Of a stretch of DNA of 64,000 nt, positions 1 through 64,000 are shown piece by piece. Both the position numbers and the translations under genes were made by a program. How positions within the stretch are numbered: position 1 is the first letter of the stretch; each line of letters begins with the position of its first letter. Source of the stretch: Pseudobdellovibrionaceae bacterium (GTDB taxonomy: Bacteria > Bdellovibrionota > Bdellovibrionia > Bdellovibrionales > UBA1609). Location: the NCBI GenBank assembly GCA_947444305.1, contig CANEZP010000008.1, positions 86,682-150,681 of the forward strand. Reading direction: 5' to 3'. The notes below the pieces were generated by a model, which was not told the DNA's origin, made no database searches, and saw nothing but the letters and a program-made list of their open reading frames with translations.

Positions 1-995
1 AGCGCGAACAACAAACCGAAGAAGACAAAAATTTGGTAATGTTCGTTGTAGTGACTGACTTCGAGCGATTCGTACTGCGCTTTTTGTAAACGGTCGATGC
101 CGTCACGCAGGTTCTTTACCGCGTCACCGCCGAAGCTGACCTGCATGTATTCGCCTTTGCCCGCCGTCGCTAAAGCTTTAAGAGCGTCGCCGGTGAACTT
201 GCTCGTGACCGGTTGGCCCTTGCGGTCCTTCTTGTAACCGACCATGTTGCCGTTTTTATCACGCACCGGGATTTGCCCGCCGGCTTCCGTACCGAAACCT
301 AAGGTGTAAATGCGCGCGCCGCCCTCGGCGATTTTCTGGGCGGCGTCGAGCCCGCCTTTTTCCGTTTCCTCACCGTCGGAAGCGAGGATGATCACTTTGG
401 TCACCTTTTGGTCTTCGTCGCTATCGACACCGCCGCGATGCAAAGCCTGGTTCGCTTCGGTCAGCGCCTTTTTAAAATCGGTCCCCTGCGTGGCCACCGA
501 ATCCGGGCTTAAGGATTCAAGAAACATTTTGAGCGCGGACTTATCGCTGGTTAACGGCGACAGCAAGATAGCTGAGCCCGCAAAGGCAATCAGGCCCACC
601 TTGTCGCCCCCGAGCAAATCTAAGAAACGTGAGATCTCGCGCTTCGCTAAATCTAACCGTGAAGGCCGTGCGTCTTCGGCCAGCATGGAGTTACTTACGT
701 CGACCGCGATCATGATCTCGAGGCCTTCGCTCTTCGCCTTCTGCTTACCTTCGCCGGATTGCGGCCGCGCCAGGGCAATGATGAAGAAGAACAAAGTGAT
801 GCATTGAAGGATCAGCTTCCATTTGCGTTTCTTTAACGAGAGCGAGCGGGTCAGGAACTTCGCGATCGGCGCCGAAATTTGGCTTTGAATCACTTGCGCG
901 CGCCGTTTCCCCGTCCACCAAATTAGAAAAATAACGAGCGGGATCAGCCACAACAATTGTAAAGCCGCGTGATCTTCAAAACGGTATTCGAACAT
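1..995 (-). CDS. batB: BatB-like vWA-domain membrane protein (partial; C-terminus lies beyond the left window edge)
   Basis: Absent from the ORF track because it is edge-truncated. Manual minus-strand translation from ATG 995-993 gives MFEYRFEDHAALQLLWLIPLVIFLIWW (TM), then LEIMIAVDVSNSMLAEDARPSRL (MIDAS DxSxS), then KVIILASDGEETEKG. The frame stays open to position 1. The start overlaps the batA stop (TAATG). Confidence 0.8.
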   Translation of the reverse strand, partial: MFEYRFEDHAALQLLWLIPLVIFLIWWTGKRRAQVIQSQISAPIAKFLTRSLSLKKRKWKLILQCITLFFFIIALARPQSGEGKQKAKSEGLEIMIAVDVSNSMLAEDARPSRLDLAKREISRFLDLLGGDKVGLIAFAGSAILLSPLTSDKSALKMFLESLSPDSVATQGTDFKKALTEANQALHRGGVDSDEDQKVTKVIILASDGEETEKGGLDAAQKIAEGGARIYTLGFGTEAGGQIPVRDKNGNMVGYKKDRKGQPVTSKFTGDALKALATAGKGEYMQVSFGGDAVKNLRDGIDRLQKAQYESLEVSHYNEHYQIFVFFGLLFA

Positions 996-2002
996 TACGG
1001 CCCCTTCCTTAGAACGGTCGCGCCCATGAACACGGCGATGATGTACAAAATCACCGACCACTTAAGATAAGGCGGGAACAGCTCGGCGTAGCGGGTGAGC
1101 TGCGAAGTCTCGATGTTGGTTTTTTCTAAGCTATCGATCTCTTTAAAAATATTTTGGAGGGCATTGCCGGTGGTCGCGCGCCAATACTTTCCGCCCGTAT
1201 CGCCCGCGAATTTTCCGAGCAGTTGATCGTTCACCGAAGAATGGATCGGCCGGTAGCGTTTGACCTTGCGACCGAAGACGTCTTCAACGACCACGGGCAA
1301 CTGTGCATCCCCGTCGACGCCGACCCCGATCGAGTAGATCTTTATGCCGTAACCCTTCGCGATCTCGAGCGCCGTTTCCGGATCAATCGTGCCGGTGTTG
1401 TTTTCACCGTCGGTCATAAAAATTATGATACGGCTTTTCGCGGTCGAATCTTTGAGGCGGGCCACCCCGTTGGCCAGGCCCACGCCGATCGCCGTCCCCA
1501 TTTTGATGTTACGTGCCGGTTGGATGTCGGCGACGCTTCTTTGCAGCAATGGATAATCTAAGGTCATGGGCACGCGCGTGTAGCTTTCACCGGCAAAAAC
1601 CACGAGGCCTATACGATCCGAAACGCGTGCTTTGATGAAGTTCGATATCGTTTGTTTGGCCGACTCGAGCCGGTTCTCGGGCTCCATGTCTTCGATCAAC
1701 ATCGAATCCGAGATATCGAACACGATGACGATGTCGATGCCCTCCACGCTACGTTTGATTTTCGTGTCGGCTTTTTGCGGCCGCGCGAGCGCGAAGACCG
1801 CGAGGATTAACGCGAGCACTTTTATTATGACCGGCGCCCAGCTTAATTGCGCACGGTAGCCGCGATGAACCTTTAAAAAGCCTGCGAGATGCGAGAACTG
1901 CACGGTCGCCGTTCGTTTCCGGCGCGCGTACCAAATCCAAAACGCAACCGCGGCGAGCGGCAGCAAAAGCGCAAAGGCGTAGGGTGAGTACCACACCGTC
2001 AC
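995..2002 (-). CDS. batA: BatA-like vWA-domain membrane protein
   Basis: 335 aa. N-terminal TM segments, MIDAS motif IVIVFDISDSM, vWA core IIIFMTDGENNTG, C-terminal TM. 4-nt overlap with the upstream gene. Confidence 0.85.
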   Translation of the reverse strand: MTVWYSPYAFALLLPLAAVAFWIWYARRKRTATVQFSHLAGFLKVHRGYRAQLSWAPVIIKVLALILAVFALARPQKADTKIKRSVEGIDIVIVFDISDSMLIEDMEPENRLESAKQTISNFIKARVSDRIGLVVFAGESYTRVPMTLDYPLLQRSVADIQPARNIKMGTAIGVGLANGVARLKDSTAKSRIIIFMTDGENNTGTIDPETALEIAKGYGIKIYSIGVGVDGDAQLPVVVEDVFGRKVKRYRPIHSSVNDQLLGKFAGDTGGKYWRATTGNALQNIFKEIDSLEKTNIETSQLTRYAELFPPYLKWSVILYIIAVFMGATVLRKGP

Positions 2003-2901
2003 CGGCCGCCTCCCCGCTTCGCGTCTTTCGCGGCTTCAATACGCTCGGCCGCGTCCATGCTCATGCGGTGAATCTGTTCAACGTCCACCTGCTTCACTTC
2101 GGCGACGGATTTCATTCGCGCTAATTCCTGCAACGTGCGCTTCAAAGGATCGCCCGCGTTCATGTACACTTGCCGATGCCTTCGGCGTAAGTCGTCCATG
2201 ATCGCGCGGTCGGACCATTCCAGCGTCGGGATTTGAAATTCGCGTAAAATATAAAGGCGGAATTCACGGTTGAGATCGTCCGCCACGGTTTTGATCCCCT
2301 CGGGCGAAACGGTCACGTTTAAACGGCGGCGCAACTGCCGGGCGTCGCGGTAAAACTGGTGGAGCGGAGACAACGCCGTTTTGTGGCGCGCAAGCTCGGC
2401 CAACATGCGGGTGCGTTGCGAGTAGCGGCGCACAGTGCGGAAAATAGCCAGCGCGATCAATAAAACGACGACGCCGATCGCAACGACGATCCACATGGGA
2501 AAAGTCAGCCCCCACGGGCCATAAGGCGGGAACGGTTGCACCTGCTCGCCTTTTTTCAGAATACTTTTAATTTCCCAAGCAGGCTTCGCGACTTCAAAGC
2601 CGGCTTCACCTTGCGTGATGCGAACGTATTCCGGGGCGTGCGCGCCCGGTTTGTAACCCGTGACGGTCATGACCGCTTCGTTACCCTCGAGCTTTTCGGC
2701 TTTCAGAACGTAGAGGCTATAACTATCTTCCTTTTTCGGAAACTGAACGGTCAACGGACCCGCCGCGGCCCAAGTCACGGGAATGTCACCCCGGCACGAC
2801 AGACTAAATTTCGCGCCCACGGTCAGCGCGTTGAGTTCGGGCGGGTTTTGTTCCGCCGCTTTACCGAAGGTGCAATTCCAAATAGGTAGCGCTTCGCTCA
2901 T
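1999..2901 (-). CDS. Membrane protein of the Bat/MoxR operon, function unknown
   Basis: 300-aa ORF translationally coupled on both sides (4-nt overlaps with the DUF58 gene and batA). One central TM segment (WIVVAIGVVVLLIALAIF). Confidence 0.6.
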   Translation of the reverse strand: MSEALPIWNCTFGKAAEQNPPELNALTVGAKFSLSCRGDIPVTWAAAGPLTVQFPKKEDSYSLYVLKAEKLEGNEAVMTVTGYKPGAHAPEYVRITQGEAGFEVAKPAWEIKSILKKGEQVQPFPPYGPWGLTFPMWIVVAIGVVVLLIALAIFRTVRRYSQRTRMLAELARHKTALSPLHQFYRDARQLRRRLNVTVSPEGIKTVADDLNREFRLYILREFQIPTLEWSDRAIMDDLRRRHRQVYMNAGDPLKRTLQELARMKSVAEVKQVDVEQIHRMSMDAAERIEAAKDAKRGGGR

Positions 2902-3773
2902 CGGCCGCTCCGCCTTTGAAAAAAGCCTAAGAGCGGCGTTACGAGATCGCCGTCGGTGCGGATATTAATTTGATCGACTTGGCTGCGCTTCAATTCGTTC
3001 GCGCGCTTAGAGGTCATCTGGGTTAGGTATTCTTTGTATTCTTTTTGGAAGACCGGCGACGATGTGTCGACGCATACCGTTTCGCCCGATTCGGGATCTT
3101 CAAAATCGACCAATCCCATTTTCGGAATTTCGACTTCGAGTTTATCTTCGAGTACGACCGCGACCGTGTCGTGCTTGCGGCTGAGTTTGCGCAATGCCCC
3201 TTCGAAGCCGCTGCCCAAAAAATCGCTGATCACAAAGATGTGCGCTTTCTTTTTTAGCGCACCGTAGAGGTGATCGATCGCCACTTCGATGTTCGTGCCC
3301 CGCGAAGCGGGCTTGTGATAATAGAGGTCGCGTAAAATTCGCATCGCTTGCCCGCGACCTTTTTTAGGCGGCACGAACAATTCGACTTGATCCGAAAACA
3401 GCAGAAGTCCGACGGAATCTTTGTTCGCCGTTGCGGCGAAGCTTAAGAGTGCGGCCACGTGCGCGGCCACTTCGCCTTTGAAATATTGTTTGCTGCCGAA
3501 GTCTTGCGAACCGCTCACGTCGACCGCGAGGATCACGGTCATCTCGCGCTCTTCGTCGAACTTCTTGATGTAGACTTTGCCCGAGCGGGCCATGAGCGAC
3601 CACGCAATCGTGCGCACGTCGTCGCCCGGGACGTATTCGCGAAATTCAGAGAAAGTCATACCCTGACCCTTAAAGGCCGAATGGTATTCTCCGAGGAAGA
3701 GATTGTTCACCTTCTTACGGGTGGAAATCTCGAGGAGCTTAACTTTCTTGAGGAGCTCCGGCGGTAAACTCAA
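2898..3773 (-). CDS. DUF58 family protein (vWA-like, MoxR-associated)
   Basis: 291 aa with DUF58-type pattern (FSEFREYVPGDDVRTIAW, ILAVDVSGSQDF). It sits directly downstream of a MoxR ATPase, as in Bat operons. Confidence 0.85.
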   Translation of the reverse strand: MSLPPELLKKVKLLEISTRKKVNNLFLGEYHSAFKGQGMTFSEFREYVPGDDVRTIAWSLMARSGKVYIKKFDEEREMTVILAVDVSGSQDFGSKQYFKGEVAAHVAALLSFAATANKDSVGLLLFSDQVELFVPPKKGRGQAMRILRDLYYHKPASRGTNIEVAIDHLYGALKKKAHIFVISDFLGSGFEGALRKLSRKHDTVAVVLEDKLEVEIPKMGLVDFEDPESGETVCVDTSSPVFQKEYKEYLTQMTSKRANELKRSQVDQINIRTDGDLVTPLLGFFQRRSGR

Positions 3774-3775
3774 GG

Positions 3776-4765
3776 CTACGGTACCTCTACGTGCCCGAGA
3801 ATTTCTTTGATCACGGTGTCGGTGGTGATGCTCTCGGCTTCGGCTTCGTAGGTTAAGATCAAACGGTGACGGAGGACATGGTACGCAATCCCCTTCACGT
3901 CATCGGCGGTGACATATCCGCGACCGCGGATGAAGGCGTGTGCTTTCGCCGCACGGGTTAACGAAATGGTCGCGCGCGGACTGCCGCCCACTTTAATCAT
4001 GGGCGCCATCGGCGCGAGCCCGTGCTCTTTGGGTTCGCGGGTCGTCATGACGATTTCGACGATGTAGTTTTTGATTTTTTCGTCGACGTAGATTTTATCG
4101 GCCGTTTCGCGCGCGCGGTTCAAATCGTCTTTTTGGATGATCGTTTCGATGTCGGGTTGTTTGTCGACCGACATGCGGTTCAAGATTTCCATCTCTTCGT
4201 TACGTTTAGGGTAATCGACCACCAACTTGAACATGAAACGATCCATCTGCGCTTCGGGTAAGGGATAGGTCCCCTCTTGTTCGAGCGGGTTCTGAGTCGC
4301 GAGAACCAAGAACGGTTTTTCCAATTTATAAGTCGTGTCGCCGATGGTGACCTGTTTTTCGGCCATGGCTTCGAGCATCGCCGATTGGACCTTAGCCGGC
4401 GCGCGGTTGACCTCATCGGCCAAGATAATGTTCGAGAAGATCGGCCCCTGCTTCGGCACGAAGTCGCCCGTCTTAGGATTGAAGATCATCGTCCCGATCA
4501 AATCACTGGGCATCAAATCGGGAGTAAACTGAATCCGTTGGAATCCTAAGTTGATCGCCTTCGCGACAGAGGAGATCGTCAAAGTTTTCGCCAGGCCCGG
4601 GACCCCTTCGAGCAAAACGTGTCCGCCCGTCAGCAAACCCATCATGATGCCTTCGAGCATTTCTTTTTGCCCGACGACGACCTTCGACACTTCTTTAAGC
4701 ATCTTCTCGACGAAGACACTTTCCTTTTTTATGGATTCGTTCAGGGCCATCAAGTTGAAATCCAC
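3776..4765 (-). CDS. moxR: MoxR-family AAA+ ATPase
   Basis: 329 aa. Walker A GVPGLAKT, Walker B ILADEVNRAP. Length and layout are typical of MoxR/AAA_3. Confidence 0.9.
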   Translation of the reverse strand: MDFNLMALNESIKKESVFVEKMLKEVSKVVVGQKEMLEGIMMGLLTGGHVLLEGVPGLAKTLTISSVAKAINLGFQRIQFTPDLMPSDLIGTMIFNPKTGDFVPKQGPIFSNIILADEVNRAPAKVQSAMLEAMAEKQVTIGDTTYKLEKPFLVLATQNPLEQEGTYPLPEAQMDRFMFKLVVDYPKRNEEMEILNRMSVDKQPDIETIIQKDDLNRARETADKIYVDEKIKNYIVEIVMTTREPKEHGLAPMAPMIKVGGSPRATISLTRAAKAHAFIRGRGYVTADDVKGIAYHVLRHRLILTYEAEAESITTDTVIKEILGHVEVP

Positions 4766-4877
4766 GCTGCACTCCTGATCTTTAGTATTATCACCGACCG
4801 CTCGCTCGCGATCCTTTGCTTGTCTCTTGAACCGACATACAGTTTAATCTACGGATTATCGATATGGCGAGGGTAGA

Positions 4878-5714
4878 TTGTTGAAATCTTGGATGAATCC
4901 GAAATGGCGGGCACTCACGTTCTTAATTTTAGTTAATCTCGCCTGGATCGCCGGGGCTACGGCGTGGACGGATCGCGAAACTTGGTTGTGGATTACGCCG
5001 ATTGCGCTCAGCATTAATTTTCTCCTTCTCACTTACGACCAGCTCCTCACCTTTAGCCGACTCGACAGTCGTCCTTTGCAGGGCCAAGACGCTTGGGGAA
5101 TATTAAAAGCCGTTCATTCTTTAAGCCAAAGATTTGAAATGCCCGAACCGGAAGTTTATATGGTCGCGCATCCGTCGGCGCAAGTCTTCGCTTACGCGCG
5201 CACCCGCAAGCGCGCCCGAGTTTTCGTGACCGAGGGCGCCGCGCGTCTCTTGCGCCCGCGCGAACTCGAAGCCGTTCTGACTTTCCAAATGATGTCCATC
5301 GACCGCTCGCTGCCCATCCTTAATTATTGGATCGGCGCTCTGCTCGATCTGATTTTTCGGGTCGGCGCTACGGTCGAGCGGGCCTTCGCTTTTGTTTTCG
5401 GCTGGGCGCCCCCGCTGGCCGTGTGGCTCATTGGACCGGTGTCGTGGCTGCTGCATTTCTTTTTATTGAGCCGCTCGGATTTTCGTAAGCTCGACAAACG
5501 CACGGCGAATATGATCGATAATCCCGAAGATCTCGCGCGGGCACTCGTGAAAATGGAATCCTACGCCCGCACGCAGCCCTGGCGCGAAGCCTGGGTGTTC
5601 GCCCACATGTGCATCGTCAGTCCACTCGATCTGGGCAGCATGCAGAACTTCTTACGGGCCCAACCCCCCATGAAGTCGCGCATCAAAGATTTGCTGGGCC
5701 GCTACCCGCTTTAA
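4878..5714 (+). CDS. M48/HtpX-like membrane protein lacking the HExxH catalytic motif
   Basis: 278 aa with N-terminal TMs and an M48-like core (VYMVAHPSAQVFAYARTRKRARVFVTEGAARLL..RELEAVL). AHExxH is replaced by TFQMMS. TTG start uncertain (alternative ATG 4893). Confidence 0.6.
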   Translation: MLKSWMNPKWRALTFLILVNLAWIAGATAWTDRETWLWITPIALSINFLLLTYDQLLTFSRLDSRPLQGQDAWGILKAVHSLSQRFEMPEPEVYMVAHPSAQVFAYARTRKRARVFVTEGAARLLRPRELEAVLTFQMMSIDRSLPILNYWIGALLDLIFRVGATVERAFAFVFGWAPPLAVWLIGPVSWLLHFFLLSRSDFRKLDKRTANMIDNPEDLARALVKMESYARTQPWREAWVFAHMCIVSPLDLGSMQNFLRAQPPMKSRIKDLLGRYPL

Positions 5715-5796
5715 ATTCCGCGCAAGGATGAACGCAAATTCACTTGATTCGGGGCGCCACCGAATGCAAATTCTTTGGAATCGCGAGGAGGCTCAC

Positions 5797-6072
5797 TTGG
5801 CTAAAGATTCGTTACCGTGCTCTTTTTCAACTCTCATTCTATCGATGGCCTCCAGCGCCGTGCTCGCGCTCGGGCTCGATAAAAATCCGCAAACCGGTGA
5901 GTACGAAAAAGACTTGGACGTCGCCCGCTTCAACATCGACATGCTTAATCTTTTGAAAGAGAAAACAAAAAATAATCTCGACAAAGATGAACAACAATTT
6001 CTCGATAGCGTCGTTAGCGATCTGCAAATGAAGTTCGTCTACGTTCAAAACGGTTCCGACAAAAAATCATAA
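5797..6072 (+). CDS. DUF1844-like small protein
   Basis: Pattern FSTLILSMASSAVLALG followed by an acidic/lysine-rich tail. I prefer TTG 5797 (in frame, 5 nt after GAGGAGG) over the longest-ORF start at 5728. Confidence 0.6.
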   Translation: MAKDSLPCSFSTLILSMASSAVLALGLDKNPQTGEYEKDLDVARFNIDMLNLLKEKTKNNLDKDEQQFLDSVVSDLQMKFVYVQNGSDKKS

Positions 6073-6086
6073 GGAGTTCTTCAGTC

Positions 6087-7556
6087 GTGAAAAATCTCGT
6101 CGCGCTGGTCGTCGCAATGACCGCCGGGTTTCTCGTTATCGCCCAAACTACACCGACCACTTCGATCCCCGTGTTTCCAAAACTAAAAGATTCCGACCCG
6201 TTACCGACCGGTCTCTTCATCAACTTGGCCAAGGCGGTTAACCCCGCCGTCGTGAATATCTTCACGACGTACATGCCCAAGGGCCGCGGCATGGGTGGCG
6301 GCGGTCGCGGCGGGCAACCGGGTGATCCTAACCGTGATCCATTCTTCGATCTGTTCGAACAATTTATGGGCCCGAGCCCGTACGGCCCCGCGACGCCGCA
6401 GCAATCGCTCGGCACCGGTTTTATCATCCGCGAAGACGGCTTGATCGTGACGAACAATCACGTCGTCGACAAAGCCGACGTCATTAAAGTGCAACTTGAA
6501 GAACGCTCGAAAGAATCTTTCGACGCCAAGGTCATCGGCAAAGATGCACGCACTGACATCGCGCTCATCAAAGTCGATGCAAAACGCAAACTGCCCTTCA
6601 TCAAGATGGGCGATAGCGCCTCCGTTCAGGTCGGCGAATGGGTCGCGGCCTTCGGTAATCCGTACGGCTATGGCCACTCGATGACCAAAGGGATCATCTC
6701 GGCCGTCGGCCGCGAAATTGACGAGCTTAATTTATTCCCGTTCATGCAAACCGACGCCTCGATCAACCCGGGAAATTCGGGCGGGCCTTTGATTAACACG
6801 CAAGGCTTGGTCATCGGCGTTAACGCCGCCGTTGACGCCCGCGCGCAAGGCATCGGCTTCGTCATCCCGATCGACAACGTGAAAAGCATTTTGCCCATGC
6901 TCGAAAAAGAAGGCTCCATTCAGCGCGGCTACATGGGCGTGCAACTTGAAGACATCGACGACGAACAAGCCGAATCTTTAGGCGTGAAAAATTCCGAAGG
7001 TGCCTTCGTCATGATGGTGCTGCCGGGTTCGGCCGCCGAAAAAGCCGGGCTTGAAACTTACGACTTGATCGTCGAGTTCGACGGCAAAAAAATCGCTTCG
7101 GCGCGGGATCTTACGAAAGCCGCGGCAGGCACGCCCGTCGGCGCGAAGGTCACGGTTAAAATCTTACGCAACGGCAAACCCAAAACTTTCCCGCTCACGA
7201 TGGGCAGCAATAGCGATCTTAAAACCGCCCGCCGCGGAACGAAGGACGCCAAGAAGATCGAAGGCGTGAAAGCCCCGTTCGAACTCGGCTTCATCGCAGG
7301 CGATTACTCCGCTTCGCTGGCCGAAGAATTCTCGCTACCGCGCTTACGCCAGCCGCGGCCCGTGATCCTTGCGGTCGAAAACAATTCCGAAGCGGCCCGC
7401 GCGGGGCTCGCGCCTGGTGACGTGATCCTCGATGTAAACCGTATCGAAGTGGCACGCGCGAAAGACGTAATCAAAAACTTGCGTAAAGGCACGATCAACA
7501 TCCTTCGCATTTTGAAACAAGACCGCGTCGTCCTCGTCTCGCTGCGAGCCAAGTAG
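6087..7556 (+). CDS. htrA: HtrA/DegP-family periplasmic serine protease with two PDZ domains
   Basis: 489 aa. Signal peptide, TNNHVV (His), DIALIKV (Asp), GNSGGPL (Ser), then two PDZ-like segments. AAGGAG lies upstream of the GTG start. Confidence 0.9.
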   Translation: MKNLVALVVAMTAGFLVIAQTTPTTSIPVFPKLKDSDPLPTGLFINLAKAVNPAVVNIFTTYMPKGRGMGGGGRGGQPGDPNRDPFFDLFEQFMGPSPYGPATPQQSLGTGFIIREDGLIVTNNHVVDKADVIKVQLEERSKESFDAKVIGKDARTDIALIKVDAKRKLPFIKMGDSASVQVGEWVAAFGNPYGYGHSMTKGIISAVGREIDELNLFPFMQTDASINPGNSGGPLINTQGLVIGVNAAVDARAQGIGFVIPIDNVKSILPMLEKEGSIQRGYMGVQLEDIDDEQAESLGVKNSEGAFVMMVLPGSAAEKAGLETYDLIVEFDGKKIASARDLTKAAAGTPVGAKVTVKILRNGKPKTFPLTMGSNSDLKTARRGTKDAKKIEGVKAPFELGFIAGDYSASLAEEFSLPRLRQPRPVILAVENNSEAARAGLAPGDVILDVNRIEVARAKDVIKNLRKGTINILRILKQDRVVLVSLRAK

Positions 7557-7567
7557 TGCGTTAGCAC

Positions 7568-7618
7568 GGGCGCAGGCTTGCGCCCGTTCCATATAAAGCC
7601 GGCGCAGGCTTGCGCCCG
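7568..7618 (+). terminator. Duplicated GC-rich stem-loop downstream of htrA (putative terminator / REP-like pair)
   Basis: The 18-mer ggcgcaggcttgcgcccg occurs twice (7569-7586 and 7601-7618). Each copy folds as stem ggcgca / loop ggct / stem tgcgcc. No clear U-tract. Confidence 0.45.
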
Positions 7619-7674
7619 CAAATTTCGCGAGATCACGATCTCTTGATCTGCGCGAATTTAGCCGATACATAGCC

Positions 7675-8658
7675 ATGGCTGAATCGGCGGCAAAAAATTT
7701 CTCGGATGATGAGTTTCTCGCGGTACCCGTCTCTTCGCTTCTTCACCGTAAGGCTTCGTTGTCGGATCTATATATCCGGCTCGGCACCGAACGCATGATT
7801 AAGGTTGCCCACAAAGGTGGCGCGATCGATGTCGAACGCATTGCCCGCTTCGGCGAAAAGAACGTGCAGTACCTTTACGTTCACCGCTCTGAATTCTCCG
7901 GCATCGTTTCGGATTTGGTTCGCGGCGCCGAACATCTGACCGGCCTGCACCAAGTTCCGCACGATTTGAAGATCACCAAGTTTTTTAACATCGCCGAATC
8001 CGTTTATAGTGAGCTGCTGAATTTGCCCATCTCGGACGAATCGCTCGGCCGCGCGATGCGCCTTTCGACCGAGATCGCGACGAACCTACGTGAGAAGCCC
8101 GACTTCGCCAAGTTAGTCAAAAGCGTCGTCAGCATGGGTGACGAGTTTTCACGCCATTCACTCGGTGCGGTTGTGATGTCCAATTTATTAGTGGCGCAAC
8201 TGGATTGGTCTTCGCCTAAACTTCTCGCGCCGATCACGATGGGTGCCTTCTTCCACGACATCGGCCTGAAAGAACTGCCGCAAGAATTATGGTTTAAAAA
8301 CCGGATCGAAATGTCGCGCGAAGAGATCGCTTTGTACGAAACGCATCCCGCCCTCGGCGTGCAGATGCTAAATTCAATTCCGTTTATCACGCCCGACGTT
8401 TTACGGATCGTGCAAGAACATCACGAAATTCCGAACGGCGCCGGTTTCCCGAACAAGCTGCGTTTAGATCGCATCTTCCCGATGGCGAAGATCGTTTCGT
8501 TCGGCAATATGCTCGCGCATGAAATGTTTGATCCGAATCCTGACCAGCCGTTTTCGCTCGACCGCATGGCGCAAAAGATCGATCACGTCTACAGTCAGAT
8601 GTTCACCACCGACCTCGCCCGCGCGGCCCGCCGCATTTTCAAAAAAGACGACAAGTAG
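7675..8658 (+). CDS. HD-GYP-type HD-domain protein
   Basis: 327 aa. FFHDIGLKELP (HD) and HHEIPNGAGFPNKL (HHExxDGxGYP-like, with GFP in place of GYP). Confidence 0.8.
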   Translation: MAESAAKNFSDDEFLAVPVSSLLHRKASLSDLYIRLGTERMIKVAHKGGAIDVERIARFGEKNVQYLYVHRSEFSGIVSDLVRGAEHLTGLHQVPHDLKITKFFNIAESVYSELLNLPISDESLGRAMRLSTEIATNLREKPDFAKLVKSVVSMGDEFSRHSLGAVVMSNLLVAQLDWSSPKLLAPITMGAFFHDIGLKELPQELWFKNRIEMSREEIALYETHPALGVQMLNSIPFITPDVLRIVQEHHEIPNGAGFPNKLRLDRIFPMAKIVSFGNMLAHEMFDPNPDQPFSLDRMAQKIDHVYSQMFTTDLARAARRIFKKDDK

Positions 8659-9424
8659 AGTTCGTAAAAACGAAATCGATGCCGCGCGCCCGTTCGCGGT
8701 TGAAAAGGTTTTTTGTCGGCGTGAATCCCACGCCGGCGATTTGCTTTTGTTCGTGAAGTTGCGCGATGTGCGCTTCGCTCAAACCGAGATAGTGACCCGC
8801 CACTCCCCCGTAACCTTTTGCGAGCGAGAGTTTGACGAGTGGACTTAAATTCAACTGCCCGACCAAGATCCACGCGGCCGCCGGCGTCTTCCGTCCTTCG
8901 CGAACGATCGCGGGCTTCACCGTGAGCAAGTGGTAGTCGCGCAAAGGTTCGAATTTTTCTAAGCAGCTATTTAGTGCGGCTAACTTCGCGTCGTCCATCT
9001 CCACTTTGATTTCGATCATGAAGTGCAGGCCTTTGAGCGCCAGCACTTCGTCGAGCGTCGGTACATCCGGAGTAACCGATCGGATATTTTTGAGTGTCAT
9101 ACTTTTAAGAACGCCGGGGTGTTTGAACATTCGCTCGAGCTTGGGGTCATGATGGACGACCGGAACAAGATCGGCGGTAAAATGCACGTCGAATTCGATG
9201 CCGTAGGCGCCGAGTTCGCGCGCTTTGGTGAACGAGCGCATCGTGTTTTCAAAACAGGCGGTGTAGTCCCAAGCTCCGCGATGCGCGATCACTTTGGGGG
9301 CGGCGTGCGCGGAGCTTGGCGGATATCGGCGGAGCGCGAACGCTAAATCCGCGGCTTTCTCGACCAAGCTCACAACGTGTCTCAACATGAGACGGAAGAT
9401 ACCAACTGTTCCGTTTTGTTTCAA
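8639..9424 (-). CDS. Glycerophosphodiester phosphodiesterase family protein
   Basis: 261 aa. VIAHRGAW..ENTMRSF..GAYGIEFDVHFTADLVPVVHHD is the GDPD signature. The 3' end overlaps the convergent HD-GYP gene by 20 nt. Confidence 0.85.
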   Translation of the reverse strand: MKQNGTVGIFRLMLRHVVSLVEKAADLAFALRRYPPSSAHAAPKVIAHRGAWDYTACFENTMRSFTKARELGAYGIEFDVHFTADLVPVVHHDPKLERMFKHPGVLKSMTLKNIRSVTPDVPTLDEVLALKGLHFMIEIKVEMDDAKLAALNSCLEKFEPLRDYHLLTVKPAIVREGRKTPAAAWILVGQLNLSPLVKLSLAKGYGGVAGHYLGLSEAHIAQLHEQKQIAGVGFTPTKNLFNRERARGIDFVFTNSTCRLF

Positions 9425-9528
9425 ATTGAGACGCCGTTTTAGGTTGGTCTTTAGTCTAGTCCAGGATTCGCCGATACTAGGTATGGACTTGTGTATACAT
9501 CTTTTGAACTCATCCGGAGGTTACTGTC

Positions 9529-9828
9529 ATGAAGATCACCGAGGTCAAAGTCTTCCCCGTTAACGAGGAAAGGCTGAAAGCTTACGTCACGATCACCATC
9601 GACGACGTATTTGTAGTCCGCGATCTAAAAATCATCAAAGGCAACGAAGGACTCTTCGTGGCCATGCCTTCGAAAAAACGCAAAGACGGCCAATTCAAAG
9701 ATATAGCGCATCCCTTAAACCAAGAGACCCGCGCCGAAATCGAAAACGCCGTCTTCGACGCCTACGAAAAAGAAGTCCAAGCCATGGGCGCCAACCTAGG
9801 CGACCTCCACCGCGAAGGCTCCGACTGA
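9529..9828 (+). CDS. spoVG: SpoVG family protein
   Basis: 99 aa. MKITEVKVFPVNEERLKAYVTITIDDVFVVRDLKIIKGNEGLFVAMPS is near-canonical SpoVG. GGAGG RBS upstream. Confidence 0.9.
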   Translation: MKITEVKVFPVNEERLKAYVTITIDDVFVVRDLKIIKGNEGLFVAMPSKKRKDGQFKDIAHPLNQETRAEIENAVFDAYEKEVQAMGANLGDLHREGSD

Positions 9829-9830
9829 GA

Positions 9831-9882
9831 GGCGCTCCGTACCCTACGGGGTGGTCCGTACCCGCCTAGGGTACGGAGCGCC
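9831..9882. terminator. Perfect 15-bp inverted repeat between convergent genes (putative bidirectional terminator)
   Basis: ggcgctccgtaccct (9831-9845) pairs with agggtacggagcgcc (9868-9882). It starts 3 nt after the spoVG stop and ends 10 nt before the stop of the convergent gene. No U-tract. Confidence 0.5.
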
Positions 9883-9891
9883 TAAGGAATC

Positions 9892-11151
9892 CTACGGAAT
9901 GTACGGGACGTTGAAGCCCCGCTTTTCGGCCGGAGCCGCGCCCGAAAACAAATCGTAATTCAAGGCCCAGCCGAGTTTGTTCGTCTTCAGCGCGAACAAT
10001 GAGCGTGCGGCGAGCGCGAGTTTTGCGTCGTCGACGACTTTTTCTTCCACTAACGCATCTAAATCACTAAAGCGCCATTGCCGGATCATGCGGTCGCGCG
10101 GTTCCGTATCGTAGCGCGAAGACAAAACGACTACGCCCGCGGCGTTCGGCCGCCAGTAATACGAGTTCGCCGTTACGAAAGTCAGATTGTTCGCGACCTG
10201 GTCGAGGCGCGAATGCGTTACCGTGCCCGCGGCGCGCACCAACTGTTTGCTCAAAACTTGCCCGCCGTTCACGTAATAGATCCGCACCCCGCCCTCGGTG
10301 TAGTCGGTCGTGAGAATGTGCGCGTCCAAACCTTTCGCGCGCCAGATGACCGAGCCGCTGAGCGAGGTCGGGAGGTTGGTCAACGAACCGGCATCCGTAT
10401 CGACGACCGCCATGCGTGATTTTGTCGCGATCATCACTTGATCGGGCCGACCACGCACCGGCGCGAGCCACTCGATGCCGGTTAGGCCCGTGTTGATTGG
10501 AGCACCGATCGTCGTCCAAGCGCCGGAGCTCATCGTGGCGTCCATGTCCACTTTCACGATCGAACCGTCGCTCAGCGCGAGGATCAAACGTCCACCGTCG
10601 TCGATGTCGCCGGCCGCGATCGTGCGGTTGTTACCGAGATCGGGCCCGCCCTTCCAAGATTTGAGCACGCTCCCGTCGGCGTTGAGCTTCATCATTCCGA
10701 CCGACATCAAAGAATCGTAAATAACGATCACGCCGAGCGAGGGACGAAACGCCGCGGACACCGGGGTTCCAATAAAGCGTATCGGATTGTGCGTCGCCCC
10801 ACCCGCCCGGTCGTACACCGAAAGATGCTTCGTCGTAAAATCGATGATGTAATTGCCCCTCAAATTGTAGAGCACGGTGTGCGGAAGCCCCGGGTTCAGA
10901 ACCGCGAGGCTGCGTTCGATGTTCATGTTCGCGAGATTGAACTGATGAATGCGGCTAACGGTGGGATCATAAACCACGATCTGGTTCACGTCATTGCCGG
11001 CGTCGTCGTTCAGCGAGGACATATCTTCGAGCTTTGCGCCGATCGCGCTGGCGGGCTGAGGCTCGGCGAAGAAGCGAGCATCGCAAGCCGAAATCAGAAG
11101 CGGCATGGCCAAAGCGAAAAATATATTAAGAGCACGAGATTTAGAACGCAT
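9892..11151 (-). CDS. Lipoprotein, function unknown (repeat/beta-rich)
   Basis: 419 aa. Signal peptide with lipobox LLISAC. Last gene of a 3-gene operon (11-nt overlap with the upstream gene). Confidence 0.65.
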   Translation of the reverse strand: MRSKSRALNIFFALAMPLLISACDARFFAEPQPASAIGAKLEDMSSLNDDAGNDVNQIVVYDPTVSRIHQFNLANMNIERSLAVLNPGLPHTVLYNLRGNYIIDFTTKHLSVYDRAGGATHNPIRFIGTPVSAAFRPSLGVIVIYDSLMSVGMMKLNADGSVLKSWKGGPDLGNNRTIAAGDIDDGGRLILALSDGSIVKVDMDATMSSGAWTTIGAPINTGLTGIEWLAPVRGRPDQVMIATKSRMAVVDTDAGSLTNLPTSLSGSVIWRAKGLDAHILTTDYTEGGVRIYYVNGGQVLSKQLVRAAGTVTHSRLDQVANNLTFVTANSYYWRPNAAGVVVLSSRYDTEPRDRMIRQWRFSDLDALVEEKVVDDAKLALAARSLFALKTNKLGWALNYDLFSGAAPAEKRGFNVPYIP

Positions 11152-12325
11152 AAGCCACCCCTAAGTATTGCGAGAGAAGATTCGATTTGTAGTTCACGTT
11201 TACGTTTTCGTATTTGTACGGATGCACTTCGTAAGAGAGCCCCGCGTAGCCCCAAAAACCCCAGAAGATCGGCAAATAGTAATTCACCGCGACGCTTCCG
11301 CCCCAGGTTTTGGCCGAGTACTTCAAATCAAAAGTTTCGCTGAGCTTAAGATCGGACTTCACGTAATCGGCCATGACTTGGATCAAGAAGTGCGATTGGC
11401 CCCAGAAGGTTTCCGGATCGCGGAACGGAAACATGCGGTAGCCTACGCCGAAGCTGTAAATATTCACGTTCTCTTCGACCTTGACCGCGCCGCCTAAAAC
11501 TTTTTTGTCGTTCGCTTCCAGCCGGTATGATGCCGCGAACACGAAGTCTCCGAGTGCGTAGTGCGCGGTCAACTGCGAGCGCGAGAAATCTTCGCTCGCG
11601 AAAGTGCCTTTTGGTTTATCGTTCATGTTAGCCACGCCGAAATTCATGCCCAGCCAGAAGCGCTTCCAACTTTGCGAACGGTTGAGTCGCGCGCGGTAGC
11701 TTTTGATTTCGTACGGATACTGCACTTGCAAAACGGCCGCGCTCGCCCCCATGGCGTTGAGCAAACGACGTCCGCCCTCTTGCCCGTCGAAAGGTCCCAC
11801 GTCGCCTTCGTCCTGCATCGCTTTGCCGTTGAGGGCGGTGAGATGCAGCAGTTCGTGGGTCAGCAGGAACACGCGCTCGAACTGTTTGAGATCCAGGAAA
11901 CGTTTAAGATTGAGCGTGATCTCGCGCTTATCGCGATTGGTGACGGCGTCCACCGCGCGGGTCTCGCCCCGGTCGGACACGCGGATTTCTTCGTTGGTCC
12001 AACGGAAGCTGACGGTGTTCGGGTTGTAGACCATGCGTAAGATCTCAGGCGCCTGTTTGAAGAGCGCGTTGCTGCAGTAATCACGCTGCTTCTCGTTCAG
12101 GGCGCGCAAAGGTTCACATACCGAGCGATTGCGAAAGGTGTCGTTGCAGCGGCAGAACTCAACGTCTACCTCGTCTTTACGTTTCTCGATCGCGCGAAAC
12201 GCTTCCGCGACTTGTTTCTTCGTGACCGAGAGCTCGACGTCACCCGCCCCGCCCCCGTTTCCGACGAACGTGTTCGCGTGCGACGCGATCGGCATGAGTA
12301 TGAGCAACCACAACAAATGTTTCAT
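11141..12325 (-). CDS. Secreted protein: N-terminal HExxH domain fused to a C-terminal beta-barrel-like domain
   Basis: 394 aa. Signal peptide, GNGGGAGD, LLTHELLHL (HExxH), then an alternating aromatic/glycine-rich C-terminal half ending ..YLGVAYAF (OMP-like terminal Phe). Confidence 0.65.
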   Translation of the reverse strand: MKHLLWLLILMPIASHANTFVGNGGGAGDVELSVTKKQVAEAFRAIEKRKDEVDVEFCRCNDTFRNRSVCEPLRALNEKQRDYCSNALFKQAPEILRMVYNPNTVSFRWTNEEIRVSDRGETRAVDAVTNRDKREITLNLKRFLDLKQFERVFLLTHELLHLTALNGKAMQDEGDVGPFDGQEGGRRLLNAMGASAAVLQVQYPYEIKSYRARLNRSQSWKRFWLGMNFGVANMNDKPKGTFASEDFSRSQLTAHYALGDFVFAASYRLEANDKKVLGGAVKVEENVNIYSFGVGYRMFPFRDPETFWGQSHFLIQVMADYVKSDLKLSETFDLKYSAKTWGGSVAVNYYLPIFWGFWGYAGLSYEVHPYKYENVNVNYKSNLLSQYLGVAYAF

Positions 12326-13149
12326 TCGAGTTTCCCTCCTACAGGACTCAAATTAATGATGAATTGGTAAAGGCGATTCCCTGCCTTCTCCGGATTTTTC
12401 GCGGCGAAATCTTTTAGCTTCTCGGTGAACTCTTGAATCAAACCGTTCAGCTCTTCGTACCGTTGTTCATCAAGCGTGATGATCAAAGTGTTGGCTAAAC
12501 GCTCGTTCGGTTGAAATAGATCAAGCGCGACCTTCGCCAAACTCAAAGCGCCTTTGTGAAACTGCCGGATCTTGCGGCTGGGCACGTTCGGTTCACTAAT
12601 CGCGAGCGTCGTGTCGAGCACCACGCGGCCGTCGATGGTCTTGCGCAAATAACCCTCGCGCAGCAGGAATTGAACGGCCTTCGCGATGCGTTTCGGCGGC
12701 ACGACGGTCATCAATTGTTTTTTGATCAGCTCAGGGTTTTTTTGTACGGCGGGGATGTGGAAGAAGTCTTTAACGTAAACGTTGATCCAATCCGACAACA
12801 GGCCGAGTCCGACGTCTTTGCGCGTGCCCGTCGCTGAAGGTGCGAAGCCGTCTTCCAGAAAATCTTTGTCTTCGAGTTGTCCCAACCACTTACGAAAGTA
12901 GATTTTTTCGGAAACGTTGAGGTTCAGCAGTTTCGAGAACTCATCCGCCCGGTCGAGCGTGAGCGTGCGCTTACCTTGAATGACCAACGACACCAGCGCG
13001 GGCGAAATCTTGCGCAGGCGTTTGACCGAACGAAAGACGCTGAAGCCCGCTTCCGTGTTTTTACGAAAGCGGATCATGTCCTTCACAAACTCGGCAGGAT
13101 CGTCGTATTGACTGATCGTCGGTCGGTTCATGTGGCTGGAGACTCCCAT
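12322..13149 (-). CDS. TIGR02147-like protein (putative HTH regulator)
   Basis: 275 aa. The N-terminal pattern Y.D...F..D....RK...GFS.R..........SP.LVS.VI.GKR.LT matches my recollection of the TIGR02147 family. Paralog at 52018-52839. Confidence 0.6.
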   Translation of the reverse strand: MGVSSHMNRPTISQYDDPAEFVKDMIRFRKNTEAGFSVFRSVKRLRKISPALVSLVIQGKRTLTLDRADEFSKLLNLNVSEKIYFRKWLGQLEDKDFLEDGFAPSATGTRKDVGLGLLSDWINVYVKDFFHIPAVQKNPELIKKQLMTVVPPKRIAKAVQFLLREGYLRKTIDGRVVLDTTLAISEPNVPSRKIRQFHKGALSLAKVALDLFQPNERLANTLIITLDEQRYEELNGLIQEFTEKLKDFAAKNPEKAGNRLYQFIINLSPVGGKLE

Positions 13150-13326
13150 TTTTTACGTTTCGCTATCCGCATAGTTCATCGCCAGACTAAATATAAAAAT
13201 GAGCGATAACAATGGCTTGTGAAGAATCTATTTTCACTTTGTAAAAATATGGGAATGGATAAAAGGATCGGTCACTTAAGCGCCAGCGGGCCTTCCCGGC
13301 CGTGCATTCGGGTTCATCAAATCGAT

Positions 13327-13998
13327 TTAGTTGTGGTTTAGGAGGGCTGCTTTCTTCAATTTTTGCAGCTCTTCACGCAGATCCGGATCGGCCTTTAGCC
13401 GGGCACAAATCTCCGCGCCAAGCTTTTGCCCCGCCAGCACGTCGGAAGGATGATGAAGCCCGATCGTCGCGCGTAGATCCCCGAGCCACTGACCGAACGT
13501 TTTCAAATCTTCGGTTTTTTCTGGAAACACTTCGATGAGCAAACAGCTCACCGCCGAGGCCACCGCCGCGTGCGAAGACGGATAAGACTTCGCTCCGCCC
13601 GGGGTCGTCACGCAAGGCTTCACCCTAGGATTTGTGTCGTAAGGCCGGGGCCGGTCGAACTTATCTTTATGGTAGCCGGCAACCCGCTCGGTGAACTCGC
13701 CCACCTGCTCCATCAGCGGTTTAACCAACGCCATCTCGGTAACGTCGAGCAGTTCGCTCTGGAAGAGTGTCTTAAATGCCGGGAACCTCATTCGCTTCCC
13801 CTGCCAGCAATCCTCCGCACTGCGCCCGGCCTGCAACTTGAGCAGAGTTTCAAAATCCTTCGCGTAAGCTTCCGACCCGGGGGCCGGAAAGGCCTCAAGC
13901 GTAAAATCGGCCGAAGGAATGTCCTTCCAAGCCGCGAAAACAGGATGAGCAAACAGACTGAGAAGCGCCAGCAAGGTAGCGAGAGTATTCAATTTCAT
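13327..13998 (-). CDS. PAP2-family (class A acid) phosphatase, secreted
   Basis: 223 aa. Signal peptide. PAP2 motifs KDKFDRPRP, SYPSSHA, GLHHPSDV. Confidence 0.8.
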   Translation of the reverse strand: MKLNTLATLLALLSLFAHPVFAAWKDIPSADFTLEAFPAPGSEAYAKDFETLLKLQAGRSAEDCWQGKRMRFPAFKTLFQSELLDVTEMALVKPLMEQVGEFTERVAGYHKDKFDRPRPYDTNPRVKPCVTTPGGAKSYPSSHAAVASAVSCLLIEVFPEKTEDLKTFGQWLGDLRATIGLHHPSDVLAGQKLGAEICARLKADPDLREELQKLKKAALLNHN

Positions 13999-14159
13999 CC
14001 GATCTGCTTCTCAGATAGGCATCTCATGGTCAACGGCAACGCTCCGCACTGTCGCGACGGCAGCGCAATGCAACGGAGGCCTCAAACCCGCAAAATCACT
14101 TGCCTTGAACGCCAGTTTATTGGAAATCTCAATGTTCCAATCGTTTCTGTATTCCGTGT

Positions 14160-14235
14160 TGGGGTGTCGGCAAGCTGGTAAGCCTTCAGATTTTGATTCT
14201 GACATTCGCAGGTTCGAGTCCTGCCACCCCATCCA
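14160..14235 (+). tRNA. tRNA-Gln (anticodon UUG), CCA encoded
   Basis: Manual cloverleaf. Acceptor tggggtg/cacccca, D arm ggc-aagctggtaa-gcc, anticodon arm tcaga-ttTTGat-tctga, variable loop cattc, T arm gcagg-ttcgagt-cctgc, discriminator t, then CCA. 76 nt. Resembles E. coli tRNA-Gln. Confidence 0.9.
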
Positions 14236-14240
14236 ATTTC
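14220..14240 (+). repeat. attL-type core: tRNA-Gln 3' end (cctgccaccccatccaatttc)
   Basis: This 21-mer recurs as direct repeats at 25664-25682, 28846-28866 and 30041-30056, with a partial copy at 29021-29033. Confidence 0.7.
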
Positions 14241-14243
14241 TTT

Positions 14244-15335
14244 CTAACTCCCCGAAATCAAACGCAGTTTTTTTGACAGAATATGGGTTGAGGGTTTTTG
14301 CGGGTCAACGTTTGCCCCGAACATCACATCTGTTGCCCCATCCACTCTGAAAACATCACTCAAGGCACTCGAAACCTTCTGCTTCTGATGATCCGTTTCG
14401 CCCGTATATCTGCGGGTCACTCTTACGGAAGAGTGTCCGAGAAAACGAGAGATCGCATCGATATCACCAGTCGCTTCGTTTGCGAGTGTAGCCGATGTTC
14501 TTCTCATGAAATGAGTTCCGCTTACGTGCGTGAAGCCTAGCGATTTAAGCATCGTGTTGTAGTACGTCGCGATTGTTTTCCTATTTAACGGACTTCCATC
14601 GTGACGTGGCATCAACAGCGGGTTCTTTGGATCACTTACATCGATCAGGCCTTTAAGCTCCGGCACCAACTCCAAAGGAATCGGTAGATAACGAACACGC
14701 TTTGTCTTCGTGTGCTCTTTAATTTTGGGCTCCCATGTACGGAAGTCCCAATGAACACTTCTACGAATCGTTATCACGCGCTTGTTGAGGTCGACGCAGT
14801 CTTTATAGAGTGCGCACACCTCACCGATCCTAAGGGCAAAGAAGTACTGTAGGAGTGCTGTGTAGTAGTAGGTCCGATGTCGATTCTTAAGTCTTTGAAG
14901 AAACGCGATGGTTTCTTCAGAGTTTAAGTACTTCACTTCACCTTCTACGTTCGGCACCAGCGTGGTCATCTTCTTTAGCTTCTTAAAAGAAGGCATTGCA
15001 TAGCCAGCCCCTTCCGGAACCTCCTCTTTATAGAACTGAAGAATGACTCGTAACATCTGCCATTCCTTCATGAAGGATTTTCTTCTGAAGGATCTGGGAA
15101 AGTCATTCATCCAAAAATACGCGAGGCGGTTCAAAACCTGGCCATCGATCTTATTCACCGGATAATCGAGAAGGAAGTCCACCGCGGGAAGTAGATTTTC
15201 GTACTTCTGCTGCGTACTTTCCTCGATCAAAAGAAAATGGAACTTCTTCCACACCACGATGAGATCGCGAAACAAGAACCCGAGGGTCCTTTCTCCTTCG
15301 ACGTCCATCGTAAGGCTAGAGTCTTCAAGACTCAT
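14244..15335 (-). CDS. int: Tyrosine recombinase / phage-type integrase
   Basis: 363 aa. Catalytic signature ALRIGE (Arg), HFMRRT (HxxR), LGHSSVRVTRRY (His, Tyr). The stop lies 9 nt from the tRNA end. Confidence 0.9.
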   Translation of the reverse strand: MSLEDSSLTMDVEGERTLGFLFRDLIVVWKKFHFLLIEESTQQKYENLLPAVDFLLDYPVNKIDGQVLNRLAYFWMNDFPRSFRRKSFMKEWQMLRVILQFYKEEVPEGAGYAMPSFKKLKKMTTLVPNVEGEVKYLNSEETIAFLQRLKNRHRTYYYTALLQYFFALRIGEVCALYKDCVDLNKRVITIRRSVHWDFRTWEPKIKEHTKTKRVRYLPIPLELVPELKGLIDVSDPKNPLLMPRHDGSPLNRKTIATYYNTMLKSLGFTHVSGTHFMRRTSATLANEATGDIDAISRFLGHSSVRVTRRYTGETDHQKQKVSSALSDVFRVDGATDVMFGANVDPQKPSTHILSKKLRLISGS

Positions 15336-15538
15336 TTCTTGGCCCGTGTTCTTGAACTTTATCGCATCGACGATGTTCGGGAAGAAAGACTGTTCGCGCT
15401 TACTTACCCCTCCGACTTGGATTCGTCTGACTGCGCGATATTTTCCCGTAGGCTTCCAAATCGAAGCCGCTTCACACCAATAGAACTGCTAATAAATCCC
15501 CGGCTTATTTTTAACCGGGACTTCTTTTCTAGTCGATT

Positions 15539-15781
15539 TCATCTAGTGCCTCCTTTGGAGAACCACTCACGAACCCGTGTAGGATGAAACCGCAAAAGCC
15601 TTCCGACTTTAGAAAAGGGAATTGAACCTTCAGCAACTAATCGTCGAATATGCCGAGGTGAACACTTAAGCTCCCTAGCGACATCTTCGACGTCCCAAAC
15701 CAACGAATTTTCAAAGACCAACGGCGGATATTCCTCCGCCTTTAGAGAACTATTTCTCATTCTTTCTCCTTCGGAAATCAA
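15539..15781 (-). CDS. xis: Excisionase-type helix-turn-helix DNA-binding protein
   Basis: 80 aa. WDVEDVARELKCSPRHIRRLVAEGSIPFSKVGRLLRFHPTRVREW matches the MerR-superfamily excisionase HTH pattern. It lies upstream of int. Confidence 0.7.
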   Translation of the reverse strand: MISEGERMRNSSLKAEEYPPLVFENSLVWDVEDVARELKCSPRHIRRLVAEGSIPFSKVGRLLRFHPTRVREWFSKGGTR

Positions 15782-15966
15782 ACAAAGATATTTTTTCGAT
15801 TAGAATCTGAAACGATCTGTCTTAGTGCTTTAACAAGCTGAAGTGTGTATTTACGCGAGAGTAAACCAGGCGCTTCAGATCCCTTGCGACTGTTGACTGG
15901 GCATCTCAATGAATTATTGAACAAAACTTGCGCGCATTGCCTTACGAGCAACAAAATTTTTCGCAA
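15778..15966 (-). CDS. Small hypothetical ORF upstream of xis
   Basis: 62 aa with a 4-nt overlap on the xis start. No recognisable motif. Confidence 0.25.
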   Translation of the reverse strand: MRKILLLVRQCAQVLFNNSLRCPVNSRKGSEAPGLLSRKYTLQLVKALRQIVSDSNRKNIFV

Positions 15967-15989
15967 AAAAGCTATAAAAGATTATCTAA

Positions 15990-16025
15990 CGAATCGATCC
16001 TATCCCACGAATCGATGCCATCCCA
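15990..16025 (+). repeat. Tandem 18-bp direct repeat (2 copies)
   Basis: cgaatcgatcctatccca followed by cgaatcgatgccatccca (16/18 identical), in the non-coding part of island A. Confidence 0.8.
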
Positions 16026-16140
16026 CCCACGACCCACCGAGACCGTATTTACATTTCATATTTTCTCTCTTCTGCCCCCATCCCCGCTTATCTGTAATCC
16101 TTATTTTCTTCTCTCTCCATACTTCCTCCCTCCCCTCGCC

Positions 16141-16247
16141 CGCCACCTTCCCCATGGTTTGACACCAGCAATTGACCATTTCCCCGAAACATCGTGGAGG
16201 GGGAGTGGTCAATTGCGACCAGGGGGCAAAGCGTGGGGAAGGTGGCG
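16141..16247. repeat. 107-bp imperfect palindrome (long hairpin/cruciform potential)
   Basis: Outer arms cgccaccttcccca (16141-16154) and tggggaaggtggcg (16234-16247) are perfect. Inner arms caattgacca (16169-16178) and tggtcaattg (16206-16215) are perfect. The sequence between them is imperfectly paired. Confidence 0.8.
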
Positions 16248-16449
16248 GAACTAGGGCCATGGATTGACACGGAAATTTCGATTTCACCACCGACTGCCGC
16301 GCGCCTCGCAATGCGAACTTAATTCGCGATCTTTTCAAATGAATTCGCGATGAGGTTCGCATCTTCAAGACGGTTTTATCCCTTCCTTAGGGTAAATTTG
16401 AACACTGTCTCTGAAGAGAGGTTGAGCGGTACGCTGATTTCGGCGCTAA

Positions 16450-16875
16450 CTAATCCTCGGAAGCGATCTCGATCGAGAAATTACGAAGCCTTGCCTCAAT
16501 CGAATCGCGTGCGATGCGGAATCTTTGAAGCAGCTCATCTTCCGGTAACGGCTCTTTGGACGCTGGATCTGGAAAGGGCCAATGAAGCCGCTTTGCATTC
16601 GGTGCCACCACCGTCGGGCATACTTCTTCCGCACAAAGAGTGATCACAAAATCTAGGCGCTCCAGAAAGTCCGCTGGAATCTCTTTTATGCTTTTTGAAA
16701 AGTGCCGGGAGATATCGACTCCCTTTTCTGCCATTACTTTAACCGCAACAGGATTTAATTGGCCTGGCTCCGAACCTGCGCTCTCGACTTGAGCTTTGGG
16801 GAAAATCTTTCGAGCTAGGCCTTCAGCCAACTGACTCCTCGCCGAATTCGCCACGCACATGAATAAGATCTTCAA
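16450..16875 (-). CDS. arsC: Arsenate reductase, LMW-PTPase family
   Basis: 141 aa. ILFMCVANSARSQLAEG (CX5R P-loop) plus downstream Cys pair LCAEEVCP. Confidence 0.9.
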   Translation of the reverse strand: MKILFMCVANSARSQLAEGLARKIFPKAQVESAGSEPGQLNPVAVKVMAEKGVDISRHFSKSIKEIPADFLERLDFVITLCAEEVCPTVVAPNAKRLHWPFPDPASKEPLPEDELLQRFRIARDSIEARLRNFSIEIASED

Positions 16876-16887
16876 AGTTCCTCCGGC

Positions 16888-17586
16888 CTAGATTTTCGCA
16901 AGATCAACCTTGGATGCTCGTTCTTTTCTTTCGCTGTACCGATCCACTAAAAATTCGCGATGGTCCCGGGTCAAATAGGTAAAGCGCATAAGCTCTTCTA
17001 AGACGTCCACTACCCGGTCGCGGTAGGAGGAGTCTTTCATTTGACCATTCTCGTGAAACTCGTCATAGGCTTTCGCAACGGAGGACTGGTTAGGGATCGT
17101 TATCATGCGCATCCACCGGCCAAGAAGCCTCAAAGAATTGACCGCATTAAACGACTGAGAACCGCCAGACACTTGCATAATCGCAAGGGTGCGGCCTTGA
17201 GTCGGCCGCTGTCCTGCGTATTCTAGCGGAATCCAATCAATTTGATTCTTCATAACACCAGAGAGATTTCCATGCATTTCGGGCGTTACCCATACCTGAC
17301 CTTCCGACCAAAGACTCAGCTCACGCAGCTCTTTTACTTTAGGATGATCAGAATCTTGCTGATCGAAGACAGGCAAGCCTTTGGGGTCAAAAGTTTTTAC
17401 CTCGGTGCCCATGTAGCTCAGTACGCGCACGACCTCTTGAGATAGGAGGCGTGAAAAGGATTTTGCGCGTAGCGATCCGTGCAACACTAAAATTTTTGGC
17501 GGGTGCTTCGAAGAAGAATCTTGATCACCTTGAACGAGCAAATTGAATTTCTCGCCCGCTAGGTAATCTACGTTAGGAATTTCCAC
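16888..17586 (-). CDS. arsH: ArsH, NADPH-dependent FMN reductase
   Basis: [19 protein letters not shown] and the remaining ArsH-like core. I prefer GTG 17586 (preceded by GGGAGCAGG) over the longest-ORF TTG 17637, which would overlap acr3 by 65 nt. Confidence 0.85.
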
Positions 17587-18622
17587 GCACCTGCTCCCTG
17601 AAATATTGTTTACGAATCCAAAGTGAAACAGACACAAGTCCGATTAAAACCGGAACCTCGACCAGTGGCCCGATAACCGCCACAAATGCGGCTCCATGAT
17701 TTATACCAAAGGTCGCAATGGCGACGGCAATAGCTAACTCAAAATTATTTGAAGCGGCGGTAAAGGATAATGTAGCTGATTGTCTGTAGGGGGCACCGGC
17801 TTTGCCGCTCATGTAAAAGGAAACGATGAACATAATCAGAAAGTAGATCAATAGCGGAACCGCGATCCGGAAAACATCAAAAGGCAGACTAATGATCTGC
17901 TCGCCCTTGAGGGAGAACATCAGAACGATTGTGAATAATAGTGCCACTAACGCGATTGGTCCGATCCTCGGCAAAAATACGCTTTCGTACCACTCATCCC
18001 CTTTTGATCTGCGTAGAAAGAAACGAGTCAAAAAACCGGCTACAAAGGGTACGCCCAAGTACAAAAAAACCGCGGCCGCAACTTCCCCGATGGTGATCGC
18101 TACGTTCGTCTCCGGCATCCCGAATAAATGGGGGAGTGTTTTAAGAAAGAAAACCGCGTACACAGGAAAGAAGAGAACCTGAAAGATCGAATTGAAAGCA
18201 ACTAGGCCGGCGCAATATTCCCGGTCTCCGTCAGCCAAGTCATTCCACACAAGCACCATTGCGATACAGCGGGCGAGACCAATGAGGATGAGACCGATCA
18301 TATATTCAGGTCGGTTACGCAAAAAGATCGCTGCCAAGCCAAACATGAGCAACGGCCCGATCACCCAATTTTGTACAAGTGTAAGCAAAAGAATTTTTTT
18401 GTTTGAGAAAACCTGCCCTATTTCTTCATACTTAACTTTGGCAAGCGGCGGATACATCATGAGGATTAAACCAATTGCAATCGGAAACGAGGTCGTTCCT
18501 ACACTAAACCGCTGCAGAAACGGCACTACCCCGGGGACCATGTATCCCAATGCCACGCCAAAAAACATCGCGGCAAAGATCCAAACTGTAAGGTATCGAT
18601 CGAGGAAAGAAAGCCTTTTCAT
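17573..18622 (-). CDS. acr3: ACR3-family arsenite efflux permease
   Basis: [27 protein letters not shown] is a typical ACR3 N-terminus, and the protein is multi-TM throughout. I prefer ATG 18622 over the longest-ORF start 18691. Confidence 0.9.
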
Positions 18623-18703
18623 ACGCCAACCTTTGAGATCTGGGATCCAAGTGTTAATCCCCGGTTCATTGACTTTGAATAACACTTCCATTATTCCAGA
18701 ACA

Positions 18704-19018
18704 ATGGAAATAACGAACGCATGCGAAGCTTTCTCATCCCTCTCGCAAGAGACTCGGCTCAAGACTTTTAAACTGCTTATTCAATTTGGTAAGGATGGCG
18801 CGGCGGCTGGAAAGCTTGCCGAAGAACTTGAAATTCCAGACAATACTTTATCCTTTCACCTTGCCCAGATGACAAAGGCAGGACTTGTAACGTCTGAAAG
18901 AAGCGGCCGTTCTATTATTTATGTTGCGAATACTAAGCTAATGACTTCGCTAATTGGCTTTCTCAAAGAGAATTGTTGCGTCAGAGAGAGCAATTCACGG
19001 GTAAAGGCGAAGTGCTAA
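18704..19018 (+). CDS. arsR: ArsR/SmtB-family metalloregulator
   Basis: 104 aa. Winged-HTH core [13 protein letters not shown]...[26 protein letters not shown]-terminal Cys cluster [16 protein letters not shown]. Divergent from acr3. Confidence 0.85.
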
Positions 19019-19071
19019 GTGCTTTTTTGTAGCTTCACCAAGCACTCGTTTCACACAGGAGACGTAGAATT

Positions 19072-21477
19072 CTAAATTCTCGCGCGAGTGAGTTTTAATG
19101 CATTTGCGATCACCGACACCGAACTTAAGCTCATCGCAAGGCTCGCCATCATCGGATTCATAAGAATTCCAAACGCCGGATATAGTATTCCCGCCGCGAC
19201 GGGCACACCCAAAAGATTGTAGGCAAAAGCGAAGAATAAGTTCTGTCGAATATTCTTCATAGTTTGCTGACTAAGTTTATGTGCTCGAACTATTCCGGAC
19301 AGATCGCCTTTCAACAGTGTAATCGACGCACTTTCCATAGCCACGTCTGTTCCTGTACCCATGGCGATGCCCACATCAGCCTGAGCCAATGCCGGAGCAT
19401 CGTTGATTCCATCGCCGGCCATCGCGACTATTTTTCCGCTTTCGCGCAACTTTCGGACGACTTCATTCTTTTGCTCGGGTAATACCTCGGCCTCAAAGCG
19501 GTCAATGCCGACCTCTTTCGCAACAGCTGCGGCAGTAATTCTATTGTCGCCTGTCAACATGATGACTTCGATCTTCTTCGAGTGAAAGTAGGCGATGGCT
19601 TCCTTCGAAGTTTCTTTCACGGGATCTTTAACCGCGATGATTCCGGCGGGCTTGGAGTCAATTGCGACAAGCATCGCTCCGTGACCTGACTCCTGAAGGT
19701 TCTTGGCAATTCCAACCAGCTCGGAGGCATCTATCCGGTATTTCTCCATCAAACGTTTGTTTCCAATGACTACACGCCTACCGTCGACCGTTCCTTCCAC
19801 TCCCATTCCAGTTATTGATTGGAAATCCTTAACTTCCAATAGCGTTAAGCCTCTTTGAATTGCGCCTTCAACAATAGCTTCCGCGAGTGGGTGTTCGCTG
19901 GCTTTTTCAAGAACGGCAGCGAGTGCCAGAACTTCGTCTTCATTAGCCCCGTCTACTGTTTTCACAACGGCTAGCTTCGGCTTCCCCAGTGTGAGGGTTC
20001 CAGTCTTATCAACGATAAGCGTGGTGATTTTCTCCATTCCCTCTAAAGCTTCCGCACTTTTAATCAGTACTCCGTGCGTGGCCCCTTTCCCCGTCCCAAC
20101 CATAATGGACATCGGAGTCGCGAGACCGAGGGCACAAGGACACGCAATGATAAGAACTGAGACGGCATTAACAATCGCAAATGTGAACGCAGGATCGGGC
20201 CCGACCAGGAACCAAACAACCGCCGTAATGATGGCGATGAGAACGACTGCAGGCACAAAATACGCGGCCACTTGATCGGCAAGCTTTTGAATGGGTGCTC
20301 GGCTTCGCTGAGCTTGCGATACCATTTTGACGATTTGCGAGAGGAGCGTGTCCGAACCAACGCGCGTTGCTTCCATGACGAAAGAACCCGTTGCATTTAC
20401 GGTTGCACCAATGACCGAGTCTCCAGCACCCTTCTCGACTGGAATGGGTTCACCGCTAATCATGGACTCATCGACCGAGCTACGGCCCTCGATAACCTTT
20501 CCGTCGACGGGGACTTTTTCGCCGGGCTTAACTCTTAGCCGATCTCCGATCTTGATATGCTCGATCGGAATATCTTCTTCAGCTCCATTTGGACCGATAC
20601 GCTTTGCCGTTTTCGCCGCCAGCCCAAGCAATGCCCGAATGGCATTGCCCGTTTGGCTGCGCGCTCTGAGCTCCAAAACTTGACCAACTAATACCAGCGT
20701 AGTGATGACCGCGGCCGCTTCGAAATAAAGTGGAACCATTCCGCCGTGAGTCTTCAAATTTTCGGGAAAGATGACGGGAAAAAAGGTGGCCACGATACTG
20801 TAGACATAGGCCACACCGGTTCCGATGGAAATGAGGGTGAACATATTTAGGTTCCAGGTTTTGACCGATGCCCAACCACGTTCAAAGAATGGAAGCCCTC
20901 CCCAAAGAGCGACAGGAGTTGCCAGAGTAAATTGAATCAAGGCATTGATCCATCCAGGTATAAGATGTTGAACGGGCTGACCAGGAAGAATGTCGGACAT
21001 TGCCAGTAGCGTGAGCGGAATGGTTAGCACTGCACTGATCTTTAACCGTCTTGTGAAGTCTACCAATTCAGGATTGGCTTCGTCTGTGAGGCTAACTTCT
21101 TCAGGCTCCAGCGCCATTCCGCAGATAGGACAATTGCCAGGACCTTTTTGTCGAACTTCCGGGTGCATAGGGCAAGTGTAGATACGCTCGCTGTCTTCGG
21201 CCGAAACTATTACTTTCTCCGTAGACTTTGTTGAATAGCTCTCCGGATTAGCTTCGAATTTTGTTTTGCACTTGGGATTGCAGAAGTAATAAGTCTCATC
21301 TTTATATTTTGTGCTGCCAACTTTGGCGGTATTGGGATCAATGGTCATTCCGCAAACAGGATCGACCACTTGTGCCTGAGGCGGCTTTCTCTTCCCCTCT
21401 AGCGAGCAGCAGGAATGACCATCCGTGGGCACAGGCCCGTGATTGTGGGTATTGTGGTGACCGTGGTCGTGCTTCAT
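19072..21477 (-). CDS. copA: Copper-translocating P1B-type ATPase
   Basis: 801 aa. CPC ([13 protein letters not shown]), [15 protein letters not shown]. The N-terminus has a His-rich tract, a YHS/TRASH-like DPVCGM...YYFCNPKC, and CPMHPEV...CPICGM. Confidence 0.95.
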
Positions 21478-21543
21478 AAAACTCCTCTATTAGAGCGCAT
21501 CAACAGAAAGACTCTTAGACCCGATCCGGCGCGCCCACAACCC

Positions 21544-21574
21544 ACTATCGACGTTCCAGTCATTGGAAGGTCAA
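21544..21574 (-). promoter_or_regulatory. MerR/CueR-type promoter-operator for copA
   Basis: The minus strand reads TTGACC-ttccaatgactggaacgtc-GATAGT. That is a -35 and -10 separated by a 19-bp spacer containing the dyad ttcca/tggaa. Confidence 0.6.
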
Positions 21575-21625
21575 GGCTGAATTCGGGCGCTGCGTGCCAT
21601 TCCCGGACAATAGACGGAGCTGGGC

Positions 21626-21656
21626 TTGACCTTCCAGCGGCTGGAACCTTTAAGGT
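21626..21656 (+). promoter_or_regulatory. MerR/CueR-type promoter-operator for the cueR-MCO operon
   Basis: TTGACC-ttccagcggctggaaccttTAAGGT. The 19-bp spacer contains the perfect dyad ttccagc-g-gctggaa. It closely resembles my recollection of the E. coli PcopA operator. Confidence 0.65.
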
Positions 21657-21679
21657 TATTTACAAGGTTGGAGGTCAAT

Positions 21680-22084
21680 ATGACAATAGGTGAACTGGCG
21701 AAATCATCGGGTGTAAATGCGAAACTTATTCGTCATTACGAGTCTATTGGTGTCGTCCCGAAGCCCGGCCGCACAGATTCCGGATACCGGATCTACTCAA
21801 AGACCGACATTCAATTTCTGAAATTTATCAAAAGAGCCCGGGGGCTTGGATTTTCGATGAAAGAAATAAAGAAGCTTATCGGACTTTGGCGAAACAAATC
21901 CCGCGCGAGCAAAGATGTGAAAGCGCTTGCTCTAACTCACGTCAAAACACTGGATGCAAAAATATTAGAGATGCAAGAAATGGCGGATAGCCTTCGTTTG
22001 CTTGCGCGAAACTGTCACGGCGACGCAAGACCGGACTGCCCAATCTTAAGCAGCTTGGAAAACAACGGAGAAAAAAATGACTAA
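21680..22084 (+). CDS. cueR: MerR-family Cu(I)-responsive regulator (CueR-like)
   Basis: MTIGELAKSSGVNAKLIRHYESIGVVPKPGRTDSGYRIYS is a MerR HTH. C-terminal CHGDARPDC metal loop. ATG 21680 follows GGAGG. The longest ORF (21626) would cover the promoter. Confidence 0.85.
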   Translation: MTIGELAKSSGVNAKLIRHYESIGVVPKPGRTDSGYRIYSKTDIQFLKFIKRARGLGFSMKEIKKLIGLWRNKSRASKDVKALALTHVKTLDAKILEMQEMADSLRLLARNCHGDARPDCPILSSLENNGEKND

Positions 22085-24446
22085 TCAAATCGGAGCCTAT
22101 CACCAGAAGTGCGACATAAGATGTTGGACGAACGAGATATTCTTTCTCGTAACCTTAGCCGTTGCGATTCTCTTTTCATTCGGGGCTTTCGGAAAAACCG
22201 TTAAGTACGAGCTGAATATTGAGAATAAGCCGATGAACATGAGCGGCAAAAAGGATGTGAACTTTGCACTCACGGTAAATGGAGGAATTCCAGCCCCGAC
22301 GCTTGAATTTACCGAAGGTGATGATGCCGAAATTCTGGTGGTGAACAAGCTCAAGGAAGAAGAAGTTTCGATTCACTGGCACGGGATCTTACTCCCGCCG
22401 GAAGAAGACGGAGTGGCGTACGTGAATACGCCGCCGATACATGCCGGCACTTCTCGATTGTTCAAGTTCAAGATCCGTCAGAACGGTACCTTTTGGTATC
22501 ACTCGCACACCGCTGTCCAGGAACAAAAGGGTGTTTACGGCGCATTCATCATTCATCCAAAAAAGAAGTCCATATCTTACGATAAGGATGCGGTATTGGT
22601 CTTGAGTGATTGGTCTGATGAGAATGCCGATCAGATTATAAGAAATCTCCGCAAAGATGGAGATTTCTACCTCTACAAAAAAGATTCTGTACGCTCGTAC
22701 GTCGGCGCCGTCCGCGCAGGTGGCCTGAGATCGCACTTATCTAACGAGTGGAGCCGGATGGGCGGAATGGATTTATCCGATGTGGGCTACGATGCGTTTC
22801 TTATTAACGGCAAACGCAACTCGCAGCTCCTCACCGCTCATCTAGGTGAAAAGATTCGCTTAAGGGTTATCAATGCCGGTGCCTCAAGCTATTTCTATTT
22901 GGCAATGGGCGTACCCATGCAGGTCATCTCTGCTGACGGAGTAGATATCAAACCAGTTTCCGCAAAAGAAATTCTGATCGGAATGGCCGAAACTTACGAC
23001 GTGCTCTTTACGGTTCCTGAGCATAAAAACTATGAGATCCGTGCTACGACCCAAGACGTCACCGGATTTGCGTCGGCATGGATTGGAATGGGTGAAAAAG
23101 TACCTGCTCCCAATAAACCTCTTCCTGACATGTATGCAAGTATGGATCATAGCGGACACGGTGGTGCACATTCTGGGCACGGAGCCATGAGCCAGGGAGA
23201 TCACTCGGGTCACGGTGAAAAAGTTCCGAACACCGGTCATGCTCACCACACTGAAGCGTCAATGAAAGAGGATCACTCAAAGCATGGCGGCGGTAATCAT
23301 GCAAATCAACATGGTAGTGAGTCAGATCATTCCGCTCACGCCGCCCAAGTGAAACCTAAGCCGGCCACTACCAAATCCGAGGGTCCGATTGATTGGTCAA
23401 CCCAGTCTGATGCACAACTAAGACAAAATGCAGCGTCGCGGGATCTAAGCGGCGGCGATAAGCCCATCGAAACCCTGACTGTTGATAATCTATCGGCACT
23501 TCAGCCGACTACTTTGCCGAAGGATGTAAAGGTTCACGATGTGAAACTCGTGCTTGGCGGTGATATGCAACGTTACGTCTGGCACATTAACGGCAAGACA
23601 ATTGAACAAGACCGCCTATTGATGATTAACAAGGGTGAGATTGTTCGGTTTACATTTCAAAACGACACGATGATGCATCACCCGATGCATCTTCATGGAC
23701 ACTTCTTCCGCGTAATCAACGAGAACGGCGAAAGATCCCCGCTAAAGCATTCGGTTGATGTGCCCCCGCATAAATCTCGCACAATTGAGTTCTTTTCGAA
23801 CGAGCCGGGACAATGGATGCTTCACTGCCATAATCTTTATCATATGAAAACCGGCATGGCCCGGGTCGTACGTTACAATGATTTTAAACTCACACCCGAG
23901 ATGGCCAAGCACGACGCACACGATCCGCATCTTCACGAACACCTCTATACACACACACAGCTCGAAGCCGCGAGTAATCATGCCAAAGCGGGTTTCCATC
24001 TCATGCGCACGTGGGACGAAATCGAACTCGAAATTGAAAGCGCCAACCTCGACGGGAAGAACTTTTCGTTCGGAGAGGACTGGGAGACCGAGGGTGATTT
24101 GGTCTACCGTAGATGGTTTTCAAACTTCTTTAATTTGTTCGGCGGAGGATCACTTTACGATGAAAAGGGTTTCGGGACGATCGGGATTGGCTACATACTT
24201 CCTCTGTTGATCGAAACGCAGTTTTCCGTGAATCATGAAGGGCGCTTCAGATTCGATGTCGAAAAGCGATTCCAATGGACCAAAAACGTGTTTTCGGACG
24301 TCGATTTTACGTGGAGACCGGATTGGGATGGCGAGCGTGACACCGAGTTTGAAGTCAGCCTGATGTACGGACCTTCTTGGAATTGGTCGGCGGGCCTTAT
24401 GTTTACGGAAAAGAGCGCCGGTATTGGCGCAAAGATTCAGTTTTAA
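22077..24446 (+). CDS. Multicopper oxidase (CopA/PcoA-like) with His/Met-rich insert and a C-terminal CopB-like beta-barrel-type extension
   Basis: 789 aa. Cu sites HWHG, WYHSH, HPMHLHGH, HCHNLYHMKTGM. His-rich tract DHSGHGGAHSGHG.... About 190 aa follow the T1 site and end in GIGAKIQF. Confidence 0.85.
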   Translation: MTNQIGAYHQKCDIRCWTNEIFFLVTLAVAILFSFGAFGKTVKYELNIENKPMNMSGKKDVNFALTVNGGIPAPTLEFTEGDDAEILVVNKLKEEEVSIHWHGILLPPEEDGVAYVNTPPIHAGTSRLFKFKIRQNGTFWYHSHTAVQEQKGVYGAFIIHPKKKSISYDKDAVLVLSDWSDENADQIIRNLRKDGDFYLYKKDSVRSYVGAVRAGGLRSHLSNEWSRMGGMDLSDVGYDAFLINGKRNSQLLTAHLGEKIRLRVINAGASSYFYLAMGVPMQVISADGVDIKPVSAKEILIGMAETYDVLFTVPEHKNYEIRATTQDVTGFASAWIGMGEKVPAPNKPLPDMYASMDHSGHGGAHSGHGAMSQGDHSGHGEKVPNTGHAHHTEASMKEDHSKHGGGNHANQHGSESDHSAHAAQVKPKPATTKSEGPIDWSTQSDAQLRQNAASRDLSGGDKPIETLTVDNLSALQPTTLPKDVKVHDVKLVLGGDMQRYVWHINGKTIEQDRLLMINKGEIVRFTFQNDTMMHHPMHLHGHFFRVINENGERSPLKHSVDVPPHKSRTIEFFSNEPGQWMLHCHNLYHMKTGMARVVRYNDFKLTPEMAKHDAHDPHLHEHLYTHTQLEAASNHAKAGFHLMRTWDEIELEIESANLDGKNFSFGEDWETEGDLVYRRWFSNFFNLFGGGSLYDEKGFGTIGIGYILPLLIETQFSVNHEGRFRFDVEKRFQWTKNVFSDVDFTWRPDWDGERDTEFEVSLMYGPSWNWSAGLMFTEKSAGIGAKIQF

Positions 24447-24467
24447 TATAAATAAAAGGAGCGACAT

Positions 24468-24845
24468 ATGACAAAAAAAGCCACATCCCTACTTCTCACT
24501 CTAGCCACAAGCATTCTTTTTTGGGGCGTCACCGCTTCCGGCGCCGGCGAGGACTGGAAAATTGTTCCGAATAAACAGGTCTGTATGGTGACCAACGCGC
24601 ATTTTTCCCGGCCGCAGATCCCGGTCGAACAAGACAATAAAACCTATTATGGCTGCTGCGAGAACTGCAAAGCCACTATCCAAAAAAATGCAACTTCGAG
24701 GTCGGCGACCGATCCGCAGTCTAAAAAGTCAGTGGATAAGGCGACGGCAATTATCGCTGCGAACGATGCTGGCGAGGTTATGTACTTTGAGACCAAAGCC
24801 AATTTTGAAAAATACGTACACAACCTGAAGAGTATAAAAAGATGA
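24468..24845 (+). CDS. Secreted YHS/TRASH-like putative metal-binding protein
   Basis: 125 aa. Signal peptide. QVCMVTN....KTYYGCCENCKATIQKN resembles a YHS-type module. Lies in the copper operon. Confidence 0.5.
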   Translation: MTKKATSLLLTLATSILFWGVTASGAGEDWKIVPNKQVCMVTNAHFSRPQIPVEQDNKTYYGCCENCKATIQKNATSRSATDPQSKKSVDKATAIIAANDAGEVMYFETKANFEKYVHNLKSIKR

Positions 24846-24860
24846 GCTTAACAAACACCG

Positions 24861-25361
24861 ATGACGTCTAATTTTAAAATCAATTTAACTCTGCTTACTT
24901 TAGGTGTCTTAATTATCACCATGGTGGGAGTAACTGCTTCTGGGCATGAAAAGGTCCAGCACCTAAATCATGGAGATAAAGCCAAGGCCGTGAGTCCAGA
25001 GGTTCTAGCGAAGATAAATTTGTTTTACGAATCGTCCGTAAAATCTATCTTTAAGAACAGTTGTTTTGATTGCCACAGTTCCACTACCCGCTACCCATGG
25101 TATTCGGAGATTCCCGGAGCGAAGCAGGTCATCCAGAATGATATTGCGGAAGCAAAAAGCCATTTGGATATGAGTGATGGGTTTCCATTTATAGGCCATG
25201 GCAGTCTAAAGGAAGATCTAGAGGCAATTCGCAAATCTATCAAAGACGAGTCTATGCCGCCATTTCGCTATCGAATCCTGCATGGGAGTTCGAGGCTCAG
25301 CGATGAACAAAAACAGACGGTTCTCGAATGGTTCGATTCAAGCATCGCACTACTAAAATAA
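24861..25361 (+). CDS. Haem-binding-domain (Haem_bd-like) membrane-anchored protein
   Basis: 166 aa. CFDCHSSTTRYPWYSEIPGAKQVIQNDIAEAKSHLDMS matches the CxxCH...PWY pattern of that domain as I recall it. Confidence 0.65.
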   Translation: MTSNFKINLTLLTLGVLIITMVGVTASGHEKVQHLNHGDKAKAVSPEVLAKINLFYESSVKSIFKNSCFDCHSSTTRYPWYSEIPGAKQVIQNDIAEAKSHLDMSDGFPFIGHGSLKEDLEAIRKSIKDESMPPFRYRILHGSSRLSDEQKQTVLEWFDSSIALLK

Positions 25362-25663
25362 GACTAAGTGGTAGCGTCTTTTAACATCCTGGTTCTCACC
25401 ACATCGATCTCTAAATCCAATCGGATTCCCAAATGCATCCTTGGCGGCATTATGATCCCCCTAAACCTGTCCAATCTTTGTTTCGTTGGTTTGGGATGGT
25501 TGCGGGTCTTCCTCCCCCATGCAAATCTGTGGGCTTATGCGGGTCAACCCATGTCATACTGCTGCCTATTTAAGCATTTGCTGACATATTGGGTCGGAGC
25601 TAAATTCTCGGAATTGTTAAAACTCAAGTAATTCTATATACCTTTAAAACGAATATCGCGGCA

Positions 25664-25682
25664 CCTGCCACCCCATCCAATT
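25664..25682 (+). repeat. att-type direct repeat of the tRNA-Gln 3' end (junction island A / island B)
   Basis: cctgccaccccatccaatt, 19/19 identical to 14220-14238. Immediately followed by the second integrase gene. Confidence 0.7.
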
Positions 25683-25687
25683 CTTTT

Positions 25688-26692
25688 CTAAACATTCGAA
25701 ACCAAACGCAATTTTGAGACGGGTTTTTTCGGTGCGGGCTTTTGCGGGACAGAATCGCCCCCAAACATTTTATCCGCTCCCCCATCCACTTTAAAAACAT
25801 CGCCAAGCGCCTTTGAAATCTTCTGCTTCTGATGATCAGTTTCGCCCGTATATCTCCGAGTCACCCTCACTGAAGTGTGACCTAAGAATCTCGATACAGC
25901 GTCGATGTCGCCAGTCGCATCGTTTGCTAGAGTCGCGGCCGTTCTTCTCATGAAATGCGTTCCGCTAACGTGATTCAAACCCAGCGAACCCAAAACCATG
26001 TTGTAGTAAGTGGCAATCGTCTTCCTATTTACGGGAAGACCCTTCTTACTCACGAACAACGGATTGCTCGGATCACTTTGCTTAATCACATCTTGAAGTA
26101 CCGGAACCAACTGCTCAGGGATCGGCAAACGCCGTACGCGCTTTGTCTTCGTGTACTCTTTCACCGACGGCAGCCAGGTCCTTAGATCCCAGTGAACACA
26201 ACGACGAATCGTTATGACCTTCTTTTCAAGATCTATGCAGTCTTTGTAGAGGCCGCAGACTTCACCGATCCTCAGGGCAAAAAAGTACTGCAGAAGAGCG
26301 ACTACGAAATAAGTGTCATTACGTTTTTTAAGCTCTTGCAGGAACTTCGTCGCATCTTCTGAATCGAGGTACTTCACGGAACCATCGGAACTTTCAATGA
26401 GCACGGTCCTTTTGCGAGGCTTCTTAAACGAAGGCACATTATAGTTAACGCCCTCCTCAACTTCTTCTCTATAAAATCTTAAGATGACCCTTAGCAGTTG
26501 CCATTCTTTCTCGAACGATTTTCTCCGAAAGCTTCGAGGAAAATCGTTGAGCCAGAATTGCGCTAGCGAATTCAAAACCTTCCCGTCGATATCCTTAGCC
26601 GGGTAATCAGCTAAAAAATCGAGAGCCGGAAGAAGTTTCTCGTACGTTTTTACCGAACATTCGGTTATATTATCAGTCAGCATTTGTTTCAT
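25688..26692 (-). CDS. int: Tyrosine recombinase / integrase, paralog of 14244-15335
   Basis: 334 aa. ALRIGE, HFMRRT, LGHTSVRVTRRY. The C-terminal 111 aa are 81/111 identical to integrase 1 by manual alignment. Confidence 0.9.
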   Translation of the reverse strand: MKQMLTDNITECSVKTYEKLLPALDFLADYPAKDIDGKVLNSLAQFWLNDFPRSFRRKSFEKEWQLLRVILRFYREEVEEGVNYNVPSFKKPRKRTVLIESSDGSVKYLDSEDATKFLQELKKRNDTYFVVALLQYFFALRIGEVCGLYKDCIDLEKKVITIRRCVHWDLRTWLPSVKEYTKTKRVRRLPIPEQLVPVLQDVIKQSDPSNPLFVSKKGLPVNRKTIATYYNMVLGSLGLNHVSGTHFMRRTAATLANDATGDIDAVSRFLGHTSVRVTRRYTGETDHQKQKISKALGDVFKVDGGADKMFGGDSVPQKPAPKKPVSKLRLVSNV

Positions 26693-26721
26693 AAATTGAC
26701 TACAAAACGAAAGGAAAGAAA

Positions 26722-27132
26722 ATGAAAAGAACCGGTAGACTTGCGATCCCAGTTTTGGCCCTTACGCTATTAACAACCAATCTATATGGGAGAGAAAAAG
26801 CAATGACTTCAGAAAAAGTAAAAATAGCGGTTACCATCCGTCTTGAAGCTAAACCAGGTAAGGAGGTCGAGTTGGCCGAATTGCTAACTTCCGCTGCGCA
26901 AGTCGTCGCCAGCACGGAACCAAAGACTTTATTTTGGTATGCCACCAAAGTTAACAGTCGCACTTTCACAATTAATGATGGCTTCGCCGATGAAACAGGC
27001 TTGAAAGCCCATTTTGATGGTAAGGTAGCCGCTTTACTGAAGTCTAAAGCAAGCGACCTGATCGTTGGCGGCTGGGAACAAGGCGTTTTGCCTAACGTAG
27101 TCCAAAGTGATATTCTTTCGAGCATTAAGTGA
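26722..27132 (+). CDS. Secreted ABM (antibiotic-biosynthesis-monooxygenase-like) domain protein
   Basis: 136 aa. Signal peptide, then KIAVTIRLEAKPGKEVELAELL...TLFWYATKVNSRTFTINDGFADETGLKAH, a typical ABM ferredoxin-like pattern. Confidence 0.6.
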   Translation: MKRTGRLAIPVLALTLLTTNLYGREKAMTSEKVKIAVTIRLEAKPGKEVELAELLTSAAQVVASTEPKTLFWYATKVNSRTFTINDGFADETGLKAHFDGKVAALLKSKASDLIVGGWEQGVLPNVVQSDILSSIK

Positions 27133-27156
27133 GTCCGAAAAGGTAGACGATAAATA

Positions 27157-27705
27157 ATGAGAAAACCGCTGAAGCCGAAATCTGAAATCGTCACAGATTT
27201 GAGTCGAGTTTTTCGCGCTCATGGCTTTGATGGAGCCACGTTGACGAAGCTGGTTGAAGAAACTGGACTTGAGCGAGCGAGTCTATATCACCACTTTCCA
27301 AACGGAAAAGCAGATATGGCAGAGGCGGTTTTACTCCAAGCACTATTGGATTTGGAAGCCGACGTGATTAATTTTCTTAAAGAAGAGGGGGATGCAAAAG
27401 CGAAGCTCAAAAGAATGTTTAACGCCGTCGAGGCGTTTTACAACAATGGCAACGATGTTTGTTTCATCACGATTTTCTCGCTTGGCCACCAGAGCAAGAA
27501 AATTGATGAGATGATGAGTGGAGCGATTCGTACTTGGCTTAAGTATCTGGAGAAGACGTTGGCAGATTCAAAAGTTGATGACCCCAAAAAATCAGCTCAA
27601 CAACTTCTATCAACAATTCAAGGAGGTCTCATTCTGGCCCGTACATTAAATGATCCTTCAGTTTTTAGAAACTCCTTAAAGCCTTTACGCGTAGCTTGGC
27701 TGTAG
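27157..27705 (+). CDS. TetR-family transcriptional regulator
   Basis: 182 aa. FRAHGFDGATLTKLVEETGLERASLYHHFPNGKADM is a TetR HTH. Confidence 0.85.
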   Translation: MRKPLKPKSEIVTDLSRVFRAHGFDGATLTKLVEETGLERASLYHHFPNGKADMAEAVLLQALLDLEADVINFLKEEGDAKAKLKRMFNAVEAFYNNGNDVCFITIFSLGHQSKKIDEMMSGAIRTWLKYLEKTLADSKVDDPKKSAQQLLSTIQGGLILARTLNDPSVFRNSLKPLRVAWL

Positions 27706-27845
27706 ACTTTGAACTAATGACACTTCGTTCTAGACCGGTCGGCTATGAGCAGGTGCCAGGCTTCCTGACTCTACCTCAATCGGAATTCATCGTAACGGTT
27801 TGACTTGCTGACGGTTGCGAACAAAACGGAGCCTTTTGGACCGGT

Positions 27846-27879
27846 AAAATCAAAAGAAAGCGGACCAATATTGGTCCGC
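27846..27879 (-). terminator. Rho-independent terminator of the serine recombinase gene
   Basis: Perfect 20-bp palindrome gcggaccaatattggtccgc (27860-27879), followed on the minus strand by tttcttttgatttt. It begins 14 nt after the stop. Confidence 0.65.
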
Positions 27880-27892
27880 CTAGAATGGGTAT

Positions 27893-28603
27893 TTAGCCGC
27901 CTACTTCCTGTTCTCCATCAGTCGAAACGCCCTGGAACTTCATTTGAATTTTTGCGAGCTCTCTTTCTGCTTCGGCCCGCTTCTCAATTTCTGCTTTAAG
28001 AGCTTCCTCTTCACGCTTCATCGCCGCTCTCTCGGCCGAAACACTCCCGTGACTGCATTTCGCAATTAGGCTGATCTGGCGATATGAAATGCCACTTTTT
28101 AATAGTTTCCTAATTAAATCTGAATCGCGCATTTTCTTTCGACCAATCAGCCTCCCCTTCGCCCGAGCATTTGCGAGGCCGATCTTTACCCGGTCTGCGA
28201 TTAAATCCCGTTCGAGCTGAGCAATGCTTGCAAGAATACTGAAGATCGCAACACCTATGGCGGAGTTCGTATCGATTCTTTCTGATATTGAAATGAACTG
28301 AACTCCTTTTGACTTAAACTTCGACAATGCGCTCAGTAAATGGGTGGTGCTTCTTGCAAACCGACTGAAGCTATAGACGACGATGGTAGAGATCTCTCCG
28401 GCTTCAACCGCCGCCATCATCCGATCCAGAGCCGGACGACTGGACTTAGTTCCACTAATGCCGCCGTCCGAATAAAATTCGACATTGGTCATATGATTCT
28501 GCTCACACCAAGTTCTCAATACTCTGACTTGTGATTCTAAGCCGGTCTCTTGATCGGCTGTACTGGTTCTTGAATAGCAAGCGATCCGCTTGTCATCTGA
28601 CAT
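27893..28603 (-). CDS. Serine recombinase (resolvase/invertase family)
   Basis: 236 aa. IACYSRTSTADQ (catalytic Ser), resolvase core VYSFSRFARS, C-terminal HTH (ISYRQISLIAKCSHGSV) and a charged coiled tail. Confidence 0.9.
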   Translation of the reverse strand: MSDDKRIACYSRTSTADQETGLESQVRVLRTWCEQNHMTNVEFYSDGGISGTKSSRPALDRMMAAVEAGEISTIVVYSFSRFARSTTHLLSALSKFKSKGVQFISISERIDTNSAIGVAIFSILASIAQLERDLIADRVKIGLANARAKGRLIGRKKMRDSDLIRKLLKSGISYRQISLIAKCSHGSVSAERAAMKREEEALKAEIEKRAEAERELAKIQMKFQGVSTDGEQEVGG

Positions 28604-28692
28604 TCGTTCTCCGTTTTGTTGTTGCTAGTGGGTAATGTATTTTGAAAAAAGAAAAAACGTTGGCTTGGGTTTGGCTAAACCATTTCAGCTGT

Positions 28693-28716
28693 CCCGCACT
28701 TTTTCGAAAGTGCGGG
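28693..28716. repeat. Perfect 10-bp-stem palindrome upstream of the serine recombinase gene
   Basis: cccgcacttt-ttcg-aaagtgcggg, 90 nt upstream of the recombinase start. Function unknown (candidate recombination or regulatory site). Confidence 0.5.
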
Positions 28717-28845
28717 ATTCTGTGGGATTTGACCTGTCACTTAGCTGCATAAGCAGGCACTTCTTGTCCGACTGAGTCGCGAGCAACTAATTGAAATTAT
28801 TAAAACTTGAGTAAATTCAAAAACTTCAAACTGGATAAAGTGGCC

Positions 28846-28866
28846 CCTGCCACCCCATCCAATTTC
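28846..28866 (+). repeat. att-type direct repeat of the tRNA-Gln 3' end (right end of island B)
   Basis: cctgccaccccatccaatttc, 21/21 identical to 14220-14240. Confidence 0.7.
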
Positions 28867-29020
28867 ATTTCCTTTAGTCGTTTACACTTCCCTACAATTC
28901 TTAGATGGTCCGCATGTTGACCACGCATTCGCGTGGATGGCGTGACAAGCGTTCGAGCCGACCGCATCCACGGACGGACAATCTCCGCTGGGAACATGAG
29001 GACTTGCGATTACCCGTCAG

Positions 29021-29033
29021 CCCCATCCAATTT
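29021..29033 (+). repeat. Partial att core copy
   Basis: ccccatccaattt, identical to 14227-14239 of the tRNA end. Only 13 nt. Confidence 0.45.
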
Positions 29034-29127
29034 TATGGATTATGTAAGGAATTTTTAAAATTGAAAGTCGAAAGGAGAATGTAGCGGTACGAGTATAACC
29101 TAAACAAGTGTTTTACCCGGTCCCAAA

Positions 29128-29877
29128 CTACATTGAGGTGCCTTTATTGTGGACCAAGATCCCTTCCACGATAAAGTTGTTCGGTGGTAATTCCAGGCCG
29201 ATGTGAAAGACAGTCCCAGTTCCGGCGCTTAAATCGAACGCTCCTCTAAAAACTAACGATGCCTCACATCCATCAACTTTAATAAGGCGATCCGTGGGAG
29301 CCATGTCACCGATGGCTACATAGTTTTTAGCATCAGCTGAATAGAATGGATGATCAGATGTAGTTTCGATGGCTTTACCCGTCGGAGACAAATTGCACAG
29401 ACGGCCAAATATTCTATTTTGAATGATCTGGATGGACTTCACTCGATTTATAATCTGGCGCTTACGATCAATATCCCAGGAAATAATCTCGTCCCCATTG
29501 CCGATGCTCGCGATCGCCACGTAGCCCTTGGGAGTCAGAACCCGCATTGCAGACGTAAAGCAACCGTACTTCGAAACCCCTCGGAGTCTTGTTTCCTCGG
29601 ACGCTAATCGCCGAATTTCATCGTGTCCAAATTTGGTCCCGGCTGATTTCTCCATCGATAGTGTTTCAATTGCAAATTGGCGGCGATCAGGCAGTACTAA
29701 TCCGTTGATTTCAATGTCCTCAACTATAGATGCAATTTTCTCTATTCTAGAAGAGTCCCTGGTGCTCACAGGAGGGTTTGCTGCACCAACCTTAGATGCT
29801 GTTCCTAAGAACAATAGTGACACGAAGATCAAAATAAGAATTTGCAGATACGATTTCATTATGGCCCGACGATGCAA
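29128..29877 (-). CDS. Secreted protein with C-terminal Hint (Hedgehog/intein-like, BIL-type) autoprocessing domain
   Basis: 249 aa. Signal peptide, about 75-aa N-terminal segment, then G-C-F (C106) opening a Hint domain: CFTSAMRVLTPKGYVAIASIGNGDEIISWD, TTSDHPFYS (TxxH block), ...GILVHN near the C-terminus. Confidence 0.75.
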   Translation of the reverse strand: MHRRAIMKSYLQILILIFVSLLFLGTASKVGAANPPVSTRDSSRIEKIASIVEDIEINGLVLPDRRQFAIETLSMEKSAGTKFGHDEIRRLASEETRLRGVSKYGCFTSAMRVLTPKGYVAIASIGNGDEIISWDIDRKRQIINRVKSIQIIQNRIFGRLCNLSPTGKAIETTSDHPFYSADAKNYVAIGDMAPTDRLIKVDGCEASLVFRGAFDLSAGTGTVFHIGLELPPNNFIVEGILVHNKGTSM

Positions 29878-30040
29878 TAATCATGGGGCGCTGTAAATTG
29901 CGGTGTTGAAGCATGCAATTTCAGTTGCGTACAATCGATCAACGACGATGAAGATTTTTCCTGAACAAAATCAGATAATGTAGGTCCCGCTTATTCGGAA
30001 ATGCCGCGGACCTAGATCAATTGCTTAGTACGTGCCCCAC

Positions 30041-30056
30041 CACCCCATCCAATTTC
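30041..30056 (+). repeat. att-type repeat remnant
   Basis: caccccatccaatttc, 16/16 identical to 14225-14240. Confidence 0.55.
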
Positions 30057-30231
30057 GCCCTTCCGCCCGAAATTGGACGAAAATAGAAAATCGAAAGTAG
30101 TAAGACGGGATCGAAGGCGGAACCGTCGTCGCAGGAAATTCCTCTATTTTCTATTGTCGTTTTCGGCGGCAGGACTCGGAGTGAGAACGCGGCCGCGAGG
30201 ACCTGCGTCTACACGAAGCCCCATCCATTGT

Positions 30232-30765
30232 TTAAAGATTTTCGATCGCCGCCTCGAGGGCGCTCGTTTGATCTTTGTATCGACCGCTGGCGACCAATTC
30301 CTCAAGCTTTTCTATTAGAGTTCGGGTGAGCTTAAAAGCCTTTAGATGCTTCTTCTCGTTAAGCGGCTTGGTTCGCTTGTCTTTGAGCTGCGTGTACGCC
30401 CACACTTTCAGCTTTTCAAATGCCACCCCTTCAAACTCAGGACCGGCGTGTTCGCCGGCGCGTAGAGCTTTAATGACGACACGTAGATTTTCTGGCATCT
30501 GCTCAAAGTCGCGAAAACTCTTTTGATAATGAAGTACGGCGGTCGGAAGCACTTCGATAATTCGAGGCTCAACATTCAGGCCGGCCCAAATAGCATCTTT
30601 AATCTCAAGCTTCATACCCGTTTTTCCAGCAATGGGTAGATTTGTATTAAGAAGGCCTTTGCCTTTTAGAAAGGCCATTGTTTTTTTAAAGCGTGGATCT
30701 TTTCGATGCTGAGTATTTTGCTCCGCTTTTGCTTTAATCTTATTTAGAAATTCTGCATTCTTCAT
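30232..30765 (-). CDS. Hypothetical protein with C-terminal ribbon-helix-helix-like segment
   Basis: 177 aa. The C-terminal KAFKLTRTLIEKLEELVASGRYKDQTSALEAAIENL has a beta-strand/helix/helix RHH-like pattern. The start lies 2 nt after the upstream gene's stop. Confidence 0.45.
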   Translation of the reverse strand: MKNAEFLNKIKAKAEQNTQHRKDPRFKKTMAFLKGKGLLNTNLPIAGKTGMKLEIKDAIWAGLNVEPRIIEVLPTAVLHYQKSFRDFEQMPENLRVVIKALRAGEHAGPEFEGVAFEKLKVWAYTQLKDKRTKPLNEKKHLKAFKLTRTLIEKLEELVASGRYKDQTSALEAAIENL

Positions 30766-30767
30766 AA

Positions 30768-31283
30768 TTATTCCCCAGCGAAGTAATTTAAATCGCCGCC
30801 GTTTTCTTCAATACGGCGCATGAGATCCGGAAACTTCTCGCTCGCAATTGCGTCTACGATCAGAACCTTATTCTTTTCTTTTGCCTTCACTGCTTTGCTA
30901 ACTAATGTAGATTCCGGATCTAGCAACTTCACACGAACGAACCTAGAATCAAAAAGCGTATCAAAAGTACTTCCCGGTGGAATCCAGACGAGCTCACTGT
31001 CGTCATCAAGCCGAAGATCGTACTTAGGAAGAATCTCTTTTTTCAAAACGCTGATCACGAACGCTTGATTCTCTTCAACGACTGCGTCGAGATCGTTCGT
31101 CATGGCAAGAGTAAGGATACTTGCTGCAAACTCGTTTGCGAGTAGCGAAGCTTGTCCCATAATTCGAACTTCGATTGGACGAAGTTTGAGGCTTCCGAGC
31201 TTTTCACGTTCCTCATTTTCGGATCTAATCCGCTCGTTTAATTCCTCAAATATGTTTCGAAGCGTCTCCCTCATCACATCCAT
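30768..31283 (-). CDS. Nucleotidyltransferase-fold-like protein (DUF6036/AbiEii-like pattern, tentative)
   Basis: 171 aa. N-terminal helix, then IEVRIMGQASLL...TNDLDAVV (G-x-[AS]...DxD-like), and later VRVKLLDPESTLVSKAVKAKEKNKVLI. Assignment by eye only. Confidence 0.45.
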   Translation of the reverse strand: MDVMRETLRNIFEELNERIRSENEEREKLGSLKLRPIEVRIMGQASLLANEFAASILTLAMTNDLDAVVEENQAFVISVLKKEILPKYDLRLDDDSELVWIPPGSTFDTLFDSRFVRVKLLDPESTLVSKAVKAKEKNKVLIVDAIASEKFPDLMRRIEENGGDLNYFAGE

Positions 31284-31290
31284 AATATAA

Positions 31291-31300
31291 CGTATATACG
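31291..31300. promoter_or_regulatory. Perfect 10-bp palindrome just upstream of the NTase-like gene (candidate operator)
   Basis: cgtatatacg lies 8 nt upstream of the ATG (31283). Two AGATCT palindromes occur at 31314-31319 and 31346-31351. Confidence 0.3.
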
Positions 31301-31512
31301 GTATTTTATCAATAGATCTTGAATACTTATGTTACTTTACAATGAGATCTTTAAAGCTAATAAATTCCAGAGCTTACGAGGAGGTGTACGTTAGGACTGA
31401 ATCCAACCGGGCCTATTCTGATGCACACCTATACCTTTCGGCACTCCAGCTAAGGAGCAACTATCTACGACGAAAAGAAGCATAGGAATGTTGACTACGC
31501 ATCTGAGCAAGT

Positions 31513-31905
31513 TCAACTGAACATTTTTGGCAGCGGGCGTCCGCCGAATTCTTTTTTCGAAAGCTTTCGAGGCTCTTTCTTCCAACCGAACTTTTCTAAA
31601 TCTATAAGTCCGTTTTCATCGACTTCAACGCCTTCGGCTTCAAGGCGCGATTTCTGCCTTTTGTAGTCAACCGAACCTTTTTGAAATTTAATGGAACCGT
31701 CGGACCTGATAACTCGGTACGCGGGGATTTCGGACGAATCTTTAAAGCGATTCACCATAATACTAATGGGACTGGATTGTTGCGCCCGTTCGCAAAGCCT
31801 GGCGATTTGGCCATAGGTTGCTACTTTGCCTTCTGGAATAGCGAGGACCCATTTCATAACGGACTCCCGCATCGTTCCGCTTGGAGCCTTAACAGGAATT
31901 TTCAT
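31513..31905 (-). CDS. Alkyltransferase-like (ATL) protein, MGMT DNA-binding domain without catalytic Cys
   Basis: 130 aa. IPEGKVATYGQIARL ... IPAYRVIRSDGSI. The PCHRV active-site motif is replaced by PAYRV. Confidence 0.75.
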   Translation of the reverse strand: MKIPVKAPSGTMRESVMKWVLAIPEGKVATYGQIARLCERAQQSSPISIMVNRFKDSSEIPAYRVIRSDGSIKFQKGSVDYKRQKSRLEAEGVEVDENGLIDLEKFGWKKEPRKLSKKEFGGRPLPKMFS

Positions 31906-32131
31906 TGATAGCTCCCCTCACTTTTAGAATTGACGCCGTATATTTATCGTTCTGCAGCGGTCATCAAGCCGATCTTCTCTTGGATTAACGAAAGAGCCAA
32001 AAGTTAATTCATTGGGATGTCAGCACCGGACGAGCCTAAAGTAACTGAGAAAGTTCACTTTGCTTTCTAATACGGCTCGGTAGAATAGTGATTACTAAAA
32101 CTTTTGATCTTTTAATAACCCCAGGGTCACC

Positions 32132-32818
32132 TTGATCAAGTCAAAATCCGTCAAAATCAAAACAGAATCAGGCTTCGTTTCAGGAATTCTTGAAATTCCG
32201 AACAAGACCACTGCAGGCCTAACGCTCGCGCACGGAGCGGGTGCGGGAATGCACCACGCATTTCTGCGCGACCTTTCGACCGCGTTGGTGGCGCGGGGCT
32301 TCGCGGTTCTGCGCTTTCAGTTTCCCTACATGGAGGCCGGGAAGAAGAGGCCGGATTCTCCCAAGGTTGCGTGCGCCACCGTTGCCGCCGCCGTGGCCGC
32401 GTTACGCAAGCGCGTCCCGGACCTGCCACTCTTCGGGGCGGGCAAATCATTTGGCTCACGCATGACCACGACTGCGGCCAGCGAAGGACTATTAGAGGAT
32501 TTGAGCGGCATCATTTGTTTCGGGTTTCCCCTTCATCCCGCCGGCCAACCCGGGATCAAGCGGGCCGAGCACCTTAAGCAAGTCGCGGTAAAAATGCTTT
32601 TCTTGCAAGGCACACGTGATGATCTCGCCGATCTTAAGCTTATGCGCGGCGTTTGCAAAAAACGACCGCGCGCTAAACTTCATATCGTCGAAGGTGCAGA
32701 CCATGGTTTCGCTGTACTAAAGCGATCGGGCCGAACTCCCGCGGACGTGTTGGAAGAGCTGGCGAACGAAGCGGCTGGTTTTGCCGCTCGTACCGGAACC
32801 CGTAAAACTCGAAAATAA
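32132..32818 (+). CDS. Alpha/beta-fold hydrolase (dienelactone-hydrolase/KANL3-like)
   Basis: 228 aa. Nucleophile elbow GKSFGSRM, later LFLQGTRDD and GADHGF (Asp/His region). Confidence 0.75.
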
Positions 32819-32845
32819 TTTTATAATAGAAGAAGTCGTAAGGAG

Positions 32846-33184
32846 TTAGCGGCACTCTAATGGGGAGGTGGCCGCGTACCCGGTCATCGGCTGCGAACAT
32901 CGCGTGAGTCCGTCGCTGAAGCTTAAGATGCCCTTCGGCGTACCGTTACCACCACCGGTCGGCGACCAGTGTTCGAAAGTCACTTTGACGTAAGGAAGAT
33001 TGAATTTATGGCCACTCTCTTGCGCGACCATAATCATCGACGAAATCGTATTATAAATAAAACCACACCACTCGGCTGAATTCTTAACCGCGGCGCACTC
33101 GGCGGTCCATTGCGGTGAGGCTTCGGCTTGGATAGCGAAGAAGATAAGTATGGTAGAGAGAATACGGGCGATTTGTGCTTTCAT
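32846..33184 (-). CDS. Small secreted Cys-containing protein, unknown function
   Basis: 112 aa with a signal peptide (ILIFFAIQAEA). No recognisable motif. Confidence 0.45.
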   Translation of the reverse strand: MKAQIARILSTILIFFAIQAEASPQWTAECAAVKNSAEWCGFIYNTISSMIMVAQESGHKFNLPYVKVTFEHWSPTGGGNGTPKGILSFSDGLTRCSQPMTGYAATSPLECR

Positions 33185-33317
33185 TTGTTCTTTCTCTTAA
33201 AGGGAATTCGATTTCTTGGAGACCGTGGATCGGGTTAGCTTAAGGTTCTCGTTCAGGTCAATCCTCGGTCAGGAACAAGGTGCAAACTGCGAAGAAACGG
33301 GTTAAATTTCCTTACCT

Positions 33318-33653
33318 ATGAAAAATAAAACACTCTTCGCAATCTTTACCTCGCTTATCGGAGCGGCCTGCTCCACTCAGCCCTTTACCCAATCCTTATT
33401 GGCCGATGGAGCCACTTGGGAGGTTAGCGCCAATGAAGTCGATTGCCGTGGCGTGCCCGACTGCAAAGGTAAGATGAAATCCATCGTCGCCGATCGTGGG
33501 CGCTTCGTTTGTGGCCAGAAACCTTTTCGGGTCATGTCCTGCGATCCCAGAATGGCAAGCTACGGTATGGCAAAGGTAAAGTGCATGATCCGATGTGGAG
33601 AAAAACCACTTTCCGATACGCCCGGCCAAAAGCAACTTGAGCAAGAGCTTTAA
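33318..33653 (+). CDS. Small lipoprotein, unknown function
   Basis: 111 aa. Lipobox LIGAAC. Several Cys residues. Confidence 0.5.
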   Translation: MKNKTLFAIFTSLIGAACSTQPFTQSLLADGATWEVSANEVDCRGVPDCKGKMKSIVADRGRFVCGQKPFRVMSCDPRMASYGMAKVKCMIRCGEKPLSDTPGQKQLEQEL

Positions 33654-33737
33654 GCAGTCGGTTGGGCGACGAAGCGCTCTATTCATTAGCTTATCGAAAT
33701 TTTACATCGAGCTTCTCCGTCAAAACGGCTCGCAATC

Positions 33738-35054
33738 TTAATAGCTGCTGCCGGAACCGCCGCCACCCGAGGAACCTCCGCCGAAAGAGCCTCCGCCGCC
33801 GCCACTAGAACCTGAGCTGCCGCTGTAGCCAGAACTTCCACTTGAATCCGAGACGGCGGAGATGGCGGCAATTGCGTATAGTTCTCGCTTCAGCGATTTA
33901 CAGGCCAGACACTGGAAATGCCGTTCACCCCGCCCCTCGCTTGAAGTCGTCGGTTGCTCAAGGACTTTATTACTGATGCGCTTATTTGCCTTCGCATGGC
34001 ATTTTTCACATTCCGAATACTTGTAGGCATTGGGGCCTTCGTAACTATCTTTGCGAACATGTCCCTCGGGGCAAACCCAGACGTCATAGTCTACCGAGCC
34101 GATCTTTTCTTCGACAATTTCTTCTGGATCCTCGAAGGCTTTTTCCTGTTTATTATTCTGCAACACCATCGTTTGCCGGCAGTGCGGGCATTCGCGCGGT
34201 TGCGCGCGCAGACGTTCGGCCCACGCCGTCCGTGTTAAGTTTCCGACGATGAACCAGAGCACGGCCAAGCCGAAGCCGATGCCCAATGCGTTGAGTTCCC
34301 CGGATGAATAGGCAAACCACGCAAATGGCATAAAGAAGCTGGCGATCTGCCAGAAAAACAAAAAGCGGAAATCTTTGTACAACTGCCGGTAACGCCAAAG
34401 CGGATCCGGGTTCTTAAATAGAACAAGCATGCAGAGGAACGAGCAAAGGAGAAGGAAAGCGATGATCCCGGCGATAATGATTAAGGCTCCACGGCCTTCT
34501 CTATCGCCAGGATTAAATAAAGATGCACTCTGTCCGTCGGTTTGGAAATTCCTGGCGCTTGAATCTCCAAGCAAAACATCTTCTATTTTTCGCAAACCTG
34601 AAAGAAACCCCGCCGCAGCCCGACCTTGTTTGAGCGCCGGCACAATTAATTCTTGCTGAATTCGAAACAAGGTCACATCGGGCAGGACACCCTCTAAACC
34701 GTAACCGGTTTCCATTTCGATGCGCCGCTGATCGGTGACGAGGAGTATGAGAAGTCCGTTATCCTTAACTTTGTCGCCGATTTTCCAAAGGTTGAAAAGT
34801 TCGACCGCGAAGTCTTTCGGGATTTTCTTTCCGATACTTTTCAAAGTGACCAGCGCCACCTCGGCTTGCGTACGCTGATGAATTTCAGAAAGGACGGTTT
34901 CGATCTCCGCTTTCTCCTGAGAATTAAAAACGCCGGCGTTGTCGACGGCCCATTGATTCACTTTCCTCGGATTCGGTACGTCTCGCACATTGGCGATTTG
35001 TGCGTGTAAGGAAGTGCCGAGCAAACAGATAAGGGCGAGCATGATGTTGTACAT
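33738..35054 (-). CDS. TPM-domain membrane protein with zinc-ribbon-like insert and Gly/Ser-rich tail
   Basis: 438 aa. TPM pattern VDNAGVFNSQEKAEIETVL...NGLLILLVTDQRRIEMETGYGLEGVLPD. TM segments. CPHC...CPEGH...CEKC...CLAC. Tail SGSSGGGGGSFGGGSSGGGGSGSSY. Confidence 0.8.
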   Translation of the reverse strand: MYNIMLALICLLGTSLHAQIANVRDVPNPRKVNQWAVDNAGVFNSQEKAEIETVLSEIHQRTQAEVALVTLKSIGKKIPKDFAVELFNLWKIGDKVKDNGLLILLVTDQRRIEMETGYGLEGVLPDVTLFRIQQELIVPALKQGRAAAGFLSGLRKIEDVLLGDSSARNFQTDGQSASLFNPGDREGRGALIIIAGIIAFLLLCSFLCMLVLFKNPDPLWRYRQLYKDFRFLFFWQIASFFMPFAWFAYSSGELNALGIGFGLAVLWFIVGNLTRTAWAERLRAQPRECPHCRQTMVLQNNKQEKAFEDPEEIVEEKIGSVDYDVWVCPEGHVRKDSYEGPNAYKYSECEKCHAKANKRISNKVLEQPTTSSEGRGERHFQCLACKSLKRELYAIAAISAVSDSSGSSGYSGSSGSSGGGGGSFGGGSSGGGGSGSSY

Positions 35055-35261
35055 GCTCTTAGTTCAACACTCCTGAACGCTACGTTCAAAGTAAACGCAG
35101 GCCACTGGTCTATTGGCGTGATGGAGGGCCGCGCGACCAAGGCCTTTGAAAATTAGGCGCGTATGCCTAAACTTTTTACGGGCCGGCCAGGCGTTGCTTT
35201 TGGGATCCGCCCTGCTAAAAACCTAGATATTTTAGGCCCCCCCTTTGCAGCACTCCGGTAC

Positions 35262-36434
35262 ATGCTTAAGAATTTCCTTGTCCACATCGTATCGCTCGCC
35301 ATCGCTTTGCAATTCACCTTGGTGCTTCCGGTGAACGCCGCCGAAGATGAGACTCCCTCCGAACCCGTGGTGCCGATCTATCAATATAAAATCAATCCGG
35401 CGAGCCCCTCACCGATCCAGGAAATTCGCGTACTGGGTGGTGAAGCCAATTCCGTTGAAGAGCTTGAGGTCCTTCAAGAAGCGCTAACGAATAATAAACA
35501 GTTCGATGCCGTCACCATGGCCGAGCCCGATGAACCCACGGCCGTTCATCACTCCTTTAGAGAAAGGGCTAATCGATTATATTCCGAACTGAAAGCGCCG
35601 ATCCAGAGACGCGTTAAACTCTCTAGTCGCCATTTTGGGGATTGGTTTGTAAAAAACAGACTTCGCATTTCGATTGTCGCTATCGAAGTGATCACCGTTG
35701 CCGGTGTAAAGTACACCGAATTGCATTTTGGACCGCAGGCTTTTTCGCATTCGGTGGCCTTGACCGCCGGCATTTCAATGTCTGCGTTGATGGGCGTGGT
35801 CGACTGGAACACACCTCGCTTAATTCGATTTTTAACTACGACTTCGACTCCGGTACAGGCCGTGCTCGAACGAATCTCGAAGATGGCAGGAGATGAGCGC
35901 CAAGTGGCCCTGCACAAGACGCTGAGCACGGCTCATCAGTTTACCAAAAATGCGGGAATCAATTTAGCGATCTTCAGCGTTTTTAAAGCTATCCTACTCG
36001 CCACAACGCACGACGGGACCAATTTCGAGAACGCCTTGTGGGCGTTGCATGCGCTTGCGCCCGGCGAAGTCCTCGATTCCGTTAAATTGTCGGTTCTATC
36101 AACGGCCGTTTCATTCCCGACCACGATGGTCATCTTGGCGTACAACAAAAAGGCCAAGGCAAATGCCGATGGAAATTCGGAGGCGCTCGCGCAAGTGGCG
36201 AAAAATTCGATGACCATGATGTCCGCGGCTCTTACCTCGCGAGCACTTTTGTTCTCGTCGATCATCGTCGGCCAGCAGTTCCAATGGCAAACTTTGGAGC
36301 TCGCGGGATATTCGGGCCTCGGCGCAATATTCGTGGGAAGCATTTGGAAGCTTGTGTCCGACCTTACTAAGGCACGGCGCTTGGATTGTGCGAAGTCTTT
36401 AGCTAAAGAGCGTTCTCGCGTTCGCTCTCGGTAA
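35262..36434 (+). CDS. Membrane protein, unknown function
   Basis: I prefer ATG 35262 (MLKNFLVHIVSLAIALQFTLVLPVNA signal-like start) over the longest-ORF start 35163. Multiple TM segments in the C-terminal half. Confidence 0.5.
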   Translation: MLKNFLVHIVSLAIALQFTLVLPVNAAEDETPSEPVVPIYQYKINPASPSPIQEIRVLGGEANSVEELEVLQEALTNNKQFDAVTMAEPDEPTAVHHSFRERANRLYSELKAPIQRRVKLSSRHFGDWFVKNRLRISIVAIEVITVAGVKYTELHFGPQAFSHSVALTAGISMSALMGVVDWNTPRLIRFLTTTSTPVQAVLERISKMAGDERQVALHKTLSTAHQFTKNAGINLAIFSVFKAILLATTHDGTNFENALWALHALAPGEVLDSVKLSVLSTAVSFPTTMVILAYNKKAKANADGNSEALAQVAKNSMTMMSAALTSRALLFSSIIVGQQFQWQTLELAGYSGLGAIFVGSIWKLVSDLTKARRLDCAKSLAKERSRVRSR

Positions 36435-36774
36435 GCTTTCGTAGTGCGGTGAGCTCGCCCACCTGTTGGGGAAGATCATTAAATGCGGTGCGCCCGATAA
36501 AGAAATTCAGCGCCGTCTTTTGCACGATCCACTCTTGATCCGACTCAGGCAGTTGTCCGAACTCAACGGATTCCATTGCAAGACGCCTCACCTCTTGGCG
36601 AACGAGCTCATCGTCCATCGCGACCAAGGCGTTCTTATCATCTGTGGACTGGGAAGGAAGGGCTAAGATTTCGACGGGCGCGGCGTGAGCCACCGGGTTT
36701 TCGGTGCCCTTCATTAAGTAAGTCGTGAGGCTGATAACGACCATAAAGCTCGAAACGATTTCTAAGCGCATCAC
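36403..36774 (-). CDS. Hypothetical secreted protein
   Basis: 123 aa with a hydrophobic N-terminus. Overlaps the convergent gene by 32 nt. Confidence 0.4.
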   Translation of the reverse strand: MMRLEIVSSFMVVISLTTYLMKGTENPVAHAAPVEILALPSQSTDDKNALVAMDDELVRQEVRRLAMESVEFGQLPESDQEWIVQKTALNFFIGRTAFNDLPQQVGELTALRKLTESERENAL

Positions 36775-36979
36775 CTATTGTCGTTCATTTCGAAAGTTTC
36801 GAAAACCGGCAAATTTTTAATCACCTGATTTGGATCAGGTTGAGACGCTCCAACGAAAAAAATCAATCTAAAACATCTAATGTGAAGGACCGGGGCAAGG
36901 CTTTGCAGATTCTAGAGTCAGGCCGGCACTTTCTAATTTCTCATTTTACGAAAGGCTACTGAGCTGTAAAAAACCGGCG

Positions 36980-37633
36980 TCAGCCGCGGAATCGGCGATC
37001 CTTAATGGCGCCTGATTTATGGAAAGCGCGTATGATGGCCAAGGCATCGGCCTCCGCGCGATGGGCGCCGTAGCTAAACCCGTAGTGCCGACAGATCTTT
37101 TCTAGTCCGTAGCGTTCCAGGTTCGGATTGAACTTTTTGAAGTGCTTGCGAGAACAGAATCACTTGTTCGAATAGGTTTCGCCAACTCGCCGGAACTCGT
37201 TATTCAGGAAACCTTGGTCGAAGCGCGAATTCTGCGCGACTAACCTTCTTGTTTCCATGAAAGCTTTGATCTCCGCGGCCTGCTCCCGGAACGTTTTCGC
37301 TTCTAAGAGTGAATCATCCCGGATCTTATGAACTCGTAACGCTCCCGGATGACTTTTTCTTCCCTCGGGATTAACCAAGGCAACGTACTTAAGAAGGCGC
37401 CACTTCTCCGGCGAAACCTCCGTAAACTTGATGAGCGCGATTTCAATGATTCGATCATTCTCCGGATACGCACCGGTCGTCTCGGTATCGACAAAACAGA
37501 GTTTACCTATGTCCGGGCCAAAGTGTCCCCGAACATCTTGCAGAAGTTCGCGTTCGACCGGATCGATCACTTCATCCAATTCGGGTGAGGCCGGGTCGCA
37601 CAAATCGAAATTTAGGGAGTATTGATGATCCAC
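36980..37633 (-). pseudogene. DEDDh (DnaQ-like) 3'-5' exonuclease interrupted by a single in-frame TGA
   Basis: The 157-aa ORF carries Exo I (FVDTETTG) and Exo II (VAQNSRFDQGFL). It stops at TGA 37162-37160. The same frame continues FCSRKHFKKF...YGAHRAEADALAII (Exo III, HxxxxD) to TGA 36982-36980. Confidence 0.75.
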
Positions 37634-37803
37634 TTCAGATTAGATTAGATTAGCCATGAGAGAGTTCGCCCGCAAGGCATCACCTCACCGTCTGATAAAA
37701 AGCACGTGGCTGCCCGCTCGGCTGGACAATGTAGGCACAGTTTACACAAACCGAGTTCTGGTGATGACAAGATTTCGAAGTTTTCTTACAGGTTGCTTAT
37801 CGT

Positions 37804-38484
37804 ATGAGCTTTAAAGCGTTGATAATGTTTGCTTCAATTTATTATACCGCTACGGTACACGCGGTGAACTGCCGATCTTCACTGACCGAAAGTCAGGTGC
37901 AGCTTGAAATCATTATCGAAAAAGCTAGAGGTTACTATCAATTGGTTGATGCACTGGAAGGCAATCCTCAAGACGTTCAGGCATTGAATATGTTTGTCGA
38001 ATTTTTTGATTCTCATTCTGGTCTGGCCGCGCTTCAGCTTCCGCGCGCCATAAAAAGGCCGGAGTACCTCGACTTTCTGGAGAGGATTCTAAAAACAGAG
38101 ATGTCTCATCTAAAAGAGCAGATGAACGACGGTGATCGACAAACCCTGTTGTCGCGCCAGCGAGCGATTGTTTCGGCCATCATCTCCGCAGACACCGATT
38201 ATGCTTTTGATATCTTGATGCGCGCATTGGACTCAAACAACCCGTTCGTAGCTGAACCGGTGGCTTTCAGTTTAGATTCCGTTGGAAGATCAGATTTGAG
38301 GGCTAGGGCACTCGTCAAGGCCGCGAGTAGTCCAATTGCCGCAATTCGAAGAGGGGCCGCGGTCAGTATTCGAAACCTGGTCGCGCCCCAAAGCGAAGAA
38401 ATTGAAAATATTTGGCAGGATCTTGCAAAAGATAATGACGAGACGGTCCGCATGCAAACAGCGTTTACGCGCGGACGCGATTAA
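37804..38484 (+). CDS. Secreted alpha-helical repeat (HEAT-like) protein
   Basis: 226 aa. Signal peptide. C-terminal segments ...SSPIAAIRRGAAVSIRNL... and DNDETVRMQTAF resemble HEAT repeats. Tentative. Confidence 0.45.
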   Translation: MSFKALIMFASIYYTATVHAVNCRSSLTESQVQLEIIIEKARGYYQLVDALEGNPQDVQALNMFVEFFDSHSGLAALQLPRAIKRPEYLDFLERILKTEMSHLKEQMNDGDRQTLLSRQRAIVSAIISADTDYAFDILMRALDSNNPFVAEPVAFSLDSVGRSDLRARALVKAASSPIAAIRRGAAVSIRNLVAPQSEEIENIWQDLAKDNDETVRMQTAFTRGRD

Positions 38485-38488
38485 ATCA

Positions 38489-39310
38489 CTACTCGCAAAA
38501 ACGAGTGATCAAAGGTGAAAGTTCCACGCGCCGTTTAAGCGCATCCGCTTTCATGTCTTCGCAATCGGCCGTGATTTCGGTTTCCGCCGTTGAAAACGTG
38601 TCGGACACTTGCTTGGCGATGTCATGCTCAACTTTTTTAGATTGAAGGCATGAGCTTATCTTAGAAATTTCGGCCTTGGTGGTGTTTTGCTCCAGCGCGG
38701 TCTTCGGCGAGAAGTTAATATCTTTAGCGTCGGTTACAAATTTGCCACGCACACGCTTCTCGATATTCAAGGAGTAGAGATACACTTTACTCGTATCATT
38801 CGGACGGATGCTGGGATGAACCGGTCGGTAGCCGGCGATGTTGATATTGATCTGTACGCGCAAGGATTGATCGGCGGGGCCAACGCACGATTCAACTTTT
38901 TGGGCGTCATAAAGACAGTACGCTTCGAGCGAAAGGCCGATCGCCTTCAAACTCTCGGCGCTGGCGATCAGCTTGCGAAAGAACTCAAGAGCTGAGTCAC
39001 GGTACAAAGTGTGATCCTTGTGAGTGCGGGCAATCTGCTCGAGGTTCTGCACCTCTTTAGCCGCCAGGTCTAATTCCTGCCGCAAGTTAACGTCACAAGG
39101 AAGATAGGTTTTCGAGCCGCCGCTAAAATATCTATACTCTTTGAGATAAACGAGCCCGGTCTTCTCGGCGAGTCGCTCTTCCATCTTGCTTTGCCGTTCG
39201 AGCAGGACCGGGTCCGGGCTTTTGATCATCTCGGTCGGCTTCTTTTTGTTGTCGCAAGCCGAGATCGAAAGAGCACACACCGCTAAAAGCAAAATCATTT
39301 TTTTATCCAC
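38489..39310 (-). CDS. Lipoprotein, unknown function
   Basis: 273 aa. Lipobox LSISAC. Confidence 0.55.
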   Translation of the reverse strand: MDKKMILLLAVCALSISACDNKKKPTEMIKSPDPVLLERQSKMEERLAEKTGLVYLKEYRYFSGGSKTYLPCDVNLRQELDLAAKEVQNLEQIARTHKDHTLYRDSALEFFRKLIASAESLKAIGLSLEAYCLYDAQKVESCVGPADQSLRVQININIAGYRPVHPSIRPNDTSKVYLYSLNIEKRVRGKFVTDAKDINFSPKTALEQNTTKAEISKISSCLQSKKVEHDIAKQVSDTFSTAETEITADCEDMKADALKRRVELSPLITRFCE

Positions 39311-39386
39311 GAGCGACTCCGTCGTAAGGTTCGGGAGACTTCAATCGCAATACGGAGGCCATACTCTGCTCGCGTATATCGCCACT

Positions 39387-39409
39387 GCCGCCTCTGGGCG
39401 GTATTTTTT
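39387..39409 (+). terminator. Orphan Rho-independent-terminator-like hairpin
   Basis: ccgcc-tctg-ggcgg followed by tatttttt on the plus strand. There is no plus-strand gene upstream. Confidence 0.35.
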
Positions 39410-39625
39410 GCAGAATGATGTGCGAGATTGGACCTCGCGATGAGTGACAATTAATGGCGTGAAGCGGCTCACGGCGTAAATTAGATGGACGTGCCTCCCG
39501 CTTTTTAATCCTCGCAAACTTGAATAAGGCTTAGATTGTGAACCGTGCTTGTTCCTTGATGATGATTTGGGAACTTTTCTTTTCAGTGTGCAGCAGGGGT
39601 GCAGGCACGGCGGCGACTTAAAATA

Positions 39626-40711
39626 CTAAGGAATACAGTGCTCTTTCTTTACCGAGCAGCTTTTAATTGTATCATCCTCCTGGCCGATGATGCAGTTGCA
39701 GACTTCCTGAGAAGATGAGGATTTTCCAACGATCCGCATTTTCCGGTAGATATATGATTCTTCGTCTTCGGCAGGTTCTTTTGATTCGATTTCTATCGGC
39801 CGTGCCGTGAAATCTGAAATCGTAAACCGCGCTGACCGGGAGTATCTACCCGCACCGCCGGTCACACAACCGACGGTGAACTGTTTTTTTATTTTTAGAT
39901 CCGGCTCCGGATTGCAGAGGCTCTCGCCGCCGTAACCCTCAATTTTCAAATTACTAAAGTTGGATTTTTGGGGATCATAAAGCCAGATCGCATAATTAGT
40001 GTCATTGTGGATCCGTAGCTCTGTTCGCACGGCAATGTCTTTATACCCGTCACCATCATAATCTTTATCCGTGGACCACCAGTCGATATGGTTCGACATC
40101 TCGAAAAAATCTGTCTTCAATTCCTGCTCGTAATCATTTAGAGCTTGAAGTGCTTTGGTAGGATGGCTGGGATCGACAATAATGAAAGAAGATATTTCGC
40201 CATCTTTTTGAATCATATCGATTCGAAGGGGCTTTACCTTCCGGCCTATTCTATCCAATTGCATGTGTATAAGCTGTTGAGTGTCGATCTTTTTCCTCGG
40301 TTGCAATTTGATCGTTCCAAGTGCTCCTCGTGAAGGTTTCCAGTTGCCCTCCACCGATCCTTCTTTTATTTGAATCGCCCATGTTCCACCCGTAGGGTTT
40401 CCGCCTTCAAACTCTTCAACCGCGATGTTCGGAGAATCGCCCTCCCGTTTTCCAATAATACGAATGGGCTTTAAAGTCTTCTCGTAGTAATAAAAACCCA
40501 ATAAAGATCTTGGCTTTCCATTCTCGTATTCAACCTCGAAGTGAGCCGTAACGGGGAGCTTTTGATCCGGGATTGAAATCTCGCCATCAAGGTGAAATCG
40601 CTTTTCATCAGCGCGAGCGAAGTTTGACGATATCGTGATCGCAAGAATTAAAAACAAAGGTAACTTCGAGCTCAACCGGTAACGATTTGTTTCCATCTTG
40701 CCCCCTTCCAA
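39626..40711 (-). CDS. Secreted protein, unknown function (DxDGDG Ca-binding-like motif)
   Basis: 361 aa. Signal peptide. DKDYDGDGYKD motif. Several C-terminal Cys. Confidence 0.55.
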   Translation of the reverse strand: MEGGKMETNRYRLSSKLPLFLILAITISSNFARADEKRFHLDGEISIPDQKLPVTAHFEVEYENGKPRSLLGFYYYEKTLKPIRIIGKREGDSPNIAVEEFEGGNPTGGTWAIQIKEGSVEGNWKPSRGALGTIKLQPRKKIDTQQLIHMQLDRIGRKVKPLRIDMIQKDGEISSFIIVDPSHPTKALQALNDYEQELKTDFFEMSNHIDWWSTDKDYDGDGYKDIAVRTELRIHNDTNYAIWLYDPQKSNFSNLKIEGYGGESLCNPEPDLKIKKQFTVGCVTGGAGRYSRSARFTISDFTARPIEIESKEPAEDEESYIYRKMRIVGKSSSSQEVCNCIIGQEDDTIKSCSVKKEHCIP

Positions 40712-40847
40712 TAAATTAGTTCAGTCCGTAGGGAAGATCAATTGAGACCATGGCGGCCTAGTCTGGGGTGAGGCCATTAGATCCTCTTTCGACGTTAGCC
40801 AAAGATTCGTTAGTGACCGGCGATTATCCCCGCTTTACGCTAAGAAA

Positions 40848-41546
40848 ATGAAAGCGCCTCATCATATTTCTTCGCTAACGAACGGCCGGGCCGAGATGTT
40901 CACGACCGATCTTGGATTAGCCGCTTATCAAGGTAAAGCCGACGAGATCAAGCGAGCGCTCGAAAAAGGGGTTGATTGGGCAACTGAAGGTGAATTTCTA
41001 TTAAGCTCAGCCATCTTTGGGCATCAATGGCAAATCGCCCGGGAAATTTTAAGGGCCGGGATGCCGATTTCCGATTCAACCTACAAAATGATTTATTACT
41101 GGGCAGACCACTCGCTGCTCGATGAACTGCCGTCACGCCCGGATATCCTTGAACCGTTGCAATTAGATGGTCAGAAGACCGACTTCTTTAAGGCGGTCAT
41201 CGACGAAAACTTGGAAACGGCCCGCATCCTATTTCGAGCCGAATGGGTAAACGCCGAATCCGACATCCTAGCTGATCGTGTCTCCAGAAACCCACTGCAC
41301 TACGCTGCACGAAGATGCCATTTCGAACTGATTCGATTCCTTCTGATGTCAGGAGCCGATGTGAATGCTTTAACCGGCGACGGCCAAAGTGCGCTCACGC
41401 TCGTTTCTCGTTGCGCAACCGTCGATCGACGTACACGCAGGCTATGCTTCAAACTTGTTCGCTCCTTCGGGGGCGAAATGGTTCCGCCGGTAAAGAGCTG
41501 GTTTGAAAAGTGGCGTCTGTCCCGGGGCAATTGGAGCTCCTCTTAG
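40848..41546 (+). CDS. Ankyrin-repeat protein
   Basis: 232 aa. NPLHYAARRCHFELIRFLLMSGADVNALTGDGQSALTL is a canonical ANK repeat, with weaker repeats upstream. No signal peptide. Confidence 0.75.
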   Translation: MKAPHHISSLTNGRAEMFTTDLGLAAYQGKADEIKRALEKGVDWATEGEFLLSSAIFGHQWQIAREILRAGMPISDSTYKMIYYWADHSLLDELPSRPDILEPLQLDGQKTDFFKAVIDENLETARILFRAEWVNAESDILADRVSRNPLHYAARRCHFELIRFLLMSGADVNALTGDGQSALTLVSRCATVDRRTRRLCFKLVRSFGGEMVPPVKSWFEKWRLSRGNWSSS

Positions 41547-41555
41547 AAGCCCTCC

Positions 41556-41771
41556 CTATTCACGGCAGCGAAGCTCGATCAACACGCCCGAAAGATCTTG
41601 GACAAAGCTTTGGTATCCGTAAAGCCCGTGACGAGACGGTGCTTTGATTTCCCGCATGCCTTCTAAGATAAGTTCTTTGTGAAGCTTCACCACATCCGGC
41701 GTTATGATCATCTTCTCAAATTTAGAAACGGCGATGGTCTCGTGTTCAGTATCCAATAGAAGCTCCCCCAC
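41556..41771 (-). CDS. Short ORF, possible VOC/glyoxalase-fold fragment
   Basis: 71 aa. The C-terminal GLYGYQSFVQDLSGVLIELR resembles a VOC beta-strand pattern. Too short for a full domain. Confidence 0.3.
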   Translation of the reverse strand: MGELLLDTEHETIAVSKFEKMIITPDVVKLHKELILEGMREIKAPSRHGLYGYQSFVQDLSGVLIELRCRE

Positions 41772-42105
41772 ATCTAAAGCAACTATCCGTATTCAACATC
41801 CGGGGGGAGGTGCAGTCAGTAAACTCAGGTAGAAACCGTGTCCAAAATAGTGTGTGGAGATTTCTATCAGCTTATTTTGAAGGCACGTAGCGCAGGGCAA
41901 TTACGCCCGAGGAAAATTCGTGCCGGCTCACTGCCAACGTACAAACCTTTGCCCGATTAAGCTTTCAAATCACAAATGGTTTTTTCAAGCTGATGACCAC
42001 GCACGAACCAAAAATACGGCGGTGCGTGCACGGTGCGCCGGAGGCCTTGGCACGGTTGGTGCTGTTCTAAGCGTCTTCACGCAGAGTTTCAGCCCAGGAG
42101 GCCAC

Positions 42106-42315
42106 ATGTCAGATTCATCGCCCTCGATCGCCGAAGAAGTAAAAAAAGACAACGAGCAAAACCGTGGAGCAAAGACGGATGACGTTCCAGGAGTTCGTGG
42201 CCCCCAAGCGAATGATAAGGGCAAAGAGACCGACGGCGCCACTTCACCGACGAACTGGAATCGGTTCGCGCAGTCGTCTACGGAACCGAATCCAAAAGAC
42301 CCGAAGGATGCCTAA
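42106..42315 (+). CDS. Small hydrophilic, probably disordered protein
   Basis: ATG 42106 lies 5 nt after AGGAGG. 69 aa rich in D/E/K/P/N. The longest-ORF start (41920) lacks an RBS. Confidence 0.5.
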   Translation: MSDSSPSIAEEVKKDNEQNRGAKTDDVPGVRGPQANDKGKETDGATSPTNWNRFAQSSTEPNPKDPKDA

Positions 42316-44864
42316 GCGTTCGTGACCGGCCGCTCGGTTTTCTTTACGCTGCGGTATTCACCGCGTATGCCGATTGGTCCCTCGCCGAGTCCGTAATTTT
42401 CTTTGACCTTTAGCTCGCCCAAGATTTGCGCGGCGGATTTCTTGCCGCTGATCAAATCTTGGTAGCTCGCGATCTTCGCGATGAGCTCTGCCCCGCGCTC
42501 GTACAAGGCTTCGAAGCGAACCGAGCCGAGGTGCTGGGTCTTCCATTCCGCAAACTGCGAGGCCGCCGACTGGGCGACGGCGTTGTACATGGTGTTGCGG
42601 CATTCGGAGTCGGCTTTGATTTGGTGCCGGTTGCCGAATTCGTCTTTCAATTCCACGCGGTGCTTTTCGCAAGGCTTACCGCAATCGCGGAATGAGCTGC
42701 CTTTGCTGAGCATCGACGCGAACACGCAATGCTCCATGTGGAAGGCCGGCATGTACTGGTGAATGGTCACTTCAATCCGCCCCGCCTCCGCGGTTTGCAA
42801 AAGCTCATTCACCTGCTTGGCGTTCAGATCATAAGAAGCCGTAACCGTCGAAAGACCTTTCTCTAAAAGATACTGTGCGGTCAGGTGATTGGCGACGTTG
42901 AGGCTGAAGTCGCCGCGAAGTTCGCCGGCGTAGGGTTTCACTTTGGTGAAATAATAAAGGGCCCCAAGGTTCCTGATAAGTATCACGTCGGGCTGAAGTT
43001 GCTCGATGCGTTTGAAATGCATGTACTCGTTCGGCTTCAAGATCCGGTTCGTCGCGATGCCGCAACGGAGGCCCGCGCTTTTGAGCTTCGCGATGCTAGC
43101 TTCGTAATCGCGGCCGAACTCAAAATCTAAAATCACGCAGGCGACGTGGTCCCGGGCTACCCGTCCCGCTTCCAGGCCTTCGAGCAAATCTATAACCTGT
43201 CCCATCTCCCGCAAAAGGATGTTGAAGCGCGGAGATTCGCTCGGTACTTCAGCGCGCGAACCCCGCTGATCTTCCGACCATCGAAGCATTTCCTCGCTGC
43301 TCGCTACCGACGTATCGTCACCCCAGACGCGGTTCTGCCGGCGGGCCGCTTCGAGCTTCGTGGAAAGTTCACGACGGATTTCTTTTAACTCCTTATGCGA
43401 ATAAAAGATGGGTGAAGATTCGAAACGTTCCACCTTAAAAGATTTGATTTGAAATGGTGTCGCGCCAAGCGCGCCCAGTTCTGATTTTAAAAACTCATCG
43501 TCAACCGCCCGTTTTTGGGCAGGCTCTACCGAAGTCTTTCCTTCGACCACGCAATTTACGCGGCCGTCCGACATTTCGACCCGTAAAGGTTTGCCGATCT
43601 GCACGTGGACCACGACGGCCACGTCGATATTTTTTAAGGAGTGCCGGTCTTGAAACGATTTATTCAGATCTTTTTTCTGCGCGGCTACGCTGTTCAGAAA
43701 AACGCGCGCGCCCGCGGCGATCTGATTCACGTCGATCTTGTTCGCGAATTCAATTTGGACTTTGCGGTCACCGTATTGAGTAACGCCGTAGATCTGCGCG
43801 CCGGACTCTGCACCTTCGCGGTTAATCCACAAGACTCCGTCACCGGCGGCGAGCGTGGTCTTTTCGGCAAGTTCAATCATCATCGAATTGACCGACACGA
43901 ACTTAACTTTTCCGATCTCGAGCCCGCGGTGAGCTTTGCCGGTGCCCTCGACCAAACGTTGATGATCAACGCCGTGGAGCCAGCCCGGGAAAAACCCGCG
44001 CGAATAGGTCGTCGACAATTTCTTCCGGCTCAATGCAACTTCGGAAGGCGTTAACGCGCGCGACGAGCGATGACGATCAATCGCCTGCCGGTATTCTTGG
44101 GCCGCGGCCGCGACGTACTCGGGAGATTTCAAGCGGCCTTCGATCTTAAATGAACCGACGCCAATTTCGATGAGCTCTGGAATTTCAGCCACGCCGCAAA
44201 GATCGCTCGGCGACACGACATACTTTTTATCGAGCGTGCCCAACGGCTTACCGTCGACGCTCACTTCGTAACCGAAGCGGCAGCTCTGCGCACATTGCCC
44301 GCGGTTGGCCGAGCGGCCCCCGATCGATTCCGAAGTAAAGCACTGCCCCGAATACGAAACGCAAAGCGCCCCGTGCACAAAAACTTCGAGGTCTTTATCG
44401 GGCGCAGAGTTTTTAATCGATTTGATTTCGGGAATAGAATTCTCACGCCCGAGCACGAACCGGCGAAAATTCAAATCTTCAACCAGGTGAATCGCTTCGT
44501 GGCTCGTCACCGTCATTTGGGTGGAGGCGTGAATCACTTGATCGGGCGCCATCTGCCTAACGAGCTTAGCTAAGCCCAAATCTTGAATGATGAGCGCGTC
44601 GGGCTTTAACGGCAGCACCGACTCCAAAGCTTTGATGACGGATTCAATCTCGCCCGGGAAAATTAAAATGTTTAACGCGAGATGCGCGCGCACGCCGTAG
44701 AGATGGCAAGTCTCGATGATCTCGCGCAGCTCTTGCGTGTCAAAGTCTTGCGATCGGCCGCGGGCGTTAAAATGCGGGAAACCAACGTAGATCGCGTCGG
44801 CCCCGTTATGAATCGCGGCCAAAGCCATTTGCATATTGCCGACCGGAAGTAACAACTCACTCAT
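42312..44864 (-). CDS. Two-module U32-family protein (RlhA/YdcP-like architecture)
   Basis: 850 aa. N-terminal U32 core with CVSYSGQC-x15-CAQSC (Cx6Cx15Cx3C). Second module with HCVFASMLSKGSSFRDCGKPC. Confidence 0.9.
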   Translation of the reverse strand: MSELLLPVGNMQMALAAIHNGADAIYVGFPHFNARGRSQDFDTQELREIIETCHLYGVRAHLALNILIFPGEIESVIKALESVLPLKPDALIIQDLGLAKLVRQMAPDQVIHASTQMTVTSHEAIHLVEDLNFRRFVLGRENSIPEIKSIKNSAPDKDLEVFVHGALCVSYSGQCFTSESIGGRSANRGQCAQSCRFGYEVSVDGKPLGTLDKKYVVSPSDLCGVAEIPELIEIGVGSFKIEGRLKSPEYVAAAAQEYRQAIDRHRSSRALTPSEVALSRKKLSTTYSRGFFPGWLHGVDHQRLVEGTGKAHRGLEIGKVKFVSVNSMMIELAEKTTLAAGDGVLWINREGAESGAQIYGVTQYGDRKVQIEFANKIDVNQIAAGARVFLNSVAAQKKDLNKSFQDRHSLKNIDVAVVVHVQIGKPLRVEMSDGRVNCVVEGKTSVEPAQKRAVDDEFLKSELGALGATPFQIKSFKVERFESSPIFYSHKELKEIRRELSTKLEAARRQNRVWGDDTSVASSEEMLRWSEDQRGSRAEVPSESPRFNILLREMGQVIDLLEGLEAGRVARDHVACVILDFEFGRDYEASIAKLKSAGLRCGIATNRILKPNEYMHFKRIEQLQPDVILIRNLGALYYFTKVKPYAGELRGDFSLNVANHLTAQYLLEKGLSTVTASYDLNAKQVNELLQTAEAGRIEVTIHQYMPAFHMEHCVFASMLSKGSSFRDCGKPCEKHRVELKDEFGNRHQIKADSECRNTMYNAVAQSAASQFAEWKTQHLGSVRFEALYERGAELIAKIASYQDLISGKKSAAQILGELKVKENYGLGEGPIGIRGEYRSVKKTERPVTNA

Positions 44865-45475
44865 TTGACGGACTCCAAATAATCTCGCATGCGGCGAAGC
44901 GCCTGCGCCCGGTGACTGATCCGCACCCGTTCCTCGAGCGACATTTCGGCGAAGGTCAAAGCCGATCCAGCCGGGCGAAAGATAGGCGAGTAAGGCATGC
45001 CCGCGCTCCCCTTCTCTTCCCGTAGGATTTCGCCGTCCACGCGGCCTTCGAATACATGCTCTTTGCCATTTTCAATCAGCACGATCACGGTTCGAAACGT
45101 CGCCCGGCGATTCTCTTCACCCGCCATGAGGCTTAGGGTTTTTTCGCGATTCGCCTGGCCGGTGGCGCCTTCTCCCGCGAACCTTGCCGTAAGCACGCCG
45201 GGCCGGCCGTCTAATGCGTCGATCTCAAGACCGGTGTCATCGGCGAAGCACGCGCGCCCAAGCTTTTTAAAAACAGTTTGCGCTTTTAACCGCGCATTGC
45301 CGACTAAGGTATCTGCGATTTCAGGAATCTCGGTCGTCCATCCCAAAGAACTGAAATCCACCACGGAAAATGTGGGCCCCAACGAAGCGCGTACTTCTTC
45401 CAATTTTTGGGGATTGTGGGAGGCAAAAACAAGTTCCATGCTGGAAGCCGTACCGTAAGGACCCAGCGCCGACAA
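44861..45475 (-). CDS. rdgB: RdgB/HAM1 non-canonical purine NTP pyrophosphatase
   Basis: ELVFASHNPQKLEEV...FADDTGLEIDALDGRPGV...SHRAQAL. The true start may be the internal MELVFAS. Confidence 0.9.
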   Translation of the reverse strand: MSALGPYGTASSMELVFASHNPQKLEEVRASLGPTFSVVDFSSLGWTTEIPEIADTLVGNARLKAQTVFKKLGRACFADDTGLEIDALDGRPGVLTARFAGEGATGQANREKTLSLMAGEENRRATFRTVIVLIENGKEHVFEGRVDGEILREEKGSAGMPYSPIFRPAGSALTFAEMSLEERVRISHRAQALRRMRDYLESVK

Positions 45476-45539
45476 GTCATTCTACCGGGGAGGCCCATCC
45501 CCCTGGCTAAACTACCCGATCTGGAGTATGGCGTAGCTT

Positions 45540-45794
45540 ATGAATTCCCAGACCAAACACGAATTACGGGACCAGATCGACTCCCTAGATGATCAGATCA
45601 TCGAGCTCCTGCTCAAGCGGATCCACCTATCGAATTCGATCATCAAAGCAAAGGCGCCCGGGCAAATCGTCGATGCGGGTCGTGAGGAAGAAATCCACCA
45701 CCGCTACACCGGCAAGCTCGCCACCGTATCGACCCCGGTCAAAATCAAACAACTCGTCACGGCGTTGCTTTCCGCCTCGAGCCTTTATCCGTAG
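45540..45794 (+). CDS. Chorismate mutase (AroQ class, small)
   Basis: 84 aa. ELRDQIDSLDDQIIELLLKRIHLSNSIIKAK is the typical CM_2 helix 1. Confidence 0.8.
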   Translation: MNSQTKHELRDQIDSLDDQIIELLLKRIHLSNSIIKAKAPGQIVDAGREEEIHHRYTGKLATVSTPVKIKQLVTALLSASSLYP

Positions 45795-45797
45795 AAA

Positions 45798-45817
45798 TCG
45801 GCAATCCTTATTGCCGA
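45798..45817. terminator. 8-bp-stem hairpin after chorismate mutase
   Basis: tcggcaat-cctt-attgccga begins 4 nt after the stop. No U-tract. Confidence 0.35.
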
Positions 45818-46059
45818 GGCGGAACGTACGAGACCTTGCTTAAGAAGGGCTGGCGCGTTCCCACGATCGCCGTCACACGGAATGGAATGTTCGGCATCGC
45901 TCGCTGGAGACGAATGGCGACGGTATCTATGGGAAAGCGGTGGGCCACGAACCGCTCATTGGATTTTGTCCTGCCTACCTCGTAATTTTGATCGGCGTCA
46001 GAAAAGTGTACTTCGATTTCATCAGTTAAAACTAAGAATGGCGAGCCGGCCTTTTTCAT
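45808..46059 (-). CDS. Hypothetical small protein
   Basis: 83 aa. Overlaps the 3' end of the upstream gene by 38 nt. No motif. Confidence 0.3.
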   Translation of the reverse strand: MKKAGSPFLVLTDEIEVHFSDADQNYEVGRTKSNERFVAHRFPIDTVAIRLQRAMPNIPFRVTAIVGTRQPFLSKVSYVPPRQ

Positions 46060-47332
46060 CGCGGTAGAAGCGGACCCACTTCGTCATCGCATATTCACGC
46101 TTTTCTGTAGCGATCTCAGCGTAACGCCAAGCTCCTATCCTCTGCAGGATCGGCGGCGCTTTTGACCTGCGAGTCTGCGTAAAATTGTGTTCGACCTCGA
46201 TCAATTTGGAATCGCCCGGCGCAAGGGCGTTAATTTCCTGTGTGAGATCTTCAGAAAATATAAATATATCCAAAAACTTTTCGATCACTTTATTGGACTG
46301 ATTGCTGTTGACTCCCACCGAGGCCGGAATCCAAATATCATGGTACCAATGCCCGCCTTCGAAATTCGCTAAAGCGTCCTTCGCCCAAAGAGCGTGCGCT
46401 TCCGCGCGGTTTAGCGAGGTGACCGAGTCGAGGCTGATGGTGTCGTACCGGCTATCCTGACTCCAGCGTCGTAACGAAATCGCAAGGTGCCGGGAAAACG
46501 TTTCCCCTTTGATTATCTCTTCGAAATTAAAAAATGCGGTGAAGGCATCGTCGCGCCCCTCGCCCGTGACGGGAATGCTATTGTTTTGGATAAGCGTTTC
46601 TATAAACCTCACGATTTGGTGCTGTTTATTTGCTTTAAGATCAGAATGGTTTTCGACGCGCGCGATTTTGCCACTTTTGAATGGGAACTGGAACCACACG
46701 GGGTTTACCGGCTTCGCGGCTATGAGTTTTGCGCCGGCAATCCCGATACTCCGAACCGGGACCGAAATCTCAAGTCGCGGGATCATCGGAAGTTCACGGG
46801 CCACGGCCTTACCCCAGGCCACGATCACGATGCGATCGGCTTTCTCTGGTCCGACGAAAAATTTAGGCAGCATGAGCGACGACTGGGGGTCGAAGACATC
46901 TAAGAACCGATGCGAACTGATTTCGTGTAGTGGTTGGATGTCGGCCCAAAGCTTCGCGAGCGGCAGCGTTGGGTAGGTTTCCGTATCGTAGTTCTCGAAG
47001 CGCTTACCGACTTTCGCGAGCCATTCGGACCCGGCCGGCAAATTCAAACGTTCGCCGAGCTTTGCCATTCCCTCACGCGCGACCTGCCGCCCATTAAGCG
47101 CTAAGAGGTAATCCTGCCCGTTGTAAGTCAGCACAACGCCCGGATAACGGTCATGGTCGCCGAAGTTTTCGCGGGACAGAAAGAGGTAAGGATTGCGCGC
47201 CACTTCGGAAATCGCGATGCGCGGGAACCCGGGCGGAATCGCGGTGGAAGCAGAAAGATCGTCTAGGCAACTTGCACCTACGCTCATAGAAAGCGAGGCA
47301 AGATACGCCCAGCATATAACCATGCCTTTCAT
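46022..47332 (-). CDS. Secreted hypothetical protein
   Basis: 436 aa with a signal-like N-terminus. No recognisable motif. Confidence 0.55.
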   Translation of the reverse strand: MKGMVICWAYLASLSMSVGASCLDDLSASTAIPPGFPRIAISEVARNPYLFLSRENFGDHDRYPGVVLTYNGQDYLLALNGRQVAREGMAKLGERLNLPAGSEWLAKVGKRFENYDTETYPTLPLAKLWADIQPLHEISSHRFLDVFDPQSSLMLPKFFVGPEKADRIVIVAWGKAVARELPMIPRLEISVPVRSIGIAGAKLIAAKPVNPVWFQFPFKSGKIARVENHSDLKANKQHQIVRFIETLIQNNSIPVTGEGRDDAFTAFFNFEEIIKGETFSRHLAISLRRWSQDSRYDTISLDSVTSLNRAEAHALWAKDALANFEGGHWYHDIWIPASVGVNSNQSNKVIEKFLDIFIFSEDLTQEINALAPGDSKLIEVEHNFTQTRRSKAPPILQRIGAWRYAEIATEKREYAMTKWVRFYRDEKGRLAILSFN

Positions 47333-47491
47333 TTTTACTCTCCAATGACGATAGGCGATTCACGCAGGTTTAGACGGTCGAATAGTGCGATCTTAATGCC
47401 ACAAAGAAGACCCGGTCGATCACGCAACTTGATTGACAGGCTAAGGCGCCCAACTAAACTTAACCGAACAATATAATTAAAGGAGACTCTC

Positions 47492-48046
47492 GTGAAATCG
47501 CTTCGCTATCTTTTGTTGTCTTTGGCGTTAGGTGCCTGCGCGCACGGTAAAATGGGTGCGATCGAGCAACCGCTGGCCGCCGGAGTTATAACTAAAAATA
47601 CGCCGATCGCGGTTGAAACGGTCTCGGCGAACGATGCCGCATTTAGCGGCGATAAATCGGGCGACGTCACCCGCGTGAATCAAGAGAAGCGCGAGATTGA
47701 ATCGCGTTTTGCGCAAATGATCGTTTCGCAACTCGTGAAACGCGGCTACAAGGCCTCGGTAAGCGAAGGAACCGCGAAGAGCGGTGTGGTGTTGAGCGGT
47801 AAGGTCACCAAAATCGAACACGGCTCGGCGGCCGCACGAATCATGGTCGGCATGGGCGCGGGCAGCGCAAACATGTTCACGAATTTTAAGTTGGAAGACC
47901 GCACCGCCGGCAAGATGTTGAGCAAGTTCCAGGTCATCGCCACCTCGGGCGGTCGCGGAGGCTTCATGGCCGCCGGCAGTTTTATGGAAGCGCACCTCGA
48001 GGACGGCTCTACCAAGACCGCGCAGTATCTAACCGGCGAGAAGTGA
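47492..48046 (+). CDS. Lipoprotein (DUF4410-like)
   Basis: 184 aa. Lipobox LALGAC. GSAAARIMVGMGAGSANM pattern as I recall it for DUF4410. Confidence 0.55.
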   Translation: MKSLRYLLLSLALGACAHGKMGAIEQPLAAGVITKNTPIAVETVSANDAAFSGDKSGDVTRVNQEKREIESRFAQMIVSQLVKRGYKASVSEGTAKSGVVLSGKVTKIEHGSAAARIMVGMGAGSANMFTNFKLEDRTAGKMLSKFQVIATSGGRGGFMAAGSFMEAHLEDGSTKTAQYLTGEK

Positions 48047-48101
48047 AATTAAGCCTACGTAAAGGTTTGCGAGCCGCTTTGTCTTGAGATTATAGTGCCG
48101 C

Positions 48102-49418
48102 ATGAATTTACATTGCTTGAAGCGCAGCCTTGGTCTGCGCGATTCTTTGGCGATCGTCTCGGGATCCATGATCGGTACCGGGATTTTTCTAAAGACGGCG
48201 ACCATGACGCAACTTCTGGGCACGGCCAACTGGGTTATTTTCGCTTGGTTCGTGGCCGGGGTTTTGTCTTTGCTCGGCGCGCTTACGTACGCCGAGCTGG
48301 GGGCCCTCTTCCCCGACTCCGGCGGTGGCTATCTCTACATAAAGAATGCTTACGGTCGCATGGCCGGCTTCATGGCGGGTTGGGTCAGCTTTTGGATTTT
48401 GTTTCCCGGCTCGATCGCCGCTTACGCGGTTGCCGCCTCAACATTTATGGGCGGGATAGTGCCGGCGCCAATTTTGATATTATTTTTCGCGGGCATTAAC
48501 GCCTTGGCTTTAACCGTCGGCGGAGCGGTACAAAGCTTGCTCACGGGTTTAAAAATACTTTCGATTGCAGGGTTAGCCTTGGCGATCTTTATATTTACCG
48601 ACCCCACCGCGGTTTCGGTGCCGCAGATTTCAACGCACACCTTTACTTTCGGCGCCTTTGGCATGGCCACGTTATCCGCGCTTTGGGCGTACGACGGATG
48701 GGAGGCGATCGCGCGCATCGCGGGCGAAGTGCAAAAACCTCAGCGCAACATTCCCCTTTCACTATTGTTCGGCATTACTTTGGTGTTCGGCCTTTACACG
48801 ATTCTGAACCTGGCTTACTTCTGGGCCCTTCCGATTAGCGAGATCGTGACCGCTAACTCAGGCCTTTATCCCGACGCCGCGCCGGTCGCGACGAAAGCCG
48901 CCGCGAGTTTCCTAGGCGCGGGCGGCGCAAAATTCCTTTCGCTCATCTTCGTGATTTCAAGCGTCGGCGCGATGAATGGCTGCATCATGACCTCGGCGCG
49001 GGTGCCGTTCGCGATGGCGCGAGACGGATTATTCTTTCGCGCGATCGCGAAGGTGAGTCCGCGCACCCATGTCCCCGTGCGCGCCGTATGGACCCAAGCT
49101 TTGGTGGCGTCGCTTCTTGCCGCGACGGGTACCTTTGATCAACTTACTAATTACGTCGTTTTCGCCGCTTGGATTTTCTACGCCATAACCGGTTACGCGG
49201 TGATCATCTTCCGAAAGCGCAACCCCTTGGCTCAAAGTGCTTTCCAAGTTCCCGGTTACCCGGTGGTGCCGTTACTGTTCGTTGGCTTAGCGAGTATTCT
49301 AGTGATCACGACGCTCATCGAAGCGCCGCGGGACTCACTGATCGGTTTAGGTTTAATTCTAACGGGTTGGCCGGCTTACTTCTTCTTCCGTAAACAAGAC
49401 GCGGTTCAAGCGCCTTGA
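48102..49418 (+). CDS. APC-superfamily amino acid permease
   Basis: 438 aa, about 12 TMs. N-terminal LAIVSGSMIGTGIF signature. Confidence 0.9.
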   Translation: MNLHCLKRSLGLRDSLAIVSGSMIGTGIFLKTATMTQLLGTANWVIFAWFVAGVLSLLGALTYAELGALFPDSGGGYLYIKNAYGRMAGFMAGWVSFWILFPGSIAAYAVAASTFMGGIVPAPILILFFAGINALALTVGGAVQSLLTGLKILSIAGLALAIFIFTDPTAVSVPQISTHTFTFGAFGMATLSALWAYDGWEAIARIAGEVQKPQRNIPLSLLFGITLVFGLYTILNLAYFWALPISEIVTANSGLYPDAAPVATKAAASFLGAGGAKFLSLIFVISSVGAMNGCIMTSARVPFAMARDGLFFRAIAKVSPRTHVPVRAVWTQALVASLLAATGTFDQLTNYVVFAAWIFYAITGYAVIIFRKRNPLAQSAFQVPGYPVVPLLFVGLASILVITTLIEAPRDSLIGLGLILTGWPAYFFFRKQDAVQAP

Positions 49419-49888
49419 CCTTGCAACCGCATGGTCAGACCTTTGAGGAAATTGCGCAGGACCTGATCGCCGGCTTCGCGGTAATTGCGGTGATCGCGCT
49501 TGCGCAAAATTGCCGAGAGTTCGGGTTTGCCGAAGTTAAAACCGGCGGAGGCCATGATCTCGAGCATGTCGTCTTCACGCAATTGAAAGGCGACCCGCAA
49601 CTTCTTGATCACTAAGTTGTTCGATACGGGCAATTCTAACGGAGGCGGCGGCTTGGAATCGTCTTTGCCACGATTTAAAAAGATGAGCCCATCTAAAAAA
49701 TGCGCCAGCACATCACCGGGACATCCTTTGGCGTCGGGGTCTTCTTCTTCGCGTAAGAATTCATGAACCTGCGCGGTCGTAATCACGCGGCCCGAAAGCG
49801 CGCAAATTTCGACAACCTTAGCGTTATTGATTTCTAGCATGTAACGTAAACTTCTTAAGACATCGCTATTGAGCATGCGAAAGCTCAT
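49406..49888 (-). CDS. DUF1456 (YehS-like) protein
   Basis: 160 aa. Duplicated pattern LRYMLEINNAKVVEI / LRVAFQLREDDMLEI. Confidence 0.7.
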   Translation of the reverse strand: MSFRMLNSDVLRSLRYMLEINNAKVVEICALSGRVITTAQVHEFLREEEDPDAKGCPGDVLAHFLDGLIFLNRGKDDSKPPPPLELPVSNNLVIKKLRVAFQLREDDMLEIMASAGFNFGKPELSAILRKRDHRNYREAGDQVLRNFLKGLTMRLQGQGA

Positions 49889-49901
49889 ATCACAAATTTA
49901 A

Positions 49902-50294
49902 TTAAACAGACCGGTATTTAAACGAAGCCTGCCCCGAAGCGATGAGGGTGCCCGCTTCGTCGTATACTTGCGCCTCGGAGAAAAAGATTTTTCGTCCGCC
50001 GCCGATCTTTCTAGCCTTCACGATGAGGGTGCCGGTCTTCACTCCCGAGACGAAATTGACGTTCAGAGTGATCGTCACGCCGTGGACCTCGGGGCTTCCG
50101 GGTGGTGAATACATTCCCGCGTATCCGCAAGCCGCATCGACGAGCGTTGAGACCACCCCGCCCTGAAGCGCGCCCGAGCGATTCATGTGCCACGTCTGTA
50201 CGGGCATGCGGAACTCGGCGAGATCCATTTCCCATTTCGTGATTTCAATACCCATGTGCTGCAGAAATGGATTTACGATCGATGGTGTGCTCAT
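49902..50294 (-). CDS. PaaI-type hotdog-fold thioesterase
   Basis: 130 aa. MGIEITKWE...NRSGALQGGVVSTLVDAACG... Confidence 0.8.
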   Translation of the reverse strand: MSTPSIVNPFLQHMGIEITKWEMDLAEFRMPVQTWHMNRSGALQGGVVSTLVDAACGYAGMYSPPGSPEVHGVTITLNVNFVSGVKTGTLIVKARKIGGGRKIFFSEAQVYDEAGTLIASGQASFKYRSV

Positions 50295-50363
50295 GACTAG
50301 ATGCTAGTTGATTCGAGCCTTGAGTCAACAACCAGGCAATCGTAAAGCCGGCTTACCACCCGA

Positions 50364-50780
50364 TCACCATTCGTCGATCACCCTGTTAATATCCTTCTTC
50401 CGGTCGTGCTGGCGAACAAAAGCCTGAACTTCGAGCCGGCCGTTCACGCGCTCGGCGTAGAAGCGATAATTACCGAACCGCTTACCACGCAGCCTTATCT
50501 CGAGAATATGCGAAGCACGTTGTAGGCGTTTGCAGTGAGTGGAATCGGTCACCGGTCCTAAGCAACGAGACAGGGTCGACATAAATTGTTCGCGTGCGTC
50601 TTGGTCGAAGCGGCGCGAGCTTAACTCTCGATGCACATTCTTGGAGATGGAGACTTCAACATCTTCGTTACCTTGACGGAAAGAAAAAGTTGTATCGGAC
50701 GTCAGTAATTCGTCGCAGGCGTACACCAGCGGCCCGTGCGAAAGGCAAAGCACGGCCGCTACTCGTATCCACGTGAGCAT
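50364..50780 (-). CDS. Hypothetical protein with RelE/ParE-like C-terminal pattern
   Basis: The C-terminus LRGKRFGNYRFYAERVNGRLEVQAFVRQHDRKK resembles the RelE/ParE G-x-YR-hhY...h-V-h-x-V-x-HR-K block. The N-terminal hydrophobic stretch may be a start-codon artefact. Confidence 0.35.
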   Translation of the reverse strand: MLTWIRVAAVLCLSHGPLVYACDELLTSDTTFSFRQGNEDVEVSISKNVHRELSSRRFDQDAREQFMSTLSRCLGPVTDSTHCKRLQRASHILEIRLRGKRFGNYRFYAERVNGRLEVQAFVRQHDRKKDINRVIDEW

Positions 50781-50809
50781 ATATGGTCCTTAGCTAGCGG
50801 TGCTTTGAA

Positions 50810-50992
50810 TTAGTTGGGAAAGATTTTTTTCATGGTGGCGCGAACGGCTTCAAGCTCTTTGCGAACCGCCTTGCGGTCGCCGGTTGAAACGTCGTAGATG
50901 TCCTCGGTGATGTCGAACCAAGGTAAAGGTTCTTCCGTCATCATACCCACGAGGTCCTTAAGCGGCCTGGGACCTTGCCAATTTGCTGTCAC
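50810..50992 (-). CDS. Small hypothetical protein
   Basis: 60 aa. 4-nt overlap with the upstream HExxH gene. Confidence 0.3.
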   Translation of the reverse strand: MTANWQGPRPLKDLVGMMTEEPLPWFDITEDIYDVSTGDRKAVRKELEAVRATMKKIFPN

Positions 50993-51900
50993 ACGAGGGG
51001 TTTCTCAATGCCACGGAACTCGAAAGCGTGGGGCACGGTGGACATAAAATTCTTGAGGTTGCTGATGCGAAAGTAAACCGCGTAGATATCTTTTTGATTC
51101 TGCCCGTTCAATGGACCGAGAAAATCTTTGGTTTGTTTCATAAACGCTAATGTAAGCTCTTCGGTGATATCTTTATCTAAGGCCGTTAATGCAAAAGCCA
51201 GCCCGATCGAACTGAGTTTTTCGCAGTCTTCGATTAACATATTAAGCGTCAAGGCGTTCTCGGTTTTATCTTTCCAGCTTAGGGTCTCGTTCCAGTCATC
51301 TTGCAACTCTGTTAAGGCATGATTGCTGACTTTGATCGATCCTAAAGCAAGTCTTTCCAGAGCAACGGCTTCCGTCTCATCGGTCCCCACCAAGTGCGTG
51401 AACTCGTGAATCGCCAAAGCAAGCGCATGATTATAGACCGTCGATGTTTGGTGCTTTAACCACATTGAATGAGCATCAAAACATACCGTCATGTTTTCCC
51501 GATGAGCACTCGCGTCTCTTCTTTCGTTAGTCTCCGGGTCGTAGCAAGGCTCGGTCTGCACGTTAATGCGCGCGGTTCGAATGGCCGCGAAGATATCGAG
51601 CGGTGGCGTCGTCAGTTTAGCGCGTAATTTTTTACCCGCTTCGTGCCCACCAAGGGGGAATTCCAATTCATTCGTCGATTCGGTGTCTACGTTTAACAAT
51701 GGGCTGAGCATCATGTTGAAATGCCAAGCACTTAGCGTCGCGACCTTGTTACGAAGAAAGTCGGCAAGTTCTTCTTCGGTGATCGTTCGGGGTGGGCTAA
51801 GATCGCCACCGCCCCCGCTGTTGCCGCCGAGCTTCGGAGTCGCGATCGCCGTTTGGGCCGTGGCCATTAAACATAAAAAGATGAGCTTCATATTTTTCAT
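50989..51900 (-). CDS. Secreted HExxH-motif protein, related to the N-domain of 11141-12325
   Basis: 303 aa. Signal peptide, GGNSGGGGD, ALAIHEFTHLVG (HExxH). Confidence 0.6.
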   Translation of the reverse strand: MKNMKLIFLCLMATAQTAIATPKLGGNSGGGGDLSPPRTITEEELADFLRNKVATLSAWHFNMMLSPLLNVDTESTNELEFPLGGHEAGKKLRAKLTTPPLDIFAAIRTARINVQTEPCYDPETNERRDASAHRENMTVCFDAHSMWLKHQTSTVYNHALALAIHEFTHLVGTDETEAVALERLALGSIKVSNHALTELQDDWNETLSWKDKTENALTLNMLIEDCEKLSSIGLAFALTALDKDITEELTLAFMKQTKDFLGPLNGQNQKDIYAVYFRISNLKNFMSTVPHAFEFRGIEKPLV

Positions 51901-52017
51901 TGGTTACCTCCAGTGGTGTACCTGGGAACGGTCTATATCGCAAGGTGCTATACTTTATATATTTATGATGTTAATGCTTAGGCCATTTTTTAATTTTTAA
52001 TTAATTTATGAGGCTAA

Positions 52018-52839
52018 GTGATTGATATGAATAAGGTTAGTGACTACACCGATTACAAGCAATTTCTGCTCGATTGGATCGATTCGCGCAAGGCACTTCA
52101 ACGTGGATTGCGTACGGCCCTCGCTCAAGCGGCCGGCTGCCAAAGTGCGTTCGTCTCCCAGGTCCTTAACGGCAAGCCGAATTTTTCTATCGAACAATCG
52201 TTCGCCATCACTTCGTTCTTAGGCCTCAAACCCGACGAAACTCGCTACTTTCTTGCGTTGGTGCACCTCGCGCGCGCGGGAACGCCGGAGCTGCGCAAAC
52301 ATTGCCGGGCCGATTTGCAGGAACAACGTAAGGTCTTATTAGATATCAAAAGCCAGGTTGGTGAGACCCGCGCCCTCACGCCCGAAGAGCAGAATCTTTA
52401 TTACAGCTCGTGGCTTTACGTGGTGATCCATATGTTAGTCACCATTCCCCAATACCAAAACCTGAAGGTCATCGCGCAAGCATTGAAATTAGAACTCTCG
52501 CGGGTACGCGCCGTGGTTAGCGACTTAGTCGGCTTGGGTTTGATACGCCAAGTGAAAGACCAATTCGTTCCGGGCGCAACGCAGATGCATTTGCCTAAAG
52601 CTTCACCGCTGATCCGGCAGCACCACGGCAACCTACGACTCAGGGCTTTAGATCACCTTGCCACCGGAAACGCCGAGGGAATTCACTACTCCACCGTCTC
52701 AAGCTTATCCGCGCAAGACGCTGAGAAGCTTCACGCAAAGATCGTCGAGTGGATCGCACAATACAATTCGGTGGTTCGCGATTCGCCGGAAGAAGTTTTG
52801 GTGGGTTTTAACGTAGATTTTTATTCGCTAGTGAATTGA
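52018..52839 (+). CDS. TIGR02147-like protein, paralog of 12322-13149
   Basis: 273 aa. DYTDYKQFLLDWIDSRKA...SQVLNGKPNFSIEQSFAITSFLGLKPDETRYFLALV. Start may be ATG 52027. Confidence 0.6.
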   Translation: MIDMNKVSDYTDYKQFLLDWIDSRKALQRGLRTALAQAAGCQSAFVSQVLNGKPNFSIEQSFAITSFLGLKPDETRYFLALVHLARAGTPELRKHCRADLQEQRKVLLDIKSQVGETRALTPEEQNLYYSSWLYVVIHMLVTIPQYQNLKVIAQALKLELSRVRAVVSDLVGLGLIRQVKDQFVPGATQMHLPKASPLIRQHHGNLRLRALDHLATGNAEGIHYSTVSSLSAQDAEKLHAKIVEWIAQYNSVVRDSPEEVLVGFNVDFYSLVN

Positions 52840-52876
52840 CCGGCACGCTCGCTTCCTTAAAGGAAAAATCCGATCG

Positions 52877-53314
52877 TTACTTTTTAGCGAGGAGCGCCTC
52901 AAGTTGGGCCAATTGTTCAGGCAGCGCGCCCGTCGATTCCGAAGCGATGGCCGCGTCGAGGGCGTCCTTCGTCGGATATAATTCATGAACGGTAACCTCG
53001 GTCGCGCCGCCGACCTCTTTGAACGTTGCCGTGGTGATAGACGCGGATTCTTCGCCACCTTCGTCGTTGCTCCAGACGATACGCGAGTGCGGGATAACCT
53101 CGCGGTACTTACCGAAGAAGACCATGGTCTGATCGCCCGCGCTGAACTCAAGCCGGTACGTTCCGCCGGTGCGGACATCCATCTCGCAGGATTCAAGTTT
53201 GATCGGCGCCGATCGGGGCACCCACGACCAAACGGCGCGGGTTGACGCGTTGATGACTCGCGAAAAAACGAGCTCCCGGTCCGACATTCGCCGCGGGCCT
53301 TCCTGGCTTGTCAT
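52877..53314 (-). CDS. SRPBCC/AHSA1-like domain protein
   Basis: 145 aa. LVFSRVINASTRAVWSW...GGTYRLEF...FGKYREVIPHSRIVWS. Confidence 0.8.
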   Translation of the reverse strand: MTSQEGPRRMSDRELVFSRVINASTRAVWSWVPRSAPIKLESCEMDVRTGGTYRLEFSAGDQTMVFFGKYREVIPHSRIVWSNDEGGEESASITTATFKEVGGATEVTVHELYPTKDALDAAIASESTGALPEQLAQLEALLAKK

Positions 53315-53700
53315 AGACTCTCCTTCTCTTTTTTCTCATCCGCCCGCATGGGCATGGAGTCGACTTTATCAAAGATGACTTGCGGGTCGAACACGGACGT
53401 GGACCGCCATTTCGTGCCCCCGTCTTTACCGATCAAAAAAGCGCTGAAGGGCGCCTCGGGCTTGAAGTAGCGGTGCAATGGTCCCGAGGGATCGCTCTCT
53501 TCAATGACTTGAAGATCACGATCTTTCATCGCGGCTTCGACGGAGGTTAACTTAGCTTTTTGCCGGGCGAGAAGTGCGTCACCGACGGGCGCAAGCAGAA
53601 CCAGCACGCACTTCTTCCACTTGAATTCACCGAGGGGCGACGCCGAAGCATTTACGAGCATGGGAATGTACAGCAAGGCTGCGGAGATAAACCATTTCAT
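53311..53700 (-). CDS. DUF4174-like secreted protein
   Basis: 129 aa. Signal peptide. VLVLLAP...Q...L......RDLQVIE..FSAFLIGKDGGTKWR. Confidence 0.6.
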   Translation of the reverse strand: MKWFISAALLYIPMLVNASASPLGEFKWKKCVLVLLAPVGDALLARQKAKLTSVEAAMKDRDLQVIEESDPSGPLHRYFKPEAPFSAFLIGKDGGTKWRSTSVFDPQVIFDKVDSMPMRADEKKEKESL

Positions 53701-53804
53701 GCTTGAAGCTTAGCTTACCTCTTTCGTTCTCGAAAGATTTTTAAATTAGAAAGTCGGCGAGATTGTTGCAGACCAGCCCGGTGAACACTCATGGAGGCCG
53801 ACAA

Positions 53805-54008
53805 ATGCCAAATTTTGAACGAAGTGAATTTTTGATCGCGCAAAATTTCGACGCCAATCAAAGTGCGCCGAGCCAACGTCTCACGGTTCCGGGGGCGATG
53901 CGCGAAAATGCGAACGGCGGGATCAGCGCGAGTCTTACGTGGGCGAGTCCCCTCGTGATTTTGATTATTATCGCCGTCTATCTATTTGCGCGGCGGCGTC
54001 TTAACTGA
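53805..54008 (+). CDS. Small membrane-anchored protein
   Basis: ATG 53805 lies 7 nt after GGAGG. C-terminal TM LVILIIIAVYLF. Confidence 0.45.
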   Translation: MPNFERSEFLIAQNFDANQSAPSQRLTVPGAMRENANGGISASLTWASPLVILIIIAVYLFARRRLN

Positions 54009-54019
54009 AGGATCAAAAA

Positions 54020-54838
54020 ATGAGAGAACTCAGTTTAAATTTAAAATCGTTGGCGCATCAAAGCTTGAACGAACTCGGGGGTGCGTCGAGCGTCCTCACC
54101 CATCAGCGGAGGGACCACGTCGATCTTGATCGGATGCTTCAGCGGCTCGGCGAGCTGAGGCCTGAGCAGCAGCGGGATCAATTGTTACGCATCTACCGTC
54201 TCGTGTTTCCGCACGCGTTTGCCGAAGAATCCGTGCTCTGGCCCGTCATACGGCGATTGCTACCCGACGGCCATCAACTCACCCTTAAAGTAGAACAGGA
54301 ACACCAAGAAATTAATGAGCTGGTCGCGAGACTAGAATTGATGAACGTCCACTCGCCGGAACGGCAACTGATCCTCGCGCGGGTCATCGAGCTGCTCCGG
54401 GCTGACGTGCGAGACGAAGAAGACGATCTCTTGCCTCGCTTGCAAAATAAACTTAGCCACTCGCAACTACGGTGGCTCGGCATCGCGTGGGAAGCGGCCC
54501 GGCGAATCGCTCCGACTCGCGCACATCCGATCGTCTCGAGACGCCCGCCCGGCAACGTTCTCGCGACTTTGCCTCTGACCGTGATCGATCGAAGCCGTGA
54601 TTTCATAGATTCGCTCGCCTACCCGGGCTCCGTACTCGCTCCGTTATTGAACCGCCTGAGCTTGGCGCTTTGTAAAGCTTCATTCCAGGTCGAACGACTT
54701 CCGGGCATGGAACGCGGCGAAGATTCATCGACCCGGGTCGAGCGAAAAGATGGTTCCATTTTGAGAGCGGTCGTCGTGTCGGTCGCGGCCTTGGCGGCGT
54801 TGCTCCTGCTGGGTAAGACCCGCCCACGAAAAGCGTAA
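54020..54838 (+). CDS. Hemerythrin (HHE cation-binding) domain protein with C-terminal TM
   Basis: 272 aa. HQRRDHVDLDRML, HAFAEESVLWP, EQEHQEINELV. C-terminal hydrophobic anchor. Confidence 0.75.
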   Translation: MRELSLNLKSLAHQSLNELGGASSVLTHQRRDHVDLDRMLQRLGELRPEQQRDQLLRIYRLVFPHAFAEESVLWPVIRRLLPDGHQLTLKVEQEHQEINELVARLELMNVHSPERQLILARVIELLRADVRDEEDDLLPRLQNKLSHSQLRWLGIAWEAARRIAPTRAHPIVSRRPPGNVLATLPLTVIDRSRDFIDSLAYPGSVLAPLLNRLSLALCKASFQVERLPGMERGEDSSTRVERKDGSILRAVVVSVAALAALLLLGKTRPRKA

Positions 54839-54941
54839 ATAAATTCCGATCCGAATAAGACTGTTGTAATTCGGGCATAGATATTGCTCGGGTCAGTGAA
54901 GTCTTATGTTACGAACAGAATTTGTTTACGCGCGAGGAAAA

Positions 54942-55934
54942 ATGGTGCTCAAACGGGGCTTAGTATTTATTTTAGTGGCACTTTTCTCGAGTCAGGGGCA
55001 CGCGCATTCCAAACGTTTGTGTTCAACCGATCTCGAAACGAACGCAATCAGCGTCGCGAAGCAAAAGGTTGAAGACCTCCTCCGGAAAAATAATCGTGTC
55101 TTGCGGGCGCCGGTCGCGGACCTACAAATCTACATCTCGGGCAGTCTTCTTCGAAAAGCCCGTGCGCTCGTTAATGAGCATAAGGTGTCCAACGGGCTTT
55201 CCGAACAAAAAGTACGTACGCTGCTGGATTCCATCGTTCGACATCCACGGAATAAAAATATCTTCGATTTCTCGGCGTTTCGGGCGAACGATGCATTTTC
55301 TGATTTCGTAAAATACTTAGTCGAACCGGACGACTTAAATTTCGCGCTCAGATTGCGTTTGTTCGTTAACCGGCAAATTTGGATGGGATATTACGGCCGG
55401 CAAAATACTTCCGGATACATGGCTGCGCAAACCGCCTTTGAGAATTACATCGCGCTTTCAAAAGAGCGTGAGGTTTTGTTCGGAGAAGATCAGGAAGATT
55501 ACGGAAGCAAAACCGTGCGCGAACTTGGTTTCTACAGACACCGAATCCGGGTTTTGATTGACGCCATCGAACGACATTATTTGCACAACGTTACCCTGCC
55601 CGGCGAAGTCAACTCTCTGATCGATGAGATGATATTCTCAAACGCGGGAATCTACGAATTCCGTGATCGCATCGCGGACGTTGAATCAAATTTAAATGCG
55701 TCATCAAACGTCGACGAGGCTTGGGATTTAAAATCATTAGCGGCGGAAGGCGGGATGATCACTTCGTTAGCCCAATTCGAGTCCGAGGAAAAACGCCCTT
55801 CGTTGCGCAACATCGTTGCGCGCGACAACCGCAAAAGGTTGATGCCCGAGGGGCATTACGAACGCATAAGCTATCTTGAAGAGCAGCTTAAAAAAGTGAA
55901 CCAAATTCTTTTCCGTGCAGGTTCAGGCAACTAG
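54942..55934 (+). CDS. Secreted hypothetical protein
   Basis: ATG 54942 follows GAGGA. Signal peptide MVLKRGLVFILVALFSSQGHA. No motif recognised. Confidence 0.55.
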   Translation: MVLKRGLVFILVALFSSQGHAHSKRLCSTDLETNAISVAKQKVEDLLRKNNRVLRAPVADLQIYISGSLLRKARALVNEHKVSNGLSEQKVRTLLDSIVRHPRNKNIFDFSAFRANDAFSDFVKYLVEPDDLNFALRLRLFVNRQIWMGYYGRQNTSGYMAAQTAFENYIALSKEREVLFGEDQEDYGSKTVRELGFYRHRIRVLIDAIERHYLHNVTLPGEVNSLIDEMIFSNAGIYEFRDRIADVESNLNASSNVDEAWDLKSLAAEGGMITSLAQFESEEKRPSLRNIVARDNRKRLMPEGHYERISYLEEQLKKVNQILFRAGSGN

Positions 55935-56085
55935 AGCGGGCCGGGATAACCGAACCGCTGTTTTGATCTCTTCGCCGTAAAACTTTCAGAACTGCCCTCT
56001 TCTTTAACATTTAGGTAGGTTTTCTCTCAACGCATCGACGCCGTGGCCGAGGTCGGCTGGCGGTCGGATTGCAATTCGCTCAACC

Positions 56086-57180
56086 ATGATACTAACCACT
56101 GAAGATGTCCTAAGCCTGCAAGGGCCAGCTCTCGCCCGCCTCACCGAGGAATTCGGGGCGGTTCGTGACGTTCATTCGCTCTACCTTCACTTTCGATTTC
56201 AATACCTCCAGGGTAACGTCGCAGCGATGCAGAACCTCCTTGAGGAGCATACAAATCTGATTCAGGCTGAAGGATCTTGGCTCAGAGAACTTTTGCGGCT
56301 TCGCCTAGCCATTAGAACGAAGCAAGATTTAGCGGAAATTTGCGCGCGGGCGAGCGAAGCGTTTGCCGTCCTGACTGCCCCGGCTTGGCGGGGGGAAGCA
56401 TTCATGGTGTTGGCCATGGCCTTAGAAGATGCGCAAAACGATCTGGCGGCGCAAAGCGCTTATCAAAAAAGCGCCGGCGCTTTTCGCGCGGCCGGTATGC
56501 CCAGAAAATCTTTGATCGCACGCTACAACGGGCTAGCGTCACAAACGCGCATAGAAGCCGGTAAAAAATATTTCTTTGAACTACAATCGTTTGCCGACGA
56601 GGCGATTTCGCTCCGTTGTTTTGACCTTGCCGGTACGGCGCTCGCAAATCTTTCGCGTGATTGCCAATTGGCCGGGGCACCCGAACTTGCGTTGAAGCAT
56701 TGCGCGGAAGCCCTGCACTACTTGCGCGCGCACGACTTCGGTACCCTTCAGTACTTCCTGACCGTAGCCCACCATCTTAATTTACTTCTGCAGCTTTCGA
56801 AGTGGGATGAGGCCGTCGTTTACTACGAAGAGTTACGGCTCTCACCCTTCAACGAAACGAAAGAGATCAGCACGGTCATTACCGACTATCTCAACGCGAA
56901 GAAAGAAGAACCCGATTACGCGCACTTGCCACTGACCTGGCGAGAACGCCGGAAAGATCTGCTGGCGCAAAAATCAGTTCGCTTTACCGCGAAAGAGCGG
57001 CAGCTAGTGGAAAGTTTGACGTGCGGACCGTTAAGTCTCGGGGAGCTTACCGGTCGATTGTACGGCGCTAAAATTGATTTCGAAAGCGGCGTCGCGCGTA
57101 CCAAACAGCTTCTTCATCGCTTGAAACAAAAAGCGCCCCAACTGATCGTGCGCGAAGATGACAAATATGTTTTGGCGTAG
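56086..57180 (+). CDS. Putative regulator: TPR-like helical N-domain plus C-terminal winged-helix
   Basis: 364 aa. The C-terminal FTAKERQLVESLTCGPLSLGELTGRLYGAKIDFESGVARTKQLLHRLKQK resembles an OmpR/wHTH-type output. Overlaps the next gene by 23 nt. Confidence 0.5.
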   Translation: MILTTEDVLSLQGPALARLTEEFGAVRDVHSLYLHFRFQYLQGNVAAMQNLLEEHTNLIQAEGSWLRELLRLRLAIRTKQDLAEICARASEAFAVLTAPAWRGEAFMVLAMALEDAQNDLAAQSAYQKSAGAFRAAGMPRKSLIARYNGLASQTRIEAGKKYFFELQSFADEAISLRCFDLAGTALANLSRDCQLAGAPELALKHCAEALHYLRAHDFGTLQYFLTVAHHLNLLLQLSKWDEAVVYYEELRLSPFNETKEISTVITDYLNAKKEEPDYAHLPLTWRERRKDLLAQKSVRFTAKERQLVESLTCGPLSLGELTGRLYGAKIDFESGVARTKQLLHRLKQKAPQLIVREDDKYVLA

Positions 57181-59176
57181 CCTTTTAACCATACTCTTTG
57201 CGGCCCTGACCATCCCCGCCGCGCAGGCCCTGCCTCAAGGAATCGTCGAAGTCTATTCGGCCTACACGGATGTGCAAAACGGCAATGTCAAAGTCGTTAA
57301 GGGCTATGGCTTCATCGTGAAGCTCGTATTCGATTCGACGGATGCGAAAGGTGGGCACGTCTTCGTGATCCAAACCGTCTCGCATTTAAGCCAAGGCGGT
57401 TTGGGGCCCGATCGGCTGCCCCGCACGGCGGTAAAGTTTAACCTGAATGATGGCCGCGAAGTCGTCGGCCGATATGGCCTTGCTCCATTAGCGACCGAAC
57501 TCGGGCCCGTGACGAAGGGGATCGAATCCGAAGCGATGCTCCTGGGTTCGCGTTTTTCTAACGTCAAAGATAGTGAGCTTCTGATTATCGATCCGGGCTA
57601 TCGCGGTCGCGCGCACATTTCAGAACTCATCGAGATCCGCGTAGAGCGCGGACAGATTATATCGTACGAAATGAAGATTGATCCGAGCACGATGCTTGAA
57701 AGCAAGGACGGCTGGCGGGTCAAAAAAATTCGTAAGGATTTAGGCATTATCTGTCCCGTTGAATTTAAAAGTTGTTCGGTGGATGACGACGCCGTCCTCG
57801 GCGATGGTCCGATGAACCACTTTTCTCATCTGATCAAAGTGGAAGGCTACATTCAAACCGAATACGATTGGCTGGTCTTCACGCGCACCGAACAAGGCAT
57901 GAGCGGTTTGCCGGTCGTTTCCTTTATGGAGTCGGCTTCGAACGCGGGCCACGTAAAGAAATTTAAATCGAGCTTAGTTGGTTCTGTCATGGGCGCGATC
58001 AGCTCAAGCTCACGCCAGAGCGACGAGACCTGGGCTACGTTCCTCGACCCGCTCGCCGATTTCCTGAGCTGGATGAACGCCGGCGGACAAAGCTCGTCGC
58101 TCGCCGACGTGCGAGTCATCGGCGCGGAAAAAGTTTTTTGGGAACTCGAGGCCGGAATTTTACGGCGTAAGCTGATCGGTGAGAACCACACTTACGTGGA
58201 ATGGTCGCCCGATACTCTGCCCGATCTAACTTCCGCCCCGAAAGCCCGCTGCGAGAACGGCGGCGCTTTTCGCCATGACAACGGCGGCGACCTGCCCGGT
58301 GACCCGTGCGGGGTGACCAAAATGGCGACCGGTAAAGGTGGATTTAAAATCGCAGACTCTACCGGTCGGTTCAGCAAATCTAACTTGTTAATCATGTCCC
58401 ATCCGGCGCATACGCGGATCGTACCGGCAACCGTCGCGGGCATGGCGCTTTCGCATTACGCAAAGGCGTTTGATTCGGCCAGGCTGCGGGCCGGTGGCTA
58501 CGCGGGCATGACCTTCACCGAGTATACGGATGAAGTGCGGTCGGTCCGCTGGGACCCGTTTCGTGAATTGTACGATTCATTTTACCGGCGTGCGCCCGTC
58601 ACCGGAGAGGATCGTGATTTCCTCGCCAGGCAGAAAGTTGATGTCGCAGATCTCGTGGTTGAAAAATTCACGGGCCAACTGAACGTGAGCAAGGTCTTGC
58701 GCAACGGTGGCGCTCAAGTCGTCTCCGATGCGAAAGCGCAGCTCGAAATTCTGTCGGTTATTCGCAAGGACGGTGAACTCGCCGGCAGCTTTTTCAAGTT
58801 GTCGTTTGAAGGCCACGAGATCAGCCGTTGGATCAGCTTCTCGGAAGATCGTGATATTTACCGGGGTGAGATCCAAACTTTTGCCCCCTACGTCACCGTT
58901 CGGTTCAAGGGTAAACCCGCGAGCCTTGAGCTTGCGGGCATGCTCTCGCACAACCCCGACCGCATGAACATTCCCGACTTGCGTTTAAATCACGTGCGGG
59001 CCATCACCCCGGCGGAGTTACCCGCCGGTTTAAAAACACCCGTCCATAAATTCTTCGAGATGAAGAAGATCGACGGTGATGTTTCGATTAAAACGGTCTT
59101 TAGCCTGCAAACCGAGAGTGAAACCTTTTACTTCAGCCTAGCCGCTTCGCAAACGGCCAAGGCTTCGTCTTGGTGA
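57158..59176 (+). CDS. Secreted protein with N-terminal trypsin-like (S1/Trypsin_2-like) domain and large unknown C-terminal region
   Basis: 672 aa. Signal peptide. GYGFIV...VIQTVSHLS (His), DSELLIID (Asp), TEQGMSGLPVV (Ser) in the canonical order. Confidence 0.55.
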   Translation: MTNMFWRSLLTILFAALTIPAAQALPQGIVEVYSAYTDVQNGNVKVVKGYGFIVKLVFDSTDAKGGHVFVIQTVSHLSQGGLGPDRLPRTAVKFNLNDGREVVGRYGLAPLATELGPVTKGIESEAMLLGSRFSNVKDSELLIIDPGYRGRAHISELIEIRVERGQIISYEMKIDPSTMLESKDGWRVKKIRKDLGIICPVEFKSCSVDDDAVLGDGPMNHFSHLIKVEGYIQTEYDWLVFTRTEQGMSGLPVVSFMESASNAGHVKKFKSSLVGSVMGAISSSSRQSDETWATFLDPLADFLSWMNAGGQSSSLADVRVIGAEKVFWELEAGILRRKLIGENHTYVEWSPDTLPDLTSAPKARCENGGAFRHDNGGDLPGDPCGVTKMATGKGGFKIADSTGRFSKSNLLIMSHPAHTRIVPATVAGMALSHYAKAFDSARLRAGGYAGMTFTEYTDEVRSVRWDPFRELYDSFYRRAPVTGEDRDFLARQKVDVADLVVEKFTGQLNVSKVLRNGGAQVVSDAKAQLEILSVIRKDGELAGSFFKLSFEGHEISRWISFSEDRDIYRGEIQTFAPYVTVRFKGKPASLELAGMLSHNPDRMNIPDLRLNHVRAITPAELPAGLKTPVHKFFEMKKIDGDVSIKTVFSLQTESETFYFSLAASQTAKASSW

Positions 59177-59757
59177 TCGAAAAAGCGGAAGTCTTTCACC
59201 ACCTCCTGACCGCGTTTCAATCGGTAACCGCCGGTGCAAAAGAGGGCGCGGCATTGCTCGTAAAAGCGTTCGCAGAGCATACCGTTAACCGGTTCGGGCG
59301 ATGTTGCTTTCTGGTAAGGACCTTCCGCTTTCAAGACCCGGTATTCAACATCAACCGCTTCGGGAATATAGATAACCAGCGGGCGATGTTTTTTGACGTC
59401 GATCACTAAGCTACTCCGGCCATAGATCGTCTCGGGTTTTGTTTCCGAACAGGCTTTCATCGTACCCGTATATCCCCCGTTCGCCTGTACATCGTAGTAA
59501 GGGTAGTACTCTTCAATTAGGGCCGACTTAATCTCGCCTTTAAGAACTTTCCCGTTGCAGTCGGAGTTGGGCAAGAACTTCGAAATGATGAGCTCCACCT
59601 TGTGCTCATTCGAGGATAATTTTGGAAGATCGATGACCACGCGACGTTTACCGTCTTTCGTTTCGGGATACTGGTCAAGGAGGCCGGTGGCTCCGGCGGT
59701 TGTGCCGCAAATAAATGTCAGGACGAGCGCGATTTGAGTGAACATAGAATTCTCCAT
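59128..59757 (-). CDS. eco: Ecotin-family serine protease inhibitor with Cys-rich C-terminal extension
   Basis: 209 aa. Signal peptide. YPETKDGKRRVVIDLP, VELIISK...DCNG, reactive-loop-like GTMKAC, RPLVIYIPEAVDVEYRVLKAE parallel to E. coli ecotin as I recall it. Confidence 0.85.
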   Translation of the reverse strand: MENSMFTQIALVLTFICGTTAGATGLLDQYPETKDGKRRVVIDLPKLSSNEHKVELIISKFLPNSDCNGKVLKGEIKSALIEEYYPYYDVQANGGYTGTMKACSETKPETIYGRSSLVIDVKKHRPLVIYIPEAVDVEYRVLKAEGPYQKATSPEPVNGMLCERFYEQCRALFCTGGYRLKRGQEVVKDFRFFDHQDEALAVCEAARLK

Positions 59758-60007
59758 CGTAAGGGTTTTAGGTTTATCTAACTGGCGCAGAAAATAGCGC
59801 CGCGTTGTCCCAAATCCCAGTTACAAACAGTTATAATTCACTCGGATTCTATGGAATTTATTTAGGATTCGGCCCACCCGGCATTTCGCAACGTCAAGAT
59901 TTCTTGATGGGCGGGACACGGACCGACGTGGCGGAATTCGCGAGGGATCGTACTAGACCGAGACACTTCCGGCTCAACTTTCGCCCGGAAATTGTCGTTG
60001 GAGAGAT

Positions 60008-62086
60008 GTGGTTGCAACCGTTGTACGTCATTTCAAAAAAGCCGCCGATCATCCCGGGAGTGAACTGGGTCAGGGCCTTCTACGCGTCGCCGTCAACATC
60101 CCCTTTTCCATATTTGGCTGGCAGTTGCTCGCCGGCACCACGCTGCTCCCGAACCCTCTGCTTTTCTTTGCGGTCGGAAACTTCAATGCCCTTCTGATCT
60201 TGCTACACATTATTTGGCGACCAAACCCGAACGATACGAGACGCATTCTCGGCACCATCAACGATCAATTGTTGATCACCTATTTTCTGTATTACATCGG
60301 CCTCACGGGCGCCGTGTACTTTTTCGTCTTTTCTTTCTTAACGGTAGGCAACGGCTTCCGCTACGGTGGGCGCTACCTTGCGTTCTCGGGTTTACTCGGT
60401 GGCGCGGGAATTTTAACGCTGATCTTTTTATCGCCGGCTTGGGTCGGGCACACCGATATGGGATGCAGTGTTTTGCTCTCGCACATCATGGTGAGCGGTT
60501 ATACCGGGCTACTGCTGCACCGGTTGCGAACGACCCAACAACGAGAATTGAAAAGCCATTCCATCCTGAGTTCGATTATCGAGAACAGCCCGTCGGTTAT
60601 TTTCGTGAAAGATGCCGACGGAAGATACTTATTAGTTAACAAAAAATTTGAACAGAATTTAGGTTTTACCGCGGACCAGGTCATCGGTAAAACCGGCCGC
60701 GAGATCTATCCTGCGGAGTTCGCCAAAGACTATGCTCAACACGATAAGCTCGTGCTTGAATCAAAATCCCACATTCAACACGAAGAGATCGCTCCGCACC
60801 CGGACGGCTTACATTCTTATTTCACGGTAAGATTTCCGATCCGCAATCCGAGCGGCGAGATCGTCGGCATCGGCGGCATCGCCACCGACGTGACCGAAAA
60901 CAAAAAGTTTGAGACCGAACGCGCGGAACTTCGAATTCGTGAGCGCACCGCGGTCGAGGCCTCTTTAATGAAGTCATCCTTTCTCGCGAACATGAGCCAT
61001 GAACTGCGAACACCTTTGCACGGCATAATGGGTATGGCCGACCTTCTGCGCTCGACGATTCTGACGGCCGAGCAGAAGTCCTTCAACGATACGGTCACCC
61101 AGTGTGCGGAGTCCCTGCTCACCCTCGTGAACGATATTTTAGATTTATCGAAGGCCGAAGCCGGCAAGATCGAGCTGGAATCGATTGACTTCGATCTCCA
61201 CAAAGTGACGACGGATCTAGACATGATGTTGCAGTTAGCCGCGCAACGAAAAGGATTGAGACTCAGTTTCCAAATTGAGGATAACGTTCCGCAATTCCTT
61301 AAGGCCGATCCCACGCGGATTCGCCAAGTTTTGCTGAACCTATTGACCAACGCGATCAAATTCACCGATTCGGGTTATGTTAGCGCGGTCATCCGAGCCG
61401 AGCGCCGGGAAGATAAAATCTATTTGCGTTGCGAGGTGCAAGACACGGGCATCGGCGTGAAAGAAGAAGCACGCGAACGTTTATTTATGCCCTTCTCCCA
61501 AGCGGACGCTTCGACCACGCGCAAATTCGGCGGTACGGGATTGGGTCTCTCGATTTCGAAACGTTTAGTGGATTTAATGAAAGGCGAAATCGGCGTACAA
61601 GCCCGCTTAGGCGGAGGCACGACGTTTTGGTTCACGTTACCCGTCATCGAAGTGGGTCAGCTCGCGCCGGGTCCCGAAGCCGTGGCGCTTCCGTACTTGC
61701 ATCATGCATTGAAGGTATTAGTCGTGGAGGACAACCGAGTTAACCAAATGCTGGCGATTCGCATGCTCCAAACGATGGGTCACCAAAACCGCGTGGTCAA
61801 TAACGGTCTCGAAGCTTTGATGGCGCTGAATCAAAGTCACTACGATTTGATTTTGATGGATTGCCACATGCCGGAGATGGACGGTCTCGAAGCTACGCGC
61901 ATGATTCGGGCCGGTAAGACCCTGGGCCCACGCGACACACGCATCATCGCACTTACCGCCAACGCGATGGCCGGTGACCGCGAGCGCTGTTTAGAAGCGG
62001 GAATGAATGACTACGTGGCCAAACCCATGAAAATATCGGATCTGCAATCGGCCATCGACCGGGTCATGGCGAAACCGACCGGCTAA
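60008..62086 (+). CDS. Hybrid sensor histidine kinase (TM sensor, PAS, HisKA, HATPase_c, REC)
   Basis: 692 aa. H-box SHELRTPLH, N/G boxes (LLTNAIKF, DTGIG, GGTGLGLS), receiver VLVVEDN...LILMDCHMPEMDG...K. Confidence 0.9.
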   Translation: MVATVVRHFKKAADHPGSELGQGLLRVAVNIPFSIFGWQLLAGTTLLPNPLLFFAVGNFNALLILLHIIWRPNPNDTRRILGTINDQLLITYFLYYIGLTGAVYFFVFSFLTVGNGFRYGGRYLAFSGLLGGAGILTLIFLSPAWVGHTDMGCSVLLSHIMVSGYTGLLLHRLRTTQQRELKSHSILSSIIENSPSVIFVKDADGRYLLVNKKFEQNLGFTADQVIGKTGREIYPAEFAKDYAQHDKLVLESKSHIQHEEIAPHPDGLHSYFTVRFPIRNPSGEIVGIGGIATDVTENKKFETERAELRIRERTAVEASLMKSSFLANMSHELRTPLHGIMGMADLLRSTILTAEQKSFNDTVTQCAESLLTLVNDILDLSKAEAGKIELESIDFDLHKVTTDLDMMLQLAAQRKGLRLSFQIEDNVPQFLKADPTRIRQVLLNLLTNAIKFTDSGYVSAVIRAERREDKIYLRCEVQDTGIGVKEEARERLFMPFSQADASTTRKFGGTGLGLSISKRLVDLMKGEIGVQARLGGGTTFWFTLPVIEVGQLAPGPEAVALPYLHHALKVLVVEDNRVNQMLAIRMLQTMGHQNRVVNNGLEALMALNQSHYDLILMDCHMPEMDGLEATRMIRAGKTLGPRDTRIIALTANAMAGDRERCLEAGMNDYVAKPMKISDLQSAIDRVMAKPTG

Positions 62087-62117
62087 AGCTGGCGCCGGAT
62101 TTACTTCCCGAAAGCGA

Positions 62118-62747
62118 ATGCGAAACCGTAAAGACATTCACCCCGCCTCCCCACCCCAAACAAAAGATTTAAAACAATTGCGATCGGCCGCGAAAGATTG
62201 CACCGCGTGCCCGCTTCATCTCCTCGGAACTCAAACCGTGTTCGGTGAGGGGCCGAGAAAAGCTACCGTCATGCTCGTCGGTGAGCAGCCCGGTAATCAG
62301 GAGGATCTTCGGGGCCAACCCTTCGTTGGTCCGTCGGGAAAGATTATCGATGACCTATGTGACGAATTAGGAATCGACCGCGCGGACGTTTACGTGACGA
62401 ACGCGGTGAAACATTTTAAATGGCACGCGCGTGGTAAGATTCGCCTCCACCAAAAACCCGATCTGTCGGAAATTGCCGCCTGCCACCCGTGGCTCGAAGC
62501 GGAGATCAATAGCGTTCAACCACGGATAATTTTATGTCTGGGTGCAACGGCGGCGCGCGCGGTTCTAGGTAAAACCACCGCGATCGGTGCCTCGCGCGGC
62601 AAATCCTTCGAAGCGTCGGGCGCAAAGGTTCTGGTCACGTGGCATCCTTCGGCTATCTTACGTAGCCCGGAACTTAAATCGCGCGAGGAAAAGTTGAAGG
62701 ATTTGAAAGCTGACCTAAAGGCCGCGTGGGCAGCTACCGAACTTTAG
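62118..62747 (+). CDS. Family-4-type uracil-DNA glycosylase, UdgX-like subgroup
   Basis: 209 aa. CTACPL, GEQPGNQEDLRGQPFVGPSG, VTNAVKHFKWHARGKIRLHQKP (R-loop-like with His), HPSAILR. Confidence 0.8.
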   Translation: MRNRKDIHPASPPQTKDLKQLRSAAKDCTACPLHLLGTQTVFGEGPRKATVMLVGEQPGNQEDLRGQPFVGPSGKIIDDLCDELGIDRADVYVTNAVKHFKWHARGKIRLHQKPDLSEIAACHPWLEAEINSVQPRIILCLGATAARAVLGKTTAIGASRGKSFEASGAKVLVTWHPSAILRSPELKSREEKLKDLKADLKAAWAATEL

Positions 62748-63849
62748 CCCCTCCAAGGGGATCGACGAGTTGGAGTTTTTTTGGAGAGTCCGGTGTGTCT
62801 AAGAGTTGGGGGAACTGCTTGCTAACGTCGTAAGAAAACTGCCTCATCAATTCGGCGGTAAGATCCGCATTTTTCTTTAGCTCCTCGCGTGAGTACGGAT
62901 GCTGCGTAGACAAATTGTCGTAAATCTCATCGACGGCCATCGGCTTTGAGAAGTGGACGTCGATGAACTTGCCTTTTTTAGCGATCGCTTCGCTAAAGAA
63001 CCAGATGATCCGTTCGTAGTCGCCACCGCCGAAGAGCTTACGGTACTTATAAAACGCTTTGCTGTTCACGCTATCGACGTTTGCGAAAACGATGTCGGCT
63101 TTCGCGCGCCTGGCGAGTTGGATGAAGCCACTCTGCCAAGAGTTGACCTCATCGTAAACGTTTGCGGGATACTTCGCCCCCGCGTTCATCCCCGCGACGT
63201 GACCCGCCGGAAACACAATAAGCGCGCCGCCCATTCGCAATACCTTCAGCGCAGTTTCCGCACCCTTTCCGTTGAACTCCTTCATCCTTGCGAGCTTATC
63301 GATGAAATCAGGATCTGATTCTTTTGGCTTATTGATTTCAATGGGGAGCGCCGTGCCCCAACCCGTTTCGTCATCGTAAACGGCGTGCGGGAGTAGATCT
63401 TGAATCCAACGCGCCAGAAACAAAAGCGATGGCGCGTCGGTGCGGGCCTTGCTGACCAAGTACTGCATCGCTAGGCCGTCGGCGATGCCGAGGTGATGAT
63501 TCGCGACGATGATCAACGGCCGGCCCGTGTTCATCGCGTTTAAATAGGCTTGATCGTAGCGAACGGAAATCCCAAGCTCCGCCAAACCCATTTCGCCGAA
63601 GTTGGCGTAATCGAGATAACGGCCAGAATCGCGGAACTCTTTGATCCCTTCCATGTGCTTCGGCAGACCTTTGGCGTAGGCCAAACCGTTGAGGGTTAAT
63701 TTTACGGCATCCTTTTTTAACTGAATGATACGCGGATTGGGTTGCGGCACGAGTACTCGCCGGCAAATGAACGGATCGTCCTCGGCGAGGGCCCAATGCA
63801 TCAAAAAAATCACGGGAAGCAATACGGAAAGTCTCACGATGCGGGGCAT
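62734..63849 (-). CDS. Lysophospholipid (PlsC-like) acyltransferase family protein
   Basis: 371 aa. Signal/TM start. IIVANHHLGIADG (HX4D) and IVFPAGHV blocks. Confidence 0.7.
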   Translation of the reverse strand: MPRIVRLSVLLPVIFLMHWALAEDDPFICRRVLVPQPNPRIIQLKKDAVKLTLNGLAYAKGLPKHMEGIKEFRDSGRYLDYANFGEMGLAELGISVRYDQAYLNAMNTGRPLIIVANHHLGIADGLAMQYLVSKARTDAPSLLFLARWIQDLLPHAVYDDETGWGTALPIEINKPKESDPDFIDKLARMKEFNGKGAETALKVLRMGGALIVFPAGHVAGMNAGAKYPANVYDEVNSWQSGFIQLARRAKADIVFANVDSVNSKAFYKYRKLFGGGDYERIIWFFSEAIAKKGKFIDVHFSKPMAVDEIYDNLSTQHPYSREELKKNADLTAELMRQFSYDVSKQFPQLLDTPDSPKKLQLVDPLGGAKVR

Positions 63850-64000
63850 ACGATGACGGCTCCAAGTATGATGAGTGCAAATGTTCTAATTGGAGCGATA
63901 TATAGCCCATACGTGCTCGGTGTCTAGGGCGATTGCAAAAACCTTCGCGGTTAAATGCAAGGGAGGCGCCTATAGAATTTATAGCGGTTTCGCGATCTTG

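Follow-up and report, generated by a model that had tools for sequence, protein, structure and literature searches.

Within the 64-kb stretch of Pseudobdellovibrionaceae DNA analysed here (the window), we found exactly two genes of the TIGR02147 family, T1 and T2, and exactly two members of a partner superfamily of predicted exported HExxH proteins, P1 and P2, each regulator-like gene lying beside one partner. The four open reading frames reported in the initial annotation are all present at their positions, and together with the neighbouring elements they make up two loci:

9892–11151, minus strand: third gene of the locus 1 operon, a 419-aa predicted lipoprotein with lipobox LISAC
11141–12325, minus strand: P1, 394 aa, with a predicted signal peptide, a zincin-like N-domain (residues ~20–205) and a C-terminal barrel (~216–394)
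11843–11857, minus strand: P1 HELLH (H157, E158, H161), invariant in a 36-sequence alignment
12233–12268, minus strand: P1 Gly-rich motif FVGNGGGAGDVE, residues 20–31, at the predicted mature N-terminus
12322–13149, minus strand: T1, a 275-aa TIGR02147/DUF4423 protein, first gene of the locus 1 operon
13229–13249, no strand: palindrome TATTTTCAC-TTT-GTAAAAATA with core TTTAC-N3-GTAAA, a candidate operator/promoter element
50810–50992, minus strand: remainder of P2, the C-terminal ~60 residues, out of frame (60-aa ORF)
50989–51900, minus strand: first 303 codons of P2, with a predicted signal peptide, Gly motif, zincin-like core and helical C-terminal region
51394–51408, minus strand: P2 HExxH (H165, E166, H169) within HEFTHLVGTDE, with E175 at metzincin-type spacing
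51802–51828, minus strand: P2 Gly-rich motif GGNSGGGGD, following the signal peptide
51901–52017, no strand: T2/P2 intergenic region, 117 bp, AT-rich, common to both genes
52018–52839, plus strand: T2, a 273-aa TIGR02147/DUF4423 protein, divergent from P2

T1 and T2 are members of the TIGR02147/DUF4423 family, as their earlier description as TIGR02147-like had it. Both score above the curated cut-offs of NCBIfam TIGR02147 (89.7 bits for T1 and 72.8 for T2, cut-off 50) and Pfam DUF4423 (PF14394; 76.7 and 60.6 bits, cut-off 30), and the TIGR02147 matches are near full-length, covering positions 3–268 and 1–269 of 272. The two proteins are 24% identical and are therefore old paralogues. Remote similarity places an XRE-type helix-turn-helix (HTH) at the N-terminus of T1 and a MarR-like winged helix in its centre; a 20-sequence TIGR02147 profile gave weak HigA/XRE HTH and MarR matches among PDB sequences (E 4.5e-4 to 1.6e-3), T2 gave weak HTH_3 and TrmB matches, and TIGR02147 proteins carry no leader or membrane segment. 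We infer a regulatory function from this remote similarity to XRE/HigA HTH and MarR winged-helix domains. To our knowledge, TIGR02147/DUF4423 is a named family without a known function or a characterised member. Our literature search on the family returned a single mention, Bd3700, which appears in a proteomics table as up-regulated during growth inside prey (PMC12546842).

At locus 1, the T1 and P1 genes share a 4-nt ATGA overlap at 12322–12325 with an AGGAGG about 11 nt upstream. The translational coupling of the supposed pair thus held, but the unit contains three genes, in the order T1, P1 and a lipoprotein gene that overlaps the end of the P1 gene by 11 nt. A lipoprotein homologue lies directly 3′ of the P1 homologue in 21 of 21 loci with downstream sequence; the protein itself reached the cut-off of no Pfam or NCBIfam family and gave weak hints or noise against PDB sequences. 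The palindrome is positioned about 80–100 nt upstream of the T1 start in the window (about 70–100 nt for the conserved element). Its core, with at most one mismatch allowed, lies upstream of the T1 orthologue at every locus with enough upstream sequence (24/24), and exact TTTAC-N3-GTAAA matches in 526 kb of DNA occur nearly all at this position and are rare elsewhere. The palindrome is the likely operator of the operon. Sigma-70 and terminator scans around locus 1 returned no informative signal. A plain transcription factor is seldom so strictly coupled in translation to an abundant envelope protein, and the coupling may hint that the two proteins work more closely together.

P1 begins with a typical Sec-type N-terminus (MKH-LLWLLILMPIA-SHA/N). 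Alignment of 36 homologues identified invariant residues in the adjoining Gly-rich segment (V21, G22, N23, G24, G25, D29 and E31), four invariant Cys and an invariant D172 (11809–11811), which lies 11 residues beyond the HExxH and is a candidate third metal ligand. In the AlphaFold2 model (pLDDT 90), the HExxH sits at the C-terminal end of a predicted helix, residues 148–160, that follows a small sheet. Eight strands are predicted in the C-domain (residues 223–393), the sequence ends in YAF, and Foldseek aligned the domain with OmpA/OmpX/Ail/NspA barrels at TM ~0.75 (probability 1.0 and TM 0.73–0.76 to 9fzd, 9fzc, 1p4t and 1bxw). As modelled, the P1 C-domain is an OmpA-like eight-stranded β-barrel; its PF13505 score was 24.2 bits, below the cut-off of 28.7. 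The barrel dominates the Foldseek matches of the full P1 model, which also include a marginal match to deuterolysin (E 1.4e-3), and selecase was the best, equally marginal match of the P1 profile among PDB sequences (E 0.034).

Locus 2 is divergent, as originally described, with T2 and P2 transcribed away from each other across the 117-bp spacer. Two inverted repeats lie in the spacer, TTAATT-N3-AATTAA towards T2 and CCTTGCGATATA towards P2, and it shares CCTTGCGATA with the equivalent spacer of locus L027. Palindromes exist in the divergent spacers of P2-type loci, but they are AT-rich and differ between loci; we regard the T2/P2 spacer as a candidate regulatory region. The P2 reading frame reported at 50989–51900 exists but is truncated by a 1-nt frameshift, and the rest of the protein is encoded at 50810–50992. 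Three-frame translation traced the shift to a 1-nt deletion in the C-run at 50997–51000 (C4 versus C5 in a near-identical contig), an intact 363-aa counterpart (P0217) is encoded on a 98.2%-identical contig, and the P2 region, aligned with the L056 DNA over 2542 bases, shows 47 mismatches and only one gap, of 1 nt.

P2 likewise has a typical Sec-type N-terminus (MKNMK-LIFLCLMATAQ-TAIA/T). It looked like an orphan in a word-indexed protein search, which yielded 7 proteins when given a family alignment; low-complexity Gly words crowded and saturated the candidate list, and an exhaustive search was needed. Exhaustive HMMER recovered 197 relatives with the pattern GGxSGGGG ... HExxHxxGxxE, making this branch at least 197 clusters at 50% identity. 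Searched alone, GGNSGGGG occurred in 600 metagenome stretches, and none of these was a relative. In a 73-sequence alignment, G31, G32, C119, C140, L162, H165, E166 and H169 are invariant and G25, G30, D121, D129, S131, G172 and E175 are at least 90% conserved, E175 being a candidate third metal ligand. The AlphaFold2 model of P2 (pLDDT 82.5) again places the HExxH at the C-terminal end of a helix after a small sheet. Its top three Foldseek matches are selecase at a non-significant E of ~0.5, with nothing below E 0.4, and the P2 profile found noise only among PDB sequences.

The features said to unite the two partners were largely recovered. Signal-peptide-like Sec-type N-termini are present in both, with hydrophobic leaders that vary in sequence and conserve their character; the Gly-rich motif directly after the signal peptide (GNGGGAGD in P1, GGNSGGGGD in P2) is invariant or nearly so within each family; and the HExxH lies on a helix and is conserved across the 36 P1 and 73 P2 sequences. 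The supposed RxxDA segment before each HExxH fared less well: P2 has ERRDA, and what the two share is a conserved D-[AG]-[SV] followed by a strand and the HExxH helix. Pairwise BLASTP between P1 and P2 gave no match, and a single sequence against the P1 profile reached a marginal 23.6% probability. Comparison of the two family profiles with hhalign, the check suggested in the initial annotation, gave 93% probability and E 2.6e-7 over the D-A...strand...HExxHL core; a reversed control gave 2.3%, the same register was still the top match after deletion of the HExxH helix (E 2.6e-4), and the P2 HMM matched one P1 family member over the whole N-domain (E 7e-4). By these comparisons the P1 and P2 families look homologous, as distant relatives. 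Neither family reached the cut-off of any Pfam or NCBIfam model, and PADLOC models gave no match for T1, T2, P1, P2 or the lipoprotein. A metallo-enzyme identity is suggested by the invariant HExxH together with weak fold and sequence links to zincins.

The adjacency extends well beyond the window. A TIGR02147 orthologue lies immediately upstream of the P1 homologue, on the same strand and with a 4-nt overlap, in 25 of 25 genome loci. For the P2 branch we examined the contigs of 11 independent relatives (of the 197), and in all 11 a DUF4423/TIGR02147 gene is adjacent to the relative or to a tandem array containing it: in seven loci the two genes are directly divergent, in two they run in the same direction and overlap by 4 nt, in one the regulator gene is cut and was recognised by HMM alone, and in one the regulator is divergent from a tandem array of four genes. 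Across 526 kb of DNA, proteins with the Gly motif are nearly confined to positions beside TIGR02147 genes. Among the closest TIGR02147 relatives of T2, only about half have such a partner and the others adjoin other small secreted proteins. One neighbour of a TIGR02147 paralogue (L006) is a matrixin-type protein with the same Gly motif, HELGHVYGFNH and a Peptidase_M10 score of 28.9 bits (cut-off 24). Two occurrences in the window had been read as a functional pairing; this enrichment in other genomes supports that reading and makes chance untenable. The pairing was not known to have been described, and our literature search likewise found no paper describing a TIGR02147–exported HExxH protein pair.

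Taking the gene families, their adjacency and overlap, the conserved palindrome and the invariant motifs together, we propose, with a probability of roughly 60%, that each locus is a regulator–target cassette in which a local transcription factor controls an adjacent exported metallopeptidase-like gene, multiplied into paralogues. The TIGR02147/DUF4423 protein would be cytoplasmic, would bind DNA with its XRE-type HTH and MarR-like winged helix, and would control transcription of the neighbouring gene; the target would be exported through Sec, contain disulfides and carry a minimal HExxH domain of zincin type, putatively zinc-binding and proteolytic, after a conserved Gly-rich mature N-terminal segment. 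Locus 1 would form an autoregulated three-gene operon running from T1 through the HExxH–barrel fusion P1 to the lipoprotein, with the palindrome serving as operator and the P1 HExxH domain tethered to the outer membrane, where it should face the periplasm because of the β-barrel topology. At locus 2, the divergent T2 and P2 genes would share one 117-bp control region, and the target would be a soluble exported protein with HExxHxxGxxE. The cassette would have been multiplied into many paralogues in Bdellovibrionota.

Coincidence, or synteny inherited among close relatives, has a negligible probability: its only support is that secreted proteins are generally abundant in Bdellovibrio-like genomes, against which 36 of 36 sampled partner genes have a regulator alongside, at partner identities down to ~20–30%, in divergent as well as co-directional layouts and among flanking genes that are unrelated. 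The logic of an XRE-type HTH gene beside an HExxH gene is also that of an ImmR/ImmA- or DdrO/IrrE-type switch, in which the HExxH protein cleaves the adjacent HTH protein and derepresses genes; such pairs are well documented for COG2856 proteases (PMC6868357, PMC10904395). However, P1 and P2 carry signal-peptide-like leaders and invariant Cys pairs, P1 has a predicted outer-membrane barrel, the TIGR02147 proteins are leaderless and free of membrane segments, and neither P1 nor P2 matched an ImmA/IrrE-family Pfam model at E up to 0.01. Predicted export means that the partners should never meet a cytoplasmic regulator, and we rejected this switch on that basis as very improbable.

Two further explanations keep the pairing and change the role of one protein. 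The partners may be envelope proteins without catalytic activity, in which a scaffold derived from zincins serves for binding or structure, with TIGR02147 still their local regulator. In some related neighbours of TIGR02147 genes, HEYSG, HEILS or HELFG replaces the HExxH (HExxG/HExxS; L032, L035); these proteins lack canonical zinc binding, so catalysis does not extend to the whole superfamily. P2 also has no significant fold match, and the third metal ligands of both partners are candidates. Against this, the H, E and H of the motif do not vary among 36 P1-family and 73 P2-family sequences down to ~20–30% identity, as expected if the active site works, and we consider a non-catalytic role unlikely. 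It is less probable still that TIGR02147 acts mainly on the pre-protein in the cytoplasm, binding its Gly-rich N-terminus ahead of export as, for example, an inhibitor, a chaperone or a targeting factor. The conserved ATGA coupling implies co-production and the Gly motif co-occurs with TIGR02147 across several otherwise different protein families, but both recognisable TIGR02147 domains are DNA-binding types, most P2-type pairs are divergent and not coupled, and a conserved palindrome lies upstream of the T1 operon.

A bolder and, in our judgement, unlikely reading is that TIGR02147/DUF4423 and the Gly-rich mature N-terminus form a dedicated module of Bdellovibrio-like predators. On this view the Gly motif (GGxSGGGG or VGNGGxxGDxE), carried by at least four exported protein types encoded next to TIGR02147 genes, would keep proteins latent or mark them for sorting, and its use would be functionally linked to the neighbouring regulator, perhaps by export or activation feeding back on transcription. 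If true, this module would be a new kind of control for predatory exo-enzymes, beyond an ordinary regulator–target pair. Under the regulator–target reading, the near-obligate linkage gives TIGR02147/DUF4423 a concrete, testable role and both uncharacterised families a first one, marks out exported zincin-like proteins as a large new superfamily and supplies a candidate operator. The scheduling of secreted hydrolases in Bdellovibrio-like predators is poorly understood, and a multiplied one-regulator–one-protease cassette would offer a tractable entry to it.

The proposed cassette resembles local XRE- and MarR-family transcription factors encoded beside their targets in its small cytoplasmic HTH and winged-helix protein, its divergent or operonic placement by one target and the palindrome upstream of the operon. 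Unlike those factors, TIGR02147/DUF4423 combines both domain types, its partner nearly always belongs to one exported-protein superfamily, and one branch is translationally coupled. As in ImmR/ImmA, DdrO/IrrE and CapH/CapP, HTH and HExxH proteins are encoded side by side; in those systems a cytoplasmic protease cleaves the repressor, whereas P1 and P2 are predicted to be exported, and in contrast to COG2856 pairs they have disulfide-type Cys pairs and no match to that peptidase family, with P1 fused to a predicted outer-membrane barrel.

Among peptidases, the small β-sheet followed by a helix ending in HExxH, with an acidic residue in the helix or loop after it, recalls minigluzincins (selecase MJ1213) and aspzincins (deuterolysin, M35). 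In PDB comparisons selecase ranks first for the P1 profile by sequence and for the P2 model by fold, and the P1 model also matches deuterolysin, all at marginal scores; the Gly-rich N-terminal segment, Cys pattern and C-terminal domains of P1 and P2 have no counterpart there. Metzincins (matrixins, M10; HExxHxxGxxH/D plus Met-turn) share their spacing with the P2 HExxHxxGxxE. We did not class P2 as a metzincin or Peptidase_M10 protein: Glu replaces the third His/Asp, intact P2 (P0217) scores 13.3 bits against PF00413 (cut-off 24), and no Met-turn was identified in P2. P1 was set aside as a metzincin as it lacks the HExxHxxGxxH/D spacing. Type Va autotransporters export an N-terminal passenger with a 12-stranded C-terminal barrel and linker helix; the predicted P1 barrel has 8 strands and autotransporter barrels match it poorly (TM 0.16–0.30), and this assignment was also rejected. 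The C-terminal 180 residues of P1 instead superpose on OmpA/OmpX/Ail barrels and end, like them, in an aromatic residue, but relative to OmpA the domain order is inverted, with the soluble zincin-like domain first and the barrel last.

The two TIGR02147 proteins of the window, T1 and T2, are each encoded beside a predicted exported protein with an HExxH motif (partners P1 and P2, respectively), and the four reading frames are present as the initial annotation described them, including the ATGA overlap at locus 1 and the divergent arrangement at locus 2:

9892-11151: predicted lipoprotein of 419 aa, third gene of locus 1, overlapping P1 by 11 nt
11141-12325: P1, partner at locus 1, 394 aa
12322-13149, minus strand: T1, 89.7 bits against NCBIfam TIGR02147
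13229-13249: palindrome TATTTTCAC-TTT-GTAAAAATA, with core TTTAC-N3-GTAAA
50989-51900: P2, partner at locus 2
52018-52839, plus strand: T2, 72.8 bits against NCBIfam TIGR02147

Both regulators exceed the curated TIGR02147 cut-off of 50 bits and pass the Pfam cut-off for DUF4423, and because they share only 24% identity they are old paralogues. The T1 TGA overlaps the ATG of the P1 gene, with AGGAGG upstream, and the divergent T2 and P2 genes are separated by a spacer of 117 bp. Searched with a TIGR02147 HMM, the 64-kb window yields exactly two genes of this family; searched with HMMs of the partner families, it yields exactly one P1 and one P2 member, each adjoining a TIGR02147 gene.

A functional pairing had been proposed from these two occurrences, and the adjacency is enriched in other genomes. 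With one genome scanned per species, 25 loci were found to encode a P1 homologue, all in Bdellovibrionota and among them L009 of the cultivable Bdellovibrio sp. HCB337. In 25 of 25 a T1 orthologue directly precedes the partner gene on the same strand, its stop overlapping the partner start by 4 nt wherever that start can be placed. For P2 we examined contigs of 11 independent relatives, all far below the score of P2 itself in an exhaustive search and 18-31% identical to it where aligned, and in 11 of 11 a DUF4423/TIGR02147 gene stands beside the relative or its tandem array, with incomplete regulator genes confirmed by HMM. Eight relatives are directly divergent from the regulator (P0214, P0065, P0090, P0126, P0099, P0072, P0145 and P0068), two are co-directional with a 4-nt overlap (P0210 and P0084), and P0078 belongs to a tandem array of four P2 paralogues divergent from a single DUF4423 gene (contig L058, 2074-7167), each paralogue carrying AGGVSGGGG after the leader and HExSHLxGxxE. 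The remaining flanking genes differ in every case. Both sides combined, regulator adjacency is 36 of 36.

Locus 1 is a conserved operon of three genes, T1, P1 and the 419-aa lipoprotein, a homologue of the last following the P1 homologue in each of the 21 loci whose sequence continues downstream. Beyond these genes the flanks are not conserved, PAP2 and SpoVG genes being common to the closest relatives only. Of the loci that extend far enough upstream, 24 of 24 carry the palindrome TTTAC-N3-GTAAA ~70 nt before the T1 start, and almost every exact match within the 526 kb scanned is at this position. In the window alone the core pattern occurs 3 times against 1.7 expected, which is not above chance, and the evidence for the palindrome is therefore its positional conservation across genomes. 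A second conserved block, YATTG, occurs ~25 nt downstream of the palindrome upstream of the T1 orthologues (L001-L025). About 1 kb from locus 1, a tRNA-Gln (14160-14235, plus strand) is directly followed by a Phage_integrase-family gene (14244-15335, minus strand), a pair that may mark a boundary of an integrated element.

In a word-indexed protein database P1 has 62 homologues, and those with a named source all come from Bdellovibrionales, Pseudobdellovibrionaceae or Bdellovibrio. Thirty-six of these, with identity down to 29%, were aligned; they share a variable hydrophobic leader followed directly by an invariant V-G-N-G-G-x-x-G-D-x-E, four invariant cysteines, the residues W109, D126-A127 and R151, invariant H157-E158-x-x-H161 and D172, and a C-terminal half with an aromatic last residue. 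The AlphaFold2 model made from the family alignment (pLDDT 90) predicts an N-domain of helices and sheet with HExxH on helix 148-160, followed by eight long strands. Foldseek matches the modelled C-domain to OmpA, OmpX, Ail and NspA at TM 0.73-0.76 and the N-domain to the aspzincin deuterolysin (E 1.4e-3), and the best PDB sequence match of the family profile is the minigluzincin selecase MJ1213 (E 0.034, positions 104-163). A barrel with an even number of strands has both termini in the periplasm, and by this established topology the P1 N-domain most likely faces the periplasm as a module anchored at the outer membrane.

A word-indexed search with P2 returned P2 itself only, and an exhaustive HMMER search of 1.84 billion cluster representatives returned 197 relatives at E <= 1e-3, mostly of ~350 aa. 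Their motifs follow the order leader, G-G-x-S-G-G-G-G, P-C-x-D...D-[GA]-S...I-C-x-S and H-E-x-S-H-L-x-G-x-x-E; across 73 sequences G31, G32, C119, C140, L162, H165, E166 and H169 are invariant, and G172 and E175 are kept in at least 90%. HExxHxxGxxE has the spacing of metzincins, but its third position is Glu, and all Pfam and NCBIfam models score the family below cut-off. The P2 model (AlphaFold2, pLDDT 82.5) comprises a three-stranded sheet, a helix at 155-169 ending in HExxH, a helix from E175 and a helical C-terminal region; Foldseek against solved structures gave nothing significant, the three best matches being selecase at E ~0.5. The window P2 reading frame is ~60 residues shorter than its relatives, and the C-terminus lies out of frame in ORF 50810-50992. 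Over 2.5 kb, contig L056, which encodes the intact 363-aa cluster member P0217, matches the window at 98.2% identity, with a run of five C in L056 against four at window positions 50997-51000 as the sole indel. The 1-nt deletion in this C-run, which splits the window gene, may reflect an assembly error, pseudogenisation or phase variation. The spacers at 51901-52017 and at 5048-5143 of contig L027 have in common CCTTGCGATA(T/A)A, ~45 nt upstream of the partner start, despite only ~30% identity between P2 and the L027 protein; the element may be part of a promoter.

Pairwise BLASTP detects no similarity between P1 and P2. Comparison of the P1 N-domain profile with the P2 family profile gave 93% probability (E 2.6e-7) over A-x-D-A...I-T-x-N...HExxHL, and under lax settings the alignment is collinear from the leader and Gly-rich motif to past HExxH. 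With both alignments cut off ahead of the HExxH helix, this register was again the top match (E 2.6e-4); a reversed-column control gave 2.3% probability. The P2 HMM also matches one member of the P1 family across the whole N-domain (E 7e-4). These profiles suggest that the N-domains are distantly homologous, which is likely and not proven.

General from the partner side, the pairing is looser from the regulator side, which we sampled through 20 metagenome loci with the TIGR02147 genes most like T2 and through paralogues in L014 and L006. P2-type neighbours occur at L047 and L037. Matrixin-like proteins at L006 1-1131 (HELGHVYGFNH; Peptidase_M10 at 28.9 bits, above cut-off) and L031 2851-4086 (HEIGHVLGNDH) adjoin TIGR02147 genes or stand one gene away, and because they carry the same Gly-rich motif (GGTSSGGGE and GADSSGGGD) the motif crosses protein-family boundaries. 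Neighbours at L032 4021-4956, L032 5888-6559 and L035 3752-4672 retain the leader, the Gly-rich motif and the D-A...strand...HE register with HEYSG, HEILS or HELFG, in which the second His is absent, and are probably non-catalytic relatives. Those at L042 and L044 have the Gly-rich motif and no recognisable HE motif, and where the flank is long enough, roughly half of the loci have unrelated small secreted proteins as neighbours. One Pseudobdellovibrionaceae contig (L014 7027-21066) carries five TIGR02147 paralogues within 21 kb, each adjoining small leader-bearing genes, one of which (14115-14882) has HELLH. On L052 a second DUF4423 gene (6275-7080) seems split into ORFs of 184 and 84 aa. In a motif scan of the 526 kb, Gly-motif leaders occurred almost only beside TIGR02147 genes, a supportive and biased estimate as the loci were chosen for carrying either gene. 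The GGxGD of this N-terminus presumably resembles, without matching, the RTX GGxGxD, and we take its G-D to recall the Asp-switch of pro-astacin.

The recognisable domains of TIGR02147 proteins, a family defined in Fibrobacter, are of DNA-binding types, and the proteins are predicted to bind DNA. A 20-sequence profile gave weak PDB sequence matches to HigA/XRE-type helix-turn-helix proteins at positions ~20-70 (E 1.6e-3 and weaker) and to MarR-family winged-helix proteins at ~135-206 (FabT, E 4.5e-4; AdcR; ZitR), consistent with weak Pfam HTH_3 and TrmB matches of T2, and a leader or membrane segment is not evident. The most economical reading is that the TIGR02147 protein is a local transcription factor with the adjacent gene as its target: T1 would autoregulate the locus 1 operon through the conserved palindrome, and T2 would act on the divergent spacer that it shares with P2. 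Translational coupling of T1 and P1 is kept in every genome. Full-text searches, which covered few subscription journals, returned for TIGR02147, DUF4423 or PF14394 a single paper, PMC12546842, which does no more than place Bd3700, a DUF4423 protein, among those up-regulated during growth in prey, and for the TIGR02147–HExxH pairing no description, an absence that is not proof.

The cassette is new as a proposed regulator–target pair of two uncharacterised families, one of them without a Pfam or NCBIfam model, and is not a categorically new system. In the best-known pairs of a helix-turn-helix protein with an HExxH protein, ImmR/ImmA, DdrO/IrrE and CapH/CapP, the repressor is proteolysed in the cytoplasm. 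Cleavage of this type is very unlikely here given the predicted export of both partners, since P1 and P2 have export leaders and disulfide-type cysteines and P1 also an outer-membrane anchor, and at E up to 0.01 the ImmA/IrrE-type peptidase family of Pfam matches neither.

What the first reader, a model, noticed from the sequence alone, without database searches (positions are those of the whole stretch)
14160..32131. Serial integration of genomic islands at tRNA-Gln, marked by five to six copies of the tRNA 3' end
The last 21 nt of tRNA-Gln (cctgccaccccatccaatttc, 14220-14240) recur in direct orientation. Copies lie at 25664-25682 (19/19), 28846-28866 (21/21) and 30041-30056 (16/16). Shorter cores occur at 29021-29033 (ccccatccaattt) and 30219-30227 (ccccatcca). 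The tRNA copy and the 25664 copy are each followed within 10 nt by the stop of a tyrosine integrase gene. The two integrases are paralogs (81/111 identical over the C-terminus by manual alignment). A shared motif TTAAAACTyrAGTAAwTTC sits about 30 nt left of the 25664 and 28846 copies (25616-25634, 28800-28818), as expected for related attR arms. The whole stretch looks AT-richer than both flanks by eye. This suggests at least two intact elements (11.4 kb metal-resistance island, 3.2 kb island) plus 2-3 decayed mini-segments, one of which carries only the Hint-domain gene. The right boundary near 32.1 kb has no repeat that I could find.
Basis: partly seen in the sequence, partly recalled or inferred. 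Interest (0 to 1): 0.7.

Follow-up and report, generated by a model that had tools for sequence, protein, structure and literature searches.

The report
Stacked decaying islands at tRNA-Gln
An 18-kb, AT-richer stretch next to a glutamine tRNA gene in a Bdellovibrio-like bacterium is a pile-up of mobile DNA islands that inserted one after another into the same tRNA end, a well-known way for bacteria to gain genes (here arsenic and copper resistance). Both islands' insertion enzymes are already damaged.

Summary
tRNA-Gln(UUG) lies at 14160-14235. Its 3' end recurs in direct orientation at 25664 (19/19), 28846 (21/21), 30036 (19/21) and 29021 (13/13), against 0 copies expected by chance. Composition is anomalous from 14.2 to about 32.1 kb.

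The interpretation, serial site-specific integration (tandem accretion), is supported.
- Each of the two larger segments starts with a tyrosine integrase gene whose stop codon lies 3-5 nt from the repeat.
- Each carries the motif TGCGGGCTTTTGCGGG at fixed offsets from the repeat, +69 and about -136 nt, which I read as arm-type integrase-binding sites.
- The same rare integrase family sits at tRNA-Gln in at least five other Pseudobdellovibrionaceae contigs.
- A related metagenome-assembled genome (L002) lacks both islands at the orthologous tRNA.

"Two intact elements" is wrong. int1 has an in-frame TAG at codon 18. int2 lacks its first ~105 residues and has no excisionase.

The small segments (155 nt; 1.0 kb with the Hint gene) are bounded by repeats and carry no integrase. 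The 155-nt segment and the 30036 repeat with its hairpin also occur in L002, so they predate both islands. The 9-mer at 30219 is not significant. The right border at about 32.1 kb is defined by composition only.

This is a new member of a well-known kind and of modest interest.

The parts
14160..14235 (+). tRNA-Gln(UUG), the integration target (attB). Its 3' end is the left repeat DR1 (14220-14240).
   Evidence: ARAGORN; Rfam tRNA 58 bits; 21-mer search
14241..25663 (.). Island GI-1, 11.4 kb. Genes: int1, xis, arsC (LMWP), arsH-like FMN reductase, ACR3/SBF arsenite carrier, arsR, copA-type P-type ATPase, merR/cueR-type regulator, multicopper oxidase, TRASH-domain and haem-binding proteins.
   Evidence: Pfam; bounded by DR1 and DR2; low GC and odd tetranucleotide usage
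14244..15542 (-). int1, a tyrosine integrase. It is full-length by homology (431 codons) but has an in-frame TAG at codon 18 (15491-15489). The longest open frame is 14244-15335 (363 aa), which lacks the predicted N-terminal arm-binding domain.
   Evidence: translate; tblastn with P0004/P0006/P0002; sequence read; PF00589
15539..15781 (-). xis, an HTH_17 excisionase. Its stop overlaps the int1 ATG (ATGA), as in relatives.
   Evidence: Pfam HTH_17 6e-11; PHROG excisionase; same xis-int overlap in L012, L013, L015 and L016
14289..14305 (+). Putative arm-type site TGAGGGTTTTTGCGGGT, 69 nt from the start of DR1, inside the int1 3' coding sequence (it encodes the PQKP tail).
   Evidence: motif search: 4 hits against 0.24 expected; the repeat finder D9/D11
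25528..25544 (+). Putative arm-type site TGTGGGCTTATGCGGGT at the right end of GI-1, 136 nt left of DR2.
25664..25684 (+). DR2, a copy of the tRNA 3' end (19/19, then diverges). It is both attR of GI-1 and attL of GI-2.
25685..28845 (.). Island GI-2, 3.2 kb. Genes: 5'-truncated int2, a 164-aa ORF of unknown function, a TetR regulator and a small serine recombinase (resolvase/invertase type). No excisionase.
   Evidence: Pfam; PHROGs; tblastn
25688..26692 (-). int2, a tyrosine integrase fragment. It is homologous to relatives only from their residue ~106 (window 26668 downwards), so the N-terminal arm-binding domain and the start of the core-binding domain are missing.
   Evidence: 68% identical to int1; 77% identical to P0006
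25733..25749 (+). Putative arm-type site TGCGGGCTTTTGCGGGA, 69 nt from the start of DR2, inside the int2 3' coding sequence.
28711..28727 (+). Putative arm-type site TGCGGGATTCTGTGGGA at the right end of GI-2, 135 nt left of DR3. It lies in a ~150-nt arm homologous to the GI-1 right end and to L018/L023.
28846..28866 (+). DR3, a perfect 21/21 copy of the tRNA 3' end. It is attR of GI-2.
28867..29020 (.). Mini-segment S3, about 155 nt and non-coding. Its right 91 nt are 82% identical to the sequence that directly follows tRNA-Gln in the related genome L002.
   Evidence: no Rfam hit; indels break the ORF; no clear conserved fold
29021..29033 (+). DR4, the 13-nt core CCCCATCCAATTT. The DR in L012 is also limited to this core.
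29034..30035 (.). Mini-segment S4, 1.0 kb. Its single gene (29128-29877, - strand) encodes a stand-alone Hint-domain protein with a hydrophobic N-terminus that looks like a signal peptide. No integrase.
   Evidence: Pfam PT-HINT 5e-6 and intein N-terminal region; L002 has a YidC-like gene in the same position
30036..30056 (+). DR5, a 19/21 copy of the tRNA 3' end and the most diverged long copy. It overlaps the hairpin TCCAATTTCG(N10)CGAAATTGGA at 30048-30077.
   Evidence: homologous repeat and hairpin in L002; similar hairpins directly after tRNA-Gln in L026 and L032
30057..32100 (.). Segment S5, about 2 kb of low GC with no right-hand repeat. It holds two ORFs of unknown function (30232-30765 and 30768-31283, - strand) and an alkyltransferase-like protein with only the MGMT DNA-binding domain (31513-31905, - strand).

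Best explanation
The locus is a tandem array built by repeated site-specific integration into the 3' end of tRNA-Gln(UUG) in a Pseudobdellovibrionaceae genome.

How it works (inferred from the anatomy)
- Elements of one family carry a three-domain tyrosine integrase and an attP site. The attP core copies the last 13-21 nt of the tRNA plus its trailer (CC[TGCCA]CCCCATCCAATTT).
- The arms of attP each carry a TGCGGGCTTTTGCGGG site, about -136 and +69 nt from the core. The +69 site lies inside the 3' end of the int gene.
- Each integration restores the tRNA and pushes older insertions to the right. This leaves a partial tRNA copy at every junction.

Likely order, oldest first
1. S4 and S3, the integrase-less segments bounded by repeats. 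The S3 scar and the DR5 junction are shared with a related genome.
2. GI-2, 3.2 kb.
3. GI-1, 11.4 kb, carrying arsenic and copper resistance.

Current state
- The array is decaying. int1 has a nonsense codon at position 18. int2 has lost its 5' third and its excisionase.
- Neither island can probably move on its own now. A full-length integrase of the family supplied in trans could in principle still recombine any pair of repeats.

Shown: the repeats, the genes, the arm homology, the motif positions, the integrase defects, the recurrence of the family at tRNA-Gln, and the absence of GI-1 and GI-2 in a relative.
Inferred: the direction and order of events, the binding role of the motif, and the loss of mobility.
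For: - Repeats are non-random and all lie on the + strand.
- The integrase stops lie 3-5 nt from the repeats. The proteins match PF00589 and PHROG integrase families.
- A model of the full-length relative P0004 (pLDDT 77) has an N-terminal beta-sheet plus helix domain followed by core-binding and catalytic domains. It matches Tn1549 Int (E 1e-13) and full-length lambda Int over about 390 alignment columns.
- The motif TGBGGGYTTWTGYGGGW occurs exactly 4 times in 64 kb (0.24 expected). The offsets from the core are +69, +69, -136 and -135, one at each end of each island. It is also present in the integrase 3' ends of L011, L012 and L017 and in the L023 arm.
- The right-end arms of GI-1, GI-2, L018 and L023 align over about 150 nt.
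- Family integrases abut tRNA-Gln in L011, L013, L014 and L017, and abut a tRNA-Gln-like 3' fragment cut by the contig end in L015. In L012 one abuts a repeat that has no tRNA. A 41% relative sits at tRNA-Asp.
- L002 has left-flank genes 64-84% identical at the protein level and the same tRNA-Gln, but no GI-1 or GI-2.
- L004 (bare tRNA plus trailer) and L018 (family arm, repeat, then the same trailer) look like an empty and an occupied site.
- The 19-mer gave 16 matches in 15 loci in the metagenome collection: 11 inside tRNA-Gln genes, 1 in a 48-nt partial tRNA-Gln, and 4 at tRNA-less sites. Two of those four carry the family arm and one closes a 3.6-kb integrase-less segment.
- Composition shifts at 14.2 and about 32.1 kb.
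- Integrase defects.
Against: - No empty site from the same species was found. The right-flank hydrolase has non-conserved neighbours in relatives, so the original right junction is not defined.
- S5 (30.06-32.1 kb) has foreign composition but no right-hand repeat.
- S3, S4 and S5 in the window show no significant similarity to the family's integrase or arms. They may come from other element families, or may not be element remnants at all.
- The order of events assumes every integration hit the tRNA itself, yet secondary integration into internal repeats is possible.
- The binding role of the motif is inferred from position and conservation only. On the int side the motif is also coding sequence.
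- The TAG in int1 is seen in the MAG contig and in a Logan assembly of what may be the same reads, so a consensus error is not excluded.
Confidence: 0.82

Rival explanations
1. The composite was assembled elsewhere and arrived in one event. GI-1 plus GI-2, with or without the small segments, would have accreted in a donor, excised through the outermost repeats and integrated here as a unit.
For: DR1 and DR3 are identical 21-mers, whereas the internal DR2 differs at its right end. Transfer of accreted tandems as one unit is documented for ICE/CIME tandems (review PMC5704250).
Against: No conjugation or mobilisation gene was found in GI-1 or GI-2. Both integrases are defective. S3 and DR5 are already present in L002 without the islands, so at least the right part was resident before the islands arrived.
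Confidence: 0.12
2. The small segments S3-S5 are not independent integration scars. DR4 and DR5 with its hairpin would belong to a conserved native trailer region of tRNA-Gln, or to a single very old island. Only GI-1 and GI-2 would then be true insertions.
For: - S3 and the DR5 hairpin are conserved in position in L002.
- Hairpins of the form AATTT..(loop)..AAATT directly follow tRNA-Gln in L026 and L032.
- The window copies contain no integrase or arm remnant.
Against: - An exact 13-mer and a 19/21 copy of the tRNA end are not expected in a native trailer.
- The cargo between DR4 and DR5 differs completely between the two genomes: a Hint gene here and a YidC-like gene in L002.
- In L002, S3 begins with about 17 nt matching the last codons of a family integrase gene.
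- L028 shows another integrase-less 3.6-kb segment closed by the 19-mer.
Confidence: 0.2
3. The array is an assembly artefact of a metagenome-assembled genome, with contigs from different strains joined at the short repeats.
For: The source is a MAG. Related assemblies often break inside these islands (L011, L013 and L017 end within about 1.4 kb of the integrase).
Against: - The repeats are only 13-21 nt, shorter than usual assembly k-mers.
- A separate Logan assembly reproduces the left flank, tRNA, int1 and ars junction.
- Tandem arrangements also occur in other samples (L012, L028).
Confidence: 0.04

Closest known systems
Tandem accretion of integrative elements and CIMEs (cis-mobilizable elements) at one att site. 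Examples are ICESt1-related elements of Streptococcus thermophilus and IME/CIME tandems in streptococci (Pavlovic 2004 and Bellanger 2011, as cited in PMC5704250).
   Same: There are several att copies in direct orientation at the 3' end of one target gene. Integrase-bearing elements lie next to segments that keep attL and attR but have no integrase. Decay by deletion was followed by new integration.
   Different: GI-1 and GI-2 contain no conjugation or mobilisation genes, so these are not ICEs or IMEs by content. The host is a Bdellovibrionota MAG and the integrase family is uncharacterised and rare: 23 proteins at E<=1e-10. Cis-mobilisation has not been tested.
tRNA-gene genomic-island hotspots with partial-tRNA repeats. 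Examples are the Klebsiella pneumoniae Asn tDNA islands (PMC4891358) and tycheposon-seeded islands in Prochlorococcus (bioRxiv 10.1101/2020.12.28.424599).
   Same: A tRNA acts as a seed. New elements push older ones distally. Partial tRNAs and fragmented integrases are scattered through the island, and foreign material accumulates at the distal end without a clean boundary.
   Different: No replication module (helicase or primase) of the tycheposon type was found. The array is small (18 kb). The repeat is short (13-21 nt, T-arm/acceptor 3' side).
Lambda-type, arm-dependent tyrosine integrases (lambda Int, Tn916/Tn1549 Int).
   Same: The predicted architecture has three domains and the fold matches Tn1549 and lambda Int. 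A small HTH excisionase lies upstream and is translationally coupled. Repeated motifs distant from the core occur on both arms.
   Different: Sequence identity to any phage integrase is 30% or less. Pfam does not recognise the N-domain. The arm sites are only inferred.

Membership tests
tRNA-integrating genomic island with a tyrosine integrase | Tyrosine recombinase with the catalytic domain, encoded next to the att site | tested here: met
   PF00589 at 1e-22 and 7e-24. ALRIGE, HFMRRT and LGH..RRY motifs are visible. The stops lie 3-5 nt from the repeats.
tRNA-integrating genomic island with a tyrosine integrase | Direct repeat of the tRNA 3' end at the distal boundary | tested here: met
   19/19 and 21/21 copies at 25664 and 28846, with 0 expected.
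tRNA-integrating genomic island with a tyrosine integrase | Island absent from the same tRNA locus in related genomes | tested here: inconclusive
   L002 has the orthologous left flank and tRNA but lacks GI-1 and GI-2. Its contig ends 2.3 kb after the tRNA. L004 and L018 look like an empty/occupied pair in another lineage. No same-species empty site was found, and the right flank is not syntenic in relatives.
tRNA-integrating genomic island with a tyrosine integrase | Full-length, functional integrase and excisionase (an autonomous element) | tested here: not met
   int1 has a TAG at codon 18. int2 lacks residues 1 to ~105. GI-2 has no xis.
tRNA-integrating genomic island with a tyrosine integrase | Excision to a circular form and attB restoration | not testable with these tools
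   This needs raw reads or PCR.
CIME / tandem accretion | Segment flanked by att copies, with no integrase or transfer genes, adjacent to an integrase-bearing element at the same site | tested here: met
   S3 (28867-29020) and S4 (29034-30035) lie between DR3, DR4 and DR5. They contain no integrase fragment by tblastn or by local alignment.
CIME / tandem accretion | Descent from a decayed integrative element | tested here: inconclusive
   The window copies show no remnant. The homologous S3 in L002 starts with about 17 nt matching the 3' end of a family integrase gene.
CIME / tandem accretion | Mobilisation in cis by a neighbouring element's integrase | not testable with these tools
   Homologues of the Hint cargo in other genomes (L036-L039) are not flanked by the repeat. 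This gives no support for recent movement of S4.
ICE / IME | Relaxase, coupling protein, T4SS or oriT | tested here: not met
   Pfam, NCBIfam and PHROG scans of the ORFs in 14.2-32.1 kb found none. By contrast, L012 and L016 carry TraG/TraC-like genes.
Tycheposon | Integrase plus a replication module (helicase/primase) at a tRNA, with partial tRNA repeats | tested here: not met
   Partial tRNA repeats are present, but no replication genes were found.
Integron cassette array | IntI integrase, attI, and attC-bounded promoterless cassettes | tested here: not met
   The repeats derive from the tRNA. The integrases are of the arm-type lambda-like kind. IntI structures are only distant fold matches.

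The most novel reading that the evidence does not exclude
In Pseudobdellovibrionaceae the tRNA-Gln trailer may work as an exchangeable cassette platform. Very small integrase-less units would be shuffled in and out by family integrases supplied in trans by transient islands. The units seen here are the 155-nt S3, 1-kb single-gene segments such as the Hint or YidC-like cassettes, and the 3.6-kb kinase segment in L028. All are bounded only by the 13-21-nt tRNA-end core. That would explain why L002 and this genome share the scars but hold different genes between them.
Probability: 0.12. Interest if true: 0.55.

Novelty: new member of a known kind. Interest (0 to 1): 0.3.

Why it matters
- It documents how a predatory-bacterium lineage (Pseudobdellovibrionaceae) acquired arsenic and copper resistance. 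The vehicle was a previously uncharacterised, rare integrase family specific for tRNA-Gln.
- It yields a testable attP layout: a 13-21-nt core plus TGCGGG-repeat sites at about -136 and +69.
- It gives a clear snapshot of island decay, with one nonsense mutation and one 5' deletion.
- For annotation, GI-1 and GI-2 should not be called intact or mobile.
- Conceptually it adds nothing beyond the established model of tandem accretion at tRNA genes.

Tried and rejected
- Viral contig scans with the integrase, the 19-mer and the conserved S3 30-mer found nothing, so nothing links the islands to a phage.
- Rfam (E<=1) over 13.5-33 kb found only the tRNA. S3 is therefore not a known RNA. Folding gave no consistent structure between the window and L002.
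- Searching for the right boundary through orthologues of the flanking alpha/beta hydrolase failed. L033-L035 have unrelated neighbourhoods and no tRNA-Gln.
- Looking for integrase or arm remnants in S3, S4 and S5 by local alignment with shuffling controls found nothing significant. The 30219 9-mer is rejected as an att copy.
- Testing whether the Hint cassette travels with the repeat: its 45-47% homologues in L036-L039 have no repeat nearby.
- GI-1 against the plasmid collection matched only 92 nt of a copA-like gene. The integrase against phages gave 30% identity or less.
- PADLOC, NCBIfam and PHROGs gave nothing for the unknown ORFs.
- In-situ duplication of one island is rejected. The integrases are 68% identical, and each is closer to an integrase from another genome.

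Full report
**1. Observation**

The window holds one tRNA gene, tRNA-Gln(UUG), at 14160-14235 on the + strand (Rfam tRNA). Its last 21 nt including the trailer, CCTGCCACCCCATCCAATTTC, recur on the same strand at three places:
- 25664, with 2 mismatches at the right edge (19/19 on the left);
- 28846, 21/21;
- 30036, 19/21 (16/16 from 30041).

No match appeared in 100 shuffles. The 13-nt core CCCCATCCAATTT is also exact at 29021. The 9-mer at 30219 is real, but about 0.5 such 9-mers are expected per window by my arithmetic, and its surroundings are not significantly similar to anything relevant. I count five copies, not six.

GC is 0.44-0.52 from 14 to 32 kb, against 0.53-0.59 to the left. Tetranucleotide distance from the rest of the window roughly doubles between 14.2 and about 32.1 kb and drops sharply there.
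- 81/111 identical residues in the integrase C-termini;
- integrase stop codons 3 and 5 nt after the repeats;
- the TTAAAACT..AGTAA..TTC motif about 30 nt left of two repeats, with a 1-nt indel in the first copy.

**2. Gene content**

GI-1 (14241-25663) encodes the following:
- int1 and an HTH_17 excisionase;
- two small unknown ORFs;
- an ars set: LMW-phosphatase ArsC, an ArsH-like FMN reductase, an ACR3/SBF carrier and ArsR;
- a CopA-type P-type ATPase with YHS/HMBD domains;
- a MerR/CueR-type regulator and a multicopper oxidase;
- TRASH-like and haem-binding proteins.

GI-2 (25685-28845) encodes int2, an unknown 164-aa ORF, a TetR regulator and a small serine recombinase. S4 (29034-30035) holds only a 249-aa Hint-domain protein. 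S5 (30057 to about 32100) holds two unknown ORFs and an alkyltransferase-like protein with only the MGMT DNA-binding domain. No relaxase, coupling protein or T4SS gene was found anywhere in the stretch.

**3. Host and relatives**

The left-flank genes place the window in Pseudobdellovibrionaceae. The integrase family is rare: 23 proteins at E<=1e-10 among 5.8 billion. Where context could be read, its members sit as follows:
- directly beside tRNA-Gln(UUG) in L011, L013, L014 and L017;
- beside a tRNA-Gln-like 3' fragment cut by the contig end in L015, where ARAGORN calls no gene;
- beside a repeat without a tRNA in L012, which is followed by a second, unrelated integrase with xis and TraG-like genes. 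This is another tandem array.

A 41% relative sits at tRNA-Asp instead.

int2 is 77% identical to P0006 and int1 is 72% identical to P0003. Both values exceed the 68% between int1 and int2. The two islands are therefore separate acquisitions, not a duplication.

**4. Architecture of the att sites**

The motif TGBGGGYTTWTGYGGGW occurs exactly four times in 64 kb, against 0.24 expected:
- at 14289 and 25733, each 69 nt from the start of its repeat and inside the integrase 3' coding region (the conserved PQKP tail);
- at 25528 and 28711, 136 and 135 nt left of the next repeat.

So each island has one copy at each end, in the same orientation and at fixed offsets. This is the layout expected for arm-type integrase-binding sites on a reconstructed attP. 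The binding role is my inference and has not been shown.

The roughly 150-nt right-end arms of GI-1 and GI-2 align with each other and with two tRNA-less repeat junctions from other samples, L018 and L023. The motif also recurs in the integrase 3' ends of L011, L012 and L017 and in the L023 arm.

An AlphaFold model of the full-length relative P0004 (pLDDT 77) shows an N-terminal four-strand sheet plus helix (residues 1-65), followed by core-binding and catalytic domains. Its best fold matches are Tn1549 Int, and full-length lambda Int over about 390 alignment columns.

**5. Neither island is intact**

Full-length relatives are 408-441 aa, and the xis stop overlaps the int start.
- In GI-1 that arrangement is kept (ATGA at 15542-15539), but codon 18 is TAG where relatives have AAG (GIY*QFYWC; 15491-15489). 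The longest open frame (363 aa) lacks the N-terminal domain.
- int2 aligns to relatives only from residue ~106. Nothing upstream, in any frame, matches the missing part, and there is no xis.

By analogy with lambda Int, an enzyme without the arm-binding domain should not carry out attP x attB or attL x attR recombination. That point rests on my own knowledge and is inferred here.

**6. The small segments and the relative L002**

L002 is a MAG whose left-flank proteins are 64-84% identical to the window's. It has the orthologous tRNA-Gln but no GI-1 or GI-2. Directly after its tRNA come:
- a ~165-nt segment whose right 91 nt are 82% identical to window S3, and which ends in a second copy of the tRNA end;
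- about 1.1 kb carrying a YidC-like gene where the window has the Hint gene;
- a degraded third repeat with a hairpin and a conserved 26-nt tail, homologous to window 30042-30094.

Everything right of 28846 therefore reflects an older state shared by the two lineages. GI-2 and GI-1 were added later on the tRNA side, as the "newcomers push older ones distally" model predicts.

In L002 the S3 homologue begins with about 17 nt matching the stop-proximal codons of a family integrase gene (CTAACCTTCCGAAAC). This supports a deletion-scar origin. In the window copy I could detect no integrase or arm remnant in S3, S4 or S5.

A further example of an integrase-less segment closed by the 19-mer is L028, a 3.6-kb segment carrying a GAF-PAS histidine kinase.

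**7. Specificity of the repeat**

A scan of the metagenome collection with the 19-mer gave 16 matches in 15 loci:
- 11 lie inside tRNA-Gln genes;
- 1 lies in a 48-nt partial tRNA-Gln (L021);
- 4 lie at tRNA-less sites. Two of these carry the family arm (L018, L023), one closes the L028 segment, and one (L027) was not examined further.

L004 (tRNA plus trailer) and L018 (family arm, repeat, then the same trailer) look like an empty and an occupied site in another lineage.

**8. What remains open**

- The right border at about 32.1 kb is compositional only. Orthologues of the flanking hydrolase have unrelated neighbourhoods, so no ancestral right junction could be recovered.
- The DR5 hairpin could be the native tRNA trailer. 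Similar hairpins follow tRNA-Gln in L026 and L032.
- Alternatively it could be the left end of yet another element type. In L026 the hairpin is followed by CCAATTT repeats and five GGCGGATAT iterons.

**9. Comparison with known systems and verdict**

This is the classical picture of tandem accretion at a tRNA gene, with decay to integrase-less att-flanked segments (CIME-like). It has been described for ICE/IME/CIME tandems (PMC5704250), for Klebsiella Asn-tDNA islands (PMC4891358) and for tycheposon-seeded islands in Prochlorococcus. By gene content it is not an ICE, an IME, a tycheposon or an integron.

The locus is a new member of a known kind. The integrase family and its tRNA-Gln att layout are uncharacterised but conventional. 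The most novel reading still open is trans-mobilised mini-cassettes forming an exchangeable platform. It rests only on the differing cargo between shared scars, and the Hint homologues give it no support.

Noticed in passing
window 29128-29877 (-): A stand-alone 249-aa Hint / bacterial-intein-like protein. It has a hydrophobic N-terminus that looks like a signal peptide, a Cys at the start of the Hint domain (~residue 105), and a C-terminal ...ILVHNKGTSM that leaves only about 5 residues after the HN junction. Only three homologues (45-47% identity) exist among 5.8 billion proteins, all from Bdellovibrionales-type contigs.
   Followed up: partly
window 14336-14344 and 25780-25788; also L011, L012, L017: A second 9-nt copy of the core (CCCCATCCA) lies 109-116 nt inside the 3' end of every integrase gene of the family read here. 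It encodes the conserved VDGG peptide. It may be a secondary core-type site or merely a coding coincidence.
   Followed up: no
L012 11303-16704: Another genome has a tandem at the same core. A family integrase element abuts a 13-nt repeat, followed by an unrelated integrase (SAM_3 type), xis and a TraG-like coupling protein.
   Followed up: partly
L026 2500-2935: tRNA-Gln is followed by a hairpin, several CCAATTT/AAATTGG repeats and five GGCGGATAT iterons upstream of a 352-aa ORF. This looks like a different, possibly replicative, integrated element at the same tRNA.
   Followed up: no
L021 4451-4500: A 48-nt partial tRNA-Gln, running from the anticodon loop to CCA, with no 5' half. This is the signature of a further element class that recombines in the anticodon loop of the same tRNA.
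   Followed up: no
L028 950-4618: A 3.6-kb segment lies between tRNA-Gln and an exact 19-mer repeat. It carries a GAF-PAS histidine kinase and a 173-aa ORF but no integrase.
   Followed up: partly
window 27893-28603 (-): A small serine recombinase (resolvase/invertase type, 236 aa) lies about 240 nt from the right end of GI-2. Whether it relates to the deletion that truncated int2 is unknown.
   Followed up: no
window 16140-16250: Nested inverted repeats in GI-1 (27-nt arms 85% complementary, 18-nt arms 89%) lie between the unknown 122-aa ORF and the ars genes. Rfam gave only weak chance-level hits.
   Followed up: no
window 39000-42000: A second patch of lower GC (0.46-0.49) and raised tetranucleotide distance (0.028) lies outside the finding. 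ORFs were listed but not annotated.
   Followed up: no
window 9520-9816 and L020, L025, L026, L029, L031: A SpoVG homologue is a conserved near neighbour of tRNA-Gln across the clade. In this window four extra genes (OMP-like, unknown, DUF4423, PAP2) lie between them.
   Followed up: no

Follow-up and report, generated by a model that had tools for sequence, protein, structure and literature searches.

What does a small gene that sits alone in the last module of a genomic island array encode, and does its product cut itself in two? The gene lies in the 64,000-nucleotide stretch of DNA analysed here (the window), where a first-pass annotation had described a Hedgehog-like secreted protein with a short N-terminal segment, a C-terminal Hint domain and self-cleavage between the two. 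The question matters since Hint domains outside inteins and Hedgehog proteins are poorly understood, and the products they release or attach in bacteria are hardly known. We examined the reading frame, the predicted fold, the homologues and the genomic surroundings of this gene and compared the protein with known Hint systems.

Layout of the protein and fold of its Hint domain

The minus-strand open reading frame (ORF) at 29128..29877 is present in the ORF list, and a database protein that is 100% identical (P0001, 243 aa) begins with MKSY, corresponding to the ATG at 29859. This ATG is probably the true start, so the cysteine that was initially numbered C106 becomes Cys100; the catalytic residue itself (codon 29560-29562) had been placed correctly, and only its number changes. 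A TTG at 29877 is an alternative start, which would give 249 aa. The features of the gene and protein are as follows.

29128..29859, minus strand: gene for a predicted secreted protein with an N-domain and a Hint domain, 243 aa (ORF list and identical database protein)
29782..29859, minus strand: predicted signal peptide, residues 1-26 (MKSYLQILILIFVSLLFLGTASKVGA, followed by A; inspection and predicted helix)
29563..29781, minus strand: N-domain, residues 27-99, 73 aa, 8.1 kDa, pI 6.9 (AF2 model and conservation)
29560..29562, minus strand: codon of Cys100, Hint residue 1 and presumed nucleophile of the N-to-S acyl shift (codon read)
29146..29562, minus strand: Hint (bacterial intein-like, BIL) domain, residues 100-238 (Pfam, NCBIfam and PDB matches, AF2, Foldseek)
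29350..29361, minus strand: block B, T167-S-D-H170 (codons read)
29146..29151, minus strand: terminal His237-Asn238, block G (codons read)
29131..29145, minus strand: tail K239-G-T-S-M, with Lys at +1 (codons read)
29128-29130, minus strand: stop codon (codon read)

The N-terminal residues resemble a Sec signal peptide, in keeping with the original description. A heuristic reading gives Lys2, a hydrophobic stretch at residues 5-21 and V-G-A before A at residues 24-27, and AF2 predicts a helix at residues 3-18. By inspection, the N-terminus (MKSYLQILILIFVSLLFLGTASKVGA, then A) contains no lipobox. A comparable hydrophobic N-terminus occurs in 37 of 46 family members by a crude measure. The codons place Gly99 directly before Cys100 and Phe101 directly after it, and the Hint domain that starts at Cys100 has a size of 15 kDa. 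The protein has three cysteines (residues 100, 155 and 198). The periplasm is oxidising, and a disulfide with Cys155 or Cys198 could trap Cys100 there.

The complete C-terminal Hint domain claimed by the first-pass annotation was borne out both by profile searches and by structure prediction. PT-HINT (PF07591) was the top Pfam model with E 4.7e-6 and 27.3 bits, 0.4 bits short of its cut-off of 27.7, followed by Intein_splicing (E 8e-4) and Hint_2 (E 0.02), the latter being matched by 40 of 45 family members. Pfam Hog-Hint (PF01079) reached E 0.14 and 12.2 bits vs a cut-off of 29.7, and this match covers profile positions 8-54 only. Among NCBIfam models, the intein N-terminal region matched with E 9e-4, and a match to EntV-bacteriocin (E 0.19) was dismissed as noise. 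The top PDB sequence match was 2lwy, a bacterial intein-like domain of Clostridium thermocellum (E 9.5e-6).

Using an alignment of 45 homologues as input, AF2 gave a model with pLDDT 90.9 and pTM 0.72, in which the Hint domain has pLDDT >90; this superseded a model built from only the 5 closest sequences (pLDDT 61.6). In a Foldseek search of the PDB with 66 matches at E<=1e-3, the best 50 of the 66 are all Hint structures, and BIL, intein and Hedgehog structures are matched with probability 1.00 and TM scores (target) of 0.70-0.87. The E values of the Hint domain against BIL2, mini-inteins, 2lwy and Hedgehog Hh-C range from 8e-10 to 1e-6. Leading the list is Tetrahymena BUBL1 BIL2 (E 8e-10); the mini-inteins, including Ssp DnaB, reach TM 0.87 and rmsd 1.8 Å, 2lwy matches at 25% identity and TM 0.83, and Hh-C (1at0) stands lower (E 6e-7, TM 0.70). 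The Hint signal exceeds chance, and the Hint fold of residues 100-238, with Cys100, T167/H170 and H237-N238 all present, is established as far as prediction allows; this fold is defined as a beta-strand horseshoe with pseudo-twofold symmetry. At the position of the intein block F Asp, which is variable across the family, the window protein has His, and its catalytic efficiency is therefore uncertain.

The protein family and its N-domain

Searched with a profile, 1.84 billion representative proteins yielded 5028 relatives at E<=1e-3, of which 27 reached E<=1e-30. Within a local sample of 154 retrieved proteins, which contain 266 Hint domains, the catalytic positions are nearly constant: the first position is Cys in 252 of the 254 domains reaching that column, block B has Thr in 239/263 and His in 249/263 aligned domains, and the end of the domain has the penultimate His in 241/255 and the last Asn in 243/253. 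Lys follows at +1 in 184 of 248 domains. The nearest relatives are 45-47% identical to the window protein and keep all catalytic positions as well as the core of the N-domain.

We built an N-domain HMM from the residues that follow the signal peptide and precede Cys1, and it matches 46 of the 154 retrieved proteins (46 protein clusters). All but one of these (45/46) share one layout: an N-terminal hydrophobic leader, then a helical N-domain of ~60 aa that a variable linker joins to a single terminal Hint domain. In the N-domain proteins with an alignable terminal position, the protein ends within 8 residues of the Hint domain in 41 of 44 cases. Hence, the protein end just after the Hint domain is native and not a truncation. 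Among the remaining 108 of the 154 proteins are some with 2-7 Hint domains in a tandem array, linked head-to-tail as ...VHNKGGCF....

The N-domain has the consensus R...I....G...P....E...GR.(F/L)(S/T)..E(I/V) and is modelled by AF2 as helices 33-45, 59-73 and 79-93 with a short hairpin (pLDDT 89-98). The Pfam search gave no consistent family for it, and the PDB sequence search gave no significant match; the best, a P450 at E 0.001, was taken as chance. It had been called a peptide without recognisable similarity, which no longer holds: the helical N-domain is common to at least 46 protein clusters with a shared architecture, and the protein is thus not an orphan.

Against a set of 5.8 billion proteins, the N-domain profile had zero matches, and the profile of the full family alignment had 7, dominated by generic Hint words. 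No N-domain relatives were found in JGI metagenome contigs, and viral contigs held no N-domain member, matching only in the first Hint block of presumed phage inteins. The 64-kb window contains no paralogue. The named relatives are entries called 'Hint domain-containing protein' from Bdellovibrionales metagenome-assembled genomes (MAGs) and one Myxococcales MAG, and most members are metagenome proteins. The architecture, a compact and conserved one of signal peptide, 60-aa helical domain, terminal Hint domain and Lys tail, appears to be tied to predatory lineages.

The tRNA-Gln island array and the loci of homologues

The Hint gene is the last item of an array of islands that starts at a tRNA-Gln gene. 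The elements of the array are as follows.

14160..14235, plus strand: tRNA-Gln(UUG), the integration target, whose 3' end is the repeated core (ARAGORN, Rfam)
14244..15335, minus strand: tyrosine integrase of island 1 (Pfam Phage_integrase, E 1e-22)
25664..25683, plus strand: att copy between islands 1 and 2, 20 nt, 1 mismatch (alignment)
25688..26692, minus strand: tyrosine integrase of island 2 (Pfam, E 7e-24)
28846..28866, plus strand: att copy closing island 2, 21 nt (alignment)
29021..29033, plus strand: att-core copy toward the 3' end of the Hint gene, 13 nt (alignment)
30040..30056, plus strand: att-core copy toward the 5' end of the Hint gene, 17 nt, last of the array (alignment)

The att core CCCCATCCAATTT is the 3' end of the tRNA-Gln gene (14160-14235), and an Rfam scan of the window found nothing besides tRNA. 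With at most 1 mismatch, the core occurs 6 times vs 0.05 expected; beyond the tRNA it is directly repeated at 25671, 28853, 29021 and 30043, and an imperfect sixth copy lies at 25780 within an integrase gene. The two integrases are 68% identical (blastp), and each directly follows one of the first two att copies. The cargo of island 1 (14.2-25.7 kb) comprises FMN-reductase, SBF-type, copper P-type ATPase and multicopper oxidase genes, and that of island 2 (25.7-28.9 kb) an ABM-like, a TetR and a resolvase gene. A gene for a DUF4423 protein is also present in the window.

In the last module (29034-30039), the Hint gene is the sole plausible gene. The first-pass annotation was therefore right to see it as the only cargo between two att copies (here placed at 29021-29033 and 30040-30056). 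This segment has no integrase of its own: those of the window lie only at 14244-15335 and 25688-26692, and tblastn over 28.6-32 kb found neither an integrase nor a remnant near the Hint gene. G+C content is 0.43-0.51 from 14.2 to ~31.9 kb vs 0.52-0.545 outside, and the Hint module, at 0.45-0.46, is likewise below the core (0.52-0.545). Hence, foreign-looking DNA extends ~1.9 kb past the last att copy. A promoter and terminator scan at the Hint gene stayed at background level, with no clear promoter or Shine-Dalgarno sequence, and the ORF list has no immunity-like gene adjoining it. From this arrangement we infer that the Hint gene came via a tRNA-Gln integrative element whose recombinase was lost or is supplied in trans.

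Tandem islands linked to tRNA genes are known, and integrase-less modules flanked by att sites are termed cis-mobilisable elements (CIMEs). As in CIMEs, direct repeats of a tRNA 3' end bound the modules here, and the Hint module is att-flanked and recombinase-less; in contrast, one of its flanks is only 13 nt long, and the low G+C continues for ~1.9 kb beyond the last copy.

At nine homologous loci, the Hint gene is a lone gene amid housekeeping genes, and neither a partner gene conserved across the loci nor an att motif occurs there. Two of these loci are syntenic and adjoin tadA-rpsU-yqeY-dnaG-rpoD, and a single homologue adjoins a YkuD L,D-transpeptidase gene. Elsewhere, the family is chromosomal rather than island-borne. 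At one Bdellovibrionales locus (L001), the ORF directly upstream of the Hint gene resembles the family by eye.

Predicted processing, rival outcomes and known Hint systems

Taking sequence and model together, we think it fairly probable that the gene product is a two-domain autoprocessing protein of the BIL kind, exported via Sec, whose N-domain is detached by the Hint domain, and, by homology with all characterised Hint domains, we rate the occurrence of Cys100-dependent processing just as probable. The signal peptide would first be cleaved off. In an N-to-S acyl shift aided by Thr167 and His170, Cys100 would then attack the carbonyl of Gly99 and form a thioester, and resolution of this thioester would detach the 73-aa helical N-domain from the Hint domain. 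His237-Asn238 would probably remove the five-residue tail via Asn cyclisation. The Hint domain would thus be a single-turnover maturation device and the N-domain the functional product, probably a factor acting in the periplasm or outside the cells of a Bdellovibrio-like predator. N-terminal autoprocessing in the manner of BIL and Hedgehog proteins, named at the outset as the expected chemistry, remains what homology predicts, and the catalytic motifs for it are present. Self-cleavage of BIL domains at the N- or C-end is documented, with mainly cleaved products. Release of the N-domain by predicted cleavage is the best-supported outcome.

Simple hydrolysis leaves the conservation of the terminal Asn and of the tail Lys unaccounted for. 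Of 47 family Hint domains, 39 keep the Asn, though only 1-7 residues come after it; Lys is present in 38 of 41 short family tails (35 of them at +1 to +3) vs 7.9 expected from composition; and members sharing just 30-45% identity repeatedly show the tail motifs KPIF and KP[IG]HIT. The conserved Asn and the Lys tail speak for a C-terminal junction that is in use, and they hint at ligation over plain cleavage. Ligation or transfer to an amine is a serious rival, because A-type BILs ligate and BUBL BIL2, the top structural match, forms a Lys isopeptide, but for the window protein we hold it to be unlikely. In such a BIL-type ligation, Asn238 would cyclise and the alpha- or epsilon-amine of the freed tail Lys239 would attack the Cys100 thioester, with N-domain-KGTSM as the product (-KPIF or -KPIHIT in relatives). 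That A-type BILs splice without a +1 nucleophile speaks for this route; however, the window tail KGTSM deviates from the family motifs, one review has A-type BILs cleaving and not ligating, and the tail Lys could instead aid catalysis or folding. More doubtful still is that the terminal Hint domain and Lys tail act as an ATP-independent single-turnover ligase that joins the C-terminal carboxylate of the N-domain to an amine, the acceptor being either the protein's own tail Lys or a Lys or amine of some prey or envelope target. If true, this would be a secreted bacterial counterpart, in predatory bacteria, of the ciliate BUBL 'ubiquitin-dispensing' BIL. If the Asn and Lys tail do reflect ligation, the family would offer a minimal, naturally occurring way of conjugating proteins via thioesters in the cell envelope and a candidate protein-engineering tool.

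Hedgehog-like transfer, in which an external nucleophile (a lipid, a peptidoglycan amine, or a prey or self protein) takes the N-domain and leaves it anchored or conjugated, has a slim chance. The order of signal peptide, N-terminal cargo and C-terminal Hint domain is the same, BUBL is a precedent for Hint-mediated protein conjugation, and the one YkuD neighbour would fit; yet only 5 residues follow the Hint domain, with no sterol- or adduct-recognition region, the Hog-Hint match has E 0.14, Hh-C ranks below BILs and inteins in Foldseek, and the nine loci share no partner gene, YkuD occurring only once. It is the absence of an adduct-recognition region that makes lipid transfer in the Hedgehog style less likely. 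We consider it very improbable that the gene is a non-functional leftover of an eroded island, neither processed nor expressed: its place in an integrase-less 1-kb att-bounded remnant of G+C 0.45-0.46 (vs 0.52-0.545), the background-level promoter and Shine-Dalgarno signals, and the tail that departs from the family motif would suit such decay, but the reading frame is intact, the catalytic positions and N-domain core are kept at 45-47% identity to the nearest relatives, and the AF2 model is confident. Hardly credible at all is that the protein is a decayed intein or a PT-HINT pretoxin module truncated before its C-terminal toxin. Among the Pfam models PT-HINT matches best, but its score is under the cut-off, 41 of 44 alignable homologues end within 8 residues of the Hint domain and the cargo is on the N-side in all, no immunity-like gene adjoins, and no host protein is split by the Hint domain.

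Among known systems, an intein was rejected: the +1 residue is Lys, five residues follow the domain, there is no split host, and the Hint domain is terminal in 45 of 46 homologues. The first-pass annotation had correctly seen that there is no C-extein nucleophile (+1 is Lys239, in a total of five residues); its conclusion that protein splicing is impossible was too strong, because A-type BILs can join their flanking segments although +1 offers no nucleophilic side chain (PMC9185962) and BUBL BIL2 offers a Lys-isopeptide route. What the sequence excludes is canonical class-1 intein splicing. A functional PT-HINT protein was also rejected (27.3 vs 27.7 bits, no toxin C-terminal to the Hint domain): PT-HINT (PF07591) releases a C-terminal toxin, whereas the window Hint domain has no C-terminal domain after it.

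As to the label 'Hedgehog-like', the domain order stands and the rest does not. Like Hedgehog Hh-C (1at0), the window protein has the order signal peptide, cargo, Hint, the same presumed first chemical step and, in this copy, Gly before Cys-Phe at the junction. Unlike Hh-C, it lacks a sterol-recognition region and has a terminal His-Asn. Residue -1 varies in homologues (R, H, K, F and others), so that Gly is not conserved and the G-C-F junction is peculiar to the window copy. A Hog domain was rejected on these grounds, the PF01079 match (E 0.14) not being significant, and BIL domains and mini-inteins outscore Hh-C as matches in both Pfam and Foldseek. Hence, with no sterol-recognition region and no conserved Gly before the Cys, the protein is closer to BIL domains than to Hedgehog.

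Within the BIL group, the top Foldseek match, BUBL1 BIL2 of Tetrahymena thermophila (PDB 6tmm/6y75), also has a small N-terminal cargo, which it hands over via the C-terminal carboxylate to a Lys amine as an isopeptide. In contrast, the BUBL1 cargo is a ubiquitin-like beta-grasp domain of a eukaryotic cytosolic polyprotein, whereas that of the window protein is helical and belongs to a putatively secreted bacterial protein, and the identity is 20%. The Clostridium thermocellum domain 2lwy, which we take to be an A-type BIL, shares Cys1, T-x-x-H, the C-terminal His-Asn and a non-nucleophilic +1 residue with the window Hint domain. A-type BILs are defined by a conserved C-terminal His-Asn with no +1 nucleophile required, and B-type BILs by the lack of an intein-type C-terminal His-Asn (PMC9185962). 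The window protein carries H237-N238 followed by K239, as in A-type BILs, and B-type was rejected because the His-Asn is present. In location it differs from the A-type: those domains sit within variable regions of larger, non-conserved secreted proteins, whereas the window Hint domain comes last in a protein of 243 aa whose N-domain is conserved, and it is followed by a 5-residue tail with the clade-typical Lys at +1.

C-type BIL domains with a PPS-1 N-terminal domain were reportedly described by Dori-Bachash et al. (2009, Funct Integr Genomics 9:153). [quoted passage not shown] As in that description, the window Hint domain is preceded by a conserved N-domain, and its named relatives are Bdellovibrionales and Myxococcales MAGs. 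By analogy, the window family is likely to be the C-type BIL/PPS-1 family of that account, which is the closest published description. Hence, as a BIL type preceded by a putative predator-specific domain was published in 2009, we place the window protein in an already described class and not in a new one, and regard it as a well-supported example of that described but little-studied class.

Tandem islands at the tRNA-Gln gene

We found that the tRNA-Gln gene carries a tandem array of integrative elements (window 14160-30056), in which the 3' end of the tRNA is present in five direct copies. The integrases of the first two islands are 68% identical, and these islands comprise:

14.2-25.7 kb, island 1: integrase and genes for an FMN-reductase (ArsH-like), an SBF/Acr3-like protein, a Cu P-type ATPase and a multicopper oxidase
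25.7-28.9 kb, island 2: integrase, ABM-like gene, TetR and serine resolvase

Within the island-2 integrase gene, at 25780-25792, there is a sixth att-like copy (CCCCATCCACTTT); it is imperfect and may be a chance match or an internal remnant.

The G+C content is still low (0.43-0.47) for ~1.9 kb past the last att copy (30057-31905), and this stretch contains:

30232-30765, minus strand: ORF without a significant Pfam match
30768-31283, minus strand: adjoining ORF, also without a significant Pfam match
31513-31905: small protein with the DNA-binding domain of MGMT alone

The real edge of the island may be near 31.9 kb.

An independent 31-kb contig (L003, Logan assembly ERR10509557) is 100% identical to window 28967-39859. 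The end of this contig at position 28967 falls between two of the att copies, where a break would be expected if the repeats disrupt assembly. A 122-aa ORF on the plus strand (29528-29896), antisense to the Hint gene and overlapping it, was judged spurious, as we found no evidence supporting it.

Cysteines in the family, and Hint arrays

In the family alignment (A2), we found that 18 of the 47 Hint domains start with C-F-T-C, which places a CxxC motif at the cleavage site; in the window protein, position 4 of the Hint domain is Ser. Another Cys, corresponding to Cys198 of the window protein, is conserved ahead of block F. The CxxC motif and the Cys before block F could serve a periplasmic autoprocessing domain as redox switches.

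Five metagenomic proteins (P0010, P0030, P0034, P0035 and P0044) have 3-7 Hint domains each, fused to one another in direct head-to-tail order (…VHNK-G(G)-CF…). In some of them, a membrane segment and a large C-terminal region of non-Hint sequence come after the array.

The family gene at other loci

For the closest named homologue, P0004 from a Bdellovibrionales MAG, the gene is convergent with that of a YkuD L,D-transpeptidase (L004 3968-4240, L005 1105-1617); since this pairing was seen only once, it is possibly a coincidence. On two Bdellovibrionales-like contigs (L001, 2284-2991; L011, 113-805), we found the family gene in a common neighbourhood of deaminase/tadA, yqeY, dnaG and rpoD. This shared context suggests that the family gene is inherited vertically as a chromosomal gene in the L001/L011 lineage, in contrast to the island-borne copy of the window.
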